A DNA stretch of 64,000 nucleotides, taken from Syntrophorhabdaceae bacterium. Its GTDB lineage: Bacteria; Desulfobacterota; Syntrophorhabdia; Syntrophorhabdales; Syntrophorhabdaceae. The notes under the pieces were generated by a model. It did not search any database and had not been told where the DNA came from. It was given only the letters and a program-made list of their open reading frames with translations. Numbering within the stretch: the stretch's first letter is position 1; each line of letters begins with the position of its first letter. Where the stretch lies: assembly GCA_963666485.2 (NCBI GenBank), contig CAXXUO010000009.1:352001-416000 (forward strand). Reading direction: 5' to 3'. Below, piece after piece: positions 1-64,000 of this stretch. The translations under genes were made by a program, and so were the position numbers.

Positions 1-77
1 AGCGGATCAACGTTCCGCTTCTTCTATTCCTGTGCTGATATTTCATAAACCCGTCTCCTGCAATAAGTTTCTTAATG

Positions 78-512
78 CTATCCGTCCAGATCGGGATCAA
101 TGGGCCGGCCGGTCCGGTATGATACACTTTTCATGGTTGCGATCAATACCCTGTCGCCATCTTTTTCCGTGTAAACGGTAAATATATAGGAACCCGTCCG
201 CTTGTTCATCGAGAGATTTTCGCCTTCGACGACAAGGCGCGACCCCGGTTCGGGGCTCGCATGATAGGTAATGGAACAGTCAAGGGCCACCGAGATATTG
301 TTCGTGTTGTTCCCGAGCACTGAGAATGCCGCGTCGGCAAGGGAATAGATCGCTGCGCCATGCGGCCTTCCGTAAAAATTGAGCGTGCCCGGGCCAAGCT
401 CCATATGCATCCTGATCGTCGTGTCCGTCAGTTCGTCGAGGACGATGCCGAGTTGCCGGGCATACTGATCGGCCGCAAATAACTTGCGAATCAAGTCACG
501 GTGCTTTTCCAT
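78..512 (-). CDS. PaaI-family hotdog-fold thioesterase
   Basis: 144 aa; NFYGRPHGAAIYSLADAAF matches the PaaI N-x-x-G-x-x-HGG-like motif. Confidence 0.85.
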   Translation of the reverse strand: MEKHRDLIRKLFAADQYARQLGIVLDELTDTTIRMHMELGPGTLNFYGRPHGAAIYSLADAAFSVLGNNTNNISVALDCSITYHASPEPGSRLVVEGENLSMNKRTGSYIFTVYTEKDGDRVLIATMKSVSYRTGRPIDPDLDG

Positions 513-524
513 GTGAACCTCACA

Positions 525-1415
525 TTACAGGTATATACGCATTTCACTTTCAAAATACCGTGGCCGGCCCGTCAGGGGATCGGTGAATTCGACCGAACGC
601 GCGACAAGTTTGAGCGGGAGCGAGAAATCATCCTCTGCGGGGGGCAGCGTGACGGGATAGAACCGGTCATTGATTATCGGTATCCCGCAAGCCGCCATGT
701 GGACCCGTAGCTGATGCTTTCTTCCCGTCAGCGGCTCAAGCCGGTACAAGGCGATGCCATCCTTTTTTTCAATGATGCTTATCCTCGTATGCGCGTTCGG
801 CGGTCCTTCCGCCTCGTCCATCCTGAAAAAAGGCTTTCCCGCAACGATGCGGCTCGCCCGTTCGACGGGGAACTGCATACCCGGATCATACGCCGCCAGG
901 GCCTCATATACCTTGTGAACGCTTCGCCTGTGAAATAACGAAGCGTATCTTCCCCTGGTCCCGGCATTGAGCGAAAAGATCACGATCCCGGCCGTCTCCC
1001 TGTCAATACGGTGAATGGGGACGAGATCGTCGAGCATCAACTTCTGCTTGAGCCTGACGAGGAGCGTCTCCTTCAGGTATCGTCCTGACGGTATCACGGG
1101 AAGAAAGTGCGGCTTATCGGCAACCACGATATGTTCATCCCGGTAGAGGACCGACTCCTCGAAGGGTATGGCAGTCTCTTCGTCAAGTTCGCGGTAGTAA
1201 AATATGTAGCTTCCGGTCCGGCAGGGGGAATCCTGGGCCAGTCTCGTCCCGTTCCCGTCAACGACATTCCCCTTTTCCATCCGGGAGACCCAGGTTTCGG
1301 CCGGGATCCCGCGGAACCTGCGGGTGAGTACTTCAAGCGCGTTGAGACCGTCGCCGCGCATGACCCTTAAGCAGCTCGGGCCCACGCCATGGAGTGTCGG
1401 AAGTGGTTTTTTCAT
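525..1415 (-). CDS. RluA-family pseudouridine synthase
   Basis: Motifs VADKPHFLP, IHRIDRETAG (catalytic Asp), TGRKHQLRVHM. Start placed at ATG 1415 (MKKPLPT); the ORF-track extension to 1634 is AT-rich and looks intergenic. Confidence 0.9.
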   Translation of the reverse strand: MKKPLPTLHGVGPSCLRVMRGDGLNALEVLTRRFRGIPAETWVSRMEKGNVVDGNGTRLAQDSPCRTGSYIFYYRELDEETAIPFEESVLYRDEHIVVADKPHFLPVIPSGRYLKETLLVRLKQKLMLDDLVPIHRIDRETAGIVIFSLNAGTRGRYASLFHRRSVHKVYEALAAYDPGMQFPVERASRIVAGKPFFRMDEAEGPPNAHTRISIIEKKDGIALYRLEPLTGRKHQLRVHMAACGIPIINDRFYPVTLPPAEDDFSLPLKLVARSVEFTDPLTGRPRYFESEMRIYL

Positions 1416-1643
1416 AACATTTTGGCCCCTAAATCGACGGCCGGGTTTTTCTGCAGTGATTTTATCATAATTAAAACGGGCAGTCTTGTGATATGATACG
1501 TACAAAAAAATCTTGTATAAGTTCCTTTTTGAATGGATAATCACATAGGGGATCCCGGCAAATCTGTTATAATGGGTCACGAGGCAGAACAAGGGCCAAC
1601 CGGTGGAACACCTGACAGAACAATTCGGAGGCAAAATATCGAT

Positions 1644-2126
1644 ATGTACAAGATCCTGAGGTCAGTCGTTATCGGCCTGGTATTTACGGTATTATTCTCG
1701 GGAATGGCAGATGCTCAATGGGTATATGTCGGGCGTAAAGCGCTTGGCAAAGTGAAGCAGCTGACGAGCGGAGCGGACAGTTACCAGAAATCGCTCGAAG
1801 ACGGGCAAAAGAATGTCCCGCAGCCGGGATATGATGCCGGGACGGTGCTTCTCGAAGTGCCGGCAGAAAAAGTATATTCAGCGGCGATCAATTTAATGCA
1901 GGCAAACAAAGACGTTCGGATCACGAAAAAGGATGACAGGGCCCTCACTATCGAATTCACACACGGTTCCATTGCAGCCGGCTTGCAGATAACCTCACTC
2001 TCCGATACTATCAGTCAACTTCTCGTAGTCGCAACAAAAGAAGGAAAGGGCGATTCGTCCATGGTCTTGAAAGCAATACTGAGGATATGCAACGAAATGG
2101 GGGTACACTGCCAATCCTCAGATTAA
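1644..2126 (+). CDS. exported hypothetical protein
   Basis: ATG 1644 after GGAGG; signal peptide MYKILRSVVIGLVFTVLFSGMADA. Confidence 0.7.
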   Translation: MYKILRSVVIGLVFTVLFSGMADAQWVYVGRKALGKVKQLTSGADSYQKSLEDGQKNVPQPGYDAGTVLLEVPAEKVYSAAINLMQANKDVRITKKDDRALTIEFTHGSIAAGLQITSLSDTISQLLVVATKEGKGDSSMVLKAILRICNEMGVHCQSSD

Positions 2127-2209
2127 GAGCTGTCAAACGGTATAGAAACAAAACATGTTGCTCTTCGTATCTTTTTCTTACTATATTATTCTTTCGAAAG
2201 GAGAAGTGA

Positions 2210-2584
2210 GTGAAGCTACAGGAAGTTAAAGACATACTCGATGCCGAGGTTATCGTTGGGAATGACCTCCTGAACACTGAAGTACGGACAGCATTCGGAG
2301 CGGACCTGATGAGTGACGTTCTCGCTTTTGCCAAACCGGGGAGCCTTCTTCTCACCGGTTTGACAAATCCCCAGGTTATCCGCACGTCCGATGTCCTCGA
2401 TATAGCCGCGATCATCCTGGTGCGCGGCAAAAGGCCCTTATCGGAAACGATCCAACTTGCGGAAGAATTACGAATACCGCTATTGACCACGAAGTTTATA
2501 CTCTTTGAAGCCGTCGGTCGGCTCTATGCCCAGGGAATCCGTGGCTGCATAGAAAAGGTCGGCGATGCACGTGACCTTTCCTGA
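2210..2584 (+). CDS. DRTGG-domain protein
   Basis: GADLMSDVLA..LLLTGLTNPQVIRT..IILVRGK is typical of stand-alone DRTGG proteins; RBS AAGGAG. Confidence 0.85.
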   Translation: MKLQEVKDILDAEVIVGNDLLNTEVRTAFGADLMSDVLAFAKPGSLLLTGLTNPQVIRTSDVLDIAAIILVRGKRPLSETIQLAEELRIPLLTTKFILFEAVGRLYAQGIRGCIEKVGDARDLS

Positions 2585-3026
2585 GATAATCGAAAAGACG
2601 TTTACGGTTGAAGGAGGCTTTGAAAATGCCGGCCTGGTATCAAGCCAGGTAAAAGCCCTCCTTTCCCAACGCGACCTTCCCAAGGACATCATCAGGCGTG
2701 TCTCTATCGTGACCCTGGAAGCCGAAATGAACATCTGTTCGTACGCACACCGGGGACACATAACGGTCCGTGTCCTGCCCCATTTCATCACGATCGAGGC
2801 AATTGACGAGGGACAGGGGATCCATGACATAGAACAGGCAATGATGGAAGGCTATTCGACTGCCACCGACAAGATCCGGAGCATGGGTTTCGGCGCGGGT
2901 CTCGGGCTTTCGAACATGAAAAAATTCTCCGATACCTTCCGTCTCATTTCTGAGGTCGGCAAGGGTACCCATTTGAAAATGCTCATCCATATACCCAAGG
3001 AATTTCATCCGCAGAAAGCACAATAG
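2565..3026 (+). CDS. GHKL ATP-binding protein (RsbT/anti-sigma kinase-like)
   Basis: EAEMN, DEGQGI, GYSTA..GFGAGLGLSNM, SEVGKGT boxes. Confidence 0.85.
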   Translation: MHVTFPEIIEKTFTVEGGFENAGLVSSQVKALLSQRDLPKDIIRRVSIVTLEAEMNICSYAHRGHITVRVLPHFITIEAIDEGQGIHDIEQAMMEGYSTATDKIRSMGFGAGLGLSNMKKFSDTFRLISEVGKGTHLKMLIHIPKEFHPQKAQ

Positions 3027-3089
3027 CATTTTCCTCATTGAATACTACCGATCTTTTTTGGTAAGGTTATTGTAATCGATTCAATAACA

Positions 3090-4556
3090 ATGATAGACGC
3101 AGACAAAAGCAAAGAGCAGCTTATCGTCGAACTCGCACAGGCGCGTCAGCGCGTTTCCGAACTGGAAAGGTCGGAGGGACAGCACGCGCTGGTGGAGAAG
3201 GGATTACGGGAAAGCTACGAGTACGCGAAGGGCCTTTTTACCGCCTCGCACATCCCCCTCATTATCATGGACGCGGAAACGGGCGTATATATGGACTGCA
3301 ACGAGGCTGCGGTAAAAATATACGGATACGCTAACCGCGAGGAGGTCCTGGGCAAAACACCTCTCGACGTCTCCGCACCGACCCAGTATGACGGTTCAGA
3401 TTCGACGGCTGAAGTCAAAAAACACAACGAGGCAGCCCGGAGAGAGGGTTCCCACGTATTCGAATGGCGGCACCAGCGGGCTAACGGGGAGATATGGGAC
3501 GCAGATGTCCATCTCATGTTCCTGGAGAACCGGGGACATCCACTCCTCCAGTTCCAGCTTCAGGATATCACCGAACGGAAGAAGGTTGAAAAGGCGGTCG
3601 CCGAGAGCGAAGAGACGTTGCGGTCCTTTTTCGATGCCATAAGCGAGCCCCTGCTGCTGACTGATCCGCGCGGTACGATCCTCATGGCGAACGAAACAAT
3701 GGCCCGGAGGCTTGGAAAGAACGTGAACGAGCTTATCGGCCTTTGCCAGTACGATTTCTTTCCGCCGGATGTCGCACAAAACAGGAAAAAATATTATGAC
3801 AGGGTCTTTCTGACAGGCGAACCGGTGCATTTTGAAGATCAAAGAGACAACCGGACCTTCGAAATATCCGCATACCCCGTCTTTGACGAGCAGCGGGCCG
3901 TATCCAAGATATCCATTTATGTCAGGGACATCACGGAACGCAAGCGCATGGAAGAGGACCTCAGGCAGACAGAGAAAAAATTCAGGGACCTCGCGGAGAA
4001 ATCGGTTGTCGGCGTATACGTGCTTCAAGATGGTCTGTTCAAATACGTCAATGAAAAACATGCCGAGATCCTCGGCTATACGACGGAAGAATTGACCGGC
4101 GGGATGGGGCCCCTTGATGTGGTCTATCCGGAAGATTGGCCTTTACTGGAGGAAAACGTCAGGCGAAGGCTGTCAGGAGAGGTCAAAGCTCTCACCTACG
4201 AGTTCAGGATCATCAGGAAAGATAAAGAGCTGAGAAACGTCGAAGCTCACACGTCCCTCTCCACGTACGAGGGAAAGGACGCGATCCTGGGGACCATCCT
4301 CGACATCACCGAACGCAAGCAGGCGCAGGAGGACCGCGAGAGGCTGATCCTCGAGCTCAAGAATGCCCTCGCCCAGGTCAAGACCTTAAGCGGTTTGCTC
4401 CCCATCTGCGCCTCCTGCAAAAAAATACGCAACGACCAGGGATACTGGGAGCAGATGGAGATGTACATACGCAACCACTCAGAGGCCGAATTCTCCCACG
4501 GCTACTGCCCCGAGTGCGCCGCAAAACTGCTTTCCGAATTAAAGCAAAAGAAATAG
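3090..4556 (+). CDS. multi-PAS sensor protein with C-terminal Cys/His domain
   Basis: Three PAS/PAC repeats ending DITERK; tail LLPICASCKKIR..GYW..FSHGYCPEC. Confidence 0.85.
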   Translation: MIDADKSKEQLIVELAQARQRVSELERSEGQHALVEKGLRESYEYAKGLFTASHIPLIIMDAETGVYMDCNEAAVKIYGYANREEVLGKTPLDVSAPTQYDGSDSTAEVKKHNEAARREGSHVFEWRHQRANGEIWDADVHLMFLENRGHPLLQFQLQDITERKKVEKAVAESEETLRSFFDAISEPLLLTDPRGTILMANETMARRLGKNVNELIGLCQYDFFPPDVAQNRKKYYDRVFLTGEPVHFEDQRDNRTFEISAYPVFDEQRAVSKISIYVRDITERKRMEEDLRQTEKKFRDLAEKSVVGVYVLQDGLFKYVNEKHAEILGYTTEELTGGMGPLDVVYPEDWPLLEENVRRRLSGEVKALTYEFRIIRKDKELRNVEAHTSLSTYEGKDAILGTILDITERKQAQEDRERLILELKNALAQVKTLSGLLPICASCKKIRNDQGYWEQMEMYIRNHSEAEFSHGYCPECAAKLLSELKQKK

Positions 4557-4570
4557 ATCTTATTGACCGA

Positions 4571-4606
4571 TACCAGCCCTGTCCGGTCGTGGGAAAGGCG
4601 GGTATG
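4571..4606. terminator. imperfect hairpin between convergent genes
   Basis: ataccagcc...ggcgggtat pairing between the stops at 4556 and 4612; no strong U-tract. Confidence 0.3.
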
Positions 4607-4611
4607 TGACT

Positions 4612-5322
4612 TCATCTTCCGTCTTTCCGCACTATCCTGACAAGAGCGAATGTGTCAGTCCAATTCAGGCGCAACACGTAATTCTGTCCCGGACCATATT
4701 TTCCGGGCTCCGGTGCATTTCTCACAAGGCGCTGCAACTCGGGAATGTCGTGGAAGGTGCCTAACAATTCACAGCGTACCCGGTCCAGCATACTCCTGGC
4801 ATCAATGAAGGCAACCAATTTTTGAATATAAGACATGCGGACATTCTTTGATTCGATGAGGAAATTGCATTTACTGTCAACGCCAAGAGATACATCGCGG
4901 GGAAACCAGGCGGGTTTCACTTCTATGGCCCGGGGAAATCCCGGCACGATCTCAAGCCGTCCCCTCGCAAGAATACCTCCGGCGAACGGTAAAAAATCCG
5001 AATCACCAAAACTGATATTCCAGTTGTCCATGAATGTTTTGTTTGCATGTACTCTAAGTTTCGAACCTTGTTCAATGAGGTACAGATCTTGCTGGGCCAT
5101 GGGAAACATATCTATGTAGCCTTTGCCCTTTTTAATCCCGTCTTTTTCGGTTATTTTGTAAATATACCGGGAGTAAGGCCTCGTCGGTTCGGTTTCGTTC
5201 GCGAGGCTCTGCATTTCCGATCTCGTCGGAGCGGGGGGTTCCCGGGTTAGCGCCCCGGTACCGGCACAACCGGCGAGTAATATCCCTGACACAGCAATGG
5301 CGAAAAAGAATCGTAGTTTCAT
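4612..5322 (-). CDS. lipoprotein, last gene of T4SS-like operon
   Basis: MKLRFFFAIAVSGILLAG-C lipobox; RBS GGAG; 13 bp after the DotG-like gene. Confidence 0.75.
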   Translation of the reverse strand: MKLRFFFAIAVSGILLAGCAGTGALTREPPAPTRSEMQSLANETEPTRPYSRYIYKITEKDGIKKGKGYIDMFPMAQQDLYLIEQGSKLRVHANKTFMDNWNISFGDSDFLPFAGGILARGRLEIVPGFPRAIEVKPAWFPRDVSLGVDSKCNFLIESKNVRMSYIQKLVAFIDARSMLDRVRCELLGTFHDIPELQRLVRNAPEPGKYGPGQNYVLRLNWTDTFALVRIVRKDGR

Positions 5323-5335
5323 GTGATATCTCCGG

Positions 5336-6496
5336 TTATGGCATAAAGTAGATGAGCACGGGCACACCTTTTTCCATGATCAGAGTTGGTGTCTTTCTTG
5401 CTGAATTCTCCACTTTTTTCGACATTCCCTGGAACATGGCATCCCCGGACGCAAGACCGGCTTCCCTCAAACGATTGTCGTCTTTCGTCTGACCCGTGAC
5501 CGTTGTGCCTGATGTCACTTCTATCGTTGTCGTATCTTTTCTCAGAGCATTCAAGAAAGATGACATTCCCGACAATACACTGCTCGCCACAGTGCCGGCT
5601 ATATCATCATGCCGTATGGTGGAAATAATGCCATCTGATTGATCTATGGACGCAACGTATCCCTTCATAGGGTAATGAGCGTTTTCGGGATTAAGGACCC
5701 CGGAAATTTCGACGTGGAACCTGTTGTCCGTAAAATTAGGGCTTGCCTTCCCTACAATTTTCCAGCCTTTAAGCGGTATCTCGGTGCCCGTTGCAACGAA
5801 TATTGCTTTTGCATCCGACGAGGTGAATGTCCGGTCGATTACGGCTCGGTACGGTCGGTAAAATTGCACCTTCAGCCCCTGTCCGGTATAAGCGGGGCTT
5901 CTTTCCGTTCCGGGCACCTCTTTTTCATTTGGAGCGGATTGTGCCGCGGTATTCACAACCGCGGATGAGCCATGGCTCCCAACGAATCCTCCCGATATCT
6001 TTTGAAAATACATATGTTCCCATGCTTTTTTCCGTGTCTGTTCGTTATCGGTGCTGCTGAGCGAGCCGATCTGTGAATCCATCCCCTCATTGTAGATATT
6101 GGACGTGGTCTTGCCCTTTTTTGCGAAAGACAGTGGGTCACGCTCAGGGACGATCATGCCCGCAAGATCGACGTCCTCTTTTCTCTTTTTCGAGGGCCCC
6201 ACCCTTCCGATATATCCGCCCCTTTCGCTTGCCTTGAGCATCTGCTGTTCCTTCTTGATGGCATCGCCGATCGTACTTTCATCCGACTTCTTCTCGTCAA
6301 CTGCGTACGGGTCCGTCTCTTTGGACCCCGCAACGCCTGCGTTCTTTCTGGCAGCGGTCTTTTTATTTATATCGAGCTGCGACATTTTCATTTTCTTAGA
6401 TCTGTCCATAAGAACCCCTATAGCAAGGGATATGAAGAATGCGGCCGCAATCACGGCAATGGTTATCAATATGGCGGGTTTTGGGAATCTTCTCAT
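5336..6496 (-). CDS. VirB10/TrbI family protein, DotG/IcmE-like C-terminal domain
   Basis: N-terminal TM, low-complexity linker, then AVIDRTFTS..PLKGWKIVG..SSFLNAL..TPTLIMEKGVPVLIYF, resembling the DotG/TraO C-terminal domain. Confidence 0.7.
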   Translation of the reverse strand: MRRFPKPAILITIAVIAAAFFISLAIGVLMDRSKKMKMSQLDINKKTAARKNAGVAGSKETDPYAVDEKKSDESTIGDAIKKEQQMLKASERGGYIGRVGPSKKRKEDVDLAGMIVPERDPLSFAKKGKTTSNIYNEGMDSQIGSLSSTDNEQTRKKAWEHMYFQKISGGFVGSHGSSAVVNTAAQSAPNEKEVPGTERSPAYTGQGLKVQFYRPYRAVIDRTFTSSDAKAIFVATGTEIPLKGWKIVGKASPNFTDNRFHVEISGVLNPENAHYPMKGYVASIDQSDGIISTIRHDDIAGTVASSVLSGMSSFLNALRKDTTTIEVTSGTTVTGQTKDDNRLREAGLASGDAMFQGMSKKVENSARKTPTLIMEKGVPVLIYFMP

Positions 6497-7077
6497 ATGC
6501 CGGACTCCCTCCAGATCGGTTTGATTATGTATCGGGAACCCGAGAAAAGGATCGCATTACCGGCTTCGATTTTGGCGACATCAATTGCGTCCTGTTTGTT
6601 ATTGAAGAAAACCGATATGTGCGTGTCTTCCCCTGGCTCTACGGCAAATACAATGTCCCCGAGATCAACAGGTTCTTTTTCATGAAGGCAATAAACGGCC
6701 CTGAGGTTATGGTACGTCTGAAGATACTTATATTCATTCGGCATTATCTCGTTCCATACGCCCCTCGCCTGGGCAAGCCTCTCATTGTCAAAAACAAATG
6801 CGATCACCGAGTCTCCGCCATGCGGTGAAATTACCGGGATCCTTTCCGGCACTTCAAATCGCGCCCTGATATTTTCAGTAAGCGGGTCTTCCGAGGGTAA
6901 TGCCCTTATACCAACTGACAAGGTGTTGATCGCGCGTAGGAATTCGCCGACAGCGTCCATCGTCATCCCCGAGGACCTCTGGCCTTGCTGAGCATTGCTA
7001 AATGACGCCGGCATAAAAAAGGCGAGCACGACGATTGCCAGGAACGATCTGAAGATTGTTTTCATATTCTCTTTCAT
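6493..7077 (-). CDS. exported hypothetical protein in T4SS-like operon
   Basis: Signal peptide; ATGA overlap with the downstream gene, 2-bp gap to the upstream gene. Confidence 0.75.
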   Translation of the reverse strand: MKENMKTIFRSFLAIVVLAFFMPASFSNAQQGQRSSGMTMDAVGEFLRAINTLSVGIRALPSEDPLTENIRARFEVPERIPVISPHGGDSVIAFVFDNERLAQARGVWNEIMPNEYKYLQTYHNLRAVYCLHEKEPVDLGDIVFAVEPGEDTHISVFFNNKQDAIDVAKIEAGNAILFSGSRYIIKPIWRESGI

Positions 7078-7079
7078 CC

Positions 7080-9815
7080 TTATGATAAATAGCCGTCTGA
7101 ATCTATTTTCCTCATCACGGTATTGATATCTATGGTCCTCCCGATGCTCCCTTCCGGGAACATATCGGCAAGGGCCTCGATGGCCACAGCCTGCGCGCGC
7201 CTTGAAGATATGCCGCGATCCTTCAGGGTCAGTGCAATGTTTTCCCTTAAGTACCGCTCATCCTTGTGCGTGGTGTAGCGCCATCGGCTGCCTGGCGTCT
7301 GAACATTGATAAGAACGCCTTTCCCGAGGTCTTCATTGAGCGCAAGGATCTCTGCATATTTACCCGGATGGAACTTGAGGGATAGGAGGAGCTCACGGTC
7401 CTCATTTTTAAGGCCTAATATTTTGACTATATTATCTATTCCTTCAACCGTCGGGTTGTCCGGCGATATATGCCGCGTGAAAAATTTGTTGGCTGCGGCC
7501 GATATAAAATGCTTTCCCCTTTCAGCGATGTCGAGAATATCCTGCGTGACCAGGTATGTCGCCAACCCGAGGGTCCTTTGCTGCCGAGCATCTTTATCAA
7601 GCACATCGAGGATGGTTTCGTTATTTTTCAGATTATGGAACTCATCATAAACGAACAATTTTGGCCTGTTTTGCACTGCGAGCATCCAGTCGACAGATGC
7701 GGCGCCAAGAAAGGGGGGCATTTCACCCGGCAAATAGATTGCCTTGCGATAGGCAAAATCACGATAGAGGAGCAGCAATAACGCCAGTATTTCCCTTCTT
7801 TCACTGACAAGGCCCATGTGAATGCAAAAAATGTCTCTGTCCACCGAGAAATTGGTCACCCCGTTTAGCAACGAGGCCTGTTCGCCCTGCGCATACAGGT
7901 TAAGGACCCTCCTCATGTCTTCAGCTATCTGCCGGTCCCTTGAATTTGTGTTAATGGCAGGGTCCGACGAAAGCACCCGTATAAAGTCATTGAGCGTCGG
8001 AGTGGCAAGGCATTGCGCCGTTTCAGCGAGCTGAAAATCTTTTCTGTCCAGCGTTGAAAGGAATTTCTTTATATAGTAGTCCCGGTATTCCAGGTAGGTA
8101 TCGAATGAGGGGGCGCCCGCAAAGACCTTTTCCTGGGCCTCATTCGACATTTTGATCGTGCGCACATGGCGTGGTTCTTCCTTGAATAGCATGTCATAGG
8201 CTCTCTTGAGAGTACGTCCCAAAATGGAGAGTGTCTCTTTGGGGACCCTGCCGTCCTCGCTCAGCATAGCCGTGAACACCGCGTTTAAAGATAGTATTTT
8301 GGAACCGGTCGGTTGTTCGAACCCGACCCGCAGATCAAACATATTCACCCGTTTGTCACTGTCGCCGAATTTGACCTGTATGAAACTGCCCCCAAAATTC
8401 GAAACGACAGGTTCATACGAGGACGCTTTTGCCATATCGACAATAACAATGACTGGATCGTCGGCCATGGCACCCGTAATGATGCCGTTCATCAAAACAG
8501 ATTTGCCGCTTCCTGTCGGCCCGATCACCAATCCTGCCCACCTGTTCTGCCGGACACTGAATGGATGCAGCGCGGTTACTCCGCCATGACGATTCCTGAG
8601 CAGCATGGCAGGCCGGGACCGGTCACCCCGGTACATGCCGCGAAGCGGTACAAATTTCATAATGTCATGGCCGAAAATAATATGCGGGTCATAATTCCTC
8701 GTGGCACATCCGGGCAATGATGCCACAAACGCGTTCTCTTTCCGCATCCACTCCGCAAATATTCCCGCCCCGTCCACGGACATGGATACGGCCAGGCGGA
8801 AAGCCTGTATCTTTTCCTGCAGGGACTGAATGCTCGTGTCCCAAATGAGGCAGCTCACGAAACATTTTACGATCTTCCATCCTTCCCGGGCCCGGTCCTC
8901 AAGGAGATCGTCTATCGAAACGATCCTCTCCTTATTATCGATTGCGGCTGATGTTTTTTTCCCGCTGAAGATATTTGCCATCACACGCATCCTGGACAGG
9001 TCCTTCGCTATCGACGCGGCATCTTCACATAGTATTATCGTGTTCAGCACGAGGGGGAAATTGATGTTCTGAAGCATCCTCGACCCACATCCTGCCGGGA
9101 TCGTATTGGGAAGGGAATCCATCACCAGCGTGGCGAAAAAGTGCCGACCGTTCGTCAGATAATAGTCTTTCGCGTAGAAATCCGTGTTAAATATTCTTTT
9201 TCTCAAAGGTAACAGGCCGCCACACTCTGAAAGCGTCATAGAAGGCGCAGGATCACCGGGATTAATTATTCTCGCCAGGTTCTGCATCATCTCGGGCCCG
9301 CTTAAGCCCCGAATATCGTAGCCGAGAGGTATCAGGGTGTTCTTAAACATCGAAGCCGCCTCGTCCAGTTTTCGGTTGCGCTCCAGGAAATCACCCGAAC
9401 CCAGACACCTTTTCTTTTTACCCTCGATGGAGGCCTCGGCGCTGAGCGGCACAATGACAGTGCAATAGAGCGATGTATCGATGATCCCTCCCCGGGATTG
9501 CAGTTCGGCTACATTCTCTTTCGCCATCGAACGGGACAGGGGATCCACGTTTAATCTCGTGTATTCGTCAAGCAAACGGCCCGTGTCCTGATTCACATAC
9601 GTTGTGAACTGGACGAAAACGTTCTGCGCTGTAATATTCTTAAGCATTTCAGAGCATTTATTGACCTCGATATCCATGACCGACCTGTCTATCCCATCAG
9701 CCCCGGCCTGCATTATTTCGAAGCCATACGCCTTTTCAAAGCGTTCCAGGATCAGGTAATTATCTCCGACCATCGTGATCGGTATGCGCCGGTAAAAAGG
9801 AGATGATCTCTGCAT
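7080..9815 (-). CDS. VirB4-family ATPase, DotO/IcmB/TraU-like
   Basis: 911 aa; Walker A GPTGSGKS, Walker B RPKLFVYDEFH; PFSVRQNRW and VNMFDLRVG segments resemble IcmB/TraU. Confidence 0.85.
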   Translation of the reverse strand: MQRSSPFYRRIPITMVGDNYLILERFEKAYGFEIMQAGADGIDRSVMDIEVNKCSEMLKNITAQNVFVQFTTYVNQDTGRLLDEYTRLNVDPLSRSMAKENVAELQSRGGIIDTSLYCTVIVPLSAEASIEGKKKRCLGSGDFLERNRKLDEAASMFKNTLIPLGYDIRGLSGPEMMQNLARIINPGDPAPSMTLSECGGLLPLRKRIFNTDFYAKDYYLTNGRHFFATLVMDSLPNTIPAGCGSRMLQNINFPLVLNTIILCEDAASIAKDLSRMRVMANIFSGKKTSAAIDNKERIVSIDDLLEDRAREGWKIVKCFVSCLIWDTSIQSLQEKIQAFRLAVSMSVDGAGIFAEWMRKENAFVASLPGCATRNYDPHIIFGHDIMKFVPLRGMYRGDRSRPAMLLRNRHGGVTALHPFSVRQNRWAGLVIGPTGSGKSVLMNGIITGAMADDPVIVIVDMAKASSYEPVVSNFGGSFIQVKFGDSDKRVNMFDLRVGFEQPTGSKILSLNAVFTAMLSEDGRVPKETLSILGRTLKRAYDMLFKEEPRHVRTIKMSNEAQEKVFAGAPSFDTYLEYRDYYIKKFLSTLDRKDFQLAETAQCLATPTLNDFIRVLSSDPAINTNSRDRQIAEDMRRVLNLYAQGEQASLLNGVTNFSVDRDIFCIHMGLVSERREILALLLLLYRDFAYRKAIYLPGEMPPFLGAASVDWMLAVQNRPKLFVYDEFHNLKNNETILDVLDKDARQQRTLGLATYLVTQDILDIAERGKHFISAAANKFFTRHISPDNPTVEGIDNIVKILGLKNEDRELLLSLKFHPGKYAEILALNEDLGKGVLINVQTPGSRWRYTTHKDERYLRENIALTLKDRGISSRRAQAVAIEALADMFPEGSIGRTIDINTVMRKIDSDGYLS

Positions 9816-9834
9816 TATAATCCCGTTTTTCGGT

Positions 9835-11322
9835 CTAATCGGCAGGCATTCCGCTGTCCTCGATGAATCTCAGGACATCAGGGTCATCCGTATCGGCAGC
9901 CTGCGCCATCGCCCGTAATGCAATTAGTTTCAGTTTTTGATTTTCCAGATAAAGAAGGTAGTAATGCAATCGTGAAAGATCTTTCCATGCCTGGTCCTCG
10001 TAACCGCTATCAATAGCTGCCGGGGCAAGATTTTTCAGCCGGGTCCTGATGCCGGATGCCACCTCCAGTGATGTCCGGGCAAGGACGTAATGCTTGATTG
10101 CCAATTTCTTTCTCACCGCTGATGATTGTCTCGATGCGAGCAGAACCATGGCCCTTTTCATGCTGCCGTCATCGAAGAGGGACACCGGAGCCTTTGCCCG
10201 GGCGAAAGTCTCGTAATTGCGATAATCGCGGAGCAATCTCTGAACTTCGTTTTCTATCGAGGAATACATAGTCGTAATGGCGATCTCTTTCTGCTTTTCT
10301 GCGATCACCAGCCTGTTGACGGCATCGAGCGCGGATTGCACCTTCGACCCTATGATCCTATCGACAGATGCTGCTGTCGCCAGGGAGATCTTTTGAAGGG
10401 AGTCGGTCGATCTTGATATGTATTGCGGGACACTTTGCCCGGCCACGCCATTTACCGTCGATATGATCAATTCTATATCTTTATCTGTCAAAACCACTTT
10501 CGTATTGCCCGACACGGTCTTGCCGAGCACTGCCTTGAGGTATTCACTATTTGATGCTGTGAACTGATTTCCTATCGCATCTCCAACAGACATGTTTCCG
10601 ATGGTTCCCAGTATGCCGAATCCGTCGCGGGCATGCACTGTACACGCGCTAAGTGCTGCCCGGGTATTGCCGGTAACATCCTTCTGCCTTGCCGTAAGCG
10701 AGGACGCCACATCGATCCTGCCGGATAGCCCGGCCATGTGCATCACCAGGTTCGATGCGACCGGCAGGAAACCGGACACCATTGACCGATATTCATTCAC
10801 CTGGCCGGAATAGGTGCCAACAAGGCCCGGGGACTTGAGGAAAACCTGGTAATTTTTGAGGACCGTGGACGTATCATTCCTGTCGAATCCTTTCCGCCTT
10901 AATTCGTTCTGGAGGGTAGTCATAACCGAATTGTTGAGGCTGCCTGTAAAACTGGCAAGGCTCATATCGCCGTTTACGATGCCGGTCTGGGACTTTAGTC
11001 CTTCGTTAACAGCACCGCCAATCATGGATGAAAAATCATTTATGCCCGAAAGATCGCCGGTACCGGCAAAATTGCCGGGCTTATACGAGATGCTCAGCTT
11101 TTGTGACAGGTTGGCTTTTAACTCGCCTGACATAAAGTTTTTTACAAGATTATTGAGGAGAGCCGAAAACTGTGCATAGTTCGTCACCATAATGATAGGT
11201 GAGCATTTAATTGCACATTCCGCCCGGCGGCTGAACAACCCGTAGGAAATAAAAAAAATCACCAGGCCGAAGAATGTCAGAATGCCGATTACCAGAGATT
11301 TTTTTACCCGGAGCCTGTTCAT
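9835..11322 (-). CDS. exported helical protein, paralog 1 (VirB5/IcmX-like candidate)
   Basis: N-terminal hydrophobic segment; C-terminal motif APAAIDSGYEDQAWKDLSRLHYY shared with two neighbours. Confidence 0.65.
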   Translation of the reverse strand: MNRLRVKKSLVIGILTFFGLVIFFISYGLFSRRAECAIKCSPIIMVTNYAQFSALLNNLVKNFMSGELKANLSQKLSISYKPGNFAGTGDLSGINDFSSMIGGAVNEGLKSQTGIVNGDMSLASFTGSLNNSVMTTLQNELRRKGFDRNDTSTVLKNYQVFLKSPGLVGTYSGQVNEYRSMVSGFLPVASNLVMHMAGLSGRIDVASSLTARQKDVTGNTRAALSACTVHARDGFGILGTIGNMSVGDAIGNQFTASNSEYLKAVLGKTVSGNTKVVLTDKDIELIISTVNGVAGQSVPQYISRSTDSLQKISLATAASVDRIIGSKVQSALDAVNRLVIAEKQKEIAITTMYSSIENEVQRLLRDYRNYETFARAKAPVSLFDDGSMKRAMVLLASRQSSAVRKKLAIKHYVLARTSLEVASGIRTRLKNLAPAAIDSGYEDQAWKDLSRLHYYLLYLENQKLKLIALRAMAQAADTDDPDVLRFIEDSGMPAD

Positions 11323-11325
11323 CGT

Positions 11326-11931
11326 TTACCTGTCTTTTCCAAGGGCGTCCAACATCTTAGCCAGCGACAGGATCCTGAGTTCCTGGGACTCAACCAATCC
11401 TCTTAGATGGGCAATTTTGGTCGCGTCTTTCTGGTTTTGCTCCCGCGATGCAAAATCAAAGGAGGTCGGAGCAAAAGAGGAAAGGGCCAAACTTACTCTG
11501 CTTGCCATGACAAATGTTTTTTTGCCGGCGGTATATAATGTTATGGCGCTTCCCGCCCGGAATGCGCGCCGCTTCGCCAAAACCATTTCCGCCACTGTTG
11601 GGTCTTTGGGCTTTATGCGGAGCGATATTCCCGTGAGGGCATTGGCTCCTTCGGATTCGCCGGTGGAACCCGGCCCCTTGAATGGGTCGGCAGTACCCGG
11701 GGCTTGCAAGATGCTGGCCGCCGATCTTTGCCGGATTATCAATGCGCTGTAATCCTGGAGAAAATCGCAGTATGGCTGCTGAAATGCTGTCACCCACCGG
11801 GCTGCCTTCTGGGCGAGCGTCGCCTCAGAAACGACGGGACAGGGTAGGTCTATCCCTGATAGATCCGGCGCAAAGCCGCACAATACAACCATTGATGTAC
11901 ACAAAACAAAGATTCCGGGACGCATGGTCAT
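11326..11931 (-). CDS. exported helical protein, paralog 2 (VirB5/IcmX-like candidate)
   Basis: Signal peptide; CPVVSE after cleavage; C-terminal FAPTSFDFASREQNQKDATKI. Confidence 0.65.
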   Translation of the reverse strand: MTMRPGIFVLCTSMVVLCGFAPDLSGIDLPCPVVSEATLAQKAARWVTAFQQPYCDFLQDYSALIIRQRSAASILQAPGTADPFKGPGSTGESEGANALTGISLRIKPKDPTVAEMVLAKRRAFRAGSAITLYTAGKKTFVMASRVSLALSSFAPTSFDFASREQNQKDATKIAHLRGLVESQELRILSLAKMLDALGKDR

Positions 11932-12683
11932 CTTCCTTCCAGGGCATGGCGCATTTCCCCCTGCGACATCACCGCGAGTATTTCCGCCTGAAGCATGGTA
12001 TTGTAATATGTCAGCTTTGCTAGGTCTTTTACGGCCTGGTCGGATTTCCCGGAATCGAACGCCGAAGGACTGAATCCGGATAATTCACCGCGAAACCTCT
12101 CGGCGACATATATGCCCTGGGCGGCGCGCTCGTAGGTCGCAACAGATGCCTGGCTGAATATGTCCCGAAGCTTGAGTGCGGCGAAATCCGCCGTCGAAAA
12201 ATGCTTCATTTTCGCGGTTCCGCCGCCCGGCGCCCCTGCGATAAGGATGGAAACTTCACGGGTTTTTTTCTGGAACTGGGAAAAATCAGAGCCCGTAAGC
12301 GGTAAGCCGAGCGGCGCCTTTGATCGTGCCAGCTCGTTATAATACTTGCCGCTGGCCGTTGAAAAAGCCCCGGTGCTGTTTACCATGTAGTCCGAGATCA
12401 TGCTCTTTATGGATGATGTCATGTCATAGTTCGTGAATGTGATGCCCTTTGTATTGAGTTTTCCGGCCTCCAGCTTCATTTTGACTTCTTCATTCCAGAC
12501 TGACTGTATCTTTTCGGTAATAACCTGGGTAACCATTGTCTGGATCAGAGGCATTAACGTCTGGTAATTTGTCACTGTGACGGCAGTCCCGTAAGCACTT
12601 GTAGCGAGAATACAGAGAAATAAAATTGCGCACAGAATTTTACCAGTCCTGGTCGAAATACATCTGAGCATTGTTCTCCTCAT
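11928..12683 (-). CDS. exported helical protein, paralog 3 (VirB5/IcmX-like candidate)
   Basis: RBS GGAGGGG; signal peptide ATSAYG; C-terminal FSPSAFDSGKSDQAVKDLAKLTYY. Confidence 0.65.
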   Translation of the reverse strand: MRRTMLRCISTRTGKILCAILFLCILATSAYGTAVTVTNYQTLMPLIQTMVTQVITEKIQSVWNEEVKMKLEAGKLNTKGITFTNYDMTSSIKSMISDYMVNSTGAFSTASGKYYNELARSKAPLGLPLTGSDFSQFQKKTREVSILIAGAPGGGTAKMKHFSTADFAALKLRDIFSQASVATYERAAQGIYVAERFRGELSGFSPSAFDSGKSDQAVKDLAKLTYYNTMLQAEILAVMSQGEMRHALEGR

Positions 12684-12719
12684 GATTTTCCCCTCCGCAC
12701 TAAATAAATAGCATCAGCC

Positions 12720-13811
12720 TTATTCATTCATGAAACGGGTAAGATCGTTCGAAACCCTTCGCGCATCCAGTTCGTCCACGGCTCCCGAAATAACGAGACT
12801 CTTCAGGCTCTGGTTAAGCGTCCATCCCACCGCTCTACTTCTCTGTTCGTCGCGGAGCCGATCATATTGGCCTGCAAGAATAAGCTCGCGTGTATTTAAT
12901 TGCTGTACGTCCAGGTATTCCGTCGCGAGGAGCAGTTCACCGGGTTTTGAGCTCGATCTTGCGGCGGGTACGAGAACCTGCACCATGATGGCGAGGAGCA
13001 CGTCAGTGAGTTCCTGGATGACCCATGACTGTTTTTCGATGGGGAACATGGATGCTATGCGCGAAGGCACCTGGGTGGCCATCAGCGTGTGGATGGTCGT
13101 GAATACAATATGACCTGTCTTGGCGGCCTGGATTGCGGCGAGGGACGTCTCGGGGTCCCTTACCTCTCCCACAAGGATAAGGTCCGGCCGCTGGCGCATC
13201 GCGGCCCGAAGCGCCTTTTCGAAGGACAACGTCGTCGTACCGACCTCGCGCTCTATTATGTTGCCCAACCCGTCCGGTATATCATACTCGATCGGATCCT
13301 CGATCGTGACGCAATTGAGGGCCCTTGATCGAAGAAGAAATGCAATTATCGACGCAAGGGTTGTTGATTTTCCGCTCCCGGTCGGCCCGGCTATGAATAT
13401 GATGCCTCCTGCCGAACTATCGAGGATGAGCTTCACAAGCTTGTCCGGGATGCCAAGTTTCGCGGGTTCCGGTTCTACGGACCTCAGGCGCCGCATAACG
13501 ATCGCGACCCCTTTCTTTGACAGGCAAATGTTCACGCGAAAACGGAACGCTCTCTTTTCTCGTGCGCTCCCTGTATGCTTTGTATACGAGAGATCTTTTT
13601 CTTCCCTGTCATACAGCTGCGACCGGGCACCCGGGATCTTCAATATACGTTCTATCGCGTTGTCCAGTTCATAGCCCTCAGGAGGCCGCATACAGGCCTT
13701 GGTCATCCGCCCGTGTATTCTCAGGAAAGCGGGGCTTTCGGACTGTATATATATGTCGGAAGCGTTTTCCCTGATGGCCTCGTCAATTATCTCATCGAAG
13801 AAATTTTCCAT
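12720..13811 (-). CDS. PilT-family secretion ATPase, DotB/TraJ-like
   Basis: GPTGSGKST, TIEDPIEY, RQRPDLILVGEVRD, TGHIVFTTIHT; located inside the T4SS cluster. Confidence 0.85.
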   Translation of the reverse strand: MENFFDEIIDEAIRENASDIYIQSESPAFLRIHGRMTKACMRPPEGYELDNAIERILKIPGARSQLYDREEKDLSYTKHTGSAREKRAFRFRVNICLSKKGVAIVMRRLRSVEPEPAKLGIPDKLVKLILDSSAGGIIFIAGPTGSGKSTTLASIIAFLLRSRALNCVTIEDPIEYDIPDGLGNIIEREVGTTTLSFEKALRAAMRQRPDLILVGEVRDPETSLAAIQAAKTGHIVFTTIHTLMATQVPSRIASMFPIEKQSWVIQELTDVLLAIMVQVLVPAARSSSKPGELLLATEYLDVQQLNTRELILAGQYDRLRDEQRSRAVGWTLNQSLKSLVISGAVDELDARRVSNDLTRFMNE

Positions 13812-13829
13812 AATTACAGTGCGCTTTAC

Positions 13830-14153
13830 CTACCTGCAGCGCAGCGAATCCGTACCGACAAGATATGTCAGGTATCTTCTCAAAATACTTGCACGGCAAT
13901 AGCCTCGCTGTTTTATCTCCTCCTTTCTTTTTACCTGCGCAAAAATAACGAGGACGACCGAGATTGACACACCGGAAATGCCGACAAAGATTCCCAACAT
14001 GTGCGATATATAGGAACAAAGCCCTGAAAGGCCATTCCCGAGCATTGCCGGGCAGATCGAGATGATGAGGTCCTCCATGGTCAAGTTCAGCCTCGGGACC
14101 AGGATGGAACCGTTGATACCCTGGTAGTTATGCCTCTTCCCGGAACCTATCAT
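13830..14153 (-). CDS. small membrane protein (VirB3/IcmT-like candidate)
   Basis: ATGA overlap with the upstream pilin-like gene; hydrophobic core followed by basic tail QRGYCRASILRR. Confidence 0.5.
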   Translation of the reverse strand: MIGSGKRHNYQGINGSILVPRLNLTMEDLIISICPAMLGNGLSGLCSYISHMLGIFVGISGVSISVVLVIFAQVKRKEEIKQRGYCRASILRRYLTYLVGTDSLRCR

Positions 14154-14536
14154 CCTGCCGCACTCTTCATCGTTGCCTTGACAATCCCCAGAATAAAGGA
14201 AAGAGACACGAGGCATCCCCCGAATGCCACTTTCTTCCAGGCGCCCTGGGCGCCCTGCGGGTTGTTGTCCCTGTTTGCCATGGAAATGAAACCCCAGACA
14301 ATAAGGCCTGTACCAGCGCAAAAAGATATTGCCAGCAGTCCGTTCATCAGCATTGTGGACAAGCTTGTCAGAAATGACTCGGCGGTATTCGATCCTTCAC
14401 CCCATGTGACGCTGAACGAATCAGCTCCTCCTGTCCGTGAGGTCAGACAGAAAAACAGCAGCGATACGGGCAAAATACGGCTGAACAGGGGACATGCCCG
14501 CATCACTTTCTTAACCATGCCGAACTTCTCAATCAT
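14150..14536 (-). CDS. pilin-like membrane protein (IcmD/TraR or VirB2-like)
   Basis: RBS AAAGGAG; signal peptide, then two TM helices joined by RDNNPQG loop. Confidence 0.65.
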   Translation of the reverse strand: MIEKFGMVKKVMRACPLFSRILPVSLLFFCLTSRTGGADSFSVTWGEGSNTAESFLTSLSTMLMNGLLAISFCAGTGLIVWGFISMANRDNNPQGAQGAWKKVAFGGCLVSLSFILGIVKATMKSAAG

Positions 14537-15014
14537 CCGTGTTTCTCCTTTCATATTGTGTGATATCTTCAAACAATGCTCTTTCCTTTTCCGATTGAAA
14601 ATAGATCTCCCCGATCTTAAGTTTCAGGCCGCCGTATATGTATCGTTCAACACTTATCTTGAGATACGATATGAGATAGCCCACAAGTGTGAGGCTCATA
14701 ACAAGTTGAATAATAATAAGAATTCCCACACCGTGGCCCCCTGAGCAGACCCGCGATATTATGTTGTTGGTTCCGGCACCAAAAGCTATGAGAAGCCCGA
14801 ACAGGCCTGCCAGTTTCAGCCACGACTTTACCTTGTTCTGACGGGACATCAATCCTGCGCATTCATCGATACTAAACTCATGCGCCCTGCCGCCCGCAAT
14901 TTCGAGGATGAGCATTTCAGCGTGTTCACCTGTACGCGCGCAGGCAATGACTTTCTTTTGTACGGGGAAAGGTATTTTATCGTCATATTTGCCCGGCGAA
15001 TATCTGATCAACAT
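14529..15014 (-). CDS. hypothetical membrane protein
   Basis: Two hydrophobic segments; tightly packed in the operon. Confidence 0.6.
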   Translation of the reverse strand: MLIRYSPGKYDDKIPFPVQKKVIACARTGEHAEMLILEIAGGRAHEFSIDECAGLMSRQNKVKSWLKLAGLFGLLIAFGAGTNNIISRVCSGGHGVGILIIIQLVMSLTLVGYLISYLKISVERYIYGGLKLKIGEIYFQSEKERALFEDITQYERRNTDD

Positions 15015-15017
15015 CTC

Positions 15018-15656
15018 TTAGTCTATCCGGATCGGCTGCCGTCCAAACTTCTTGTAAAATGACAGGGCGTCGTCGCATGTTCCCTTGAACGCTTTGCCAA
15101 TAACGGCCCATCTCCCGCCTTCACCGTAGGGCGCGATCGTGAGAAATACATCGTCCGGTTTTTTTGTATTGCTGAGAAAGAGAAAGGCCTCGCTCTCCGT
15201 AAAAAAGGACTCGATCAGAAAGTAACAGAAGTTTGCCCTGTCTTTCTTCAGCCAGTCGCCCCCGGCGTCGTCGCTGACAAACTGCGGAGGGGCCACGATC
15301 TTCCAGGTAAGCCCCGGGGCCGAATACATGCTTCCGTCACCGCTTATCTTTGCGGGATTGTATACAAGTCGAACCTGGGCGGGCATGATCGCACCGCCTT
15401 TTATCAATTCAAGATACAGAAGCTGATCGCGGTATTTTCGGACAAAATCCCGCAGCATCTCATCCATTTCCGCCCTGCACAGGGCCATGCCCTCCCGCCT
15501 GCCCTCCTGCCTGCCCTCGTCGCGGGCCGCAAGGACCGATTCCTTTTCGATGGCGTCCGACGATATCTGGCGGATCGCAGGAGAACATCCCCACGATGTC
15601 ATAAGGATCACGATCACTAAGATAACTGTGGCTAGAAGATGACCGATATTTTTCAT
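15018..15656 (-). CDS. lipoprotein, DotC/TraI-like
   Basis: Lipobox SWG-C; helical segment followed by GAIMPAQV..SGDG..TWKIVAPPQFVS, resembling the DotC core. Confidence 0.55.
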   Translation of the reverse strand: MKNIGHLLATVILVIVILMTSWGCSPAIRQISSDAIEKESVLAARDEGRQEGRREGMALCRAEMDEMLRDFVRKYRDQLLYLELIKGGAIMPAQVRLVYNPAKISGDGSMYSAPGLTWKIVAPPQFVSDDAGGDWLKKDRANFCYFLIESFFTESEAFLFLSNTKKPDDVFLTIAPYGEGGRWAVIGKAFKGTCDDALSFYKKFGRQPIRID

Positions 15657-15663
15657 GAATACC

Positions 15664-15930
15664 TCATTTGGTCACATTGTCTCTCGCGTGCCTGCTTTCA
15701 TTTCTGCCCGATCTCTGCTCATACTGATATGAAAAATCGGAGGAAAACGTTTTTACGAAGGCGATCTGCCGCGCCAGAACATTTATGACTTCCGACGATG
15801 ATACCGAAAGAGGCGGTACAACCTGCCCTTCTTTTTGCCCGGCCCACAAAGCATCCGGGGTGACCAGGATCAATGCGGTCAGAAAAACATGAGCGAAACA
15901 AACTCTATTTGTATGAAAAAATTTTCCCAT
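15664..15930 (-). CDS. small exported hypothetical protein
   Basis: 88 aa, signal-peptide-like ALWA; fills the gap between operon genes. Confidence 0.45.
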   Translation of the reverse strand: MGKFFHTNRVCFAHVFLTALILVTPDALWAGQKEGQVVPPLSVSSSEVINVLARQIAFVKTFSSDFSYQYEQRSGRNESRHARDNVTK

Positions 15931-16765
15931 CCGCTATCCTCCGTACCGTAATTTCATGCCGGCGTGAGCCGATCACGCTTGTCCCGCTCCCCAGATCTAT
16001 CCAGAACTCGGCATTGCCGACAGGACTTACCTTGCCGGCGATCATAAAGACGTACATATCGGGCTTCGTCAGCTTCATCATGCGCAGGAACGGGCGTGAA
16101 TCAAGCGTGATCAGCGAAGGTGACCGGCCTTCGAGAAGAATATCTTCCGCCGAGCCCTTTTCGGGTAGACGCCCGGTGGTGATCACGCGGACCATTGCGT
16201 CCGTCGCTGACGCAAGATCATCAGCGCCATGCCGTTTTACATTGACGGTAAGGTCGGCTTCCCCCGACGCTGCGTCTTCTACCAGGAGATAATGATGCGG
16301 AAGGGAACCGCCGTCTTTCTTTTCAAACACGATCAGATTTGTTGTTTTGAACTCCTTTATGGGAAAAATGACAAGGGAGTTATCTTTTATATCGATACTG
16401 AATTTTTCCCGGGCCCCGATTGCGACATCATCGCCGGAAAAGGGGAAAGGCAGGTTTAAAACGGTTCCGTACCCGTATGCAAGACGCAATCTTGGTACCA
16501 GTCCAGCGACCTCTTGCACGTCAATTATTTTCGTCCGCGCTAATTCCCTGTCTTTTTCCATGATCGGTTTCAGGCGTCTCACCTTATCCTTCATTTCCAT
16601 TACGTCCTTTTCCGACAGATCGAACGGCGGGACGATAATAGGGTCTTCCGGAAGGTGTCGTTGCTGCTGCTGTTTCTCCGGCTCGGGTGGCTTATCCGGC
16701 GCGGCATCAGCCGGCAGCTGGCTCAGAAAAACGGACAATGTAAAGGCCAAAAGGGTTTTCCACAC
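15905..16765 (-). CDS. outer-membrane core protein, DotH/IcmK (VirB9 analogue)-like
   Basis: RBS AAAGGAG; signal peptide; VPRLRLAYGYGTVL..GAREKFSI..NSLVIFP..TNLIV..DLTVNV resembles the IcmK/TraN beta domain. Confidence 0.65.
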   Translation of the reverse strand: MWKTLLAFTLSVFLSQLPADAAPDKPPEPEKQQQQRHLPEDPIIVPPFDLSEKDVMEMKDKVRRLKPIMEKDRELARTKIIDVQEVAGLVPRLRLAYGYGTVLNLPFPFSGDDVAIGAREKFSIDIKDNSLVIFPIKEFKTTNLIVFEKKDGGSLPHHYLLVEDAASGEADLTVNVKRHGADDLASATDAMVRVITTGRLPEKGSAEDILLEGRSPSLITLDSRPFLRMMKLTKPDMYVFMIAGKVSPVGNAEFWIDLGSGTSVIGSRRHEITVRRIADGKIFSYK

Positions 16766-17390
16766 TGCGCACTCCTTTATACAGCTTTATTTCATACATC
16801 TTGGTCTTGATATCGGCGTTGGCCGCTTCCTCGCCAACGACACGTACCGCGTTTAACCGTACCGCTACGAGAATGACGGCCTGTTTGCCGTTCATCTTGG
16901 CATCCTTAAGATTGTGCCATTCGGCTGTCACGACCAGTTTCTGGTCTGCCAGTGACTTGAGGTAATTGTCACGGTAAGGTTCATAAAATGCCTTGAAAGA
17001 TGCCGGATCGAAATGGCGCGACATACGGGTCATCCTGCCGGCAAGATCATCTTTCGATTTCACTTCAACATAGGTCCATGCGAGAATATCTTTGATAGCA
17101 TCTTTGCAGAAGATCTCAAGCTCCGGCCAGTATATTTTGTCCGGGTCGTCAACACGGATCAGCGACGGGCGGCCCGTTGCATCCATGAATACGATCTTAT
17201 CCTTCCCCTTGCCCACCGCAACGATCACGATCGATGCAGCCACGATCATCATGGATAATGCCAGCATCGCGCAAGGCAGTATGATCAGGGCGGTCGACGA
17301 AAATTTGAGACCTTTGAAGATCCCTATTTCAATGGCGAGCGCTTCGCTGTTGCTTTTGGCTTGTGTGACGCTTTTTTCTTCTTTCACCAC
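16707..17390 (-). CDS. VirB8-fold protein, DotI/IcmL-like
   Basis: Single TM, FMDATGR, HFDPASFKAF..LKSLADQKLVVTA, C-terminal NPFGLYIVRF; start set at GTG 17390 after AAAGGTG. Confidence 0.75.
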   Translation of the reverse strand: MVKEEKSVTQAKSNSEALAIEIGIFKGLKFSSTALIILPCAMLALSMMIVAASIVIVAVGKGKDKIVFMDATGRPSLIRVDDPDKIYWPELEIFCKDAIKDILAWTYVEVKSKDDLAGRMTRMSRHFDPASFKAFYEPYRDNYLKSLADQKLVVTAEWHNLKDAKMNGKQAVILVAVRLNAVRVVGEEAANADIKTKMYEIKLYKGVRSVENPFGLYIVRFSEPAAG

Positions 17391-17447
17391 ATGGTCACCT
17401 TTTTCGCTATATGTTAAATAGCAGCGTTCAAAAGAAAGGGGTTCCAC

Positions 17448-17711
17448 ATGACCGAAACGATCTTAAAATTCTTGAATAACGCCCAATCGACCGTTTCACC
17501 CGTTATACCCGTAATAGGAGTCTTTCTCATAATACGGGGTCTCATCCGGCTGGCGCATGGCAACGAGGCGGCAAAGGGCGGCAGCGGGGGCGGCAAGCTC
17601 ATTATCATCGGGTCCTGCCTGACGTGTTATGAAACGATCTCATCGGTCGTTATCAGTACCCTGCAGAGCTGCGGCCTTGATGTAGGCAATGTGATCAGGG
17701 TCAGCTGGTAA
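17448..17711 (+). CDS. small two-TM protein, IcmC/TraQ-like
   Basis: RBS AAGGGG; IGVFLIIRGLIRL..GGSGGGKLIIIG resembles TraQ/IcmC; opposite strand to the rest of the cluster. Confidence 0.55.
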   Translation: MTETILKFLNNAQSTVSPVIPVIGVFLIIRGLIRLAHGNEAAKGGSGGGKLIIIGSCLTCYETISSVVISTLQSCGLDVGNVIRVSW

Positions 17712-17768
17712 TGTAAGCTTCACCCGCGGTTTTGGATGACGGCCCTGTCAATCATGAGACGGCCGGCC

Positions 17769-19445
17769 TTACCTTTTGACATATTTGATAAGCCTCATTT
17801 CGCTGACGTTCCCTTTTGGTTGGACAAACCTGGTCTTGAAGCGCCTTATAACGTCCCCGGCGAATATATAACCTTCGCCTGTTGCAAGTTCTGCCAGGTC
17901 TCGCATTTCGATCCGGCTGCCCTTCTGAAAGGCATATGTCCCGTCCCAGTTGCCGAGATTTTCCGTTAACCTGCCATCGCTGCGGATGTTCGGCATCATA
18001 AAGAAGGATTCGCCCGCCCTTTCCCCCAGGAACCTGGCTGTATCCGTATCTTCAATCTTCATGACAATCTTATAGTTCGTATTGCCTATCAATCGCTTCG
18101 CATCCGTTTCAGAAGCTTTGAACAGGGACGCCAGTTCCTGGACCGAGATGATGACCCCGAAACCAAGAGACCTTCCCTGCGCAAGAACCGTGTCAAAACC
18201 TTCAACCGCATACGACCCATATTCATCGGCGATGAGCGTGAAAGGGACGTCCGGCCGGCGCCTTTTCACGTCACGGCGGATCCTTTCATAATCGCCTTCC
18301 ACTTCTGTCCCCAGCGCGGTTGTGAGGGCGATCTTAAAAGCATTGAGGGTGAGCCTCCCCAACGCCTGAAGGGTTGACAGTGAATATGACAATGACGGCA
18401 GCAGGACAATGAGTATCCGGCTGTTCGAGACCGCGTCGACCATGTCTATCTCGGGAGCATCGGTATCGAATATCCGATTGAATGTACCGGCAAGAAGGTC
18501 AAGGGGCGCTCCCCATTGCTGCACGAAAAACCCGTACTGACGCAACGCTTCGGCCGCAGCCGGTGATATTCTCCCCCCTCCAGCCGCGTTGCGGTACTCT
18601 TGCCAACCCGGAAGTTCGCCGAGCAATGCCCTGAGCCGGGCTTTCACCGGGGTCCCGTTATCGTATAATGGATACCTGTCGTCGGCTTCCAGGGCGATCA
18701 CGGAGTCGAACGAAAGGGAACGGCGGACTTCTGACGGAGTAAGTACGTAATCGCCGAACACGTCCGGATTGTCCCGCCTGTATACCAACTGAGCAAGCAC
18801 CGCCTTCATGAGTATCTTTCCGCGTTCCTGCCAGTAGATCTGGTCACCTTGAGCCTGTTTCAAAAATCCCGCCATGATCTCAGCGAGAAAATCAGCATCG
18901 CCATGGGTCATGAAGTTGAATGTATGTGACTGTGTCGGATTGAGGAAATTGAGGACGAGCAGATCCTCAAGCCGGTCGCAGTCTTCCACTATTTCGTACA
19001 GTACTGCATACGTATCGGTCACATCTGATTTTCCATCGATGAAACAAAATCCCCCTCCCAGCATCATGATGGACTCCGCCACGCTTCGAATTGCCGTCGT
19101 TTTGCCCGATCCGGTCGTACCTATGAGCATTCCGTGGCGGGTTATCTCGGAAACCGGCAGTAAGACGGGTATTCCGCACTCGTCATCTCCAAGAGAAATT
19201 GCGGGATCTTCGCGTATGCGCATAAAAACCGGTCCGGGAGAATTGTCCGAGGCCATGAGCTGAATGATCGCACCCGCTAAAAATACGCACAGGGCGAAAA
19301 AGCAACTGAAATAAGCTGCTGCCACGGTGAACACCGTCATAACGAACGGGTTGACCCAGCGGATCATGAGCCAGGTGCGGGGGCGCAGCTTTGAGGCGGG
19401 TGTGATCCGTGCGCGTTCGGCCCTGTCGTTGATGGATCGTGACAT
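17769..19445 (-). CDS. type IV coupling protein, DotL/IcmO/TrbC-like
   Basis: HGMLIGTTGSGKT, GFCFIDGK, EDLLVLNF, RILIVLLPSL..LG..LGTEVEGDY, ADEYGSYAVEGF..AQGRSLGF are DotL-type motifs; start at ATG 19445. Confidence 0.85.
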   Translation of the reverse strand: MSRSINDRAERARITPASKLRPRTWLMIRWVNPFVMTVFTVAAAYFSCFFALCVFLAGAIIQLMASDNSPGPVFMRIREDPAISLGDDECGIPVLLPVSEITRHGMLIGTTGSGKTTAIRSVAESIMMLGGGFCFIDGKSDVTDTYAVLYEIVEDCDRLEDLLVLNFLNPTQSHTFNFMTHGDADFLAEIMAGFLKQAQGDQIYWQERGKILMKAVLAQLVYRRDNPDVFGDYVLTPSEVRRSLSFDSVIALEADDRYPLYDNGTPVKARLRALLGELPGWQEYRNAAGGGRISPAAAEALRQYGFFVQQWGAPLDLLAGTFNRIFDTDAPEIDMVDAVSNSRILIVLLPSLSYSLSTLQALGRLTLNAFKIALTTALGTEVEGDYERIRRDVKRRRPDVPFTLIADEYGSYAVEGFDTVLAQGRSLGFGVIISVQELASLFKASETDAKRLIGNTNYKIVMKIEDTDTARFLGERAGESFFMMPNIRSDGRLTENLGNWDGTYAFQKGSRIEMRDLAELATGEGYIFAGDVIRRFKTRFVQPKGNVSEMRLIKYVKR

Positions 19446-19543
19446 TGTAAGAGAAGAATAGCGCCCGGTATGGCTTTGAGGCAAAATATGAGAATGGCAT
19501 ATTGTGGCTTTTTACTCTTGTTTGTGGTTAAAAGGTATCAAAT

Positions 19544-19569
19544 ATGGTATATTACGCCATATTTAGTCG
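19544..19569 (+). promoter_or_regulatory. possible ModE-type box upstream of tup operon
   Basis: TATAT-N7-TATTT with flanking GG/CG; weak match to the TATAT-N7-TAYAT pattern; context fits. Confidence 0.25.
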
Positions 19570-19591
19570 CGTCCAACGTAAGGAGGGTACC

Positions 19592-20455
19592 GTGAAAAAT
19601 ACCAGGGCCAGGCTTCTTTTTCTTTTCGTCGCATTTTTTGCGATCCCGGCGTGCATCTGCGGGGCCGCGGATGACTTCGTCTTCATGGCGAGTACGATAG
19701 GCCCCATCGACTCCGGCATCATCGGGGTGCTCGAAGACCGGTTCGAGAAAGATACGGGGATCAGGGTCCGGCATGTCGGGGCTGGCACCGGGGCGACGCT
19801 GGACATAGCGAAGAAGGGCAATATCGACCTTGTCCTCGTCCACGCGAAATCCCTCGAAGAGAAGTTCGTCAAGGAAGGATATGGAACGGAGCGGATCGAC
19901 CTTATGTATAATGACTTTGTCATTGTCGGTCCCCAGTCAGACCCGGCCGGGATCAAGGGTATGAAAAATGCCGGGGAGGCACTGAAGAAGATCGCAGATA
20001 AGAAGGCGCCGTTCCTCACGCGCGGCGATAAATCGGGCACCCACGTTGCGGAGCTCATCATCTGGGAAAAAGCGGGGATCAAGCCTGCCGGCGACTGGTA
20101 CATCGTGTATGACAAAGGGACGGAAGGGAACATGCCGACGCTGCGCGAAGCGGACAAACGCGGCATTTACACACTTATGGACCGGGCAACATATTTGAGC
20201 CTGCAGAAAGAGATCAAACTTGTGATACTTGTCGAAAAGGACGAGGCGCTTCTGAATTACATCACCCTCATCCCCGTCAACCCGAAAAAGTTTCCGCGGG
20301 TCAACGCACAGGCCGCGATGACATTCGTGAAATGGCTTACGGACCCCGATAAGGGACAGCTCATCATCCGTGATTTCGGCAAGGACAGGTTCGGAAGCCC
20401 GCTTTTCTTCCCCAATTCGAAGGAATGGCGCGCCCGCTACGCTGTACAAAAATAA
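19592..20455 (+). CDS. tungstate-type ABC substrate-binding protein, variant paralog
   Basis: RBS AAGGAGG, GTG start; MYNDFVIVGP, RGDKSGTH, DRATYL; canonical TTTS replaced by STIG. Confidence 0.85.
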   Translation: MKNTRARLLFLFVAFFAIPACICGAADDFVFMASTIGPIDSGIIGVLEDRFEKDTGIRVRHVGAGTGATLDIAKKGNIDLVLVHAKSLEEKFVKEGYGTERIDLMYNDFVIVGPQSDPAGIKGMKNAGEALKKIADKKAPFLTRGDKSGTHVAELIIWEKAGIKPAGDWYIVYDKGTEGNMPTLREADKRGIYTLMDRATYLSLQKEIKLVILVEKDEALLNYITLIPVNPKKFPRVNAQAAMTFVKWLTDPDKGQLIIRDFGKDRFGSPLFFPNSKEWRARYAVQK

Positions 20456-20487
20456 GGGAAATGTAGCATGATAAAGAGGAGGCATTT

Positions 20488-21342
20488 ATGAAACGATCCG
20501 GCATACTATTCACCATCCTGCTTTTGGGCCTGATGCTGTTCACGGCTCCTGCCGGTATGGCCGCATCCGCGGAAAAGAACATCATTCTTGCGACAACGAC
20601 GAGCACCCAGGATTCGGGCCTGCTCGACAAGCTTATCCCCATCTTTGAGAACAGGACGGGATATTTTGTGAAGACGATCGCGGTTGGGTCGGGACAGGCG
20701 ATGGCCATGGGCCAGAAGGGCGAGGCGGATGTTCTGCTCGTCCATTCGCCTGCCGCCGAGAAGAAGTTCATGGAAGGGGGGTACGGGGTACACAGAAGGC
20801 TCGTGATGCACAACGATTTCATCATTGTCGGCCCGGCAAACGACCCGGCAAAGGTGAAGGGTTCGAAAACGACGGTCGAGGCTTTCAAGAAGATCGCGGC
20901 TACGCAGTCGATGTTCATTTCCCGCGGGGACAACTCCGGGACACATTCGAAGGAGAAAGACATCTGGAAGGCGGCCGGCGTCCCGTATGATGGCCAGAAA
21001 TGGTACCAGCAGACAGGGCTCGGCATGGGGCAGACCCTGAACGTCGCCAGCGAAAAACGGGCATACACGCTTGCAGACCGCGGGACGTACCTGGCGCTCA
21101 AGAAGAGGGTCGATCTCCCGATACTCGCCGAAGGCGACGCTATCCTGCTCAACATCTATCACGTGATCGAAGTCAACCCCGCGAAATTCCCGAAGGTGAA
21201 CGCGAAGGGTGCAAAGGCATTCGCCGATTTCATGGTCGCCCCGGAGACACAGAACATCATCAAGACATTCGGCGTCGACAAGTACGGCTCGCCTCTCTTC
21301 TTCCCCGATGCAGGCAAGAAAGTGGAGGACCTGGGAAAATAG
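20488..21342 (+). CDS. tupA: tungstate ABC transporter substrate-binding protein
   Basis: ATTTSTQDSGLL, SRGDNSGTH, DRGTY motifs. Confidence 0.92.
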   Translation: MKRSGILFTILLLGLMLFTAPAGMAASAEKNIILATTTSTQDSGLLDKLIPIFENRTGYFVKTIAVGSGQAMAMGQKGEADVLLVHSPAAEKKFMEGGYGVHRRLVMHNDFIIVGPANDPAKVKGSKTTVEAFKKIAATQSMFISRGDNSGTHSKEKDIWKAAGVPYDGQKWYQQTGLGMGQTLNVASEKRAYTLADRGTYLALKKRVDLPILAEGDAILLNIYHVIEVNPAKFPKVNAKGAKAFADFMVAPETQNIIKTFGVDKYGSPLFFPDAGKKVEDLGK

Positions 21343-22041
21343 ATGGACCTCATTTATGAAGGGATAAAGCAGGCCATAATACTCCTCATCACCCTCGATC
21401 CCGAGGTGATGAGGATAACCCTGCTTTCCCTCAAAGTGTCCGGTTCAGCCACCCTGATCAGCCTTTTGTTCGGCATCTCCATCGGGACGCTTGTCGCACT
21501 CACCCAGTTTCCCGGAAAAAAATTCGTCGTCAGCCTCATCAATACCGGGATGGGGCTGCCTCCCGTTGTCGTAGGCCTTTTTGTCACCATCTTTCTCTGG
21601 AGGAGCGGACCGCTCGGGTTCCTTGGTTTACTTTATACGCCCACTGCCATTATCGTGGCACAGTCGGTCATCGCAACGCCGATCGTTATGGGCATTACCC
21701 TGGCGGCAATGCAGCAGCTCCCGAAGAAAATGCGCCTGCAGGTCCTGGCCCTCGGGGCAACGCCCCTGCAGACGGTCTGGGTCCTTATCCGCGAGGCGCG
21801 GCTTCCACTCCTTGCCGCCGTTATGGCCGGGTTCGGCGGCGTCATCTCGGAGATCGGGGCGTCGATCATGGTCGGCGGCAATATCAAGGGATACACGCGC
21901 GTTCTCACGACGGCGACGGTCATGGAGGCCGGGAAAGGCAACTTCGAGATCGCGATAGCGCTCAGCATCATTCTTCTTGCCCTCGCATACTGCATCAATT
22001 ATATTCTTACGTACATCCAGCAAAAGGAAAGACACTTTTAA
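21343..22041 (+). CDS. tupB: tungstate ABC transporter permease
   Basis: NTGMGLPPVVVGL, SEIGASIMVGGNIKGYTRVLTTA. Confidence 0.92.
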   Translation: MDLIYEGIKQAIILLITLDPEVMRITLLSLKVSGSATLISLLFGISIGTLVALTQFPGKKFVVSLINTGMGLPPVVVGLFVTIFLWRSGPLGFLGLLYTPTAIIVAQSVIATPIVMGITLAAMQQLPKKMRLQVLALGATPLQTVWVLIREARLPLLAAVMAGFGGVISEIGASIMVGGNIKGYTRVLTTATVMEAGKGNFEIAIALSIILLALAYCINYILTYIQQKERHF

Positions 22042-22046
22042 CCACA

Positions 22047-23141
22047 ATGGCCGATCAGAAAAAGACGATCCTTGAAGCGCGTCATGTCCGCATGGAGAAC
22101 CGCGGGGTTGCGACGCTCGATGTCGAAAACCTGGCCGTCTGCGAGGATGAGGTCATCTCCATCATCGGCCCGAACGGCGCCGGCAAGACCACCCTGCTCC
22201 AGAGGCTTGCCATGCTCCAGAAGAAACCGCGCGGGGAATTGTTCTTTCGCGGACAGAAGGTCGGCGGCGACCTTTCGGTCACCGAATATCGCAGGCACGT
22301 GACGATGGTCTTCCAGGAGACCCTCCTTTTCGACACGACCGTCTTTGAAAATGTCGCGGCGGGGCTCAAGTTCAGGCACGCCGGAAAGAGCGAGATAGAA
22401 AAGGGGGTCCTTGAAAACCTGGACCTCTTCGGCGTCGCCCACCTGAAGGAGCGTTCGGTCCGCACGCTGTCGGGCGGGGAAGCTCGCCGCGTAAGCCTTG
22501 CGCGTTCCTTCACGGTCAAGCCCGACATCATCTTCCTCGACGAACCGTTCTCGGCGCTCGACCCGCCGACGCACGAAGCGATCGTGGCCGACCTGAGCCA
22601 TATTCTCCGGCGGCCCGGCATGACGACGGTATTCGCGACACACGACCGTTCGGAAGCGCTTCGGCTTTCCGACAGGATCTGCGTCATGAACAAGGGCAAA
22701 ATATTGCAGATCGGCAGCCCCGACGAGATAATGAACCATCCCGCGGATGAGTTCATCGCATCTTTCGTGGGAGCGGAAACGATACTTCCCGGCGTTGTCA
22801 CGGATGGGAACGCGGGCACGATCTCGGTTAACGTGAACGGTCGCAAGGTCATGGCCGTGGGCGAGGCAACGGCGGGGCAGAATGTCGTCCTGTGCATACG
22901 CCCCGAACGTATCGCACTATCCACGGAATCGAGACTTGATGCGACGAGCGAGCGCAACGTCCTCGCCGGAACCGTCATAGACGTAACGTCGCTCGGCCTC
23001 TTTTACCGCGTATCGGTTGACTGCGGATTCATCCTCAACGCATACATCACCCCCGGTTCCATCAAAAAGCTCGGCCTGGAACGAGGCAAAAAAGTATACT
23101 CCTCCTTCAAAGCAACCGCCGTCCACGTCCTCAAACGCTAA
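22047..23141 (+). CDS. tupC: tungstate ABC transporter ATPase with C-terminal TOBE domains
   Basis: GPNGAGKT, LSGGE, LDEPF; TSERNVLAGTV mop/TOBE motif. Confidence 0.88.
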   Translation: MADQKKTILEARHVRMENRGVATLDVENLAVCEDEVISIIGPNGAGKTTLLQRLAMLQKKPRGELFFRGQKVGGDLSVTEYRRHVTMVFQETLLFDTTVFENVAAGLKFRHAGKSEIEKGVLENLDLFGVAHLKERSVRTLSGGEARRVSLARSFTVKPDIIFLDEPFSALDPPTHEAIVADLSHILRRPGMTTVFATHDRSEALRLSDRICVMNKGKILQIGSPDEIMNHPADEFIASFVGAETILPGVVTDGNAGTISVNVNGRKVMAVGEATAGQNVVLCIRPERIALSTESRLDATSERNVLAGTVIDVTSLGLFYRVSVDCGFILNAYITPGSIKKLGLERGKKVYSSFKATAVHVLKR

Positions 23142-23189
23142 CACCAAGGCTTTATTGCCTCCCCCAATCCAGAAACAAAGGCAAAGACA

Positions 23190-23451
23190 CTGGATTCCGG
23201 CTTTCGCCGGAATGACGGCGGGGGGCTGTCGACGCTGGATTCCTGGTTTCGGCGGAATGACGGTGGGGGGATGTCGACGCTGGATTCCGGTTTCGGCGGA
23301 ATGACGGCGGGGGGCTGTCGACGCTGGATTCCGGTTTCGGCGGAATGACGGCGGGGGGCTGTCGACGCTGGATTCCGGTTTCGGCGGAATGACGGCGGGG
23401 GGCTGTCGACGCTGGATTCCGGTTTCGGCGGAATGACGGCGGGGGGCTGTC
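23190..23451. repeat. six tandem 44-45 bp units with REP-like palindrome
   Basis: Unit ctggattccggtttcggcggaatgacggcggggggctgtcgacg starting at 23190, 23235, 23280, 23324, 23368, 23412. Confidence 0.95.
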
Positions 23452-23483
23452 GCCTTTAGCCTTTCGCCTTTCGCCTTTCGCCT
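23452..23483. repeat. heptamer microsatellite (GCCTTTM)n
   Basis: gcctttagcctttcgcctttcgcctttcgcct. Confidence 0.85.
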
Positions 23484-23610
23484 CACCCTTTTTCCTGTCT
23501 TGCCCGGCGCCTCAAATCATGGTAGATTTTCACAGCTTTTCGAGATCTGCACATCGACCGTGGAATCCCTGATGAAGCAGGCATCGTTCACATCATCGTA
23601 AGGAGCAATC

Positions 23611-25326
23611 ATGCTGTTTTCCAAAATGTTCATTCCGACTGTCAAGGAAGACCCGAAAGAGGCCGAGGTCGCAAGCCACCGGCTTATGCTCCGGGCGGGT
23701 TTCATCCGCCGTCTCGCTTCGGGCGTGTACACGTGGCTTCCGTTGGGACTTAAATCCTTAAGGAAGGTCGAGCAGATCATCCGTGAAGAGATGAACAGGA
23801 AAGGTGCCCAGGAGATACTGATGCCGGCCGTGCAGCCGAAGGAGTTGTGGGTCGAGAGCACGCGATGGGAAAAATACGGCAAGGAGCTTCTTCGCTTTGT
23901 CGACCGGAACAACCGGGAACTGTGCCTTGGCCCCACGCACGAAGAGGTCGTCACGGACCTCGTCCGGCGCGAGGTGAAATCATACAAGGACCTTCCCGTG
24001 AACCTGTATCAGATCCAGAACAAGTTCCGTGACGAGATACGGCCCCGCTTCGGCATCATGCGTTCCCGGGAATTTTCGATGAAGGACGCATACAGCTTCG
24101 ACGCGGACGAGCCGTCAGCCGAAAAGAGCTACAAGGACATGTACGAGGCGTATGTCAGTATCTTCGAGCGGTGCGGGTTCAAGTTCCGGGTCGTCGAGGC
24201 AGATACCGGCCAGATCGGCGGGAGCTTCTCGCACGAGTTCATGGTGCTCGCCGATACCGGTGAAGATGTTATTATATCCTGCGATGCGTGCGGGTACGCG
24301 GCAAACCTCGAACGAGCCGAGGTCGGCATTGAGGGAGAAGCACCGTCAGGCCCGAAGATCGGCCTCCATAAACGCGTGCCCACACCGGAGCAGCGCAAGA
24401 TAGACGAGGTCTCCAAATTTCTCGGCATAACCCCGGACAAGCTCTTGAAGACGATCATCTATAAGACGGACCAGGGCGTGATCGGCGTCCTCGTTCGCGG
24501 CGACCGCGAGATAAACGACACCAAGCTGAAGAACCTCTTGAAACTCGACGAACTCGAGCTCGCGGATGAGCGGACGATCGAAGAGGTCACGGGAGGACCG
24601 CTCGGGTTCTCCGGACCGATAGGCCTTAAAATACCTGTTTATGCGGACATGGACCTCAAGTTCATGGAAAATTTCGTCATCGGGGGAAACGAACGCGATG
24701 TCCACGTCGTGGACGCCAACCTGGGCGATTTCGCCGTGAAAGGTTTCTACGATATAAAGGTCGCGGTAGCCGGGGACAAATGCCCCCGGTGCGATGCGGG
24801 CAAGCTCGTCGCCACACGCGGCATCGAGGTCGGGCATATCTTCAAGCTGGGCTTGAAATACTCTAAAGCGATGAACGCGACCTTTCTTGACAGCGACGGC
24901 AAGGAACAGTTCATGATCATGGGGTGTTACGGTATCGGCGTCGGCAGGACCGTTGCGGCCGCCATCGAACAGGGGAATGACGAGAACGGCATGATATTGC
25001 CCATCCCGATCGCCCCGTTCGAGGTCAATGTCCTTCCCGTGAATACGACCCATGCCGAGAGCATGGATGTCGCCCGGGCCATATACGACGAGCTCCTGGG
25101 CAAAGGCATCGACGTTGTCATGGATGACCGCGACGAACGTCCAGGGGTCAAGTTCAAGGATTGCGACCTGATCGGGATACCGCTCAGGGTCACCATCGGC
25201 GAGCGCGGTCTGAAGGACGGCATCGTCGAGATAAAAAGGCGGGAAAGCAAAGAATTCGAAAAAGTGCCTGTTGCAGAAGCGGCCGGGAGGATCATACGCT
25301 ATGTTGAAGACGCTAAACACCGGTGA
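23611..25326 (+). CDS. proS: proline--tRNA ligase (bacterial type with editing domain)
   Basis: SHRLMLRAG, LGPTHEE, FRDEIRPRFG, GIEVGHIFKLG, MGCYGIGV. Confidence 0.97.
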   Translation: MLFSKMFIPTVKEDPKEAEVASHRLMLRAGFIRRLASGVYTWLPLGLKSLRKVEQIIREEMNRKGAQEILMPAVQPKELWVESTRWEKYGKELLRFVDRNNRELCLGPTHEEVVTDLVRREVKSYKDLPVNLYQIQNKFRDEIRPRFGIMRSREFSMKDAYSFDADEPSAEKSYKDMYEAYVSIFERCGFKFRVVEADTGQIGGSFSHEFMVLADTGEDVIISCDACGYAANLERAEVGIEGEAPSGPKIGLHKRVPTPEQRKIDEVSKFLGITPDKLLKTIIYKTDQGVIGVLVRGDREINDTKLKNLLKLDELELADERTIEEVTGGPLGFSGPIGLKIPVYADMDLKFMENFVIGGNERDVHVVDANLGDFAVKGFYDIKVAVAGDKCPRCDAGKLVATRGIEVGHIFKLGLKYSKAMNATFLDSDGKEQFMIMGCYGIGVGRTVAAAIEQGNDENGMILPIPIAPFEVNVLPVNTTHAESMDVARAIYDELLGKGIDVVMDDRDERPGVKFKDCDLIGIPLRVTIGERGLKDGIVEIKRRESKEFEKVPVAEAAGRIIRYVEDAKHR

Positions 25327-26503
25327 TCTCACACCGAGATACGAGGTAGACGCACGCATCGACAAGCTTCGCGCGGGAATGGTGAAGCAGGGCATCGAGC
25401 TTGCGATCATTCTCCAGAATGTCGACATCCTGTATTTTACGGGGACGCTCCAGCGGGGGACCCTGGCGGTGTCCGCGGAGCACGGCCCGGCGTTCTTTGT
25501 CGAGAAAAGCCTCTACCGTGCGCAGATCGAGACGCCCCTCGAGATCATACCCGTCAAGCGGGACAAGGAAGTAAAAGACATCCTCGTCGAGAAGAAGATG
25601 TATCCTGCGCGGTGCGCGATGGAGCTCGACGTTGTACCCGTCGCGATATGTGAACGGTGGAAATCGCTCCTGGGGCTTGCCGACGTTGGCGACCTCTCCG
25701 CGATCATCCGCGACTGCAAGATCACCAAGAGCGCGTTCGAGATCGAACAGCTCAGAAAGTCGGCCGCCATTTGCGAGCGGGTATTCGAAAAGGCGAAAAC
25801 CATTGTAAAGGAAGGGGTCCGTGAGGTCGATATCGACGCCGAACTCCTCGCGGAAGGCAGGAAATGGGGGCACCAGGGGTTCCTGAGGATGCGCGGCCTC
25901 AACCAGGAAATGATGAGCTGCTACGTCACCCACGGGTATACGACAACGGTAACCTCGGGTGCGGACGTCCCGATATCCGGCATCGGCCTCACCCACGCCA
26001 TCGGGCAGGGTGCGTCGATCAACGTCGTCAGGCATGGCATCCCCCTGATCGTCGACTACGGCGGAGGGTACAACGGCTACATCACGGACGAGACGCGCGC
26101 CTACGCAACGGCGCCGCTGAAGGAAATATTCCATAAGCCGTTCGAGGTATCCCGGGAGATCATTGAAGAGACGATGGGCTTCGCAAAGGAAGGCATCGAC
26201 GGAACTGAAATTTTCAACAGGGCGCTTGAGCGCGTCAAGGCGGCAGGCCTCGAAGCCCATTTCATGGGGCACGGCGAGGGCCAGGTCGGGTTCATCGGCC
26301 ACGGGCTCGGGCTCGAGATAAACGAACTGCCGGTCATAACGCCGCGTCATAAGATCATTCTGAAAGAAGGTATGGTATTCGCTTTCGAGCCAAAGTTCGT
26401 ATTTCCCGGTGAAGGGGCGATAGGGATCGAAGTTGATTTTGTTGTGCGTAAAGACGGACTTGAACGATTGACGAAAACACCGATGGATGTTGTATATGTG
26501 TAA
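25301..26503 (+). CDS. M24 (Xaa-Pro) peptidase family protein
   Basis: GYITDETR, FIGHGLGLEINELP, FAFEPK, GIE. Confidence 0.9.
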   Translation: MLKTLNTGDLTPRYEVDARIDKLRAGMVKQGIELAIILQNVDILYFTGTLQRGTLAVSAEHGPAFFVEKSLYRAQIETPLEIIPVKRDKEVKDILVEKKMYPARCAMELDVVPVAICERWKSLLGLADVGDLSAIIRDCKITKSAFEIEQLRKSAAICERVFEKAKTIVKEGVREVDIDAELLAEGRKWGHQGFLRMRGLNQEMMSCYVTHGYTTTVTSGADVPISGIGLTHAIGQGASINVVRHGIPLIVDYGGGYNGYITDETRAYATAPLKEIFHKPFEVSREIIEETMGFAKEGIDGTEIFNRALERVKAAGLEAHFMGHGEGQVGFIGHGLGLEINELPVITPRHKIILKEGMVFAFEPKFVFPGEGAIGIEVDFVVRKDGLERLTKTPMDVVYV

Positions 26504-26506
26504 AAG

Positions 26507-26643
26507 CGGCTAACGGCTAACGGCTAACGGCTAACGGAAAAAGAAAACCTTTCATCTGTAAAGGTCTCGATCATCCAGAACTCTTTAGCCTTTTATCTTT
26601 TGCCGTTAGCCGTTAGCCGTTAGCCGTTAGCCGTACGCCGTTA
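26507..26643. repeat. inverted heptamer microsatellite pair (CGGCTAA)4 ... (GCCGTTA)~6
   Basis: 26507-26534 and 26602-26643 are reverse complements, ~65 bp apart. Confidence 0.9.
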
Positions 26644-26648
26644 TTTAT

Positions 26649-27905
26649 ATGCTTAAACCCTTCGAAATCTGCTCCATCAGACCCCCGACGGAAAATTTCA
26701 GCCTGACGTTCAGGCTTACGCGGAATTGCGGGTGGAACCGGTGCCTTTTTTGTCCCGTTTACAAGCAGGGGGTTAAGTTTTCACGGCGCAGCCTCGATGA
26801 AATAAAGGAGGACGTCGATAGGGCGAAGGCAATCGACGATGTCCTGATGCAGGTCCTGGCACATTCACCGGGACAGGATATTTTTCAGGTCGCCGGCGAT
26901 CTCATTCGGCAGATACGGAGGGATGAAGCTACCGCCGGGCGGGCGTCAGCGGCGGGTGAAGGAGAAGAAGACAGCGGCGGATCCGACAACTGGTTCGCAT
27001 CGTGGTTCAAGGATAAGCCCACGATCGAGGACAGTGTCCAGCACGTCGCATCCTGGCGGTATGGTGCCGGGAACACGTGTTTTCTCGGCGACTCGAATTC
27101 CCTTGTGCTCAAACCGGAATTTTTTCATGAAGCAGTTTCCTATATAAGATCTGTTTTCCCCGAGCTCAAACGCTTCACCATCTACGGCAGGACAAAGTCA
27201 GCGTCTGAAATGACCCTCGAAGATCTCCGCATCTTCAGGGATGCCGGCCTTGACCGCATCCATTTCGGCATGGAAAGCGGGTGCGATGAGGTGCTGGCTT
27301 TCATGAAAAAGGGGGTGACCGGGGAAGAACATATATCGGGGTGCCGAAAGACCATTGAAGCGGGCATATCCTGCGGCGTCTATGTCATGCCCGGGCTCGG
27401 CGGAGCGAAATGGTCAGAGAAACATGCGCACGATACCGCACGTGTCATCAGTGCAAGTTCGCCCGATTACGTGCGCTTAAGGACCCTTGAGATATTTCCC
27501 GGTACGCGCCTCGCGGATGCCGCTCTCGACGGGACGTTCATCGAGGCGACCGAGGAACAGGTCGTGCGCGAGATACGAACGCTCGTCGATAGCATTGACA
27601 CGGACACGCAGATCGTCAGCGACAGTGCGTCGAATCTGCTCGACGTATCAGGGCGCCTGCCGGGCGACCGTCCCGGAATGCTTGCCGTTATCGACGAATA
27701 CCTCAACTTGTCTCCCCGGGAAAAGCTGGAATTCAGCCTGGCATCACGCCTGCAATCATTTGTCGGCCAGTACGGCGGGGTAACGCAGGAGATCATGCGG
27801 GCGATCATGCCCTTTATCGATGGCAACAGCATAAACCTCGGCCGCGCGCCGGACGATGAGGTTGTGAGCGCCATCCGCCTCATCCGTTCCCGGCTTATGC
27901 CTTAA
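26649..27905 (+). CDS. radical SAM protein
   Basis: IRPPTE, CGWNRCLFC cysteine motif, GMESG, MPGLGG. Confidence 0.88.
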   Translation: MLKPFEICSIRPPTENFSLTFRLTRNCGWNRCLFCPVYKQGVKFSRRSLDEIKEDVDRAKAIDDVLMQVLAHSPGQDIFQVAGDLIRQIRRDEATAGRASAAGEGEEDSGGSDNWFASWFKDKPTIEDSVQHVASWRYGAGNTCFLGDSNSLVLKPEFFHEAVSYIRSVFPELKRFTIYGRTKSASEMTLEDLRIFRDAGLDRIHFGMESGCDEVLAFMKKGVTGEEHISGCRKTIEAGISCGVYVMPGLGGAKWSEKHAHDTARVISASSPDYVRLRTLEIFPGTRLADAALDGTFIEATEEQVVREIRTLVDSIDTDTQIVSDSASNLLDVSGRLPGDRPGMLAVIDEYLNLSPREKLEFSLASRLQSFVGQYGGVTQEIMRAIMPFIDGNSINLGRAPDDEVVSAIRLIRSRLMP

Positions 27906-27966
27906 AAGCCCCTACCGAACTAAATAAGTTGCTCCTTTGCTACGGTGCGGATATAATTGTCGCAGC

Positions 27967-29367
27967 ATGGCGTTCGAAGATTTCTTGCGCGATATCAGGG
28001 AACTGCTCAACACTGACCAGATCATTATCGATCACGATAACCTGTCACATTTTTCCTATGACGCGACGGAGAGGCATTCCCTGCCCGAGGCCGCCGTCCT
28101 CCCCGAGAACACGGAACAGGTTTCGCACGTTCTGCGATGCTGTTACCGGCACAACGTCGCGGTCACTCCCCAGGGCGGGAGAACGGGCCTGTCCGGAGGC
28201 GCGGTACCGGTAACCGGCGGCATTGTCCTCGCCTTCCCGCGGATGAACAGGATCCTCGAGATCGACGAGGCAAACATGTTTGCCGTTGTTGAGCCGGGGG
28301 TCATATCAAACAATCTTCAAAAGGCCCTCAACGAGCGGGGGCTTTTCTTCCCGCCGGACCCGTCGAGCACTGTCGACAGCACGCTCGGAGGTAATGTCGC
28401 GGAAAATGCCGGATATACGCGGGCTGTCAAATACGGCGTTACCCGGGATTATGTCCGCGGGATCGAAGCCGTGCTCCCATCCGGCGATGTTATCACTCTC
28501 GGCGGGAAAACCCTCAAGAATGTGGCAGGATACGACCTCATCTCACTGATCACCGGTTCGGAGGGTACGCTGGCGGTGATAACGAAGATCACCCTGCGCA
28601 TCCTGACGCGGCCGCGCGTTCGCCGGACGGTTGTCGCGTATCTCGATGACCTGGTCTCGGCTGCCGACCTCATCGTCGCCATCTTCAGGTCCGGTATGAT
28701 GCCCTGTGCGGTAGAACTCATGGACACGATCGCTATAAACAATGTCGCCGATTACCTCGGCGTCCCTCTTAACCGGACGGCCGCGGCCATGGTGCTTATT
28801 GAAATGGACGGACATGACGAAAGTGCTGTCAATAACGAGGCCCGGGAAATGCACACCCTGTGCGCGAACTCTCCCGGTACTTTCGATGTGCACTTCGCGC
28901 CGGATGACGCCGCGGCAGACAAGTTCTGGCTGGCGCGCCGGGAGGTGCTGCCATCGCTCAAGGCGCTGGGGAAGGACCACCTCGAGGCGGATGTTGCGGT
29001 CCCCCGTTACCAGCTTCCTTACCTTGTCCGGTTCATACGGTCGCTCGGACACAGCGATGCCCTGCGCATAGCGACCTACGGCCACGCGGGAGACGGCAAC
29101 CTCCATGTCACGATACTCTACCGGCGCCGGAATTTCGCCGAGCTTGACGAGGCATACCGGCTGCTTGAAGAGATCTATCGCGAAACGATAGACATGGGAG
29201 GAACTCTCACCGGCGAGCACGGGGTGGGCCTTACGGTCATGGATTATCTTCCCCTGCAGCTCGGCGGCGATGCATTGCTTCTCATGAAGAGGATCAAGGA
29301 CGCCTTCGATCCGAAGGGCCTTTTGAATCCGGGCAAGATATTCAAAGAACCGGACGCCCAAAAATAA
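27967..29367 (+). CDS. FAD-linked oxidase, GlcD/D-lactate dehydrogenase family
   Basis: GGRTGLSGGA, FPPDPSS, GSEGTL, GHAGDGNLH, GEHGVG, LNPGKI. Confidence 0.92.
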   Translation: MAFEDFLRDIRELLNTDQIIIDHDNLSHFSYDATERHSLPEAAVLPENTEQVSHVLRCCYRHNVAVTPQGGRTGLSGGAVPVTGGIVLAFPRMNRILEIDEANMFAVVEPGVISNNLQKALNERGLFFPPDPSSTVDSTLGGNVAENAGYTRAVKYGVTRDYVRGIEAVLPSGDVITLGGKTLKNVAGYDLISLITGSEGTLAVITKITLRILTRPRVRRTVVAYLDDLVSAADLIVAIFRSGMMPCAVELMDTIAINNVADYLGVPLNRTAAAMVLIEMDGHDESAVNNEAREMHTLCANSPGTFDVHFAPDDAAADKFWLARREVLPSLKALGKDHLEADVAVPRYQLPYLVRFIRSLGHSDALRIATYGHAGDGNLHVTILYRRRNFAELDEAYRLLEEIYRETIDMGGTLTGEHGVGLTVMDYLPLQLGGDALLLMKRIKDAFDPKGLLNPGKIFKEPDAQK

Positions 29368-29430
29368 ATATGCGGGTATACCGTAGAAATACTTGTAATC
29401 ACATGATATAATCGGTAGAGTCTTTAAGGC

Positions 29431-31206
29431 ATGGTCCAAAAGAACCCGGACAAGAACGACATATATCAGGCTTTTTTTCAATCGTCAGAGATAGCCGCGA
29501 TAATCGCCGACTCCGACGGGGCGATACTACACGCAAACCGGCAATTCCTCAAGCTTTCTAAATACAGAAAAACAGAGATACATAAGAAGGCATGGCCGGA
29601 ACTGATCGTCAGCGCCGACCTGACCAAAACGAAGGAGCACCGCGAATTTATCGACAACAACGGCCCCGACACGGCGCAAAGCACGAATTTCAAGCTCGCC
29701 TTGAGGGACGGTTCCGTCCGGGATGTGCTGATAATCCGCAATCGGCTGAAGGACAAAGGGTATCTGGCGGTATCATTTATCGATATTACCGAGTACGTCA
29801 AAGCCGGAAAACGGATAAGCATCAGTGAGGAAAAATACCGGTCGCTTATCGAATCTACCGATGATTCCGTCTATATGGTCGACCGGGAATGCAGGTATCT
29901 TTTTGTCAACAGGCAGGTACTCGGCCGTCTCGGCATCGATGAAGCCGATATGATAGGCAGGCGATACGCCGACTTTCACAATGCCGATGACAGCTTTGAT
30001 TTTACCGGGTACGTGGAAAAGGTTTTTGAATGGAACACGTCGCTGAGTTACGAACATAAGAGCGACAACGGGAAACGATGTACGTTGAGGACGCTGAGCC
30101 CAATACTGGACCCAAAGACCGGTGAGATAAAATGCGTTGCCGTCATATCGAAAGATATCACCGAGCTTAAGAAGACGGAGGAGAAACTAAAATATCTCAG
30201 TCTGCACGATCCCCTGACCAATCTTTACAACCGTGCGTACTTCGAAGAGGAAATGCACCGGCTCGACAATAGCCGCTTTGAATTGGTCGGCCTGATCATG
30301 TGCGACATAGACGGGTTGAAGCTTATCAACGATACGCTGGGGCACGAGAAAGGTGACGAACTTCTCATGAGGGCCTCCCATATCATCAGGAAGTCTTTCC
30401 GGGAAAACGACGTCGTTGCGCGCGTCGGGGGCGATGAATTCGCAGTCCTCCTTCCCAACACCCCCCGTTCCAAGGTTGAAGAGATATGCGCCAGGATAAA
30501 AAGCAGCATTGCGGATTATAACAAGAAGAACCGCAGCCTGCCGCTCGGCATCTCCATCGGCTTTTCCATCCGCAGCGGGCCCGGTCAGAGCATGGCCGAA
30601 TTATACCGGGAAGCCGACAACGGCATGTACAAGGAAAAGCTGTTCGGAAGCCAGCAGTTCCGGGGTGTGATAGTGACCAACCTCCTCAGCACGATCGAGG
30701 ACATCGGCATCACAACCCGACACTCGGCGCGCAGGTTGAAAAAACTGGTCACAGCCCTGGGAGAAGCGGTCGGACTTCCCGAAAAAAGGATGAAGGACCT
30801 GGTCCTCCTTGCCCAGTTTCACGATATTGGAAATATCGGAGTTCACCACCGGACGCTTCTCAAGGAGGGGGTCCTGACCCCGGACGAGCTCGTTGAAATT
30901 CGCAAGCATTGCGACATTGGCCATCGTATCGCCCAGTCGTCAGCCAGTCTGACCCATATCGCGGAACATATCCTCAAACATCATGAATGGTGGAACGGGG
31001 GCGGATACCCGTTAGGTATTTCGGGCGATGACATCCCCCTCGAAAGCCGCATCATAGCCATCGCCGATGCGTACGAAGCGATGACCGGCGGGCGGCCGCA
31101 CCGTAAAGCGATCTCCAGGAAGAAGGCCCTCCAGGAATTGAAAGATTGCGCGGGCAAACAGTTCGATCCTGAACTGGTCACGGCATTCGTCCAGGCCATA
31201 TCCTAG
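29431..31206 (+). CDS. PAS-PAS-GGDEF-HD-GYP cyclic di-GMP enzyme
   Basis: Intact GGDEF; HDIG and HHEWWNGGGYP. Confidence 0.92.
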   Translation: MVQKNPDKNDIYQAFFQSSEIAAIIADSDGAILHANRQFLKLSKYRKTEIHKKAWPELIVSADLTKTKEHREFIDNNGPDTAQSTNFKLALRDGSVRDVLIIRNRLKDKGYLAVSFIDITEYVKAGKRISISEEKYRSLIESTDDSVYMVDRECRYLFVNRQVLGRLGIDEADMIGRRYADFHNADDSFDFTGYVEKVFEWNTSLSYEHKSDNGKRCTLRTLSPILDPKTGEIKCVAVISKDITELKKTEEKLKYLSLHDPLTNLYNRAYFEEEMHRLDNSRFELVGLIMCDIDGLKLINDTLGHEKGDELLMRASHIIRKSFRENDVVARVGGDEFAVLLPNTPRSKVEEICARIKSSIADYNKKNRSLPLGISIGFSIRSGPGQSMAELYREADNGMYKEKLFGSQQFRGVIVTNLLSTIEDIGITTRHSARRLKKLVTALGEAVGLPEKRMKDLVLLAQFHDIGNIGVHHRTLLKEGVLTPDELVEIRKHCDIGHRIAQSSASLTHIAEHILKHHEWWNGGGYPLGISGDDIPLESRIIAIADAYEAMTGGRPHRKAISRKKALQELKDCAGKQFDPELVTAFVQAIS

Positions 31207-31214
31207 AATATTAT

Positions 31215-32837
31215 TTAAAGAAAAAGATCTGTGAATGCGAAGCGTTCGCCGTCAAAAAGACCCCTGTCGCTTAGTTTGAGCTTCGGTATGACAACGAGCG
31301 CCATGAAAGAGAGCGTCATGAAGGGTGCACTGAGGGAACATCCCAGTTCGTGGGCGAGCATATTCATGCGGCTGTATTTCTGCGCGACGCTGTAGCCGTC
31401 ATCATCGGACATTATCCCGGCTACCTGCAGGGGCAGCACCATCTTCATATCGTCAGAAACAAGTGAGATCCCCCCTCTTTTTTCGATAACGCAATTGACC
31501 GCCTGACAGAGCATGTCATCGGACGTGCCCACGACAATAATGTTATGCGAATCGTGGGCTATCGACGAGGCCATAGCGCCTTTCTTGAGGTTGAATCCCC
31601 GTATGAATGCAACGGCGGGCGGCCCGTCGGAATAACGGTTGACGACGGATATCTTGAGAAGATCGTTGCTGGTATCGCACATCAGCTTGCCGTCCTTCAC
31701 AGGGACATCAGCGGTCGATGAACCGGTGATCAGCTGCCCGTCGATGGCCTCGATGACGCGAACCGACCCCGATGTCCCTCGGACGGCGAAGTCATCCGGT
31801 TGTTTTACCGATGCGTTGAAAACGTTGATGGGCTTCGGTGCCGTATGCGCGATCCTGCTCATGCCGTCCTCGGCAACAATCTGTCCCCGCACTATCGTCT
31901 TCAAGACGTTAAACGACTCAAGGTTATCGACGACGATCATGTCCGCCGGGTCCGATACGCGCAGCAGGCCGACATTGAGCCCGTAATGCCCGACGGGATT
32001 GACGCATGCGCATCGCAGTACTTTCATAAGGTCAATCCCCCTGCGCACCGCGCGCTCAACGAGCAGGTTGATATGTCCGCGCACAAGCATGTCGGGATGC
32101 GTATCGTCGGTACACAGCATGCATTGCCCGGGATGGTCCGTGATCAGAGTACAGAGCGTATCGAAATTCCTGACTGCCGAGCCTTCCCGGATAAGTATTT
32201 TCATGCCGAGAGACAACTTTTCCCGGGCCTCTTCGATCTCGAACGACTCGTGGTCGGTCGATATGCCGGCCTCTACATAAGCCCGGAGAGCTTCGCCGCG
32301 AAGTCCCGGTGCGTGGCCATCGACAGGTTTACCCGCTGCCCGTGCGGCTTCCAGCTTCGCGATCACCTCCGGGTCGCCATTGATAACCCCGGGGTAATTC
32401 ATCATCTCACCCAGGTACCCGATGTCATCCCTTAGCAGGAGGCGTTCTATTTCGGCGGCCCCAATATGGGAACCGGATGTCTCGAAGGGGCTCGCCGGTA
32501 CACATGACGGGGCGCCGAACGAAAAAATAAAGGGCAGTCCCGACCCGCTCTCTATCATATAATCGATCCCCGGCAATCCCATGACATTCGCGATCTCGTG
32601 CGGGTCGGATACGCTGGCGACAGTTCCGTGGACGACGGCGATCCGGGCAAAACCGGCCGGGGTCAGCATGGAACTCTCGATGTGAATGTGTGAATCAACA
32701 AATCCGGGCAGGATATACCTGTCGGACCAGTACCTTTCCCGCTCGATCCCCGTGATGATGCCGCCCTCCATCCGGACAGTACCGGGAAAGATGGTCTCGT
32801 TGTGGATATCGACGATATTACCGGATACGCTGGTCAT
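31215..32837 (-). CDS. ade: adenine deaminase
   Basis: PGFVDSHIHIESS, DPHEIANV, DGHAPG, TDHE, AHDSHN. Confidence 0.95.
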   Translation of the reverse strand: MTSVSGNIVDIHNETIFPGTVRMEGGIITGIERERYWSDRYILPGFVDSHIHIESSMLTPAGFARIAVVHGTVASVSDPHEIANVMGLPGIDYMIESGSGLPFIFSFGAPSCVPASPFETSGSHIGAAEIERLLLRDDIGYLGEMMNYPGVINGDPEVIAKLEAARAAGKPVDGHAPGLRGEALRAYVEAGISTDHESFEIEEAREKLSLGMKILIREGSAVRNFDTLCTLITDHPGQCMLCTDDTHPDMLVRGHINLLVERAVRRGIDLMKVLRCACVNPVGHYGLNVGLLRVSDPADMIVVDNLESFNVLKTIVRGQIVAEDGMSRIAHTAPKPINVFNASVKQPDDFAVRGTSGSVRVIEAIDGQLITGSSTADVPVKDGKLMCDTSNDLLKISVVNRYSDGPPAVAFIRGFNLKKGAMASSIAHDSHNIIVVGTSDDMLCQAVNCVIEKRGGISLVSDDMKMVLPLQVAGIMSDDDGYSVAQKYSRMNMLAHELGCSLSAPFMTLSFMALVVIPKLKLSDRGLFDGERFAFTDLFL

Positions 32838-32881
32838 TCATTCCTTCCCTGGTGCCGCCCCCTTCCGGGGCCGCGTTTCGA

Positions 32882-32947
32882 TAAAAAAATAACCGGCAGC
32901 CGCCCAAGGGATCAACATATATCGATCGTTTGGCGGCTGGCGGTTAT
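32882..32947 (-). terminator. intrinsic terminator after cysS-porC
   Basis: ataaccggcagccgcc...ggcggctggcggttat hairpin with T-run on the minus strand. Confidence 0.65.
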
Positions 32948-32972
32948 CTCGCAATGCCTCGCGTTACGTCCG

Positions 32973-33524
32973 CTACTCCGCGGTGATTGTCACTGCCTCG
33001 TTATACGCCCGGGTATACGCATTGATATTCTTCTGCCCGTTGACGCCGAAACGGCTGCGGACAGGCTCTTCGAGGGCGCTGAGGTCGACCACTTTCGTCG
33101 CCAGGACCAGGGCCCCGAGCATCGTCGTGTTCGTGATAGGAACGCCAAGCTCTTCCTTGGCTATCTTCGACGCGTCCACCGCCACGATATTGTGGCCGGG
33201 AAATGCCTTTTTCAGTTCCTCTACCGATTTATTGCTATTGATGATGATATAACCACCCTTCTTCAGTCCTGCGGTCGGGTTCGCGGATTCTATCAGCGTC
33301 GGGTCGAGTATCAGGACGCTGTCGGGTTTGTACACTTTAGACCTTAAGCGGATCGGTTTGTCCGACACGCGTAAAAAAGCCTGTACCGGTGCGCCGCGGC
33401 GCTCCGGCCCGAAGCTCGGGAAAGCCTGCGCTGTCATGCCCTGCTTGATCGCTGCCTGGGCGATGATCTCCGCAGATGTTACGGCCCCCTGTCCGCCCCT
33501 TCCATGAAATCTGACTTCTAGCAT
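32973..33524 (-). CDS. 2-oxoacid:ferredoxin oxidoreductase gamma subunit
   Basis: EVRFHGRGGQGAVT, FPSFGPERRGAPV, NTTMLGA. Confidence 0.92.
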   Translation of the reverse strand: MLEVRFHGRGGQGAVTSAEIIAQAAIKQGMTAQAFPSFGPERRGAPVQAFLRVSDKPIRLRSKVYKPDSVLILDPTLIESANPTAGLKKGGYIIINSNKSVEELKKAFPGHNIVAVDASKIAKEELGVPITNTTMLGALVLATKVVDLSALEEPVRSRFGVNGQKNINAYTRAYNEAVTITAE

Positions 33525-33537
33525 ATCTCTTCTCCTT

Positions 33538-34983
33538 TTAAGAAACTGAAGTTTTTATACGCCACTGTGTGCCTTGAGGAGTGTCAAGAAGCATGATCCC
33601 TTTTTCGGCCAGCATATTTCTTATCTCGTCCGCTTTCTGGAAATTCTTGGCTTTGCGCGCCTCGATCCGGTCACGAATGGCATTCTCGACGAACGAGGCG
33701 TCGAGGCCCATGCGTGCAAGATGACGCATCTTTGCCTGATTTTCAAAAGATTCGAAACTGTCTTCCAGGAGTCCCAAAGTCCCGGCGAGGGACTCGAACA
33801 TCTGGTTTGCGGATGCTATGAGCGGCAGCGCGCCCGCATCCTTATCATCGAGCATCCGGTTTATCTCTTTTGAAAGCTCGAATATATGGGAGAGTGCCAG
33901 GGCCGTATTGAAATCGTCATCCATGGCCTCAATGAATTTCTTGTTTATCTCTTCTGCCTGTTCGAAACTGCGGGCCTCGAAGCTTTTTCCCTTCTGGGCC
34001 TCGAGCGCCCTGTGCCGGGTGTAATAAAGCCGCTGGAGCGCAGTATTCACGTCATCGATCGATTGGCCGTTATAATCGACGGGGCTGCGATAGTGGTTCG
34101 AGAGATAGAAGAGCCGAAGCGCCTCGGGATGATAGTCTTTCAGGAATTCCTTGATCGACAGCGTGTTGCCTATCGACTTCGACATCTTTTCCCGGTCAAT
34201 GTTGACAAAACCGTTATGCACCCAGTAATTCACAAATTTCTGACCGGTTGCTGCTTCGGTCTGCGCCTTTTCATTCTCATGGTGCGGGAATACAAGGTCT
34301 TTTCCACCGCCGTGGATATCGAAAGGATTGCCGAGGAACAACGTGCTCATGGCGGAACATTCGATATGCCATCCCGGCCGCCCCTTCCCGAACGGGGCAT
34401 CCCATGACGGCTCACCTTCTTTCGATGCCTTCCAGAGGGCGAAATCGAGTGGGTTCCTCTTCTTTTCGTCGACGTCGACCCGGGCGCCGGACATCATTTC
34501 GTCTAGCGGCCGTTTCGAGAGTTGGCCATAGTTCCTGAAACTGTCCACGGAAAAATAGACATCACCGTCGATATTGTAGGCATGGCCCTTTTTTATCAGC
34601 GAATCGACCAGGGTTATCATATCGCCGATATGATCGGTCGCGCGGGGTTCATGGGTAGGCCGCATAATGCCCAAGGCGTCCATGTCCTCGTAAAATGAAG
34701 CGATATATTTCTGGCCGACTTCCTGCCAGGGTATGTTTTCCTCGTGGGACCTGCGGATGATCTTGTCATCGATATCTGTGAAATTCCTGACATAGGTCAC
34801 GTCATAGCCCTTCGACCGCAAATACCGGTACATGGTATCGAAAACTATGGCACTCCGGGCATGGCCTATGTGGCAGTGGTCATACACGGTCACACCACAG
34901 ACGTAGAGTTTTACCGCGCCCTCGGTTATGGGGGTAAAATCTTCTTTTTTTCCGGATATTGTATTGTAAACCTTCAGGGCCAT
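33538..34983 (-). CDS. cysS: cysteine--tRNA ligase
   Basis: CGVTVYD, HIGH, GRPGWHIECS, KMSKS; start at MALKVYNT. Confidence 0.97.
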   Translation of the reverse strand: MALKVYNTISGKKEDFTPITEGAVKLYVCGVTVYDHCHIGHARSAIVFDTMYRYLRSKGYDVTYVRNFTDIDDKIIRRSHEENIPWQEVGQKYIASFYEDMDALGIMRPTHEPRATDHIGDMITLVDSLIKKGHAYNIDGDVYFSVDSFRNYGQLSKRPLDEMMSGARVDVDEKKRNPLDFALWKASKEGEPSWDAPFGKGRPGWHIECSAMSTLFLGNPFDIHGGGKDLVFPHHENEKAQTEAATGQKFVNYWVHNGFVNIDREKMSKSIGNTLSIKEFLKDYHPEALRLFYLSNHYRSPVDYNGQSIDDVNTALQRLYYTRHRALEAQKGKSFEARSFEQAEEINKKFIEAMDDDFNTALALSHIFELSKEINRMLDDKDAGALPLIASANQMFESLAGTLGLLEDSFESFENQAKMRHLARMGLDASFVENAIRDRIEARKAKNFQKADEIRNMLAEKGIMLLDTPQGTQWRIKTSVS

Positions 34984-34997
34984 AGCGTTGACCGTAA

Positions 34998-35027
34998 TAT
35001 TTACCATAGCTATCGCGGACTTGTCAA
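34998..35027 (-). promoter_or_regulatory. putative sigma-70 promoter of cysS
   Basis: TTGACA-N18-TAAATA with extended TG on the minus strand. Confidence 0.4.
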
Positions 35028-35037
35028 AGCAATTGAA

Positions 35038-36393
35038 TCAGGGGCAGCGGCCTTCTTTCAGGTTTTGCGCCCCCGTGCGGAAGTTTTGCACAAGCCCCGC
35101 AAGGAGGTTCCGATAATAGGGAATGGACCCTTCCGCGGCATTGGTTATCATCTCGTTCGCCTTCATCGCATTCACATGGTCACGGATGGTAGGCACGCCA
35201 TTGCCGGACATCGGTCCGGCTTCTCTCGCCCTTAATGCACCTACCTCCCGGGGCAGTTTACTTTCGTATAACATCTGGAAGGCATCTATTGCCGCGAGGT
35301 ATTTATCGACGGCATCGGGAGGAATATCCTTCAGGATACCTTCCTTATTTGCCAGCTGGAGATAGCTGCAGGCCATATCGACAAACCCCGCGAGACCGAT
35401 CATGAAGAAATCGAGTTTATCGAGGGCGGATGCCGGTTCTTTCGCCTTCGCAACGCTCATCATAACGGCTGCAACCTGCCGGACCCGGGACAGAAAGATC
35501 CATTCCCGGGCGCACGCGGCGGCATGCTGCAGGATGTGCCCGACAAGATGAACGATATTACTCTCCGATAATGTTCCGATATCGCATTGCTTCGAAAACA
35601 TCTTCACCGACCGTTCAATGTCGCTTCGTTTCAGAGTATCCAGGATATCCTTGTGGCCCTCCAGAAGATCTTCCCTCAGGGAAGGCGGTATCCTGGACAG
35701 TGCATCGATAATGAAATCCGGAAAAATTTCGTCCAGAAGGTGAATCTGCTCCGATGGCCCGGTCGCTGACTCCCCGGGCACATTGGCAGACCGGGACCTT
35801 TCCCGCATAAATTTTTGAAAGATCGGCTCGATCTTGCCCGACCGGTCCATCTCCTTGACCAGGGGATCATATCGTACCGGGTCTTGCCTGGCGGCCGAGA
35901 CGATCTCCGACGCCTTTCTCAAGGTATTGTAGTGCAGGCCAACGGCCTCGGCCGCATGAGACCTGGCGGACCTGTGACAGCGGTCCTTTTCCGGGCCGCC
36001 CGGTACCGTGCCGACGGGGTTTGATAGCGAGGATACCTTTTCCGGTGCTATCTGGCCTGCAATGCCCATCCGCTTACGTTCTTCCTTGAGCGCCTCGAAA
36101 ATGGCTACCTTCTCCGATATCGTGAAATCCAGCCTGCATGTGTTCTCATCGTGCTCGCCGCGGATGATGCTGTCAATATCAATAAGGTTTACATGAACCC
36201 CCTCGGTCAGTTCCGTAATGCCCAGCTCTTCGAGCGCTTTCAGCCGGCGAAACCCCGCGACAAGTTCGTTCGTCCCTTTTTTGATGACGATCGGTTGAAG
36301 AAGCCCGACATCCGATATCGATCTTTTCAGAGACCCAATATCCCCCACGACCGTTCTATGCCTCTTCCCGATGATGATATCTTTTATTTCCAT
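35038..36393 (-). CDS. ParB/Srx N-terminal domain protein with HTH and long unknown C-terminus
   Basis: RBS AAGGAGG; GLLQPIVI..LVAGFRRLKA, DENTCR, AAEAVGLHYNTL. Confidence 0.85.
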   Translation of the reverse strand: MEIKDIIIGKRHRTVVGDIGSLKRSISDVGLLQPIVIKKGTNELVAGFRRLKALEELGITELTEGVHVNLIDIDSIIRGEHDENTCRLDFTISEKVAIFEALKEERKRMGIAGQIAPEKVSSLSNPVGTVPGGPEKDRCHRSARSHAAEAVGLHYNTLRKASEIVSAARQDPVRYDPLVKEMDRSGKIEPIFQKFMRERSRSANVPGESATGPSEQIHLLDEIFPDFIIDALSRIPPSLREDLLEGHKDILDTLKRSDIERSVKMFSKQCDIGTLSESNIVHLVGHILQHAAACAREWIFLSRVRQVAAVMMSVAKAKEPASALDKLDFFMIGLAGFVDMACSYLQLANKEGILKDIPPDAVDKYLAAIDAFQMLYESKLPREVGALRAREAGPMSGNGVPTIRDHVNAMKANEMITNAAEGSIPYYRNLLAGLVQNFRTGAQNLKEGRCP

Positions 36394-36425
36394 ATGCCTC
36401 CTTTAATCTCTCAAGGTCCGCAGTG

Positions 36426-36442
36426 CTGTACAATTTGTACAG
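36426..36442. promoter_or_regulatory. perfect palindrome upstream of parB-like gene (candidate operator/parS-like site)
   Basis: CTGTACAA-T-TTGTACAG in a 62-bp intergenic gap. Confidence 0.4.
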
Positions 36443-36455
36443 GGGCCTTCCTCTC

Positions 36456-37100
36456 TCACGACGACCCGAAAATTGACAGTATATTACGCTCGCTTCTCCT
36501 CAGGGCGAGCCCGAAAAGATGATTGTGCCCTGCCCCGTCGAACCAGGGCCCTGTTACCGATTCCGACGGCCCGGAATCTAAACATTCTTCATGGACCCCC
36601 GATCCTTCAGGTTCCAGGTGATCGATGTGAACCTCCGGGACTTCATCTATCTCGGCCACATTCTCGAGACCGCCCGACATGTCCGCCAGCGAGAATCGCC
36701 AGCGCTGATCTTTTCGGGCAACCCGCTTCACCCTCTGTTCTATCCAGAGGCAAATATAAGAAGCGATCTCACCCGCCGATTTCGTGAGGTCGAGCCTGCC
36801 CTGCCTCGCGATCTGTATAAGAACAACGGTCGCGTCCTGGACATAATCATTGATCTGATCGTCAATTGTTCTTCCCTTATCGATCCTTCCCAGGACAGCC
36901 CTGACAATACTGCTGACCACCCCGGCCGAGTATAATTCCTCGACCATCTTCTGCTGGCCGTTCACCCGGGCATCCGCGATCAGGCATGTAAAGTCCCCGG
37001 TATTCATGGACCGGAAGAAGGCCCGTACATACGCGGTCATGGCCTGTGCGCGTTCGCTGCCTGTATTCATCCACGCTGTCGCTTCCATGCCTTGTGTCAT
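36456..37100 (-). CDS. hypothetical protein with sigma-70 region-2-like segment
   Basis: DYVQDATVVLIQ..LDLTKSAGEIASYICLWIEQRVKR; ATGA-coupled to the upstream gene. Confidence 0.55.
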   Translation of the reverse strand: MTQGMEATAWMNTGSERAQAMTAYVRAFFRSMNTGDFTCLIADARVNGQQKMVEELYSAGVVSSIVRAVLGRIDKGRTIDDQINDYVQDATVVLIQIARQGRLDLTKSAGEIASYICLWIEQRVKRVARKDQRWRFSLADMSGGLENVAEIDEVPEVHIDHLEPEGSGVHEECLDSGPSESVTGPWFDGAGHNHLFGLALRRSERNILSIFGSS

Positions 37101-37801
37101 ATCGTTTTTCCTCTTCCGGGGGCTTCCCCGGCATCTTCCCGGCGGGCGAACCGGACCTTTGCCTTGCCATATTCCAGTATCGCCAGGCGCTCCCCGGATC
37201 CTTCGGGAAACATTCTCGCGGCAATGGAGCAGGGTATGTTCACCTCTTCCCGAGCCATCCTGAATGCGTGCCCGAGATTATCAGCGGTGGGGTATTTTTC
37301 TATAAGTGTTATCATGCCGGGATCAAGGTGGGCGCCGACAACACCGATAAATCCTTCGATCCCCTTTTTCCCCGGAAGACGCGTGTCCTTGCGTGTTCCG
37401 TAAAGCCGTCGCCGTGCTCTCATGACATTGACTGTTATAAGAAGCCCACCGGACCCGAGAAAGACCGCTGCGATGAACCGCGTGCACGCCGTGGTATGCC
37501 CCGAAGAAGATTCGACCGCCTTCTCAAGCACATCTTTCCTGATGCCGGCATAACTGCCCTTCCGTGCGAGTTCGGCGTCGAGCGTATCCCTGACACTCCG
37601 GATCCTGTACAACTCGATCTCGTAATCAGGACAGGAAAATAAGCGGGCGTAAAGGCTTGCTTGAAAATGGAGCGACGGCAGCGTGATCCTGTGCAGGACG
37701 ATCGTGCTTCGCAATGCAAAGAAAGTCAGCAGTGCCAGTATGGCCAGGCCCGCAACGACGTAAGCAACATCATCCGAGCTTTTCTTCTCGATCCTCTCCA
37801 A
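37097..37801 (-). CDS. membrane protein, compact DotM/IcmP/TrbA-like
   Basis: Two TM regions with FQASLYARLF, and C-terminal AREEVNIPCS..YGK, resembling DotM segments as I recall them; TTG start after GGGGGG. Confidence 0.55.
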   Translation of the reverse strand: MERIEKKSSDDVAYVVAGLAILALLTFFALRSTIVLHRITLPSLHFQASLYARLFSCPDYEIELYRIRSVRDTLDAELARKGSYAGIRKDVLEKAVESSSGHTTACTRFIAAVFLGSGGLLITVNVMRARRRLYGTRKDTRLPGKKGIEGFIGVVGAHLDPGMITLIEKYPTADNLGHAFRMAREEVNIPCSIAARMFPEGSGERLAILEYGKAKVRFARREDAGEAPGRGKTI

Positions 37802-38069
37802 TACAATCCCCCCGACGTATTGAACGATGCTGGTATTTATCTGGATTTCAAATAATAAGTTACTGCTTTGGAATTTACTGCGGGAAACAACTGGCGATGT
37901 CTATAAAAATATATTTCGAGAAATACTGTCAAGATAAATATAGCGTACGGCACAATCAAAAATTAATAATTGCGGGGAACTGCCGTTTTGATGCGACCGG
38001 GGGCTATATCTCCTTATAAGGGACCGATCTTTTAAAGTGTCCCTGCCAGTTTTACCCGGAGGAGAAAAT

Positions 38070-38693
38070 ATGCGGGTCCTTATAGTTGCGGGCCTCGCCT
38101 GCTTTCTGACGGCCTGTTATATTCCTGCGAGCGGAGCCGTTGAAGCCGATCTTTCAAAGGTCTGTAATGAACTTAATGTGATGAAGAAAGAGGAACCCGA
38201 AAAGTACAGGGATTTCCGCTATGCCCTGCGGCATATACGCAGCGTCAACAGGAAGCAGTCAAACATTACATCTCTCCTTGTGGCAAAAGCGATAGCGGAC
38301 CATGTGCATGAAAAGAGGTTCCGGTATACATCCGAGGAACACAGGCTCAATTTCTTTTCTGTCATTATGGGTATCATTCGGGTCGAAAGCGGCTTTAACC
38401 CGGATGCCGTCAGCGGCAAGGACGCCCGCGGCCTGATGCAGGTCCACTGGCCGACATGGAAGAGATATTTTTCGTCACAGGAAGATATCCACGATATTCA
38501 CAGGAATCTTTCGGTGGGCACGGCAATTCTTACAGGGTACATGGCCGCATCGCGGAACGACCTCCGCGCCGCCTTGCACAAATACCTGGGCGCAAAGGAC
38601 GACGGATACGCGAACAAGGTGATCGCAAGCGCGCTATCTTTCAAGAAGAGCGTCCTGTTGCAGCCCATAAAGGATATGCCGGGTACGCAATAG
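38070..38693 (+). CDS. lytic transglycosylase (SLT domain)
   Basis: IRVESGFNPDAVS..ARGLMQV..NLSVGT..ALHKY; signal peptide; RBS GGAGGAG. Confidence 0.9.
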   Translation: MRVLIVAGLACFLTACYIPASGAVEADLSKVCNELNVMKKEEPEKYRDFRYALRHIRSVNRKQSNITSLLVAKAIADHVHEKRFRYTSEEHRLNFFSVIMGIIRVESGFNPDAVSGKDARGLMQVHWPTWKRYFSSQEDIHDIHRNLSVGTAILTGYMAASRNDLRAALHKYLGAKDDGYANKVIASALSFKKSVLLQPIKDMPGTQ

Positions 38694-38710
38694 CGTCCCC
38701 GGTAAACATT

Positions 38711-39364
38711 TTATTGTACTATCGGAACAAGATCCATCGGGTGTTCGAGCAGGAATTCGGCTCCATTGGAGACGAGTTCCTCTTTCGTCCTGAAACCCCA
38801 CAGGGCGCCGGCGGGGTGCATCCCCGCATTGCGGGCGGTTTGCATATCTACGTCGGAATCCCCGACGTATATCAGGTCCCCGGGTTCGATCCCGAGGCGC
38901 GCGCTTATTGCAAGGACCCCTTTCGGGTCCGGTTTTTCGGGCAGTTCAGGGCCGGACCCGAGAACAACGGCAAAATCGCAACCGGAAAAAAGCTCCGCCA
39001 TGATCTTCTTTGTAAGGTCATCGACCTTGTTTGAAAAAACGGCCCTGGCAATCTTAAGCCGCATGAGCTCCGTAAGCAGGTCAATGATGCCGGCGTACGG
39101 TCGGGTCATGTTGAGGTAATTTGCCCCGTATTCCGCGAGCAGCGCATCGCGGCAAAGCCCGATCTGCGCGGCATCCCGGGCATCCTCCGGCAAAGCCCTG
39201 ATAACGAGGTTCGTCATCCCGCGCCCGACAAACGCCTTGTACGTGTCGGTGCTATGCGTGGGAAAACCGTAGGTCGCCAGGACTTTGTTCATGGAATCCG
39301 CTATATCGTCAAGGGAATTAACAAGCGTCCCGTCAAGATCGAAAATGACACCCTTGTAGCGCAT
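38711..39364 (-). CDS. HAD hydrolase (phosphoglycolate phosphatase-like)
   Basis: FDLDGTL, SNK, KPDP, YVGDSDVD. Confidence 0.9.
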   Translation of the reverse strand: MRYKGVIFDLDGTLVNSLDDIADSMNKVLATYGFPTHSTDTYKAFVGRGMTNLVIRALPEDARDAAQIGLCRDALLAEYGANYLNMTRPYAGIIDLLTELMRLKIARAVFSNKVDDLTKKIMAELFSGCDFAVVLGSGPELPEKPDPKGVLAISARLGIEPGDLIYVGDSDVDMQTARNAGMHPAGALWGFRTKEELVSNGAEFLLEHPMDLVPIVQ

Positions 39365-39423
39365 CAATCCTCCGGCAGCGTATTTTTGCATAATAACGTA
39401 AAGCAGATCCGGAGAAACGTCAC

Positions 39424-40116
39424 CTATTTTTTCGTTCCGTCCGGCCAGGTGGCATCCGTAAGGTCTGCTTCTTCGAGGTCGGTAAGTGTCATGTCTGCGC
39501 GCGTGAGGTTTGCCCCGGCGAGATTAGCGTAGGCAAGCCTGGCGCGCGAGATATCAACCCCCGCGAGATTCACCCGGGCCAGATTGGCTCGGGAAAGGTT
39601 GGCATAGGAAAGGTCCGCATACGACAGGTTTGCCCCGGTGAGGTCAGACCCGATGAGCCCGGCGAGGGCAAGGTCCGCGCGTTCGAGGTCGCACCCCGCG
39701 AGATCGGCCCCGTTGAGGTCCGCCCCTGCCAGGTTGGCCCGGCTCAAATTCGCACCGGTCAGGATCGCGTTCGAACAATTTGCGCGGGAAAGGTCCACAC
39801 CCGACAGGTTTGCCCGGATGAGCCGGGCCTCCGAAAGGTCCGCTTCACACAGGGTCGCCCGGTAGAAGTTGGCGCGGGAAAGGTCGGCGTCGACGAGGAT
39901 GCAGCCGGACATGTCCGTCGCGGAAAGATTGGCCCTTACAAGGCTCGCGCCGGAGAGATCGGCACCGGACAAAATGGCCTGCGACAAATTAGCACCGGCC
40001 ATCTGTGCCCCGGATAGATCGAGCCTTGAAAGGTTCGCACACGCACCGCCCCGGTTGCTAAGCCACATCAGATGTTGAGACAGAACTTTCCTGAGATCTT
40101 TATCCGTTATTTCCAT
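39424..40116 (-). CDS. pentapeptide repeat protein
   Basis: Tandem A[DN]Lxx repeats ending ATWPDG. Confidence 0.92.
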   Translation of the reverse strand: MEITDKDLRKVLSQHLMWLSNRGGACANLSRLDLSGAQMAGANLSQAILSGADLSGASLVRANLSATDMSGCILVDADLSRANFYRATLCEADLSEARLIRANLSGVDLSRANCSNAILTGANLSRANLAGADLNGADLAGCDLERADLALAGLIGSDLTGANLSYADLSYANLSRANLARVNLAGVDISRARLAYANLAGANLTRADMTLTDLEEADLTDATWPDGTKK

Positions 40117-40134
40117 AATAATATGCCGGGGTGA

Positions 40135-40392
40135 TTACCAGAGCGTAGGCGAACTGGCGGCCCATCCACGGGCCTTCAGGCACGCATCGACCTCGTCGCA
40201 GACCCGTGTACCCTTCTGCGAATAGGTCTGTTCCGCTATTTTGGTGCACGCCGCTTTGTCCCGGTCGAAATCAGCCTGGGTCTTGCCGCGCTGCGAATAA
40301 TTGACGACGCAGCCGGAGAGGACGAGAGGAAGCGCCAGGCATAGCCCCGCAAATAGCCACCCGGGTTTTCCCCTGCGAAGATAGGATATCAT
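40135..40392 (-). CDS. small lipoprotein
   Basis: RBS AAGGAGG; LSG-C lipobox; FDRDKAAC..CLKARGW. Confidence 0.65.
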   Translation of the reverse strand: MISYLRRGKPGWLFAGLCLALPLVLSGCVVNYSQRGKTQADFDRDKAACTKIAEQTYSQKGTRVCDEVDACLKARGWAASSPTLW

Positions 40393-40563
40393 CGCGCCCT
40401 CCTTCGTGTTTCGCTGGGCAAAATACAGCACGGTCCGAAGAGGATCAGCCCTTTTAAAAGATTTTCCTGCAATGCGTTCCATTTTGCAACAAAGAATTGC
40501 GAAGAATTACATAGGACCGATCATAGGATTATTCTTGCCTTTATCCGCCCCGAAATACTATAA

Positions 40564-41076
40564 ATGAGTAATATGCTGGCATACACAGAGGAGGAACTGG
40601 ACCGGATACGGCAGGAATGCATGAAAATGTCCAACAGGCGCGCCCTGATCTCGGCAGCCGCATCGATAGTGCCGGTCCCGTTCACCGACATTGCAACGGA
40701 TATCATGGTCCTGAAGGACATTATCCCGAAAATAACGCAAAAATTTGGCCTCGCGAAAGAACAGATAAGCGGGTACGATCCGCAGCTGTCCATCATTATC
40801 TACGAAACGGCCAGGGAAATGGGGTCAAAGATCATCGGCAGGTGCCTGACGAAGGACCTCGTCTTCAGCCTCTTGAAAAAGATGGGCGTAAAGAAACTGA
40901 CCACGAAGCAGGTGGCCAGGTATTTGCCGCTCATCGGGCAGGTCATTTCCGCCGGGATGAGCTACGGCGGGATGATGCTCATCATCCGGCACCACATCAA
41001 CGAGTGCCACAAGGTCGCCCGGATCGTTGCCGGCAGGGTGGGCAGCCGCGAAAAGATACACCAGTTGACACGTTAA
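40564..41076 (+). CDS. hypothetical protein (DUF697-like)
   Basis: AASIVPVPFTDIATD..ITQKFGL..RYLPLIGQ. Confidence 0.7.
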   Translation: MSNMLAYTEEELDRIRQECMKMSNRRALISAAASIVPVPFTDIATDIMVLKDIIPKITQKFGLAKEQISGYDPQLSIIIYETAREMGSKIIGRCLTKDLVFSLLKKMGVKKLTTKQVARYLPLIGQVISAGMSYGGMMLIIRHHINECHKVARIVAGRVGSREKIHQLTR

Positions 41077-41402
41077 TCTCCGTACGCCCCGCTTTCTATC
41101 CTCTGAAGAAATCCGTTCTCAAACGTAAGGTAATAAATAAATCGGGAAGGGCCGAGGTTATACGTCCATTCCTCGATCTCCACCATCTCGAAATACCCGG
41201 GGGGAAGTCCCCGGGTGACCGTCCTGCGGGAAATATACGTAGGGGTGTCGCACTTAGCCGCGACGATGGAAAGCCTGTCGTGGACCGCTACAATAGTTCC
41301 GTTGGGGCATCGGAACGTGTCCGAGACCGCGGCAAATACAGGGAAGTATAACAGGCACCATGCGGTTACCGCACATAAAATAACTCCTATGGACCGGGTC
41401 AT
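41073..41402 (-). CDS. DUF2845-like exported protein
   Basis: Signal peptide, FRC..AKC..EEWTYNLGP..LTFENG. Confidence 0.75.
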   Translation of the reverse strand: MTRSIGVILCAVTAWCLLYFPVFAAVSDTFRCPNGTIVAVHDRLSIVAAKCDTPTYISRRTVTRGLPPGYFEMVEIEEWTYNLGPSRFIYYLTFENGFLQRIESGAYGD

Positions 41403-41662
41403 ATTTGCCTCCCTTGTATATTTCAATCTTCGCGGAACGGGGCCCTTGTGTCAAGGAATACTATCCCCGGTGTCGTCGTATGACCACGCCTCATGCACCT
41501 GAAGGATCTGAACGGCATAAGCGCCATCCTCAAACTTTTCTAAACATCGTCTAAAAAATCCTGCATTCGTGTACTGAAAACTATACATACCGGTCCGCTA
41601 CCCGCAAGGATGCTCGACAGGATTTCCCTTGAATTCCAAAGAGTTCTTTATACTCGGGCAAA

Positions 41663-41678
41663 CGGTATGCAAATTGCT
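41663..41678 (+). promoter_or_regulatory. putative sigma-54 promoter
   Basis: CGGTATGCAAATTGCT has GG-N10-GC spacing with TTGC. Confidence 0.45.
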
Positions 41679-41854
41679 TTGTAACAGAGATATTGAGATA
41701 TGCGTTTTTCGACGCAGATCTTATTCAGGAAATTAGGTCTTATTTTGGTTGTGGTTTTGTAATATTGGCTTTTCACAATCATTTTAGCAAAATCTTATCG
41801 GTAAGAAAGGTCGGCGTTCTTAGAACGACGCAAACCACAAGGGGGGAAGAAAAA

Positions 41855-42118
41855 ATGACGCGTGATAACATATTGATCAAGACGCGGGACCTGGTTAGCG
41901 GGATCGAATGCGACTACGTTTTCACCCGGGAACAGGCGGAAAAGATAATGAAAGCGGCGATTGATGAGCTTATCTCTCTCGGAAAGGAAGGCGCATGGAT
42001 CTGGGTCAGAAACAGCGAGATCGCCATCACTTTTGGCTACGGGGGAGACAAGGCCTTCCTGGAAAAAAACAGGGTCCTGAGTCAAATAGAGACACAAATG
42101 CTCTGCAGTTGTTTATGA
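41855..42118 (+). CDS. small hypothetical protein
   Basis: RBS AGGGGGG before ATG 41855; 87 aa. Confidence 0.55.
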   Translation: MTRDNILIKTRDLVSGIECDYVFTREQAEKIMKAAIDELISLGKEGAWIWVRNSEIAITFGYGGDKAFLEKNRVLSQIETQMLCSCL

Positions 42119-42332
42119 AATAGGGATCACAAAAAAATAAACAACTGCCGCGTCGTTTATATTTCATTTGCGTTACCGTTGCCGGACATGTCATCCCGGC
42201 GCTTGACGCCGTTCAACGTTTTGTTTCTTTAGACACTTTTTGAGCCAACCTCACTCATCCACATCATGCTCCCCTTAAAAAATAAAACAATCAGGTTGCA
42301 TCAATGGCCAACAATGTATAAAAAATAGAGAG

Positions 42333-42903
42333 GTGTATAACATGAAATCTATCAAGACAAGAATTTTATGTACGGCAATAATGGCAATAACCGCCCTGTT
42401 TCTTACCGGGCTGGATGGGGCGCTTGCGGCAACCGGCGAGGAGATCGAGCGTGATGCCCAAAGAGTGTTGACCCGCCTGTATTCAAAAGTACCTGCCGCG
42501 AAAGCGCTCGGCGAAAAAGCGAAAGCCGTATTGGTGTTCCCTTCCATAAAAAAAGCCGGTCTTATTGTCGGCGGGCAGTATGGGGAGGGGGGTACTTTTC
42601 AAAAAAGGGAAACGCGCCGGCTTTTATAACACATCCGGGGCTTCCTACGGCCTGCAGGCCGGTGCGCAGAAATTCGGCTATGCACTCTTTTTCATGACCG
42701 ACGCCGCTGTGGGCTACCTCGATAAGAGCGAGGGCTGGGAACTCGGTACGGCGCCAAACATCGTTATCCTGGATAAGGGGGCGGCATCAGGGATATCGAC
42801 AACCACCGCCCAGTCGGACATGTACGCGTTCTTCTTCGACCAGAAGGGCCTCATGGCGGGCCTTGGGCTGCAGGGAACCAAGATCACGCGCATCAATAAG
42901 TAA
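42333..42903 (+). pseudogene. Ysc84/SYLF lipid-binding domain protein, frameshifted
   Basis: AKAVLVFP..KAGLIVGGQYGEG continues as VLFKKG..GLQAGAQ..GLMAG in another frame; extra G in the G6 run 42587-42592; may be a sequencing error. Confidence 0.8.
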
Positions 42904-45900
42904 CGAACACGGGAGCCAATCGCTGAATGACCCTCATCTCCCGTCTCCAACCAGGACGAAACCGCCCCAGAAAAAAAGGGTGGGCTGTGGATATTTTCAG
43001 CCCTCCTATGTCGATAGATCTCCCTATCATATCGAGTTTTGCATCCCGTAATGCTTGAGCCCTGCCCTTCGACGAGATCATCTGGTGAGCTTTGATCATG
43101 AGGTCCCGCGTCGTCTCGCTTTCAACACTCCAGTGGGTTACCAGAACAGACGGCGTGCCTGCAAACATAAAAGATCTCGTCAGGCCCACAAAACCCTCGC
43201 CTTTATCTGTTCCCCCCTCCGCCGCAGATGTGTTGCACGCTGAAAGCGTGACAAGTTCGGCGTGAATATCGAGACCCAGGACCTCGTCCATTTCGAGCAG
43301 TCCATCATTCTTTCCATCCCCGACAAGGCTTAAGACGAGGGATGGCTGGTTCACCTTGAATTCACCGGCAAGCAGTCCATGTGTCGCAATCGTCACGTAC
43401 CGATACGGCTTGAGGTCTATCGTCTTCAGTACCGTCTCCCGGGCATCCTCCCTCAGGAAGGGTTTCTTCTTTGCTTTCAGGGTCATCGCTATCGCCTTGA
43501 CCTCATCCGCGGTCGCCGACAGGCGGGGCAATACCTTGCAAGGATCGGCATCGGTCAGTGAGCCGGACCCCCTCAAGGCCATCAGCGCCAGGTCCGTCCC
43601 CCTGTTGAGAAAGACATCTTTTCCTCCCTTCTTCAATTCCCGGGGGCAGAAAACGGGGTCTGCAAAGGCGACGAGAGGCTCCGACCATTTACCGTAACCA
43701 TCCTTCAAGAACATCCGGACGGAAGAAAGCACGGACACGGAAGGAAGGTAGGATACTGAATAACTTTTCAACAGGAAGGGGATGCGGCCGTAGTCTGAGG
43801 AACGTATGGCTTTACTCAGGGTGAAACCTTCATATTTCCTGATAAGTTCCTCTGTCTCCGGGCCGTCCTTGACGAGCGTTTCGAAGGGAAGTGTATAGAG
43901 GACATCGTGCGCTGAAATGTAGATGATCTGCGCACCCTGTATATGTTTTTCAACGGATCTGACGAGAACACCGTATAGTTCGTTGGCCGCTTTCACGTTA
44001 TAAGCTGCAAGGTCGTCGGGATTCCCCGTTCTCCCCACTTTTTCCAGTGAATATTTGTAGGACCGTATCTTGCTTCGCAGCTCATTGCTCTTTATATCGG
44101 TAACCGCAATATGGACATCCCCGGCCGTAATAACCCAGGCTATAAGATTTTCCTCGGTAATGAAGTAGGAGATGATAATTTCACCCGGTTTCAGGACATT
44201 CTCCTGCAGCTCCTTTATTGTCTTCGGCCTTGGTTTTTTAAGATCGGCATATTCAGGGAAATTTGATTCAATCTCGCGTTCGAGGACCGCGAGCCGGGTT
44301 TCCGTGGCGATCAAGTCCTTTTCGAAGGTCTTGATCAGGTTCTGGTCCCGCCTGGCCTCCGGCTTATTGAATGCCTCTGTAAGATGGTTCCTGTATTGCG
44401 TTAGATTGTCCACCAGGTCCCGTTCCCTGTTGACGTATTGCCCGATCCGTGGATTGCTTCTTCCGATCACGCGCCGCGCACTCGCCTTTGCCAGCATCTC
44501 CTGGAATGTTCGTGCCTTCGCCTGTTCGGAGACATAAAACGCCTGGATGCCGTCCTCAAGGTGCGACCCTTTTCTGTAACTCCTGATCAAAAGAGATATT
44601 AGTGCTTCATAGGGTTTTGACCGCCGTGCGAAAAACGTCAGTTTATGCTCTTCCGAGGTGAGTTTGCTTCGCATGGATTCCATGGCGTCGATAGAGGCCA
44701 TGTAAGCTTTCTTGGCCTTTTCAATCTCACCCTGCCGTTCATAAATGGTCCCTTTATTCAAATGGATCGCGGCAATATACTCGAGCGCATGGATCCGAGC
44801 GTACACCCTGATAGCCTGATCATAGGAGGCCAGGGCGCCCTCGTAGTCATTGCGCGGCTCGTAGAAAGACAGCGCCATATATTGGTATGTCCTTCCGAGG
44901 GACATAAGGTCGCCGATGGATTCCCATACCTTCACCGTTTCCTGGAATGTCTGCAGACATTCCTTATCCTGGCCAAGGGCTGCCTGCGCACGAAACTTAT
45001 GGTGCAGCGCCAGACCTGTCCACTCTTTCTCTCCCATGGATGAAGAGGCCAGTTCAAGCGCCCTGTCTGCCCACTGCAAGGACAGCTGATAATGAGGCAG
45101 CCTCTCTTCGGCCGGGATGACCGCCCCGAGTTCCTGGTTAAGCTGACTGAGCGCCCTCATGATGTATCCCTGCCGCCATCGGTCATTGACCTGTATGGCG
45201 CATTCAAGGGCCTGGCGCTCGTATTCGATCGCTTCCCTGTACAACTTTGCCTTCGATGCGCTGCCGTTACCCGTTGATGACCAGTCGGCCAGTTTTTCCG
45301 TGCATAGACCGAGGTGGTTAAGCGCCCTGGCCCTGGCTTGCGCCCTCATGCCGGCATCGGCAATAAGGCCGGCGGTCTCCAGCGCTTTCTTGTGATATTC
45401 GATCGCCTTGTCGTAATCACCCAGCTGCCTGTAGAAGAACCCCAGGTAATCATTGAACCTGGCTATATAGACCGGGTCCCGGCCTTTTTCCGCAAGATGA
45501 ACGGCCCGCGTATAAGATTCATGGGCACCTCCGAAATCTGCGGAAGCCACATAAATGTCCCCCAGCTGGCAAAGCGCCCTTCCCATTTCACGCCAGTCCT
45601 CCTCGGGCCTGAAGATCGCCAGCGACTTCTTGTAGAACTCTATTGCCTTCGAGTAGTCCTTTCTCCGTTCGTAAGCATCACCCAGGTCGATAAGCGCCTG
45701 GCCCTGCCCTGCCCTGTCACCCGCATCCCTTGAAAGAAGCAGCGCCTTATTATGGGTCCTTATGGCCTCATCGTAGTTGGCCATTTTTCTTTCCGCCTGG
45801 CCAAGATAGTGCAGGGTTTCCGCTTCCCCTGCGGTATCGGACAACTGGCGATAAAGGCCAATGGCTTTTTTCGCGGGAGCCGGGACACCCCCATAAAGGC

Positions 45901-46363
45901 CCTCGTTAAACGCAGCCGCGGCAACAGATGAAAGACGGTCTGCTTCCGCCTTCGCCGCGCGTTGAGGCGGGGACCACGATTGATACAGTTTTACCCTGCG
46001 GATGAGAAGATCGTCCTTCGAAAGCTCCTGATTGAGTTTTGCAATGGTCAGGGCAAAAGACAGTGATCCTTCTTTTTTGGCGGCTTCCGGCTTTAGATCT
46101 CTAAAATAGTTACGGACCAGTTCATCGGCCAGCGGGCACAAAAGATCGATGTGCGATGCAGACAATTGCCTCATTCTCCTGACGTCCCCGGCCTGATATG
46201 CCCGGGTGACCTGGTCTTTGAACTCGTCAAATGTCAGTTTTGAACCCGGTGCGGGCCCTGACCACGCAACAGGGATATTCATAAGGATGAGGACAACCAG
46301 AATAACGGCAGATTGCGTAAGTGTCTTTATAAGGCTCCGGACCTTATACCCGAACATTTTCAC
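42893..46363 (-). CDS. exported TPR + CHAT (caspase-like) protease
   Basis: Signal peptide, many TPRs, SEQAKAR, ATHG (His), LSACNT (Cys), THWSV; C-terminus probably ends at 42934 once one extra base is removed. Confidence 0.9.
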   Translation of the reverse strand: MKMFGYKVRSLIKTLTQSAVILVVLILMNIPVAWSGPAPGSKLTFDEFKDQVTRAYQAGDVRRMRQLSASHIDLLCPLADELVRNYFRDLKPEAAKKEGSLSFALTIAKLNQELSKDDLLIRRVKLYQSWSPPQRAAKAEADRLSSVAAAAFNEGLYGGVPAPAKKAIGLYRQLSDTAGEAETLHYLGQAERKMANYDEAIRTHNKALLLSRDAGDRAGQGQALIDLGDAYERRKDYSKAIEFYKKSLAIFRPEEDWREMGRALCQLGDIYVASADFGGAHESYTRAVHLAEKGRDPVYIARFNDYLGFFYRQLGDYDKAIEYHKKALETAGLIADAGMRAQARARALNHLGLCTEKLADWSSTGNGSASKAKLYREAIEYERQALECAIQVNDRWRQGYIMRALSQLNQELGAVIPAEERLPHYQLSLQWADRALELASSSMGEKEWTGLALHHKFRAQAALGQDKECLQTFQETVKVWESIGDLMSLGRTYQYMALSFYEPRNDYEGALASYDQAIRVYARIHALEYIAAIHLNKGTIYERQGEIEKAKKAYMASIDAMESMRSKLTSEEHKLTFFARRSKPYEALISLLIRSYRKGSHLEDGIQAFYVSEQAKARTFQEMLAKASARRVIGRSNPRIGQYVNRERDLVDNLTQYRNHLTEAFNKPEARRDQNLIKTFEKDLIATETRLAVLEREIESNFPEYADLKKPRPKTIKELQENVLKPGEIIISYFITEENLIAWVITAGDVHIAVTDIKSNELRSKIRSYKYSLEKVGRTGNPDDLAAYNVKAANELYGVLVRSVEKHIQGAQIIYISAHDVLYTLPFETLVKDGPETEELIRKYEGFTLSKAIRSSDYGRIPFLLKSYSVSYLPSVSVLSSVRMFLKDGYGKWSEPLVAFADPVFCPRELKKGGKDVFLNRGTDLALMALRGSGSLTDADPCKVLPRLSATADEVKAIAMTLKAKKKPFLREDARETVLKTIDLKPYRYVTIATHGLLAGEFKVNQPSLVLSLVGDGKNDGLLEMDEVLGLDIHAELVTLSACNTSAAEGGTDKGEGFVGLTRSFMFAGTPSVLVTHWSVESETTRDLMIKAHQMISSKGRAQALRDAKLDMIGRSIDIGGLKISTAHPFFLGRFRPGWRREMRVIQRLAPVFVTY

Positions 46364-46762
46364 GGCCTCTCAAGCTGAAATCAACAACCTCTTCTCTTTT
46401 CTTTTGACATATTTTAAACGGTTTTTGTTCCCCGGCCATGGCATCTTTTCCCGCCTGAGCGTGAATTCCCAAAACATCCTCGTGACCTTTGAAATATTAC
46501 CACGAAGCATACACACATGATGCCGGTTATTTGATCAAAATACCGGGAATATCCGGATCTTTTTCAGCGTCCCCGTGTTTTTCCCGGCATCGGATAAAGA
46601 ATAAAAAGGGGTATAGTAATATTCAACTAACTTTGCTAGAATGAATCCGTACACGTTCACGCTCCTTTTCCGTGTTTCTTTCTCTTTCACGTGCTCGATC
46701 GGGGTTTCGCCACATTTGTCTTAAAATTCGCTGCTATATTAATAAAAAGGGGGAGTACGTAT

Positions 46763-47878
46763 ATGGAGAATGTGAAAAAAGGGAAGCAGGGGACGACCGC
46801 GGCAAACCAGTTTATCGACACCATGACCCTCGTCAATAAGTCGTATGTGTATGAATTCGCCAGCGATGCATATTGCCGGGACCATGGGAGAAAAAGGAAG
46901 GATGTCGTCGGGTATTCCGTCGGGCACGTGTTCGGTGAAGCAAATTTCAACAAATTTATCAAGAAGCACCTGGACCAGTGTTTCGCCGGCCATGTCGTCA
47001 GGTACGAAAACTGGCTGGACATCCCGGGAGAGGAGCCCCGGTTCTACCGCGTCAGCTATTCGCCGTATTTCGATGCCCAGGGAAAGATCACACACGCGGT
47101 CGTATCTTCGGTAGATATCACCAGCAGCAAACGGGAAGAAGAATCACTCGAAAAGAGTCACGCCGCATTTAAAAATATCCTTCAAAATATGCATTATGGG
47201 CTTTTTACTTTCGATACCGAAGGCAAATTCACTTTTATCAACGACATTCTTGTAAAGAGGTCCGGGTATCCCCGGGAGTGGTACATCGGGAAAAGCCTTT
47301 TCGATGTTGTCCGTCCGGAGGAAAAGGAGAGTGTTAGAGAACATTTCCAGGCCACTGTCCGCGGTGAGCAGGTGGAGCCGTACGAATTTGGCTTCAAAAA
47401 AGCTGCCGATGACATCGCGTGGGCCCATATCAGCACCACCGCCATTCGCGATGGTGGTAAAATAGTCGGGGTCCTGGGGGTCGTTCTCGACATCACGAAA
47501 CGCGTACAATCCGATCATGCCCTTGCGATCAGCGAAAAGAAGTACCGGAACCTTTTCGAGGATTCGCTGGACGCCATTTTTATAACGGACGAAAAGGGAC
47601 GGCTGACCGACGTCAACCCGTCTTTTCTCAAGCTTTTCGGGTACACCAAGGAAGAGGCGCAGAAAATGCGCGCGATCGACACATACGTCAATCGTGATGA
47701 GTGCAAGCAGTATGTTAAGGCGATCAACGAGAAGGGATTTGTCGACAAATTTACAGTAAAGCTGAAAAAGAAGAACGGGTCCATCATGACGTGCCTGCTC
47801 AACGGCACGCCCCTGCGCGCCCCGGACGGTAAAATAACGGGCTACCAGGGCGTTGCAAGAGAGATAGACAAGCGTTAA
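46763..47878 (+). CDS. three-PAS protein with no output domain
   Basis: Three PAS/PAC units; stop directly after the last (GYQGVAREIDKR). Confidence 0.85.
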   Translation: MENVKKGKQGTTAANQFIDTMTLVNKSYVYEFASDAYCRDHGRKRKDVVGYSVGHVFGEANFNKFIKKHLDQCFAGHVVRYENWLDIPGEEPRFYRVSYSPYFDAQGKITHAVVSSVDITSSKREEESLEKSHAAFKNILQNMHYGLFTFDTEGKFTFINDILVKRSGYPREWYIGKSLFDVVRPEEKESVREHFQATVRGEQVEPYEFGFKKAADDIAWAHISTTAIRDGGKIVGVLGVVLDITKRVQSDHALAISEKKYRNLFEDSLDAIFITDEKGRLTDVNPSFLKLFGYTKEEAQKMRAIDTYVNRDECKQYVKAINEKGFVDKFTVKLKKKNGSIMTCLLNGTPLRAPDGKITGYQGVAREIDKR

Positions 47879-47902
47879 ACAAGACAGGATGATATCATGG
47901 AC

Positions 47903-47961
47903 GGGCCTTGTGTTCGGTCATTGATCCCGAATGATCGAAATGCAAGGCCCTGTTTGTTTTT
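47903..47961 (+). terminator. intrinsic terminator
   Basis: gggccttg..ttcggtcatt / aatgatcgaa..caaggccc hairpin followed by tgtttgttttt. Confidence 0.7.
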
Positions 47962-48054
47962 CTTATTTCCCGCATCCCTCATATTGATTGTAGGAAGTTT
48001 CTGACGACCATGATATACTGACCGTGTTTCAGGCGTCTTATTTCGTGAACCCAA

Positions 48055-48990
48055 ATGAATATGTTAGTTCGACCGTATAAAGTCATTGCTATTTCAGCGC
48101 TATTTGCGCTTCTTTCGCTCGTTGTTTCAGGCTGTGAAAGCAAATATGAGCATTTGGATCTGGGCGCCTATCAATACCGCGACACAAAAGACCTCGTTAA
48201 GTTCGTGTATGATGCCTCGCTCATTCTGAAAAAAGGCGGTCTGAAAAGCCTGAAGCATTTCCAGGAAAACCGCAGGCTCTATCTTACGCCGGAGCGCTAC
48301 CTTTACATCTACAATACAAATGGGACCAATATTTTCCATGCGGGGATGCCGCACCTCGAAGGTAAAAACCTTCTGGACCTCACTGACAAAAATGGCAAAA
48401 AACCGCTGCGAATGGTGATTGCCGCACTGGATGACCCCGTCAATCCGCACGCCTGGGTCCATTATTCCTGGTGGGAACCCGGTAAATTCTATCCGATCCC
48501 CAAATCATCCTGCCATTTTAAAGTTGTAACACCCGAAGGAGTGGTGTTGTTCGTTGGCGGTGGCCTGGATTATCCCCATGAAGAAAAAGAATTTATCAGG
48601 ATCATCGTTGATGGCGCGGTCCGGTTAATTGAAGAAAAGGGCAGGGCCGCACTTCCCCGGATAGAAGAGCCGGCCTCGCAATACAGTTTTCGCGACGTGA
48701 AAGTGTTTGTTTTTACCCGAACGGGAAAATTGCTGATATCCCCCGTGATGGGTGATAGCCTGGCGGACCTGAAGCTGCTCGACTGCGTGGATGAGATGGG
48801 CCATAAACCGTTCGAGAAAGCGCTCGGTAGATTGCAAAAGGGTAAAGATGCTGTCTGGGAGGTCTTTCTGGCGAAGAACCGGTACGAGCGAATACTTATC
48901 AAGAAGGCCCTGTACCTGCGCAAAACACATATTGCCGGTGAAGAGATCTACGTGGGAGCGATAACCGACCTTCCCCAGCCACCGGGATAA
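48055..48990 (+). CDS. lipoprotein with two single-Cache-like domains
   Basis: VSG-C lipobox; YLYIY..H..LEGKNLLDLTDKNGK..WVHYSW..K; second degenerate copy. Confidence 0.75.
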   Translation: MNMLVRPYKVIAISALFALLSLVVSGCESKYEHLDLGAYQYRDTKDLVKFVYDASLILKKGGLKSLKHFQENRRLYLTPERYLYIYNTNGTNIFHAGMPHLEGKNLLDLTDKNGKKPLRMVIAALDDPVNPHAWVHYSWWEPGKFYPIPKSSCHFKVVTPEGVVLFVGGGLDYPHEEKEFIRIIVDGAVRLIEEKGRAALPRIEEPASQYSFRDVKVFVFTRTGKLLISPVMGDSLADLKLLDCVDEMGHKPFEKALGRLQKGKDAVWEVFLAKNRYERILIKKALYLRKTHIAGEEIYVGAITDLPQPPG

Positions 48991-49002
48991 CTGAGACGGA
49001 GA

Positions 49003-50361
49003 ATGACAGGCCATAAACATTACGAATATTCGGTAAACGAAGTCCCTCCGCTGGGGCATCTATTGCTGTCGGCATTCCAGCATGTCCTTATCATGATCGT
49101 TGCTATCGGCATACCGGTGATCTTTGCCGGTCAGATCAACGAAACGCCGGAATTTACCGCTACGCTCGTGACTTTTTCGATGCTTGCCTCGGGTATCGGC
49201 TCGATCTTGCAGGCCTTGCGGCTGCCTTTTCTGGGTTCCGGCTATCTATGCCCCAATCTCTGTGGCCCTTCTTTTCTGAGCCTTTCCCTTTCCGCCGCGT
49301 GGGTCGGCGGCCTGCCCCTGATGCGCGGCATTACCGTGGTGGCCGGCCTGGTCGAGGTGCTGCTTGCCCCGGTCATCCAAAAGCTGAAAAGCGTATTCCC
49401 AATCTATATTGTCGGGCTTGTTGTCGCACTGGTCGGGATCAGCATCATTTCGATCTCGATAACATCCTTCTTTGGCCTGAGCCTTCAAAGGGACGCGATA
49501 AACAATGCGGACATCATAATCGGCACCGTTTCATTATTGATAATGATCTTCTGCAATCTATGGGGGAAGGGTTTTATCAGGATCTATTGCCTCATTATCG
49601 GCATGTTCTCGGGGTGGATCCTGGCCCTGATAGTAGTTCCCGAGTACTGGCACAACCTTCAGTTGCTCAAAAACAGCCCGCTTTTCGCCCTGCCCCAATT
49701 CAGTGCGCTCTTCCATCCGATCACGCTGCGCCTTGACCTCATGATCCCTCTGATCGTTATCGCGATAGGCAGCACCCTGAAAACCTTCGGCAATCTCCTG
49801 GCTGCGCAGAAGTTCTCGGAGCCGGAACTCGACAGCGTCAACTATGTTCCGATTCGTAACGGTATTGTGGCGGATGGACTGGCGACCGCCCTGTCAGGAT
49901 TGCTCGGGGCCATGGCAGTCGACACATCGTCCAGCAACATCGGACTGGCGGGAGCCACCCGGGTTCTGAGCAGGTCGATCGGCATCGTAGCAGGTATCAT
50001 TTTTATCGTGCTTGCATTTTTTCCGATGTTGACAAACGCCCTTGCACTTATGCCAAAACCCGTTCTTGGCGCCGCGCTCATTTTCAGCGGTTGTTTCATG
50101 ATCTGCGCGGGGCTGCAGCAGATGCTCGGCGAGAATTGGGATCCACATAAAACCTTCGTGGTTGGCATCGCATTATTTTTTGGCCTGAGCACCGCATTTC
50201 TCCCTTCTCTTTACGCCCGGGCACCACAGATCATACAAACGTTCTTCACCGATCCGCTGCCGACCACAACGATCCTCGCTGTTTTACTTCATCAGGTTTT
50301 TCACCTCGATACAGCGTTCAAGAAAATAAGGAATGCGCTGGCGCGCAAGAAACTTTCATAA
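49003..50361 (+). CDS. NCS2 (xanthine/uracil-type) permease
   Basis: AFQHVL, GIVADGL, SSNIGL..TRVLSR signature, MPKPVLG. Confidence 0.88.
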   Translation: MTGHKHYEYSVNEVPPLGHLLLSAFQHVLIMIVAIGIPVIFAGQINETPEFTATLVTFSMLASGIGSILQALRLPFLGSGYLCPNLCGPSFLSLSLSAAWVGGLPLMRGITVVAGLVEVLLAPVIQKLKSVFPIYIVGLVVALVGISIISISITSFFGLSLQRDAINNADIIIGTVSLLIMIFCNLWGKGFIRIYCLIIGMFSGWILALIVVPEYWHNLQLLKNSPLFALPQFSALFHPITLRLDLMIPLIVIAIGSTLKTFGNLLAAQKFSEPELDSVNYVPIRNGIVADGLATALSGLLGAMAVDTSSSNIGLAGATRVLSRSIGIVAGIIFIVLAFFPMLTNALALMPKPVLGAALIFSGCFMICAGLQQMLGENWDPHKTFVVGIALFFGLSTAFLPSLYARAPQIIQTFFTDPLPTTTILAVLLHQVFHLDTAFKKIRNALARKKLS

Positions 50362-50398
50362 CGGAAGCCGAAACTGGGGACCTTCTGACGTTCATGCA

Positions 50399-51136
50399 TC
50401 ACTTATCCTGAAAGGCCGCATTTGCCAACCACACATGGTTCAGTTCAGCATATCGTCTGTCATTTGTGCGCCTTTTCCGTACAGGCTGCGCCGGCGAACC
50501 GCTTACGACCATTCCCGTCTCAACGTCGCGGGCCACGATGGATTTAGCGGAAACGATCGCCCCATCGCCAACAGTGACGCCCGCAAGGATGGTTGAGTCG
50601 GAGTAGATCAGGGCGTAATTGCCTATGGTCACTTTCGCATATGAGCGGGCCTCATGGTTAGATTCGGAATGAGAATGGGTGAATATCTGAACATTTTCAG
50701 CCAACCCCACACCGTCCCCCATTTCAACGCCCCCCTTTGAATCAATATACACTCCACGGTTGAAAAAAACGTCGTTACCAAGTTCGATGCCCTGTCCGAA
50801 ATTGAAGCGACAGTTTTCCTCTGCAATAAAATTTTTTCCGCATTTCTTGAAAAGAGCCCCGGCGATCACCCGCCGGAATGGTATGGCAAAATCTACATTG
50901 AGGCAGATCGGGCTTTTATCAAGGGCATCCCACAGGAAATGAAGATAACGCTGACTATGGGTAAATCCGTACTCAGTGACTTTCGGTAGAACCTCGCTGT
51001 AAAGTCTCAGCTCGCCCAGGGTTTCCAGGGGAAAATTGCGTACACCCATGATCATCAGGATCTCTGCAGTTCCTTTTTCGTCCACACCTGTTTTGATGAT
51101 ATTTTCAACCGTATTGAGACTCTCGCTGATTCCCAT
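50399..51136 (-). CDS. hexapeptide-repeat acyltransferase
   Basis: Left-handed beta-helix repeats, IFTHSH, GVTVGDGAIV..GSPAQ. Confidence 0.85.
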   Translation of the reverse strand: MGISESLNTVENIIKTGVDEKGTAEILMIMGVRNFPLETLGELRLYSEVLPKVTEYGFTHSQRYLHFLWDALDKSPICLNVDFAIPFRRVIAGALFKKCGKNFIAEENCRFNFGQGIELGNDVFFNRGVYIDSKGGVEMGDGVGLAENVQIFTHSHSESNHEARSYAKVTIGNYALIYSDSTILAGVTVGDGAIVSAKSIVARDVETGMVVSGSPAQPVRKRRTNDRRYAELNHVWLANAAFQDK

Positions 51137-51294
51137 AGCCGCTCCTTTAGTACGTCTGCTGTGCCTGCATGTAACAATACTATCACATTACCAAATGGGC
51201 GAACGCAAAATCAGCTCCCCCGGGATCGAGATAGTGCGAACGCAGACGCGAGCATGGGGTCCGACACGCCGCAGGTTTTCATGCCGCGGTTCGG

Positions 51295-54200
51295 TCACAG
51301 ATCCGGGGGATGGAAGTTGTCTGACCCAAAGTTCCCATTGCCGCCATGGTTAACGATGGGGGCCAGCAGACGTTCGGGCATGGTGAACCTGAGCCTGTTC
51401 CGGAGCGTTTGACCATCGGCCCCGACCGGGTTGGCAAAGATGAGACCCATAAACGTTCCAAGATTGGCCGCTCCGGTGGTATTAATCGTATTATGAAGGA
51501 AAAGGGCTTCAGCGTGATCGATCCTTTCCGCAATCTGTTGGGCAGTCTCCAGGTTGTTTACGACCATGTTCAAAGGCACGTACGCAGGCAGGCCCATAGC
51601 GTTGAACTGGAGGGTAACGAGCGTCGCCTGGAAATCCCACAACAAATACTGTAAAAAATTGCCGTTGACCAGGTGTACAAAAGCCTGAAGATTATACCCC
51701 CCTGCAAGCCTTGCCGCCCATCGCCCCATACGGAGTACAAATAAATTTTGGTACGCCTGGGCCCAGATGAGACGAAGATTCCCCTCGTATTGACTGCCCG
51801 GTTCGACATGACCGCCCGTAAACAGGGTAAATATGTGCCTCAGGTGCAATTGCGCTTCGTCGATCTCGTGTTCCCAGACATGGCCTGTCGGGTCGGTGTA
51901 CCGTATCGGGTTGTTCCCCACGTAGCTGTAGGGGTTCAAGGCCTGCGGGTTATGGAGTCCCGGGATGACGGCGTCGGGCGTCAGGAACCGTCCGATCTCC
52001 GGGTCGAAAAGGCGGGACCTGTAATTATAAAGCAGCTCCTCCCGGTCGTATTCCTGTCCCGTATACATGTAATCGGTAGCGGTCAGGGCGGACTTCCCGC
52101 GGCGGAAGGCACCGAACGGAGCATACTCGGTGCTCTCGAGTTTAGCCCCGGCACTGTCGGTCACGAGCGTGGTGCTCCCGAGGTGGTCGTGATGAAACCA
52201 CGCGACATTCCCGTTTTTATCCGTCCTGGCGAACTTGCGGTCGCCGGCGGAGAAGTACGTCACCTTCGAGAACTGATCCACCATGTAGTCCGGGGAAACA
52301 TAATGGTTCCAACCTTTGAGGGCCGCCGATTTAAAATTGTACTTGAACCTGGCCCCCCGGTCGCTGCCCGGCTCGTAGGCGAACTTCACGGTGGCCGCCT
52401 CGATGCCGGCGTAATCGATCTTGTCGATCATTCCGCCTCCCGTGTACGAGGCGAGCCGCCGGGGCGAGAGGTTGAACCACGGTTGCCCGGTAATGTTCCC
52501 CGACGTGTCGCTTGTGACGGCATAGCTGTTGGTCCCCGATGAAACATTCGTGAGCAGGTAGGGACGCTCGGCGCTGTACCTGTAACTGTAACTTTGATAT
52601 TTCTCCTCCCGTCCGGTTATGTTCCCGCCGATGTCGTATGTGTAAGTATAGCTGTCATTGTCTGCGCTGCTCGATTCGTTGAGGAGGCGGTGCACGCTGT
52701 CGTAGGAGTAGGTAAGCGTCTTGCCGTTGACCAGGTCTTTCTTCGTCTTTACGTCCCCCGAGTTGTAATAGGTGTAATCCCAGCCCTGCAGCGGGGTGCC
52801 GCCGGAGGTGGTCGTCGACATGGACTTGAGCCGTGAGCTTTCCGGGTAATAGGAATAGTCGGTCCTCGTGCTGTTCGCATAGGTGATGGACTCCATCCGT
52901 TTCCCGGCTGTATAGGTAAACCCGGCCGTCTGGCCGCGCGGTAGAGTTACGGCGCTGATGAGCTGCGTTCCCGGGACATAGTCGTAATAGACGACGGCGC
53001 CGTCCGGGTGGGTTGTCGAATCGAGCCGGCCCGCCGTGTCATACGCATAGGATGTAGAGTAGTTCATCGGGAAACTGAAGGGGGAGAGCGACATTGTCTT
53101 GTCTTCCCGCGTTACCCTTCCCATCGCGTCGTAATTGCAGGTATACCCGATGCCGTCGCTGTGCCAGGACGTGTAGACGCGCCCCTTCCCGTTCGCCACG
53201 TTGGGGTTGTCCCAGGTGTGATCGATCGTCCTCGTCTGCCCGCCCGCCTTCACGTACTCGATCCTTGTTATACGGTTCATGGCATCGTAGGCGTAGTTCA
53301 CGGTCTCGCCGGACGGGCCGGTCTCCTGTATGAGGTTGCCGTTGTTGTCATAGAGCGGGTATGTCCAGTTGTCGCCGGCCGGCCCTTTCATGGATGTCCT
53401 CATGCCCCTTAAGTCATAGGTGAACGTGGCTTTCGATTTCTCTCCCGGGGGGCCGGTGATGCTTGTCGGATCGCCAGCAGCATTGTAGGTATAATACGTG
53501 GGCGAGCCGTTGCCGTCGGTTTTCTTGATGATCCTGCCGATATCATCCAGAAATTCATGGGTCACATTACCATCCGGGTCGGTAATCTTCACCGTGCGCA
53601 GGTCGGGGTATTCGTATTTGGTATCGGCAGTCTCGATGAGCCAGGGGTATTTCTGGTTGATGCTTTTCCTGGTCGCCGCCAGCCTGCCCTTGTCATCATA
53701 CGTGGTCCATTGGCGAAGGCAGCCCTTGATGCCGAGATCGCAGTAACCGGACAGGTACGGGTTTGCGATGAAAGCAGGGGTGTTTGCCGGGTAGGGCCCG
53801 ATCGAGTAATTTAAGCGTCCTGCATAATCGTAATGCATGTTCGTTATCGAGAAGGAACCGGTCCCGATGGGCCTCGCGGATCCGACCACCTTACCGAAGC
53901 CATCAAAATAATCTTTGGAGACAAACTCCCATATCCCGCCCGCCTTGATCTCCTTGAGCACGGACCGGGGGGTCGCGGCCCCGGTGTAATCGGTATACAC
54001 AAAATGGTCCGCGCCCCCGTCAGGATAATCCGTATAGCTCAACCGGCCAAATTCGTCATACGTGTAAAAGGTCTCATTCCCGTTCACGTCCCTTCTCGTC
54101 TTTATCCGGCCGAACCTGTCGTAATCATATGCCCGTGCAGCGGTGAGTCCATTGGGCGTCGTGATCTTTTTCGGGTAAAGCCGCAGGGAATCATCGTACT

Positions 54201-55932
54201 CATATTTCGTTATGTTCCCGTTGGGGTCCTTCACCTGCAGAGGGTTCCCGTAGACATCGAATTGGGTAGCCTCGATCGCGGCTTTCGTAGTCCCGGTGAC
54301 AGAGATCAGGACCTTGCTTACCCTGCCTTTGTCGTTATACTGGAACTCGCTCTTTCGCTGCAGCTTCTTTGCGTTCCCTACCATTTCGGAGACGGAAAAG
54401 CTCGTCGGCTGGAGCCAGTAGAATTTCGGGTTTTTCTCGATAATGCCGAGGCGGTCTTCCCACGTGTAGTCCAGAATGATCCTGTTGCGCCCCGGGCCGC
54501 TCATGAGGACCTGCTTCAGGTACTGGTACGTATCGTTATGATGGAACTCCGTCACACTTGCGCCCCCCGATATAACCCCGCTAACCGGGCTGTAATACTG
54601 CGTTGTCTTTTTGTCGAGGCGCACAGTGCCGTCGGCCTCACCCCAGGAGTACGTGACCTTCTGGCGGATGGGGCCGCTCTGCTCGTACCATTCCGGGAGT
54701 CCTGCCCCGGCACCGTCGCCCGTCGTGAATTGCGTCGTCACCGTTGTCAGGTCGGGGCGTGTGACGGTGACCTGTTTGAAGATCAGGCTGCCGTAGCTGT
54801 TCAGGGTGCCTCCCGTGTACGCGTAGCCTGTCCGCATTGCGCTGCCCTGTCCGTTGTCGGCCGTCACCTTCGACAGCACGGCGACTTTCTTTCCTGTGGC
54901 GTATGTGTAGGAGTTGTAGTCGTAAGTGGTCAGGCCTCCCTCGCCGTTGTCGATGGTGTGCACGTAGTCGCAGTACGGTGAAATTTCACCGGAGTAGGTC
55001 CAGTCGATCTCGATGGCCGGACGGGATCTGCCAAACGAGGAACGGGTAACCGTTCTCAGGCGGTTGTATCGGGTGTCGGCGCTGCACTCATAGACGAGAT
55101 CGTATCGGGCGATCTCTTTATCGAGGTGATTTGTCTGGATGGATTCCAGGTTCTTCGTCGCGCTGCCGAGGTTGAAGTTTACCGAGTACACGGTGCTGTC
55201 CTTCGTCCCGTAGGCAGCTTTTTCCGGATAGTACACGTACCCATTCCAGTCGTAGTACTTGTTATACGTAATCGAAAGGTAATTGTCGCTGCGGTCCCTC
55301 GTTGAGAGAAGGCCCCACTTTTCCGTGAACGCATCGTCATCGCCGCCCTTGTGGTAGGCGTTGGTCTTCTGGCTGCTGTCGCTTGTGTCGCTCACCCATT
55401 GCCCGAAGGTGTGCTTGAGGCCGTTCAGCGTCCCGTACCAGGTGCTGTAAAGCTTCTCCCCGGCATCCCCTTCCCGGCAGAACTTCCCTGCGGGGCGGTT
55501 GTGCCTGAGTACATAATACTCGTACTTCCACTGCCCGCTGCGGCCGTATTCGGTACTGACCCTGACCAGTTCCTGGATGTTATCGCCCGCCACGTAATAA
55601 TACCTCTCGTATCCGGGTTTACCCCTCTTCTGGATGGAGCCGAGTTCCAGGTCCCACCCCCTGCCCAGCCAGCCGGCGGCCCCGGCACTCGAATAGGTCA
55701 GGTCGAGAGAAGGCGTCAGGCCCTTGCGGAACTGCGGGACCTCTATGGGGATCGTCGCGTTCGCGGTACCGCCCGTCACAGGGCCTGTTATCTTTGCGAC
55801 AGGGCAGATGTTGGCAGCCTCAATGTCAGGCGCCAGCGCCAACAACGTGAGGGCGGCCTGCAAAAGGACGCACATCGACCAAAGCATAATTGGAGAGAGG
55901 AACGGGAAGCGCCGGTCTGCTGCGGTACTCAT
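51295..55932 (-). CDS. RHS/YD-repeat protein with SpvB-like N-terminus and variable C-terminal domain
   Basis: IPIEVP..PSLDLTYSS..GWLGRGWDL; YD repeats; HHDHLGS, YTGQEYD, LNPYSYVGNNPIRYTDPTG. Confidence 0.92.
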   Translation of the reverse strand: MSTAADRRFPFLSPIMLWSMCVLLQAALTLLALAPDIEAANICPVAKITGPVTGGTANATIPIEVPQFRKGLTPSLDLTYSSAGAAGWLGRGWDLELGSIQKRGKPGYERYYYVAGDNIQELVRVSTEYGRSGQWKYEYYVLRHNRPAGKFCREGDAGEKLYSTWYGTLNGLKHTFGQWVSDTSDSSQKTNAYHKGGDDDAFTEKWGLLSTRDRSDNYLSITYNKYYDWNGYVYYPEKAAYGTKDSTVYSVNFNLGSATKNLESIQTNHLDKEIARYDLVYECSADTRYNRLRTVTRSSFGRSRPAIEIDWTYSGEISPYCDYVHTIDNGEGGLTTYDYNSYTYATGKKVAVLSKVTADNGQGSAMRTGYAYTGGTLNSYGSLIFKQVTVTRPDLTTVTTQFTTGDGAGAGLPEWYEQSGPIRQKVTYSWGEADGTVRLDKKTTQYYSPVSGVISGGASVTEFHHNDTYQYLKQVLMSGPGRNRIILDYTWEDRLGIIEKNPKFYWLQPTSFSVSEMVGNAKKLQRKSEFQYNDKGRVSKVLISVTGTTKAAIEATQFDVYGNPLQVKDPNGNITKYEYDDSLRLYPKKITTPNGLTAARAYDYDRFGRIKTRRDVNGNETFYTYDEFGRLSYTDYPDGGADHFVYTDYTGAATPRSVLKEIKAGGIWEFVSKDYFDGFGKVVGSARPIGTGSFSITNMHYDYAGRLNYSIGPYPANTPAFIANPYLSGYCDLGIKGCLRQWTTYDDKGRLAATRKSINQKYPWLIETADTKYEYPDLRTVKITDPDGNVTHEFLDDIGRIIKKTDGNGSPTYYTYNAAGDPTSITGPPGEKSKATFTYDLRGMRTSMKGPAGDNWTYPLYDNNGNLIQETGPSGETVNYAYDAMNRITRIEYVKAGGQTRTIDHTWDNPNVANGKGRVYTSWHSDGIGYTCNYDAMGRVTREDKTMSLSPFSFPMNYSTSYAYDTAGRLDSTTHPDGAVVYYDYVPGTQLISAVTLPRGQTAGFTYTAGKRMESITYANSTRTDYSYYPESSRLKSMSTTTSGGTPLQGWDYTYYNSGDVKTKKDLVNGKTLTYSYDSVHRLLNESSSADNDSYTYTYDIGGNITGREEKYQSYSYRYSAERPYLLTNVSSGTNSYAVTSDTSGNITGQPWFNLSPRRLASYTGGGMIDKIDYAGIEAATVKFAYEPGSDRGARFKYNFKSAALKGWNHYVSPDYMVDQFSKVTYFSAGDRKFARTDKNGNVAWFHHDHLGSTTLVTDSAGAKLESTEYAPFGAFRRGKSALTATDYMYTGQEYDREELLYNYRSRLFDPEIGRFLTPDAVIPGLHNPQALNPYSYVGNNPIRYTDPTGHVWEHEIDEAQLHLRHIFTLFTGGHVEPGSQYEGNLRLIWAQAYQNLFVLRMGRWAARLAGGYNLQAFVHLVNGNFLQYLLWDFQATLVTLQFNAMGLPAYVPLNMVVNNLETAQQIAERIDHAEALFLHNTINTTGAANLGTFMGLIFANPVGADGQTLRNRLRFTMPERLLAPIVNHGGNGNFGSDNFHPPDL

Positions 55933-56153
55933 GGATAAGCTCCTTTAATGAACCTTCATCGTCACCAATGTCAGGCAATCGTGGAGAGCAAGATGCTGAA
56001 CGCATAATCAGGGCTGCAAGATATGACGTATCTATCACACCTGACCGGTATTTTTAGTATCTATTTTATTAATGTATTACATTAGTAATTTTCTAATATA
56101 TTGCAGAGGCGTTCAATGCGGTAAAGTAAGGCACTTCGATAATATGAGGACGC

Positions 56154-57626
56154 ATGGAGCCACCTAATTTCCCGTTACTTCAGCCTGAAGAGTTTCCCCG
56201 GGTCCCTTTCGTGTTCGACGGGATATCCAGCCGTTTCATAAAGGAAAATAGAGTGATTCCCCTCGATGTGAGGGAAAACAAGCTATGGGTGGCCATGGCC
56301 AACCCTGAAGACACGCAGGTCATAGATGCCCTGCGTGTGGTCTCGGGAGGGGACGTCGTGGTGTACTTAGGCGAGGGCCGCGCTATCGACGAGTACATCG
56401 CGAAATTCTACGGCCAGGACGCACAGAATATCAACCGCATCATGGAGGACATGAACGGCAGCGGCCTCGAGGCCATTCGCGACGAGGACGACGAAGACGC
56501 CGGGCACCTCAAGGACCTGGCATCTGAGGCTCCCATTATCAAGCTCGTCAATCTTCTTATTACAAGGGCGGTCGAGGCGAGGGCCAGCGACATCCATATC
56601 GAGCCGTTCGAGGACGAAGTGAAGGTGAGGTACAGGATCGACGGCGTGCTCCACGATGTGGAGTCGGCGCCGAAGCGGCTCGAGAAGGCCATGATATCCC
56701 GGCTCAAGATCATGGCGAAGCTCAATATTGCCGAGCGGCGCCTGCCGCAGGACGGGCGCATCCGGCTCAAGGCTACCGGCCGGGAAATAGACCTGCGCGT
56801 CTCCACCATCCCGATCCTCCACGGGGAAAGCGTCGTCATGCGGATCCTCGACACGGGGACGGCCGTGATCGACCTGCCCTCGCTCGGGTTCTTTCCCGAA
56901 ACCCTGCATTCTTTCAACGAGATCATAAAGAAGCCCAACGGCATCCTCCTCGTTACGGGGCCCACCGGCAGCGGCAAAACGACCACGCTCTATGGGGCCC
57001 TCGACAGGATCAATGCGCCCGACAAGAAGATCATCACCGTAGAGGACCCCATAGAATACCAGATCAAGGGGGTCAACCAGATACAGGTAAAGCCGCAGAT
57101 CGGGTTGGACTTCGCCGGCACGCTGCGTCATATCGTACGGCAGGACCCCGATGTGATCATGGTCGGCGAGATCCGCGACCTCGAAACCGCCGGGATAGCC
57201 ATCCGGTCTTCGCTGACGGGACATCTCGTCTTCTCCACCCTTCACACGAACGACGCGGCAAGCGCGATCGCGAGGCTCCTCGACATGGGCGTGGAAGCCT
57301 TCCTCCTTGCATCGACCATCCGCGGCATTCTCGCACAGCGGCTCGTGCGCGTCGTATGCACCGGGTGCAGGCAGCCCGGGCCGGACGGGAGCGTGCGGGG
57401 GACAGGGTGCGGCATGTGCGCCTACACGGGATATCACGGCCGCCTGGGTATATTCGAGCTCCTCGTCATCGATGATGCTATACGCAAACTGATACTCGCG
57501 AGGGCCGATGCGGCGCAGATACGGGATGCGGCGCGGGCGGGCGGGATGGCCACATTGCTCGACGACGGCACACGAAAGGCGGGTGCAGGCGTCACCACCC
57601 TTGCCGAAGTACTTCGGGTGATTTAA
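56154..57626 (+). CDS. gspE: type II secretion ATPase
   Basis: RASDIHIEP, AERRLPQDG, GPTGSGKTTT, RQDPD, HTND, CxxC..CxxC. Confidence 0.93.
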   Translation: MEPPNFPLLQPEEFPRVPFVFDGISSRFIKENRVIPLDVRENKLWVAMANPEDTQVIDALRVVSGGDVVVYLGEGRAIDEYIAKFYGQDAQNINRIMEDMNGSGLEAIRDEDDEDAGHLKDLASEAPIIKLVNLLITRAVEARASDIHIEPFEDEVKVRYRIDGVLHDVESAPKRLEKAMISRLKIMAKLNIAERRLPQDGRIRLKATGREIDLRVSTIPILHGESVVMRILDTGTAVIDLPSLGFFPETLHSFNEIIKKPNGILLVTGPTGSGKTTTLYGALDRINAPDKKIITVEDPIEYQIKGVNQIQVKPQIGLDFAGTLRHIVRQDPDVIMVGEIRDLETAGIAIRSSLTGHLVFSTLHTNDAASAIARLLDMGVEAFLLASTIRGILAQRLVRVVCTGCRQPGPDGSVRGTGCGMCAYTGYHGRLGIFELLVIDDAIRKLILARADAAQIRDAARAGGMATLLDDGTRKAGAGVTTLAEVLRVI

Positions 57627-57639
57627 AAGGCGGCGGGGT

Positions 57640-58833
57640 GTGACGGTTTTCTCATACAGGGCAACAACAAGGGAAGGTCAGGTGGTAGAAGGGGTGATCG
57701 AAGCGCCGGCCGAAGAGATTGCCATAGACCGGCTGAGAAATGCCGGCGTTATCCCCCTGCGCCTCGCTGCGCCGCGGCAATCCGTTATCAAAAAATTAAG
57801 CCCCAGGTCGCGGAACCGGGACCTCCTAAACTTTACCGCGGAGCTCTCGGAGCTGGTCAATGCCGGGTTGCCCCTCGACAAAAGCCTCACTATCCTCGGT
57901 GAAATATCGGGGGGCACAGAGATCAAACGCCTGATACACGCCATTCTCACGTCCGTCCGTGAGGGCAGCTCTTTCTCCGACGCACTGAAGAAACACCCGC
58001 AGATATTCCCCGTGCTGTACGTGAACATGGTGAGGGCGGGCGAAACGGGAGGCGTCCTCGGCGCGGTGCTCGAAAAACTGAACGAGTTCCTCGAAACCAC
58101 GAACGAACTCAAAAACCACGTGGTGTCGGCAATGATCTATCCGACGATCCTCGGCGTGACCGGCGGCGTTTCGATCATCGTGCTCCTCACTTTTGTGCTT
58201 CCTCGTTTCTCGGTTATCTTTTCCGAGTTCGGTGGTTCACTCCCCTTCACGACCCGGATGCTCCTTGTTCTCAGCAACGGCCTTCGCTCATGGTGGTGGG
58301 TGGGGGCGGCGCTCACAGCCGGGGCGATCGTTCTGTGCGCGTCGTGGATAAGAACGGAAACGGGAAAGACGCACTGGGACCTCCTCACACTGAAAATAAT
58401 GGAGGACGTGGTACGCAAGCTCGAAACGGCCCGGTTCTGCAGGATCTTCGGGACACTGCTGCAAAGCGGCATCTCCGTGCTGCAGGCCCTGAACAACGCC
58501 CGCGGGATAATCGGGAACAGGATCATCGCAGCGGGGATAGAATCGGTGGCACAGGGAGCAAGAGAAGGGCGCGGCATAGCGATACCTCTGGCCGAAGCAC
58601 ATGTCTTCCCGGCGCTCGCGCTCTCCATGATCAAGGTCGGGGAAGAGACGGGGCGGCTCGACAGCATGCTGCTCAAGGTGGCGGGCACGTACGAAAAAGG
58701 TCTGAAAGAGTCCGTCAAAAGGTTCATGGGGCTCATCGAGCCCGCCATGATCCTCGGCATGGGACTCGTGATCGGCTTCATCATCATCTCCATGCTCCTC
58801 GCCATATTCAGCACAATGGACCTGCCGTTTTGA
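57640..58833 (+). CDS. gspF: type II secretion inner membrane platform protein
   Basis: YVNMVRAGETGG, AMIYP, VGEETGRL, IEP. Confidence 0.92.
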   Translation: MTVFSYRATTREGQVVEGVIEAPAEEIAIDRLRNAGVIPLRLAAPRQSVIKKLSPRSRNRDLLNFTAELSELVNAGLPLDKSLTILGEISGGTEIKRLIHAILTSVREGSSFSDALKKHPQIFPVLYVNMVRAGETGGVLGAVLEKLNEFLETTNELKNHVVSAMIYPTILGVTGGVSIIVLLTFVLPRFSVIFSEFGGSLPFTTRMLLVLSNGLRSWWWVGAALTAGAIVLCASWIRTETGKTHWDLLTLKIMEDVVRKLETARFCRIFGTLLQSGISVLQALNNARGIIGNRIIAAGIESVAQGAREGRGIAIPLAEAHVFPALALSMIKVGEETGRLDSMLLKVAGTYEKGLKESVKRFMGLIEPAMILGMGLVIGFIIISMLLAIFSTMDLPF

Positions 58834-59279
58834 AACAAAGGGAGGCGGCATTCACATTGCTCGAACTTATCATCGTCCTTACCCTGATAGGGATCATCTG
58901 CGGTTTTTCGACGCTTTTCTTCGCGCGCGGACTCCCGTCCGCGCGGCTCGATGCCACGGCCCGGGACGTCTCCTCGGTGATAAGGCACGCACGGGCACTG
59001 ACCTTACTTCAGCGTGAAAACCAGACGGTGATCATCGACGGGGAAAACAGGCTGTACGGTATAAAAGGGCACCGGTTGAAGCCGGTATGCGAAGGCATCA
59101 TTATCGGGACCATAGACCCGCAAACCGGGGAGGTCTCCAAAGACGCACGCACGTTCCATTTCTCTGCGTCAGGAGGCCATGAGGCCGGCAGTGTGATCGT
59201 GAGGAACAAAGACAAGGCCCTGCGGATCGACACCGACCCGGTTGCAGGATCGGTAACGGCAAAGGCGGTAGTGCAATGA
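58830..59279 (+). CDS. gspH: minor pseudopilin
   Basis: TTG overlapping the gspF stop; A-FTLLELII prepilin motif; F...GG C-terminus. Confidence 0.75.
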   Translation: MKQREAAFTLLELIIVLTLIGIICGFSTLFFARGLPSARLDATARDVSSVIRHARALTLLQRENQTVIIDGENRLYGIKGHRLKPVCEGIIIGTIDPQTGEVSKDARTFHFSASGGHEAGSVIVRNKDKALRIDTDPVAGSVTAKAVVQ

Positions 59280-59713
59280 AAAGACGAACGGCAGCAATAT
59301 CGGGCACGGGGGGTTTCACACTTCTGGAGATTCTCGTTGCCATTGCGCTCCTCGCCATTGCCCTTACACTGATCTTTCAGCTTTTCTCCGGCAGCCTGAA
59401 TACCATCCGTACATCCGAGGACTACCTGAAGGCGGCATGGGAAGGCGAGGTCAGTTTGAGACGGGTACTCAATGACGACAACCTGCAGACCGGCACATTC
59501 ACAGAAGTGACGGCGAACGGTTACAGGATAGAGGCAACGATCTCGGAAGCGCTCAAGGAAAAGACCGATAGTCTTCCCTGCAGGGTCATGGAGATAGACC
59601 TTGCGGTGAAGTGGAGCAAAGGGACAAAAGAAAAAGTGACGCACCTCAGGACGGTAAAGCTCATCGATAAACTCCCTCAGGGAGGCGCTATTGGCGATAC
59701 AGACGACAGGTGA
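59276..59713 (+). CDS. gspI: minor pseudopilin
   Basis: GFTLLEILVA; gene order. Confidence 0.8.
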   Translation: MKRRTAAISGTGGFTLLEILVAIALLAIALTLIFQLFSGSLNTIRTSEDYLKAAWEGEVSLRRVLNDDNLQTGTFTEVTANGYRIEATISEALKEKTDSLPCRVMEIDLAVKWSKGTKEKVTHLRTVKLIDKLPQGGAIGDTDDR

Positions 59714-60332
59714 CAGGGGGTTCACGCTTCTCGAGCTCATGGTTTCCGTGGTACTGCTTGCGGTGATCGTTACCGTTATATCGGGAGCTCTACGGCTTGC
59801 CCATCGTTCCGCCGACTCCGGCGCAACCAAGATAGAGGGCCTCGAGAGGCTCAGAATGTCCCTCGCCATTATCGACTCGCAGATCCAGTCGGGATTTCCC
59901 CTCACACACGAGGACCAGGGGGAGAAGGTCCTTTATTTCGAGGGAGAGCGTGACACGCTCACGTTCGCGAGCACCTATTCGATATGGGACGGGGAAAAAG
60001 GATTTGTGCAGGTAACGTACAGGGCTGTGCAGAATGAAAAGGGCAAACAGGTCCTCTATGCGAGCGAAAATACGATCGGCATGGAAAAAGAAAGAGAGAC
60101 AAAGCTCCTCGAGGGCTTCGACGAGATCTCTTTCGGATACTTCTTGCGGGACCCGGTGACCCGGGAGGCGACGTGGACGGACCTGTGGACGGATGATAAA
60201 GCCCTGCCGCAGCGGATAGCCGTGAATCTCTCGAGGGGCGGTACGAAACATTCGCTCATCATACCGATGAGAACGGGCGGGAGCGGTCGAACGACGCAGA
60301 TACCGCACAACTTCATGCAGGGGCCCGCATGA
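59691..60332 (+). CDS. gspJ: minor pseudopilin
   Basis: GFTLLELMVS; W..W..LPQRIAV C-terminus. Confidence 0.8.
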   Translation: MAIQTTGDRGFTLLELMVSVVLLAVIVTVISGALRLAHRSADSGATKIEGLERLRMSLAIIDSQIQSGFPLTHEDQGEKVLYFEGERDTLTFASTYSIWDGEKGFVQVTYRAVQNEKGKQVLYASENTIGMEKERETKLLEGFDEISFGYFLRDPVTREATWTDLWTDDKALPQRIAVNLSRGGTKHSLIIPMRTGGSGRTTQIPHNFMQGPA

Positions 60333-61309
60333 CGAACCGACGAGACGTGCTTGAGCAAGAACACGGTTTTGCCCTCATGGCCGTTGTTTGGATCATTACC
60401 CTGCTTTCTGTCGTTGTGCTTTCCTTTGCCGCCATGGCAAAAATAGACACGTATGCGACAATGGGCTTCAAGGAGTCGATGGAGGAGAGATACCTTGCCG
60501 AGGCAGGCATGCAGAAGGCCATTGTCGAGCTCATGCACGCAAGGATATTCAAGACGCAAAACCCGGCCGACACCGCGGCGACGATAAGGACGGACCGGAC
60601 CGCCTACACCGGCAATCTGGGACCGGGAAGCTACACGTTCCGGGTCACCGACGAATCGGGAAAGATCGATATCAATGCGCTCACGGACAAAACCGGCATT
60701 GTGCTCAACAACCTTCTGCTCAATTTCGGCAGCAGCGAGGAAGAAGCAAATACGATCGTCGATTCGATCCTTGACTGGAAAGATACGGACGACGCCCACA
60801 GGCTGTACGGTGCCGAAAACAGCTACTATATGTCCCTTCCCATTCCTTACAGGGCAAAGAACGCCGACTTCGATACACTGGAGGAACTCATCCTGGTAAA
60901 GGGAATGACCCGGGACGTTCTGTACGGTAACGAAAAGCGCAAGGGCATCATTCATTTCGTTACGGCCCATTCGGGTGCGGCCACCATCAATATGAACGCT
61001 GCGCCCAAAGATGTACTCATGGCGATCCCCCACATGACTGAAGGATTGGCGGAAAGAATCCTTGCACTGCACGAGACCAATGCGCCGATAAGCCGGCAGG
61101 ACATGGCAGGCCTGATCGGCTTGCGTTACGGCGAGATGCTGAATTATGCGAGCTTTGGGGGCGGCACCAATACTTTTACCATCGAATCGGTGGGGCACAC
61201 GGCGGGTAAAAAAACAGGCTTCGGGATAAAAGCGGTCATCACACTAGATACAAGCGGCGGTTTCAGGTACCTGTACTACAAGTGCCCGGGCACAGGCAGC
61301 CTGCAGTGA
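60329..61309 (+). CDS. gspK: minor pseudopilin
   Basis: GFALMAVVW, DESGKIDIN, ILDWKD, GAE..YY, EELILVKGM, INMNAA. Confidence 0.9.
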   Translation: MTNRRDVLEQEHGFALMAVVWIITLLSVVVLSFAAMAKIDTYATMGFKESMEERYLAEAGMQKAIVELMHARIFKTQNPADTAATIRTDRTAYTGNLGPGSYTFRVTDESGKIDINALTDKTGIVLNNLLLNFGSSEEEANTIVDSILDWKDTDDAHRLYGAENSYYMSLPIPYRAKNADFDTLEELILVKGMTRDVLYGNEKRKGIIHFVTAHSGAATINMNAAPKDVLMAIPHMTEGLAERILALHETNAPISRQDMAGLIGLRYGEMLNYASFGGGTNTFTIESVGHTAGKKTGFGIKAVITLDTSGGFRYLYYKCPGTGSLQ

Positions 61310-62565
61310 AATTGACCGTCGACATGGCAAGCGTGCGGCGGGCTCTTTTGGCCTCATTCACTACGTGCACGCGTTTCGGAGTGCTCCTCGGCAGCGCTCT
61401 CACCGGCAACTATCTTGAAGGTTTACTGTACCCGAAACGATGCACGTGCGTTTCCGTAGAAAAAAACGGCTTCTGCGTTGTCCGCACTTCACGGTTTCTT
61501 GCAAGAATACGGGTCAAGGTACTCCACGAGTACACGACGGAGAATGACGGACTGCTTGCCGCAGATGCCTTTGCCTCCATGCTCTCGCTGGCACTGGGTG
61601 CGTCGAAACCCCGGATAAGATCGAAGGTCACCCTGGTCATGCCAAAGGATCGGGTCATTGTGAGGACCGCGGAAATGCCCCTTGCGGTTAAGGAGAACCT
61701 GACGAATGTGGTGGCGTATGAACTGGACCGGATCACACCTCTTGCGGCCGATGAAGCATATTACGACTTCCGCATAGTCCGCGAAGACGACCGGAACGTG
61801 CAGCTTTGCGTCCTGGCCTGTCCTGCCGAGCGCCTGGGTTCATATCTTGCAGCGCTCAAAACACATCACATCACTGTCGAGAGGGTGACAACCGAGTTTT
61901 CGTGCCTTGAACTGCTCGATGCAGAGCACGTCAGACGTAAGTGCCGCATTGTTCACGATATGCCGCTCGCAGCGCGCAAAGCGATCGGGGGCGCCATGGA
62001 ATCGATATTGCCGAAAGTCAACAGGGCCGATCTGCTCACAAAAGGCGTGCGGCCGGCGCACAGAACGCCGGTTGCCGTGACTTTTATCCTCGCCGCCGTA
62101 TCTTTAAGCCTCCTCATCCCCTGCATCATTGCCCCCCTTCTTCATGAAAAGAAACAGGTCGAGGAGATCAGGCGGCAGATCGCCATGAGAAAGGAAAGTG
62201 TCCGCAAGGTGGAGGAGCTTAAAAAAGAGATAGACGGCATCACAAAAGACGTTTTAGTAATCGAAAACTTCAAGGAAAAGCGCCCCATGCTGCTCGCCGT
62301 CCTGAAGGAGATCACTGCCATGCTGCCGAAAAATGCCTGGCTGACCCGGGCGCGCATCACCGATACCGGTGTCGAACTGGAAGGATACGCTGCTTCTGCT
62401 TCCCCGCTGCTGTCTATACTGGAACAGTCGAAGCACCTCAGAAAGGTTGAGTTCGCTATGCCCACCACGCGCGACCAGAGGCAAAAAGCCGACAGGTTCG
62501 TATTGAAGATGGAACTGGAAGGTTTCGACGTGCCGAGGCCAAAGAATGATGAAAAGAAGAAGTAA
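61306..62565 (+). CDS. GspL/PilN-domain assembly protein
   Basis: Cytoplasmic PilM-like part, TM, coiled coil, LPKNAWL..LEGYA..VEF. Confidence 0.8.
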   Translation: MKLTVDMASVRRALLASFTTCTRFGVLLGSALTGNYLEGLLYPKRCTCVSVEKNGFCVVRTSRFLARIRVKVLHEYTTENDGLLAADAFASMLSLALGASKPRIRSKVTLVMPKDRVIVRTAEMPLAVKENLTNVVAYELDRITPLAADEAYYDFRIVREDDRNVQLCVLACPAERLGSYLAALKTHHITVERVTTEFSCLELLDAEHVRRKCRIVHDMPLAARKAIGGAMESILPKVNRADLLTKGVRPAHRTPVAVTFILAAVSLSLLIPCIIAPLLHEKKQVEEIRRQIAMRKESVRKVEELKKEIDGITKDVLVIENFKEKRPMLLAVLKEITAMLPKNAWLTRARITDTGVELEGYAASASPLLSILEQSKHLRKVEFAMPTTRDQRQKADRFVLKMELEGFDVPRPKNDEKKK

Positions 62566-63103
62566 TTTTATCAGGATCATGATATCTCTGGCGGCGATCC
62601 TGGTTGGGCTCATACTGTACCAGAACGTCTATGTGAGGGTCCAGTCGGATGTGAAAATTGTGAAGGAAGAAAGCGCATTGAGAATGAAAACACTCAAAAA
62701 ACATGCAGCTCTCATAGCCCTGCGGCCCGAGCTTGAAAAAAAACTCGTGCGGCTTGGCGACCGGCGCAAGGCGGCCGACTCGAAGATCCTTACGGGCAAC
62801 AACCCTGCCCTCGCCGGTGCCGCTTTGCAGGAAACCGTGAAGTCAATAATTACGGGACGGGGAGGCGCCATATCAAGCGAAAGGGTCGAGAAGCCGGAGG
62901 ATGCGGGCAATTTCAAGATCATCACGACGAGCTTCGATTGCCTGCTTCCCGATATCAGAAGCCTCAATGATATTCTCTTCTCGATCGAGACCAGGACGCC
63001 GTACCTGGCCGTCCGGGAAGTCGACACGAGGATACGGGATTTCAGGGACCCCAGGGAGCTTATGGTTAAATTAACGGTGTCAGCTTTAATGGCGGGCAAG
63101 TAG
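62546..63103 (+). CDS. gspM: GspM/PilO-like assembly protein
   Basis: TM + coiled coil + AGAALQ..IET..PYL; gene order. Confidence 0.75.
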   Translation: MMKRRSNFIRIMISLAAILVGLILYQNVYVRVQSDVKIVKEESALRMKTLKKHAALIALRPELEKKLVRLGDRRKAADSKILTGNNPALAGAALQETVKSIITGRGGAISSERVEKPEDAGNFKIITTSFDCLLPDIRSLNDILFSIETRTPYLAVREVDTRIRDFRDPRELMVKLTVSALMAGK

Positions 63104-63104
63104 C

Positions 63105-63755
63105 ATGAAAGCCGTGAATTACCTCCTCAAGAACATCACGCTGCTCAACATCATGCTCCTGTCAGGTGCCCTAGCCCTTACCATCACCCTTGTCGGCATG
63201 AGTTCCTACAAGGTCACGATACCGGCTATCACCGCACCGCAGCCAACCGCCGCACACGAAGAATCAGCCTCAGCGGATACAGCAGGGACTTTAACAACCC
63301 GGTCACCTTCCCCGGTTGATTTCATGGCGGTAGCAGAAAATAATCTCTTTCATCCGGATAGGCGTGTTCCTCCCGAAAAGAAGGAAACCGCTGAGCCAAA
63401 ACCAGAACTTATCTTATTCGGCACGCTTATAGACGGGAAGGACAGCCTGGCTTTTATCGAAGACAAGAGATTGCCGAAGACGTCGCCGGGCAGGGGCAAA
63501 CGGCAGGTGACGATCAAGAAAGGTGATACTGTGGGCGGCTTCGTTGTCGTCTCCATCGAGACCGACAGGATCAGGCTGGTACGGGGAGAAGAAATGCTTG
63601 AGTTTCATCTGATGGATGCGGAAAAAAGAAAGGCAGAAGGTGCGACCGGTTCAGGGAGTTACACGTCGGGCCGTCCACCCATTGGTAGTTCGAACCCTTC
63701 TTCACCGCGGCCCGCCACACGAGCAAGGCCTAAGCCACTGCCGCCGGCACCGTAA
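63105..63755 (+). CDS. GspC/PilP-like T2SS-associated protein
   Basis: TM, NLFHPDR, LILFGT..AFI..KKGDTVGGF..IETDRI. Confidence 0.6.
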   Translation: MKAVNYLLKNITLLNIMLLSGALALTITLVGMSSYKVTIPAITAPQPTAAHEESASADTAGTLTTRSPSPVDFMAVAENNLFHPDRRVPPEKKETAEPKPELILFGTLIDGKDSLAFIEDKRLPKTSPGRGKRQVTIKKGDTVGGFVVVSIETDRIRLVRGEEMLEFHLMDAEKRKAEGATGSGSYTSGRPPIGSSNPSSPRPATRARPKPLPPAP

Positions 63756-63758
63756 TGG

Positions 63759-64000
63759 CTAATGTCGGACGGCAGTTTTCAGACTAATGCGTACACCCAC
63801 CCTCGTTGCCAGGATTATCAACATTTCGAGACTGAATCTTTCCCATTTCCCCTCGATGAGATCGGATACTCTTGACTGAGTGACTCCCAGTATTTGGGCG
63901 GCATTCGCTTGCGTAAGCTTTTTATTTTCAATGAATTTCCTCAAGACAGACACAAGATCGGCACGCATTTCAAGAATAAGGGCCTCGTCCGGAGAATATC
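63759..64000 (-). CDS. XRE-family HTH protein (HigA-like), 5' end outside window
   Basis: LTQANAAQILGVTQSRVSDL..FSLEML; frame stays open to the window edge (YSPDEALILEMRA). Confidence 0.8.
   Translation of the reverse strand, partial: YSPDEALILEMRADLVSVLRKFIENKKLTQANAAQILGVTQSRVSDLIEGKWERFSLEMLIILATRVGVRISLKTAVRH

What the first reader, a model, noticed from the sequence alone, without database searches (positions are those of the whole stretch)
4612..19445. Compact, highly divergent Dot/Icm (type IVB)-like secretion cluster with no mobility genes
Seen: about 17 tightly packed genes, several with overlapping or near-touching stop/start codons, including three ATPases. Known: the coupling protein has DotL-type motifs (RILIVLLPSL, LGTEVEGDY, DEYGSYAVEGF), the VirB4 has the IcmB/TraU-type YDEFH, and the third ATPase is PilT-like, as DotB is, rather than VirB11-like. 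DotI-, DotH-, DotC- and DotG-like proteins are recognisable by recalled motifs but are short. No relaxase, integrase, primase, tRNA or att repeat is visible. The cluster abuts a PAS gene on one side and shares a ~145 bp divergent gap with tupA on the other. No DotA/TraY or IcmS/W-like gene is evident. Inference: a domesticated, minimal type IVB machine in a probably free-living anaerobe, used for cell-cell protein or chromosomal DNA transfer rather than for moving a self-transmissible element.
Basis: partly seen in the sequence, partly recalled or inferred. Interest (0 to 1): 0.88.

Follow-up and report, generated by a model that had tools for sequence, protein, structure and literature searches.

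The report
Chromosomal relaxase-less type IVB-like secretion system
A 17-gene secretion machine distantly related to the Legionella Dot/Icm and IncI plasmid transfer systems sits, without any DNA-mobilising genes, at one fixed chromosomal site in most species of an uncultured anaerobic deltaproteobacterial genus, and looks like a plasmid transfer apparatus that the host has kept for its own use.

Summary
Window 4612-19484 carries 17 conserved genes. They include a DotL/IcmO-type coupling protein (only PDB hit, E 2e-61), a TraU/IcmB-type VirB4 with the YDEFH Walker B (19-21% identity to references) and a PilT/DotB-type ATPase. There is also a DotI/VirB8-like protein, a VirB9/DotH-fold protein and a VirB10/DotG-fold protein. 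The rest are small envelope proteins with no known family.

No relaxase from six Pfam families was found in the 99%-complete genome. The window has no tRNA, integrase or bounding repeats.

- The coupling protein occurs in 19 of 19 congeners, mostly beside proS.
- Its tree matches the ProS tree.
- All 17 genes have dN/dS of 0-0.47.

So long vertical retention under selection is supported. There are four limits on that reading:
- One congener (G003) has an empty site. It carries a divergent copy of the same 17-gene set on a plasmid-like 92-kb contig.
- One congener has lost the distal half of the cluster.
- VirB4 was found in only 13 of 19 congeners.
- DotA/TraY and most MPF-I-specific proteins were not detected.

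My reading is a new, deep-branching variant of the MPF-I/type IVB kind, domesticated from a plasmid. Its substrate is unknown.

The parts
17769..19484 (-). Type IV coupling protein, DotL/IcmO/TrbC type. The start is probably ATG at 19445 (558 aa). It lacks the long C-terminal tail seen in its relatives.
   Evidence: PF10412 and PF12696. NF041447 TrbC E 2e-60, below the curated cut-off. The only PDB hit is DotL 6sz9_A, E 2e-61, residues 104-569. Orthologues align from residue 13-14. Relatives outside the genus are 663-773 aa and G003's is 705 aa.
17448..17711 (+). 87-aa protein with two membrane helices, on the strand opposite to the rest; possibly TraQ/TraR-like.
   Evidence: Conserved in 13 loci at 34-86% identity. 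dN/dS 0-0.17. Two hydrophobic segments. Weak profile hit to IncI1 TraR, E 0.0016 in a small database.
16707..17447 (-). DotI/IcmL (VirB8-family)-like bitopic inner-membrane protein; the start is probably near 17390.
   Evidence: PF11393 E 4e-4, below the cut-off. 12 of 12 orthologues hit PF11393 at E <= 0.05, best 1.4e-6, and one also hits VirB8 at 1.3e-5. One N-terminal membrane helix. No PDB sequence hit.
15905..16765 (-). VirB9/DotH-fold outer-membrane core protein (286 aa).
   Evidence: AF2 model with pLDDT 71.6 and two beta domains. Foldseek top hits: Dot/Icm 7muc chains at 4.5e-11, then TrwF/VirB9, Xanthomonas VirB9, F-type core and CagX. hhalign against DotH/TraN references gave probability 34%, E 4e-4.
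15664..15930 (-). 88-aa secreted or membrane protein of unknown role.
   Evidence: Conserved across the genus. dN/dS 0.29-0.45. N-terminal hydrophobic segment.
15018..15656 (-). 212-aa probable lipoprotein; possible DotC-like or VirB7-analogue core component.
   Evidence: Invariant Cys24 after a signal-like segment. Weak profile hit to the DotC-position ORF of the Piscirickettsia dot/icm locus, E 0.0014. No Pfam or PDB hit.
14529..15014 (-). 161-aa membrane protein of unknown role.
   Evidence: Conserved. dN/dS 0.13-0.19. Hydrophobic segment.
14150..14572 (-). VirB2/TrbC-type pilin-like protein: a variable leader followed by a nearly invariant mature part of about 85 aa with two hydrophobic helices.
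   Evidence: Alignment. Membrane-helix scan. 6 of 10 orthologues weakly hit PF18895 T4SS_pilin (best E 0.054) and 7 of 10 hit DUF6750 (best 0.01), a family annotated in an MPF-I locus.
13830..14153 (-). 107-aa small membrane protein in the VirB3 position, between the pilin-like gene and the ATPases.
   Evidence: Orthologues are 106-108 aa and align from residue 57-64 of the long ORF. dN/dS 0.07-0.18. The VirB3 role is inferred from position and topology only.
12720..13811 (-). PilT/DotB/TraJ-type hexameric ATPase.
   Evidence: PF00437 E 3.7e-48. TIGR01420 252.7 bits, DotB 134.5, TraJ 132.5, VirB11 51.9. PDB: PilT 1.7e-49, DotB 2.1e-38.
11928..12683 (-). 251-aa exported protein of unknown role; by eye its N- and C-terminal stretches resemble those of the 495-aa protein.
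   Evidence: Conserved. dN/dS 0.09-0.11. The resemblance was read from the translations and not tested.
11326..11931 (-). 201-aa exported protein of unknown role.
   Evidence: Conserved. dN/dS 0.17-0.28.
9835..11322 (-). 495-aa exported protein restricted to this lineage.
   Evidence: Only 12 clusters among 5.8 billion proteins, all >= 53% identical, none with Pfam. ESM Atlas lead 'TraW-like', score 0.81, not confirmed by hhalign.
7080..9815 (-). VirB4-family ATPase of the TraU/IcmB type.
   Evidence: PF19044. Genus profile against a TraU-like protein 6.5e-17, IncI1 TraU 1.1e-11, IcmB 7.7e-11. Shared YDEFH Walker B; 19-21% identity. The best plasmid hit is the TraU-position ORF of an MPF-I locus.
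6493..7077 (-). 194-aa exported protein of unknown role.
   Evidence: Conserved. dN/dS 0.11-0.44.
5336..6496 (-). VirB10/DotG-fold bitopic protein (386 aa).
   Evidence: N-terminal membrane helix. AF2 model with low overall confidence (pLDDT 44) but a C-terminal barrel plus two helices. Of the 14 listed Foldseek hits at E < 0.01, 13 are named T4SS VirB10/DotG/CagY/ComB10 or T4SS core-complex entries, best 1.1e-5; the next hit is at 0.084. Weak profile hit to DotG, E 0.04.
4612..5367 (-). 251-aa lipoprotein (LAGC lipobox) of unknown role; the last gene of the cluster.
   Evidence: Invariant Cys34. Lipobox. dN/dS 0.22-0.47.

Best explanation
This is a working, relaxase-less type IV secretion system from a deep branch related to the MPF-I / type IVB (IncI, Dot/Icm) class. 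It descends from the mating apparatus of a plasmid-like element, became fixed in the chromosome next to proS before the genus diversified, and has since been kept by purifying selection.

Inferred anatomy:
- Outer-membrane core: lipoproteins plus a VirB9/DotH-fold protein and a VirB10/DotG-fold protein.
- Inner-membrane platform: a DotI/VirB8-like protein, small membrane proteins and the TraU/IcmB-type VirB4.
- A pilin-like subunit.
- A PilT/DotB-type ATPase.
- A DotL-type coupling protein that recruits the substrate.

The genome has no recognisable relaxase, and the coupling protein has lost the C-terminal tail present in its plasmid-borne relatives. I therefore commit to contact-dependent export of one or more proteins, and not self-transfer of DNA, as the most likely job. 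The homologies, the inheritance pattern and the selection are shown by calls. The assembly, the activity and the protein substrate are inferred.
For: Homology:
- T4CP to DotL, E 2e-61.
- VirB4 profile to TraU/IcmB, 6.5e-17 to 7.7e-11, with a shared YDEFH motif.
- PilT/DotB-type ATPase.
- DotI family in 12 of 12 orthologues.
- VirB9/DotH and VirB10/DotG folds.
- All non-ATPase products carry signal, lipobox or membrane segments.

Inheritance:
- T4CP in 19 of 19 congeners and in 0 of 5 genomes of other genera of the family.
- VirB4 in 0 of 76 other genomes of the class, and in the phylum sample of 401 genomes only in G000 and G003.
- T4CP lies 0.2-6 kb from proS on the same contig in 16 congeners.
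- T4CP and ProS trees share three clades across 14 taxa.

Selection: dN/dS 0-0.47 for all 17 genes in four species pairs, against 0.08-0.12 for flanking tupA.

No relaxase in the own genome (99.1% complete) for PF03432, PF08751, PF03389, PF07514, PF01076 and PF02486. No tRNA or bounding repeats.

Plasmid origin:
- G003 has the same genes in the same order at 25-57% identity on a 92-kb contig.
- That contig carries DnaA-like, DnaB, ParA/ParB, SLT, topoisomerase and secretin genes.
- It shares no DNA with G000 except the T4CP gene.
Against: - No substrate, effector or immunity gene was identified.
- No expression data: no RNA run is listed as holding the region.
- VirB4 was not found in 6 of 19 congeners. 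G012, 100% complete, has clearly lost the distal half. G002's cluster is fragmented, which may reflect pseudogenes or a poor assembly (78% complete).
- No polytopic VirB6/DotA-type channel protein was detected. TIGR04346 gave 0 hits, but its control rang nowhere.
- Relaxases of PF03432 occur in 8 of 19 congeners on other contigs, so mobilisation in trans is not excluded there.
- An unrecognised relaxase family cannot be excluded.
- The two structure models rest on shallow alignments (9-12 sequences), and one has pLDDT 44.
Confidence: 0.55

Rival explanations
1. It is still a conjugation apparatus that acts in trans. It would mobilise small plasmids or integrated elements that carry their own relaxase, or chromosomal DNA through a relaxase of an unrecognised family.
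For: - The machine retains a coupling protein, the component that links relaxosomes to the channel.
- PF03432 relaxases are present in 8 of 19 congeners, 7 over the cut-off, on other contigs.
- The G003 relative sits on a plasmid-like element.
- T4CP hits in plasmids are mostly in conjugative records, 3374 of 4072.
Against: - No relaxase of six families in the own 99%-complete genome.
- 11 of 19 congeners have no PF03432 hit.
- The chromosomal T4CPs lack the C-terminal tail of the plasmid-borne relatives.
- No Pfam relaxase was found on the G003 contig either.
Confidence: 0.25
2. It is a slowly decaying remnant of an integrated plasmid or ICE and has no present function.
For: - The distal half is deleted in G012.
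- The cluster is fragmented in G002.
- The site is empty in G003.
- VirB4 was found in only 13 of 19 congeners.
- Toxin-antitoxin and Fic-like genes are inserted after the PilT gene in several species.
Against: - All 17 genes are intact in the window and in at least eight other species.
- dN/dS is 0.04-0.47 at dS up to and above 1, similar to the flanking tupA.
- Gene order is unchanged at 25-57% identity between the two lineages.
Confidence: 0.12
3. It is a DNA uptake or DNA release system, analogous to Helicobacter ComB or the gonococcal T4SS.
For: Relaxase-less T4SS have been recruited for DNA import (passages read in PMC3548315). The cluster has no linked relaxase.
Against: From recall, not from a call: ComB lacks a coupling protein, and the gonococcal system needs a relaxase. 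Here a coupling protein is conserved and no relaxase exists. There is no evidence for competence genes beside the cluster.
Confidence: 0.06

Closest known systems
IncI (R64-type) conjugation system, MPF-I class
   Same: - TrbC/DotL-type coupling protein.
- TraU-type VirB4 with a YDE(F/L)H Walker B.
- PilT-like ATPase (TraJ).
- TraM/DotI-like protein directly followed by a VirB9-fold protein, the traM-traN order.
- VirB10-fold protein (TraO).
- Small pilin-like membrane proteins (TraQ/TraR).
Sources; passages of PMC4027160.
   Different: - 19-21% identity in VirB4 and at most 34% in T4CP.
- The T4CP falls in a sister clade.
- No NikB relaxase.
- No TraY/DotA, TraW, TraP, TraV, TraX, TrbA or TrbB detected.
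- The VirB10-like gene lies at the far end of the cluster.
- The system is chromosomal and fixed in a genus.
[quoted passage not shown]
   Same: - DotL is the only solved structure that the T4CP matches.
- DotB-like ATPase.
- The best structural matches of two core proteins are Dot/Icm core and dome chains.
- It works without a relaxase.
   Different: - About 17 genes against about 27 components (count from the abstract of bioRxiv 10.1101/312009, listing).
- No IcmS/IcmW, DotM/DotN or DotA detected.
- The T4CP lacks the C-terminal adaptor-binding tail.
- No known effectors.
- The host is an uncultured anaerobic deltaproteobacterial genus with no evidence of a eukaryotic host.
Plasmid-like 92-kb element of congener G003, and the T4CP clade that includes the Deferribacter desulfuricans pDF308 megaplasmid
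   Same: - G003 has the same 17 genes in the same order at 25-57% identity.
- The T4CPs form one clade with 100% local support, apart from classical DotL/TrbC.
   Different: - The G003 copy sits with DnaA-like, DnaB, ParAB, SLT, two topoisomerases, helicases, a secretin and a type I-E CRISPR-Cas locus.
- Its T4CP has a C-terminal tail of about 140 aa.
- The window's copy has none of these.

Membership tests
MPF-I / type IVB (IncI, Dot/Icm) | DotL/TrbC-type coupling protein | tested here: met
   PDB hit to DotL only, E 2e-61. NF041447 E 2e-60 but 205 bits against a curated cut-off of 800. The tree puts it in a sister clade of the references.
MPF-I / type IVB (IncI, Dot/Icm) | TraU/IcmB-type distant VirB4 | tested here: met
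   Genus profile hits TraU-like, IncI1 TraU and IcmB at 6.5e-17 to 7.7e-11. YDEFH motif shared. Identity is only 19-21%, against 25-36% among the references. No phylogeny with the other MPF classes was made.
MPF-I / type IVB (IncI, Dot/Icm) | PilT-like ATPase (TraJ/DotB) in place of VirB11 | tested here: met
   TIGR01420 252.7 bits, DotB 134.5, TraJ 132.5, VirB11 51.9. PDB: PilT 1.7e-49, DotB 2.1e-38.
MPF-I / type IVB (IncI, Dot/Icm) | DotI/TraM protein | tested here: inconclusive
   12 of 12 orthologues hit PF11393 at E <= 0.05, best 1.4e-6. The window's own protein scores 20.3 bits, below the 27.7 cut-off. No hit with my profile or hhalign to three references.
MPF-I / type IVB (IncI, Dot/Icm) | DotH/TraN and DotG/TraO core proteins | tested here: inconclusive
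   Fold matches to Dot/Icm chains rank first, but VirB9/VirB10 of other classes follow closely. These folds are common to diderm T4SS (PMC4027160 passages). Sequence-level support is weak: hhalign probability 34%; HMM E 0.04.
MPF-I / type IVB (IncI, Dot/Icm) | DotA/TraY polytopic membrane protein | tested here: not met
   TIGR04346 gave 0 hits in the genome, but the control rang in no genome. No cluster product has more than three hydrophobic segments. My profiles do not hit the TraY/DotA ORFs of four reference loci.
MPF-I / type IVB (IncI, Dot/Icm) | Other class-specific proteins (TraI/DotC, TraH/DotD, TraK/IcmT, TraP, TraQ/R, TraV, TraW, TraX) | tested here: inconclusive
   Only weak leads: the 212-aa lipoprotein to the DotC-position ORF at E 0.0014; the 87-aa ORF to TraR at 0.0016; pilin-like to DUF6750/T4SS_pilin at 0.01-0.05; a TraW-like Atlas lead at 0.81. 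hhalign found none at 20% probability or more. The reference alignments were tiny, 1-3 sequences.
MPF-I / type IVB (IncI, Dot/Icm) | Passing the CONJScan/TXSScan MacSyFinder model | not testable with these tools
Self-transmissible element (ICE or conjugative plasmid) | Linked relaxase | tested here: not met
   0 hits in the whole genome for PF03432, PF08751, PF03389, PF07514, PF01076 and PF02486. Controls rang for each. MOBC and MOBB profiles and novel relaxases were not tested.
Self-transmissible element (ICE or conjugative plasmid) | Integrase, tRNA target or att repeats at the borders | tested here: not met
   No tRNA in 64 kb. No bounding direct repeat of 16 nt or more other than chance-level pairs. 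Flanking ORFs are a thioesterase, a pseudouridine synthase, a kinase-like protein, a PAS protein, the tungstate ABC genes and ProS.

The most novel reading that the evidence does not exclude
The cluster represents a ninth, undescribed mating-pair-formation lineage that branches beside MPF-I. It has its own set of about ten lineage-specific envelope proteins. It exists both as a plasmid transfer machine (G003, and a contig of a MAG labelled Syntrophomonadaceae) and as a host-domesticated, relaxase-less injector. The anaerobic genus would use the injector to deliver proteins into neighbouring cells, for example competitors or metabolic partners.
Probability: 0.25. Interest if true: 0.8.

Novelty: new variant of a known kind. 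Interest (0 to 1): 0.55.

Why it matters
- Type IVB/MPF-I systems are known mainly from IncI-like plasmids and from intracellular pathogens. In 2012 the class was reported only from Proteobacteria (passages of PMC3548315).
- This locus offers a natural before-and-after pair within one genus: a plasmid-borne form in G003, and a chromosomal form that has lost its replication, partition, topoisomerase and secretin neighbours and the coupling-protein tail.
- The pair makes the question 'what changes when a conjugation machine is recruited by its host' directly testable.
- It also gives a compact 17-gene version of a machine whose best-studied relatives have many more parts.
- Relaxase-less T4SS are common, however, so the finding is of solid but not exceptional interest until a substrate is known.

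Tried and rejected
- The search for related loci with the T4CP alignment in genome contigs and with the VirB4 alignment in metagenome contigs. The only useful result was one congener titled 'Deltaproteobacteria bacterium UBA5205'. The context of the 44-50% relatives could therefore not be fetched.
- The nearest named relative is a 33.7-kb contig of a MAG labelled Syntrophomonadaceae. It holds T4CP as gene 2 and VirB4 as gene 27. I could not read it.
- Profile searches of the PDB found nothing for the 286-aa, 386-aa, DotI-like, pilin-like and 212-aa families.
- hhalign of 14 families against 20 small MPF-I reference sets gave only three pairs at 20% probability or more.
- ESM Atlas: a TraW-like lead (0.81) for the 495-aa protein and a SPOR lead (0.75) for the 212-aa lipoprotein. 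Both score under 0.9, so they are leads only.
- Complex prediction of the VirB9-like protein with the 212-aa lipoprotein returned no verdict, score 0.00. This is not evidence either way.
- The promoter and terminator scan gave no more sites than in shuffles: 18 against 15.3, and 19 against 16.7.
- Paper searches: 'UBA5205' gave 0 papers. 'type IVB secretion / Deltaproteobacteria / DotL' listed 15 of 66 papers, and no listed paper holds 'Deltaproteobacteria'. 'type IV secretion / syntrophic / Syntrophorhabdus / conjugal transfer' listed 5 unrelated papers. I found no description of this system in print in those searches.
- The R64 accession was not in the plasmid collection. An IncI-gamma/K1 plasmid was used as the reference in its place.
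- The organism's class could not be named, so 'free-living' remains unverified.

Full report
**What is there**

The window is G000:C9:352001-416000 of a 3.77-Mb genome in 10 contigs, 99.1% complete. Between a PAS-domain gene (3090-4556, +) and a tungstate/molybdate-type ABC operon (from 19544, +) followed by proS (23611-25326) lie 17 conserved genes. Sixteen run on the minus strand from about 19445/19484 down to 4612. One 87-aa gene (17448-17711) runs on the plus strand between the coupling-protein gene and the rest.

Three gene calls needed correcting:
- The 64-aa minus-strand ORF overlapping the 87-aa gene has few orthologues and is probably spurious.
- The 163-aa ORF at 13830-14321 starts in orthologues at about 14153, giving 107 aa.
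- The DotI-like gene probably starts near 17390.

GC content of the cluster (0.49-0.54) is slightly below that of the tup-proS side (0.55-0.59).

**The recognisable parts**

*Coupling protein (571 aa by the longest ORF).*
- It has PF10412 and PF12696.
- It matches NCBIfam TrbC (NF041447) at E 2e-60, far below that model's curated cut-off.
- In the PDB it matches only DotL/IcmO (6sz9_A, E 2e-61), over residues 104-569 against DotL 115-588.
- It ends where DotL's adaptor-binding tail begins.

*VirB4 (911 aa).*
- It has PF19044. Its best NCBIfam hit is F-type TraC at E 1.5e-23.
- Against 72,556 plasmids it hits only 96 records at about 22% identity. The best is the TraU-position ORF of an MPF-I region in a Pseudomonas plasmid.
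- A profile of the genus family hits that protein (6.5e-17), IncI1 TraU (1.1e-11) and Piscirickettsia IcmB (7.7e-11).
- All share the YDE(F/L)H Walker B.
- Identity to these references is 19-21%, whereas they are 25-36% identical to each other.

*Third ATPase.* It is PilT-family: TIGR01420 252.7 bits, DotB 134.5, TraJ 132.5, VirB11 51.9. PDB: PilT 1.7e-49, DotB 2.1e-38.

*DotI-like protein.* It is sub-threshold for PF11393, but 12 of 12 orthologues hit it, best 1.4e-6.

**The parts recognisable only by fold**

I built alignments of genus orthologues and predicted two structures.
- *The 286-aa protein* (pLDDT 71.6, two beta domains). Foldseek hits, in order: Dot/Icm core chains (7muc, 4.5e-11), R388 TrwF/VirB9, Xanthomonas VirB9, F-type core and CagX.
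- *The 386-aa protein* (pLDDT 44 overall, with a better C-terminal barrel and two long helices). It hits the Dot/Icm dome (9ngw, 1.1e-5), TrwE/VirB10, Xanthomonas VirB10, CagY, DotG and ComB10. The first hit that is not a T4SS entry is at 0.084.

These are VirB9/DotH-type and VirB10/DotG-type core proteins. Such folds are shared by all diderm T4SS (passages of PMC4027160), so they do not prove MPF-I membership.

**The remaining proteins**

The other eleven products all have signal, lipobox or membrane segments.
- The 140-aa protein has a variable leader and a nearly invariant two-helix mature part. It has weak hits to T4SS_pilin and DUF6750. I read it as a pilin-like subunit.
- The 212-aa lipoprotein has one weak hit to a DotC-position ORF (E 0.0014).
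- The 495-aa protein has only 12 clusters of relatives among 5.8 billion proteins, all >= 53% identical.
- DotA/TraY was not found, but the control for that model rang nowhere.

**Mobility genes**

The own genome gave no hit for six relaxase Pfam families, each of which rang in control genomes. The window has no tRNA, and no repeats bound the cluster. The flanking genes are ordinary.

In the genus, PF03432 relaxases occur in 8 of 19 other genomes (7 over the cut-off). They are always on contigs other than the one with the T4SS.

**Distribution and inheritance**

- The coupling protein is present in 19 of 19 genomes of the same genus at 57-87% identity. It is in 0 of 5 genomes of other genera of the family. 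Four of 21 non-genus genomes have only weak hits at 25-29% identity.
- VirB4 is in 13 of 19 congeners and in 0 of 76 other genomes of the class. In a 401-genome sample of the phylum it is only in G000 and G003.
- Among 5.8 billion proteins, VirB4 has 28 clusters at >= 44% identity; the next best is 23%.
- Gene order is conserved in all loci fetched.
- proS lies 0.2-6 kb from the coupling-protein gene on the same contig in 16 congeners. The tup operon lies between them in some and is absent in others.
- Quick ML trees of 14 taxa share three clades between T4CP and ProS: {window, G002, G011}, {G004, G005, G008, G009, G016} and {G006, G010, G017, G018}. Five congeners were left out of these trees because I lacked one of the two genes for them.
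- Nei-Gojobori dN/dS in four species pairs is 0-0.47 for all 17 genes: T4CP 0.05-0.09, VirB4 0.06-0.11, PilT-like 0.04-0.14. Flanking tupA gives 0.08-0.12. dS exceeds 1 between clades.

**Results that cut against simple domestication**

*G003.*
- Its ProS is 93% identical to the window's and groups with the window's clade, but its T4CP is only 57% identical and sits on a long outlying branch.
- Its chromosomal site is empty. The kinase-like gene pair, a PAS histidine kinase, the tup genes and proS are contiguous.
- Its T4SS has the same genes in the same order at 25-57% identity.
- That T4SS lies on a 92-kb contig that shares no DNA of 300 bp or more with G000 except the T4CP gene.
- The contig encodes a DnaA-like ATPase, DnaB, ParA/ParB, further ParB-like proteins, SLT, two topoisomerases, RecD2-like and DEAD helicases, a secretin just after the last T4SS gene, and a type I-E CRISPR-Cas set.
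- I found no Pfam relaxase on it.

*Other congeners.*
- G012 (100% complete) keeps the T4CP-to-PilT half but has lost everything after a truncated 251-aa gene.
- In G002, 8 of 17 genes are fragmentary and VirB4 is in four pieces. That genome is only 78% complete, so assembly error is possible.
- In G005 the T4SS contig is seen to end inside the cluster. In G014, G015 and G019 the T4CP match lies 0.6-7 kb from a contig end. Absence of VirB4 in these four is therefore ambiguous.

*Insertions.* Several species carry toxin-antitoxin, Fic-like or TPR genes between the PilT-like gene and the next gene.

**Wider relatives**

An exhaustive search with the T4CP found 2442 relatives:
- one cluster at 81% identity, the genus itself;
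- about 13 clusters at 40-50% identity;
- the rest at 38% or below.

In a FastTree of 71 sequences, the window's clade, those 40-50% relatives and the Deferribacter pDF308 megaplasmid T4CP form a 22-row clade. It is separated with 100% local support from a 49-row clade that holds IncI1 TrbC, Piscirickettsia DotL and Xanthomonas IcmO-like. FastTree joins long branches readily, and no outgroup was used.

The closest relatives outside the main genus lineage are G003 and P0038. P0038 lies on the same 33.7-kb contig as a 44%-identical VirB4, in a MAG labelled Syntrophomonadaceae.

The out-of-genus relatives are 663-773 aa and G003's T4CP is 705 aa. The chromosomal genus copies are about 558-607 aa. 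The chromosomal lineage has therefore lost a C-terminal tail of about 100-200 aa. In DotL this region binds the IcmSW/LvgA adaptors (abstracts of PMC7251119 and PMC7280309, listing).

**Interpretation**

The simplest history is as follows:
1. A plasmid-type mating apparatus of a lineage beside MPF-I entered the chromosome next to proS before the genus radiated.
2. It lost its maintenance and DNA-processing neighbours and the T4CP tail.
3. It has been kept under purifying selection in most species, with occasional loss.

That a complete envelope-spanning machine is still made is inferred from intact genes and from selection. No expression data exist here. The substrate is unknown. I favour proteins, because there is no relaxase and the T4CP is remodelled. 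Mobilisation in trans remains a serious rival.

**Comparison and novelty**

Relaxase-less T4SS are frequent, and their authors predicted novel exaptations in free-living bacteria (PMC3548315, passages read). This is a new variant of a known kind. It has MPF-I-like ATPases and DotI, generic core folds, about ten lineage-specific proteins and no DotA/TraY. The paper searches found no description of it.

The organism is known to me only as a member of a genus, one member of which is titled 'Deltaproteobacteria bacterium UBA5205'. Its free-living lifestyle was not checked.

Noticed in passing
window 23156-23464: A 44-nt unit repeated about seven times head to tail in the spacer between the tup ABC ATPase gene and proS.
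   Followed up: no
window 51295-55932 (-): A 1545-aa protein with RHS repeats and an SpvB-like N-terminus, a polymorphic-toxin-type architecture. It lies 32 kb from the T4SS. No link to the T4SS was tested.
   Followed up: no
window 56154-63755: A type II secretion / type IV pilus-like cluster: MshE/GspE-type ATPase, GspF, PilN-like and T2SS-M-like genes.
   Followed up: no
window 38037-38693 (+): A stand-alone SLT lytic transglycosylase. The G003 plasmid-like contig also has one (L121:9683-10354). Whether the chromosomal one serves the T4SS is unknown.
   Followed up: no
L120:1365-9746 (G003 contig C9): A complete type I-E CRISPR-Cas gene set (Cas3, Cse1, Cse2, Cas7, Cas5, Cas6e, Cas1) on the same plasmid-like contig as the divergent T4SS.
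   Followed up: no
L019:10479-11603, L020:9840-10964, L021:9857-10981 and neighbours: In several congeners the spot between the PilT-like gene and the next T4SS gene holds inserted genes. By eye, without a Pfam test, these are a 374-aa Fic-like protein, PIN/VapC-type toxin with Phd-type antitoxin pairs, and TPR proteins. In G003 the same spot holds a topoisomerase, which was confirmed by Pfam.
   Followed up: partly
L012:5241-17900 (G003 contig C9): A 13-kb block separates the T4CP gene from the rest of the T4SS in G003. Its roles were read by eye from ORF starts only: aldehyde-oxidoreductase-like subunits, a phenylacetate-CoA-ligase-like gene, and a PAS sensor with a response regulator.
   Followed up: no
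window 42893-46363 (-): A 1156-aa TPR + CHAT (caspase-like) protein.
   Followed up: no

Follow-up and report, generated by a model that had tools for sequence, protein, structure and literature searches.

Gene content of the locus

The window, meaning the whole 64-kb stretch of DNA that was analysed, contains two loci relevant here: a four-gene module that includes the gene for a 234-aa membrane protein, and a divergent type IV secretion system (T4SS) cluster with its coupling protein. The features, with the evidence for each, are:

38037..38693, plus strand: SLT-family lytic transglycosylase, probable lipoprotein (PF01464, motifs, lipobox)
37802..38036, no strand: divergent intergenic region of 235 bp, common to the SLT gene and the 234-aa operon (sequence)
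37097..37801, minus strand: 234-aa inner-membrane protein (ORF, hydropathy and charge bias, AF2 model, 21-sequence alignment)
36456..37100, minus strand: 214-aa soluble protein of no known family (ORF; genus-restricted)
35038..36393, minus strand: ParB-like 451-aa protein (PF02195, PHROG 12047)
19544..35007, no strand: intervening housekeeping genes (domain matches)
17769..19484, minus strand: type IV coupling protein of the DotL/IcmO/TrbC type, 571 aa (NCBIfam, Pfam)
4612..17447, minus strand: remaining divergent type IV secretion cluster (profile matches)

The SLT gene and the 234-aa gene are transcribed divergently. The SLT product carries the PF01464 domain (E 3.6e-14, 52.8 bits against a cut-off of 21.3) and the expected motifs, ES within VESGF (residues 116-120) and GLMQ within GLMQV (132-136), so that the divergent lytic transglycosylase proposed from sequence alone is borne out. 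Counted from an internal ATG at 38070, the protein has a lipoprotein-type signal with an LTAC lipobox; judged from the sequence, this ATG is likely the true start. Its best BLASTP match among five conjugal SLT proteins has an E-value of 1.1. A scan of 34900-38800 for the sigma-70 consensus put no promoter-like site within the shared intergenic region, and the repeats there are short and of uncertain meaning.

The 234-aa gene heads an operon with the 214-aa and ParB-like genes, and the start of the 214-aa gene overlaps its stop by 4 bases. A Pfam search of four orthologues of the 214-aa protein returned no match. Its look-alikes in a language-model search, which serve as a lead, are phage proteins, some with sigma-70 region 2, and one look-alike cluster bears Sigma70_r2. 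The ParB-like protein combines an N-terminal ParB/Srx-type domain with a tail of ~340 aa that has no known family. The PF02195 match falls just under the cut-off in the window protein (E 3.7e-5, 24.1 bits against 26.3) and above it in the L001 orthologue (31.7 bits); PHROG 12047 is matched at E 1.1e-18, and all NCBIfam matches lie under their cut-offs. The sequence-only reading had described a detached module of the SLT and 234-aa genes. Both genes stand, and the module is larger than claimed: it also includes the 214-aa and ParB-like genes.

The coupling protein matches NCBIfam TrbC_conju with E 2e-60 and 205 bits, below the model cut-off of 800 bits, and contains the Pfam domains TrwB_AAD_bind and TraG-D_C. 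The remaining secretion cluster encodes two ATPases, one DotB/PilT-like and one VirB4/TraC-like, together with a protein that weakly matches DotI/IcmL and many products that belong to no family. A gap of 17.6 kb separates the coupling-protein locus from the 234-aa locus. As had been read from the sequence, it is filled by housekeeping genes: two PBP_like_2 binding proteins, an ABC permease and ATPase, ProS, an M24 peptidase, a radical SAM protein, an FAD oxidase, a GGDEF-HD protein, adenine deaminase (ade), a POR subunit and CysS. The window contains no tRNA gene, and no integrase or relaxase was found among the ORFs scanned in it, relaxase having been searched as three families. Among the papers listed for Syntrophorhabdus and type IV secretion, none, to judge from the listing, concerns the present system.

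The main cluster had also been read as having neither a DotM partner nor a transglycosylase, and its ORFs indeed contain no SLT or DotM_C domain. Across the whole source genome, DotM_C (PF23127) has no match at E<=10. In canonical loci, the DotM gene adjoins the coupling-protein gene or lies one gene away in 9 of the 11 examined; at locus L029 of P. syringae the two are separated by a toxin-antitoxin pair and a thioredoxin-fold gene, three genes in all. Among canonical loci, 5 of 11 have an SLT gene directly upstream of the gene for the DotM homologue. Because canonical relatives encode DotM beside the coupling protein and this genome has no DotM_C match, the slot for a coupling-protein partner is empty here. 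By BLASTP, the four module proteins match the 17 proteins encoded beside canonical DotM genes with a best E-value of 0.15.

The 234-aa protein and its comparison with DotM

The 234-aa ORF begins with TTG, preceded by a G-rich ribosome-binding stretch. It is a single open frame in 15 of 17 genus copies and has a dN/dS of 0.23 against the orthologue in genome G025. The ORF is genuine and under purifying selection. The family to which it belongs is unannotated: a word-indexed search of 5.8 billion proteins yielded 7 relatives, and HMMER, run exhaustively on 1.84 billion cluster representatives, yielded 19. Identity to the distant members is 26-35%. No relatives were found in viral contigs or in plasmids.

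The TM-loop-TM arrangement suggested by the sequence-only reading is confirmed by the ORF and its two hydrophobic segments (residues 9-37 and 106-128). After the second segment, residues 128-145 hold 8 K/R against 1 D/E, which places the C-terminus in the cytoplasm. The layout is thus: an inside N-terminus; TM1 (~9-37); a periplasmic loop of about 70 aa that forms a three-helix bundle; TM2 (~106-128); an Arg-rich stretch; and a helical cytoplasmic domain of ~100 aa, modelled by AF2 as a compact bundle of five short helices. This model, built on the 21-sequence family alignment, has a mean pLDDT of 82.8. An earlier AF2 model from 7 sequences (pLDDT 64), for which all Foldseek matches were non-significant and the VIA matches were helical bundles, is superseded by it. 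The conserved motif of the family spans residues 171-213, with conserved positions at R184, N188-S192, R196, R205, L209 and G212-K213.

According to PMC5802825, DotM carries its membrane helices at the N-terminus and ends in a cytoplasmic domain of about 260 aa and 13 helices. The same paper gives the function of TrbA as still unknown. Val, Pro and Ser are among the residues of a loop through which DotM contacts DotL (PMC7280309).

The 234-aa protein had been proposed to be a miniaturised DotM homologue, and this does not hold at the profile level. PF23127 matches none of 7 and none of 21 family members at E<=10; the same library recognises TrbA (2.4e-47) and a homologue from a Pseudomonas plasmid (2.4e-33). 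When the two family profiles were searched against PDB sequences, DotM did not appear at E<=10, and the family profile finds nothing at E<=10 in 10 DotM-bearing plasmids. Alignment by hhalign gives probabilities of 12% with TrbA and 22.8% with a 13-sequence DotM alignment, in both cases over membrane helices only, and E 0.35 when the C-terminal sub-alignments of the two families are compared. The two segments that the sequence-only reading had likened to DotM are present, at residues 46-55 and 179-192. Motif-restricted hhalign chooses the register that this reading had assumed, with a score of 8.1. Column shuffles average 8.35 +/- 1.79, and 95 of the 200 score at least as high, so the resemblance is at the level of chance.

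Folds were compared as well. A Foldseek search of the PDB with the pLDDT 82.8 model had no match at E<=0.001, and DotM is absent from the 50 matches listed; the top match is a primase helix-bundle domain (3h20), non-significant at E 0.99. The VIA-align matches all lie within the periplasmic loop (31-112), and the C-terminal domain is hardly covered by the fold comparison. The language-model search points elsewhere: its top three Atlas clusters all carry DotM_C (scores 0.87, 0.87 and 0.86; 193, 184 and 186 shared features), one of them being a family of 211-aa proteins, 14% of which have DotM_C, and a TrbA-fragment cluster appears at rank 15. This likeness serves only as a lead, because no score reaches 0.9 and the query, with a recognition value of 1784, falls short of the mark of 2300 set by the tool.

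Predicted complex and distribution

Complex prediction with the coupling protein, which had been put forward as a check, gave ipSAE values of 0.71, 0.69 and 0.69 (median 0.69) for the 234-aa protein; the best of three controls, all of them unrelated proteins and none specified as a membrane protein, reached 0.00. The pair passes a mark that 116 of 157 solved pairs and 2 of 215 mismatched pairs also attain. The prediction runs agree in at least 68% of their contacts, and the partner pLDDT is at least 73. The modelled interface runs through the membrane helices and the most conserved motif of the 234-aa family: it takes in 8 of the 13 C-terminal residues that are invariant or nearly so, together with the conserved coupling-protein positions G143, D350 and N354. 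Predicted contacts on the coupling protein include residues 342-355. Because a DotL-DotM complex has already been solved, the passing score may partly reflect likeness to a memorised complex. Taken as a model, the prediction supports in silico, short of proof, binding of the 234-aa protein to the coupling protein.

The distribution of the two loci was followed in an order-level sample of 96 genomes, which includes 19 other members of the genus and 76 genomes from 25 other genera. The 234-aa family is present in 17 of the 19 and in none of the 76. The coupling protein is present in all 19 and in no other genus of the order. Orthologues of the 214-aa, ParB-like and SLT proteins (for SLT, counting strong orthologues) each occur in 17 of 19 and in the genus only. 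Every miss comes from the same two genomes, which are 66% and 92% complete. Of the 17 genomes that carry both the 234-aa and the coupling-protein gene, 15 have them on one contig, with gaps of 12.9-18.1 kb. In four sister genera, the module is absent upstream of cysS and the cysS-POR-ade run is kept. Among 401 genomes of the phylum, the 234-aa family and the coupling-protein clade are found in one genus only. Judged by the locus-tag prefix, a distant member of the 234-aa family, 26% identical, and a coupling protein that is 49% identical belong to one and the same Bacillota MAG.

Co-occurrence within the genus represents a single evolutionary event and not repeated evidence. The phylogenetic profile nevertheless agrees with what had been expected from the sequence, the loci co-occurring and all five families being confined to the same one of 26 genera. 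With the linkage at 13-18 kb in 15 of 17 genomes, this supports one system split over two long-resident chromosomal loci, as had been claimed.

Proposed role, alternatives and known systems

Taken together, three lines of evidence favour a DotM-like role for the 234-aa protein: the Atlas DotM_C clusters, the neighbourhood of SLT and DotM genes in canonical loci, and the complex prediction. That it is an inner-membrane accessory subunit of the neighbouring T4SS, pairing with the coupling ATPase in the manner of DotM/IcmP/TrbA, is judged slightly on the probable side, and the family is probably a new family of coupling-protein partner, DotM-like in role. We infer this role, and those of the other three module genes, as follows. 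The two membrane helices would pack against the N-terminal membrane helices of the coupling protein, and the cytoplasmic domain would lay its conserved motif on the nucleotide-binding domain. The proposal is therefore that the 234-aa protein anchors or stabilises the ATPase at the membrane, and that it would do so without the large effector-binding body of DotM. The SLT enzyme may open peptidoglycan for assembly of the machine. The four-gene module (SLT lipoprotein, 234-aa, 214-aa and ParB-like proteins) would have entered the ancestor of the genus along with the secretion cluster and remained 13-18 kb from it since then.

A special case of this accessory role is that the protein is a true, strongly reduced DotM/TrbA homologue, in which the hairpin and the DotL-contact segment were kept and the effector-binding body was lost. 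Such a reduction is possible but doubtful, and common descent of the family with DotM is regarded in the same way. The Atlas neighbours, including the 211-aa family, point in its direction, as do the register chosen by motif-restricted hhalign, a topology shared with DotM and the coincidence of the reading's segment with the predicted coupling-protein contact, a Val/Pro/Ser loop being a validated DotM-DotL contact (PMC7280309). The sequence-profile and fold tests, however, are all negative or inconclusive, and a domain of about 100 aa faces one of about 260 aa in DotM.

The protein could instead be a membrane-tethered regulator whose C-terminal helical domain binds DNA or a transcription factor and controls secretion genes from outside the machine; the module would then be a regulatory or partition-type cassette, with sigma-like 214-aa and ParB-like proteins, left by an integrated element. 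The operon partners are of nucleic-acid type (a ParB N-terminal domain and a look-alike cluster with Sigma70_r2), the C-terminal domain is modelled as a compact five-helix bundle, the top Foldseek match, non-significant, is the primase domain, and the conserved motif has by eye a helix-turn-helix-like rhythm that is unsupported by any tool. Yet the 21 family members match no HTH or sigma family at E<=10, the 214-aa orthologues have no Pfam match, the language-model neighbours of the 234-aa protein are DotM clusters and not regulators, and in the predicted complex the conserved motif is not free but lies against the coupling ATPase. A regulator is accordingly thought unlikely. Less likely again is a genus-specific membrane protein unconnected to the secretion system, with SLT an ordinary cell-wall enzyme and the shared distribution a matter of inherited neighbouring DNA. 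All genus-internal co-occurrence does go back to one ancestor, housekeeping genes do separate the two loci, and sequence change is faster in the 234-aa protein than in the coupling protein (contig matches at 46-59% identity against 57-87% across the same genus; dN/dS 0.23 against 0.08). Against this stand the improbability that five families within 35 kb in one genus are unrelated, the passing complex prediction with all three controls at 0.00, the joint presence of distant 234-aa and coupling-protein relatives in one MAG outside the phylum, and the canonical layout of an SLT gene beside a coupling-protein partner.

Returning to the accessory subunit, a further reading, tentative and distinctly doubtful, is that the family is a minimal DotM, a membrane hairpin plus a short ATPase-contact segment, which would serve, alongside the SLT enzyme and the sigma-like and ParB-like proteins, a relaxase-less, chromosomally fixed type IVB-like machine. 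If so, the ancestral and conserved task of DotM/TrbA would be anchoring and stabilising the ATPase, with effector capture added later, and an obligate-syntroph genus would have kept the machine throughout its history, possibly for partner-cell contact and not conjugation. Type IV coupling-protein partners are, to our knowledge, known from few model systems only. If the ATPase is bound through one short conserved motif, the minimal requirement for such a partner would be defined, and structural work would have a tractable subject in the 234-aa protein. The analysis also documents a chromosomally fixed secretion system, laid out over two loci and free of the three relaxase families searched, as a case of long-term domestication outside the well-studied pathogens.

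Known systems resemble the module to differing degrees. Like plasmid and integrated-element ParB proteins (PF02195; PHROG 12047), the ParB-like protein has an N-terminal ParB/Srx-type domain; unlike them, it has a 340-aa C-terminal part of no known family and no adjoining ParA partner. The SLT protein shares with VirB1/TrbN-type conjugal lytic transglycosylases the SLT domain with its ES and GLMQ motifs. Its gene is confined to genomes with the secretion system and adjoins that of a candidate coupling-protein partner, an arrangement also seen in canonical loci. It differs in being a probable lipoprotein and in its divergent orientation, whereas the canonical SLT gene is the first in the same operon.

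From DotM/IcmP/TrbA the 234-aa protein differs in having neither a PF23127 match nor significant likeness by profile or fold. The protein has 234 aa against 370-509 aa in 13 aligned DotM/TrbA homologues, the cytoplasmic part is ~100 aa against roughly 260 aa, and the periplasmic loop is longer and forms a three-helix bundle. Its gene lies 17.6 kb from that of the coupling protein instead of beside it, and is divergent from the SLT gene instead of downstream of it. Several likenesses stand beside these differences. Both proteins have N-terminal membrane helices with an all-helical cytoplasmic C-terminus, both occur with a coupling protein of DotL/TrbC type, and the gene of each can neighbour an SLT gene. 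The 234-aa protein is moreover predicted to bind the membrane and nucleotide-binding parts of the coupling protein, and DotM clusters are its language-model neighbours.

A small gene family at the detached locus

The sequence-only reading proposed that a 234-aa protein is a miniaturised DotM/IcmP-like protein; its gene proves to belong to a module of four genes. The features concerned are:

37097–37801, minus strand: 234-aa membrane protein ORF, TTG start preceded by a G-rich ribosome-binding stretch
36456–37100, minus strand: 214-aa protein, translationally coupled to the 234-aa gene
38037–38693, plus strand: divergent gene for an SLT-domain protein (PF01464, E 3.6e-14), with an internal ATG at 38070
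4612–19484, minus strand: type IV secretion cluster, coupling protein (DotL/IcmO/TrbC-type ATPase) as first gene

The co-directional run begins with the 234-aa gene and continues with the 214-aa gene, whose start overlaps the preceding stop by 4 bases, a gene for a 451-aa protein with an N-terminal ParB domain, and cysS. The SLT gene diverges from the 234-aa gene across 235 bp; its product has ES and GLMQ motifs and, counted from the internal ATG, a lipoprotein-type signal. Pfam yields nothing at E≤10 for four orthologues of the 214-aa protein. By language model it resembles phage proteins of ~150 aa (0.96), and in one look-alike set (0.94) 54% of members carry Sigma70_r2. About 4 kb past the module, with no obvious link to it, lies a 1156-aa protein with TPR repeats and a CHAT domain (42893–46363, minus strand).

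The 234-aa ORF is a real gene of a small family. A word-indexed search of 5.8 billion proteins finds 7 relatives, and an exhaustive HMMER search of 1.84 billion cluster representatives finds 19 (lowest identity 26%), mostly full-length at about 200–250 aa, with six shorter pieces of 60–157 aa; a 4282-aa protein among the HMMER matches is probably spurious. The 21-sequence alignment reveals a common architecture and a conserved C-terminal block, in which P171, F180, R184, N188, R196, F198 and R205 are invariant, and P190, S202, E204, L209, G212 and K213 nearly so. Measured against the G025 orthologues, dN/dS is 0.23 for the 234-aa gene, 0.22 for SLT, 0.14 for both the 214-aa and ParB-like genes, 0.08 for the coupling protein and 0.055 for cysS, values that are only rough because dS is near saturation.

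Hydropathy places membrane segments at residues 9–37 and 106–128, in agreement with the TM-loop-TM topology first proposed; the two segments quoted as DotM-like are also present, at residues 46–55 and 179–192. The 18 residues past the second membrane segment contain 8 K/R versus 1 D/E, which indicates a cytoplasmic C-terminus and a periplasmic 70-residue loop.

Predicted contact with the coupling protein

The coupling protein is best matched by NCBIfam TrbC_conju (E 2e-60, below the model's cut-off), and its cluster also contains a DotB/PilT-like ATPase, a VirB4/TraC-like ATPase and a weak DotI/IcmL match. Neither a DotM_C nor an SLT domain was found in this cluster, as anticipated by the claim that it lacks a DotM partner and a transglycosylase. 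At 571 aa, the coupling protein in the window is shorter than its counterparts of ~700–730 aa in G030, a divergent species, and in relatives 49–60% identical to it, so that a C-terminal extension was lost or gained inside the clade. Between the coupling-protein and DotI/IcmL-like genes, on the strand opposite the operon, an 87-aa ORF (17448–17711, plus strand) with two hydrophobic stretches may encode a small membrane protein of pilin-like type, or may have arisen by chance. The 99% complete genome has no match to the relaxase families PF03432, PF08751 and PF03389, so that the secretion system is possibly non-conjugative. There are no tRNA genes within the window.

The pairing of the 234-aa protein with the coupling protein, as the sequence-only reading had envisaged it, passes complex prediction: ipSAE is 0.71, 0.69 and 0.69, versus 0.00 for the best of three controls. 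Among reference pairs, 116 of 157 solved ones attain that mark, against 2 of 215 mismatched ones. The runs have at least 68% of their contacts in common, with partner pLDDT of at least 73. In the predicted interface, the membrane helices of the two proteins pack against each other, and the conserved C-terminal block lies on coupling-protein residues 140–144, 170–174, 342–355 and 404–413, which include the invariant G143 and D350. The contact residues R184, N188, P190, R196, R205, L209, G212 and K213 represent 8 of the 13 conserved C-terminal positions. In silico, the pass supports binding of the coupling protein by the 234-aa protein. Resemblance to the solved DotL–DotM complex may have helped it to pass; that would in turn be a sign of DotM-likeness.

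Co-occurrence and linkage of the two loci

The distribution was sampled in 96 genomes of the order (26 genera): 19 other genomes of this genus and 76 elsewhere. The 234-aa family occurs in 17/19 and 0/76, respectively, and the coupling protein in 19/19 and in no other genus (E≤1e-20). The 214-aa protein is likewise found in 17/19 and in no other genus, as are strong ParB-like and SLT matches, other genera giving weak generic domain matches only. The same two genomes (66% and 92% complete) lack the module every time. Among 401 genomes sampled across the phylum, the 234-aa family and this coupling-protein clade are confined to the one genus. One independent data point for co-occurrence comes from a Bacillota MAG: by locus-tag prefix, it contains, on different contigs, both a distant member of the family and a coupling protein of 49% identity.

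The 234-aa and coupling-protein genes share a contig, 12.9–18.1 kb apart, in 15 of the 17 genomes with both; in the other two, which are fragmented assemblies, they are on separate contigs. Here, the 17.6 kb between the loci contains a transporter, proS, ade, cysS and other housekeeping genes, much as described from sequence. The SLT-to-ade order is identical in four more MAG contigs and two metagenome contigs, and four sister genera retain cysS-POR-ade with no module gene upstream. Single open frames account for 15 of the 17 copies of the 234-aa gene; two are in pieces, in assemblies where other module genes are broken too, and in the frameshift-rich MAG of locus L003 even cysS is in pieces. 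This distribution, linkage and kept order support the earlier view of one system over two loci, as a genus-wide, long-resident gene set, with co-inheritance within one genus counting as a single event.

In G030, the most divergent species of the genus, another contig carries a second, degenerate module copy (G030:C10:40974–42676) consisting of an SLT piece, an N-terminal piece of the 234-aa gene and ParB-like pieces interrupted by stop codons; no further coupling protein turned up there. This copy suggests that the module moved or duplicated as one unit.

Role and kinship relative to DotM

Profile and fold comparisons do not support the proposed DotM homology. PF23127 (DotM_C), which scores TrbA at 2.4e-47, matches 0/7 and 0/21 family members at E≤10, and DotM is absent from the PDB sequence matches listed for either family profile. 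When the family is aligned by hhalign to 13 DotM/TrbA sequences from plasmids and genomes, the probability is 22.8% and the alignment covers just the second membrane helix; for the C-terminal parts by themselves, E is 0.35. In the motif region, hhalign picks exactly the register of the DotM-like segments noted from sequence, but the score of 8.1 is at shuffle level (8.35 ± 1.79 for shuffled columns; reached by 95 of 200 shuffles). The family profile has no match at E≤10 in 10 DotM-bearing plasmids. Foldseek with the AF2 model (pLDDT 82.8) has none at E≤0.001, and every VIA-align row lies on the three-helix loop in the periplasm, barely covering the C-terminal domain. The protein is not to be filed as a PF23127 member.

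A language-model search with the 234-aa protein places DotM_C clusters at ranks 1–3 (scores 0.87, 0.87 and 0.86; 193, 184 and 186 shared features), one of them a 211-aa family, and a TrbA-fragment cluster at rank 15. As the scores are below 0.9 and the recognition value (1784) is under the tool's mark (2300), these look-alikes are a lead only.

We lean towards a reading in which the 234-aa protein would pair with the coupling protein as DotM does, the module being an accessory part of the secretion system that sits apart from the main cluster. Shared ancestry with DotM, a sub-case of this reading, is less likely than not. It is unlikely that the protein is instead a membrane-tethered regulator acting with its sigma-like and ParB-like neighbours, an idea suggested only by the neighbouring genes and by eye; the predicted interface involves the coupling protein. 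An unrelated genus-specific protein would fit the confinement to one genus, and appears improbable beside the predicted complex.

Besides the predicted complex and the look-alikes, gene content and layout favour a DotM-like role. The genome encodes a DotL/TrbC-type coupling protein and has no DotM_C match at E≤10. Of 11 canonical loci examined, nine encode DotM next to the coupling protein or one gene removed from it, and the P. syringae locus has three genes in between. An SLT gene is directly upstream of DotM in 5 of the 11: one same-phylum genome and plasmids of Komagataeibacter, Nitratidesulfovibrio, Cupriavidus and Xanthomonas. A canonical DotM adjacent to a coupling-protein gene occurs in two genomes of a different genus of the phylum; in the one examined closely (L020, G450:C39:141066–144593), DotM follows an SLT gene within one operon, and its nearest relatives among the collected proteins (69–89% identical) are named from Bilophila, Desulfovibrio and Mailhella.

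Relative to DotM, the cytoplasmic part is small: ~100 aa and five short helices, whereas that of DotM has about 260 aa and 13 helices (PMC5802825). Legionella DotM loses function through changes at a Val, a Pro and a Ser of a single loop where it meets DotL (PMC7280309); the segment of the 234-aa protein placed at the predicted interface contains Ile-Pro-Cys-Ser, at positions that may correspond to these. The SLT/234-aa pairing of the module copies the SLT-DotM layout of those five canonical loci, and the protein may be described as representing a new family, DotM-like in its position and, by prediction, in its contact.
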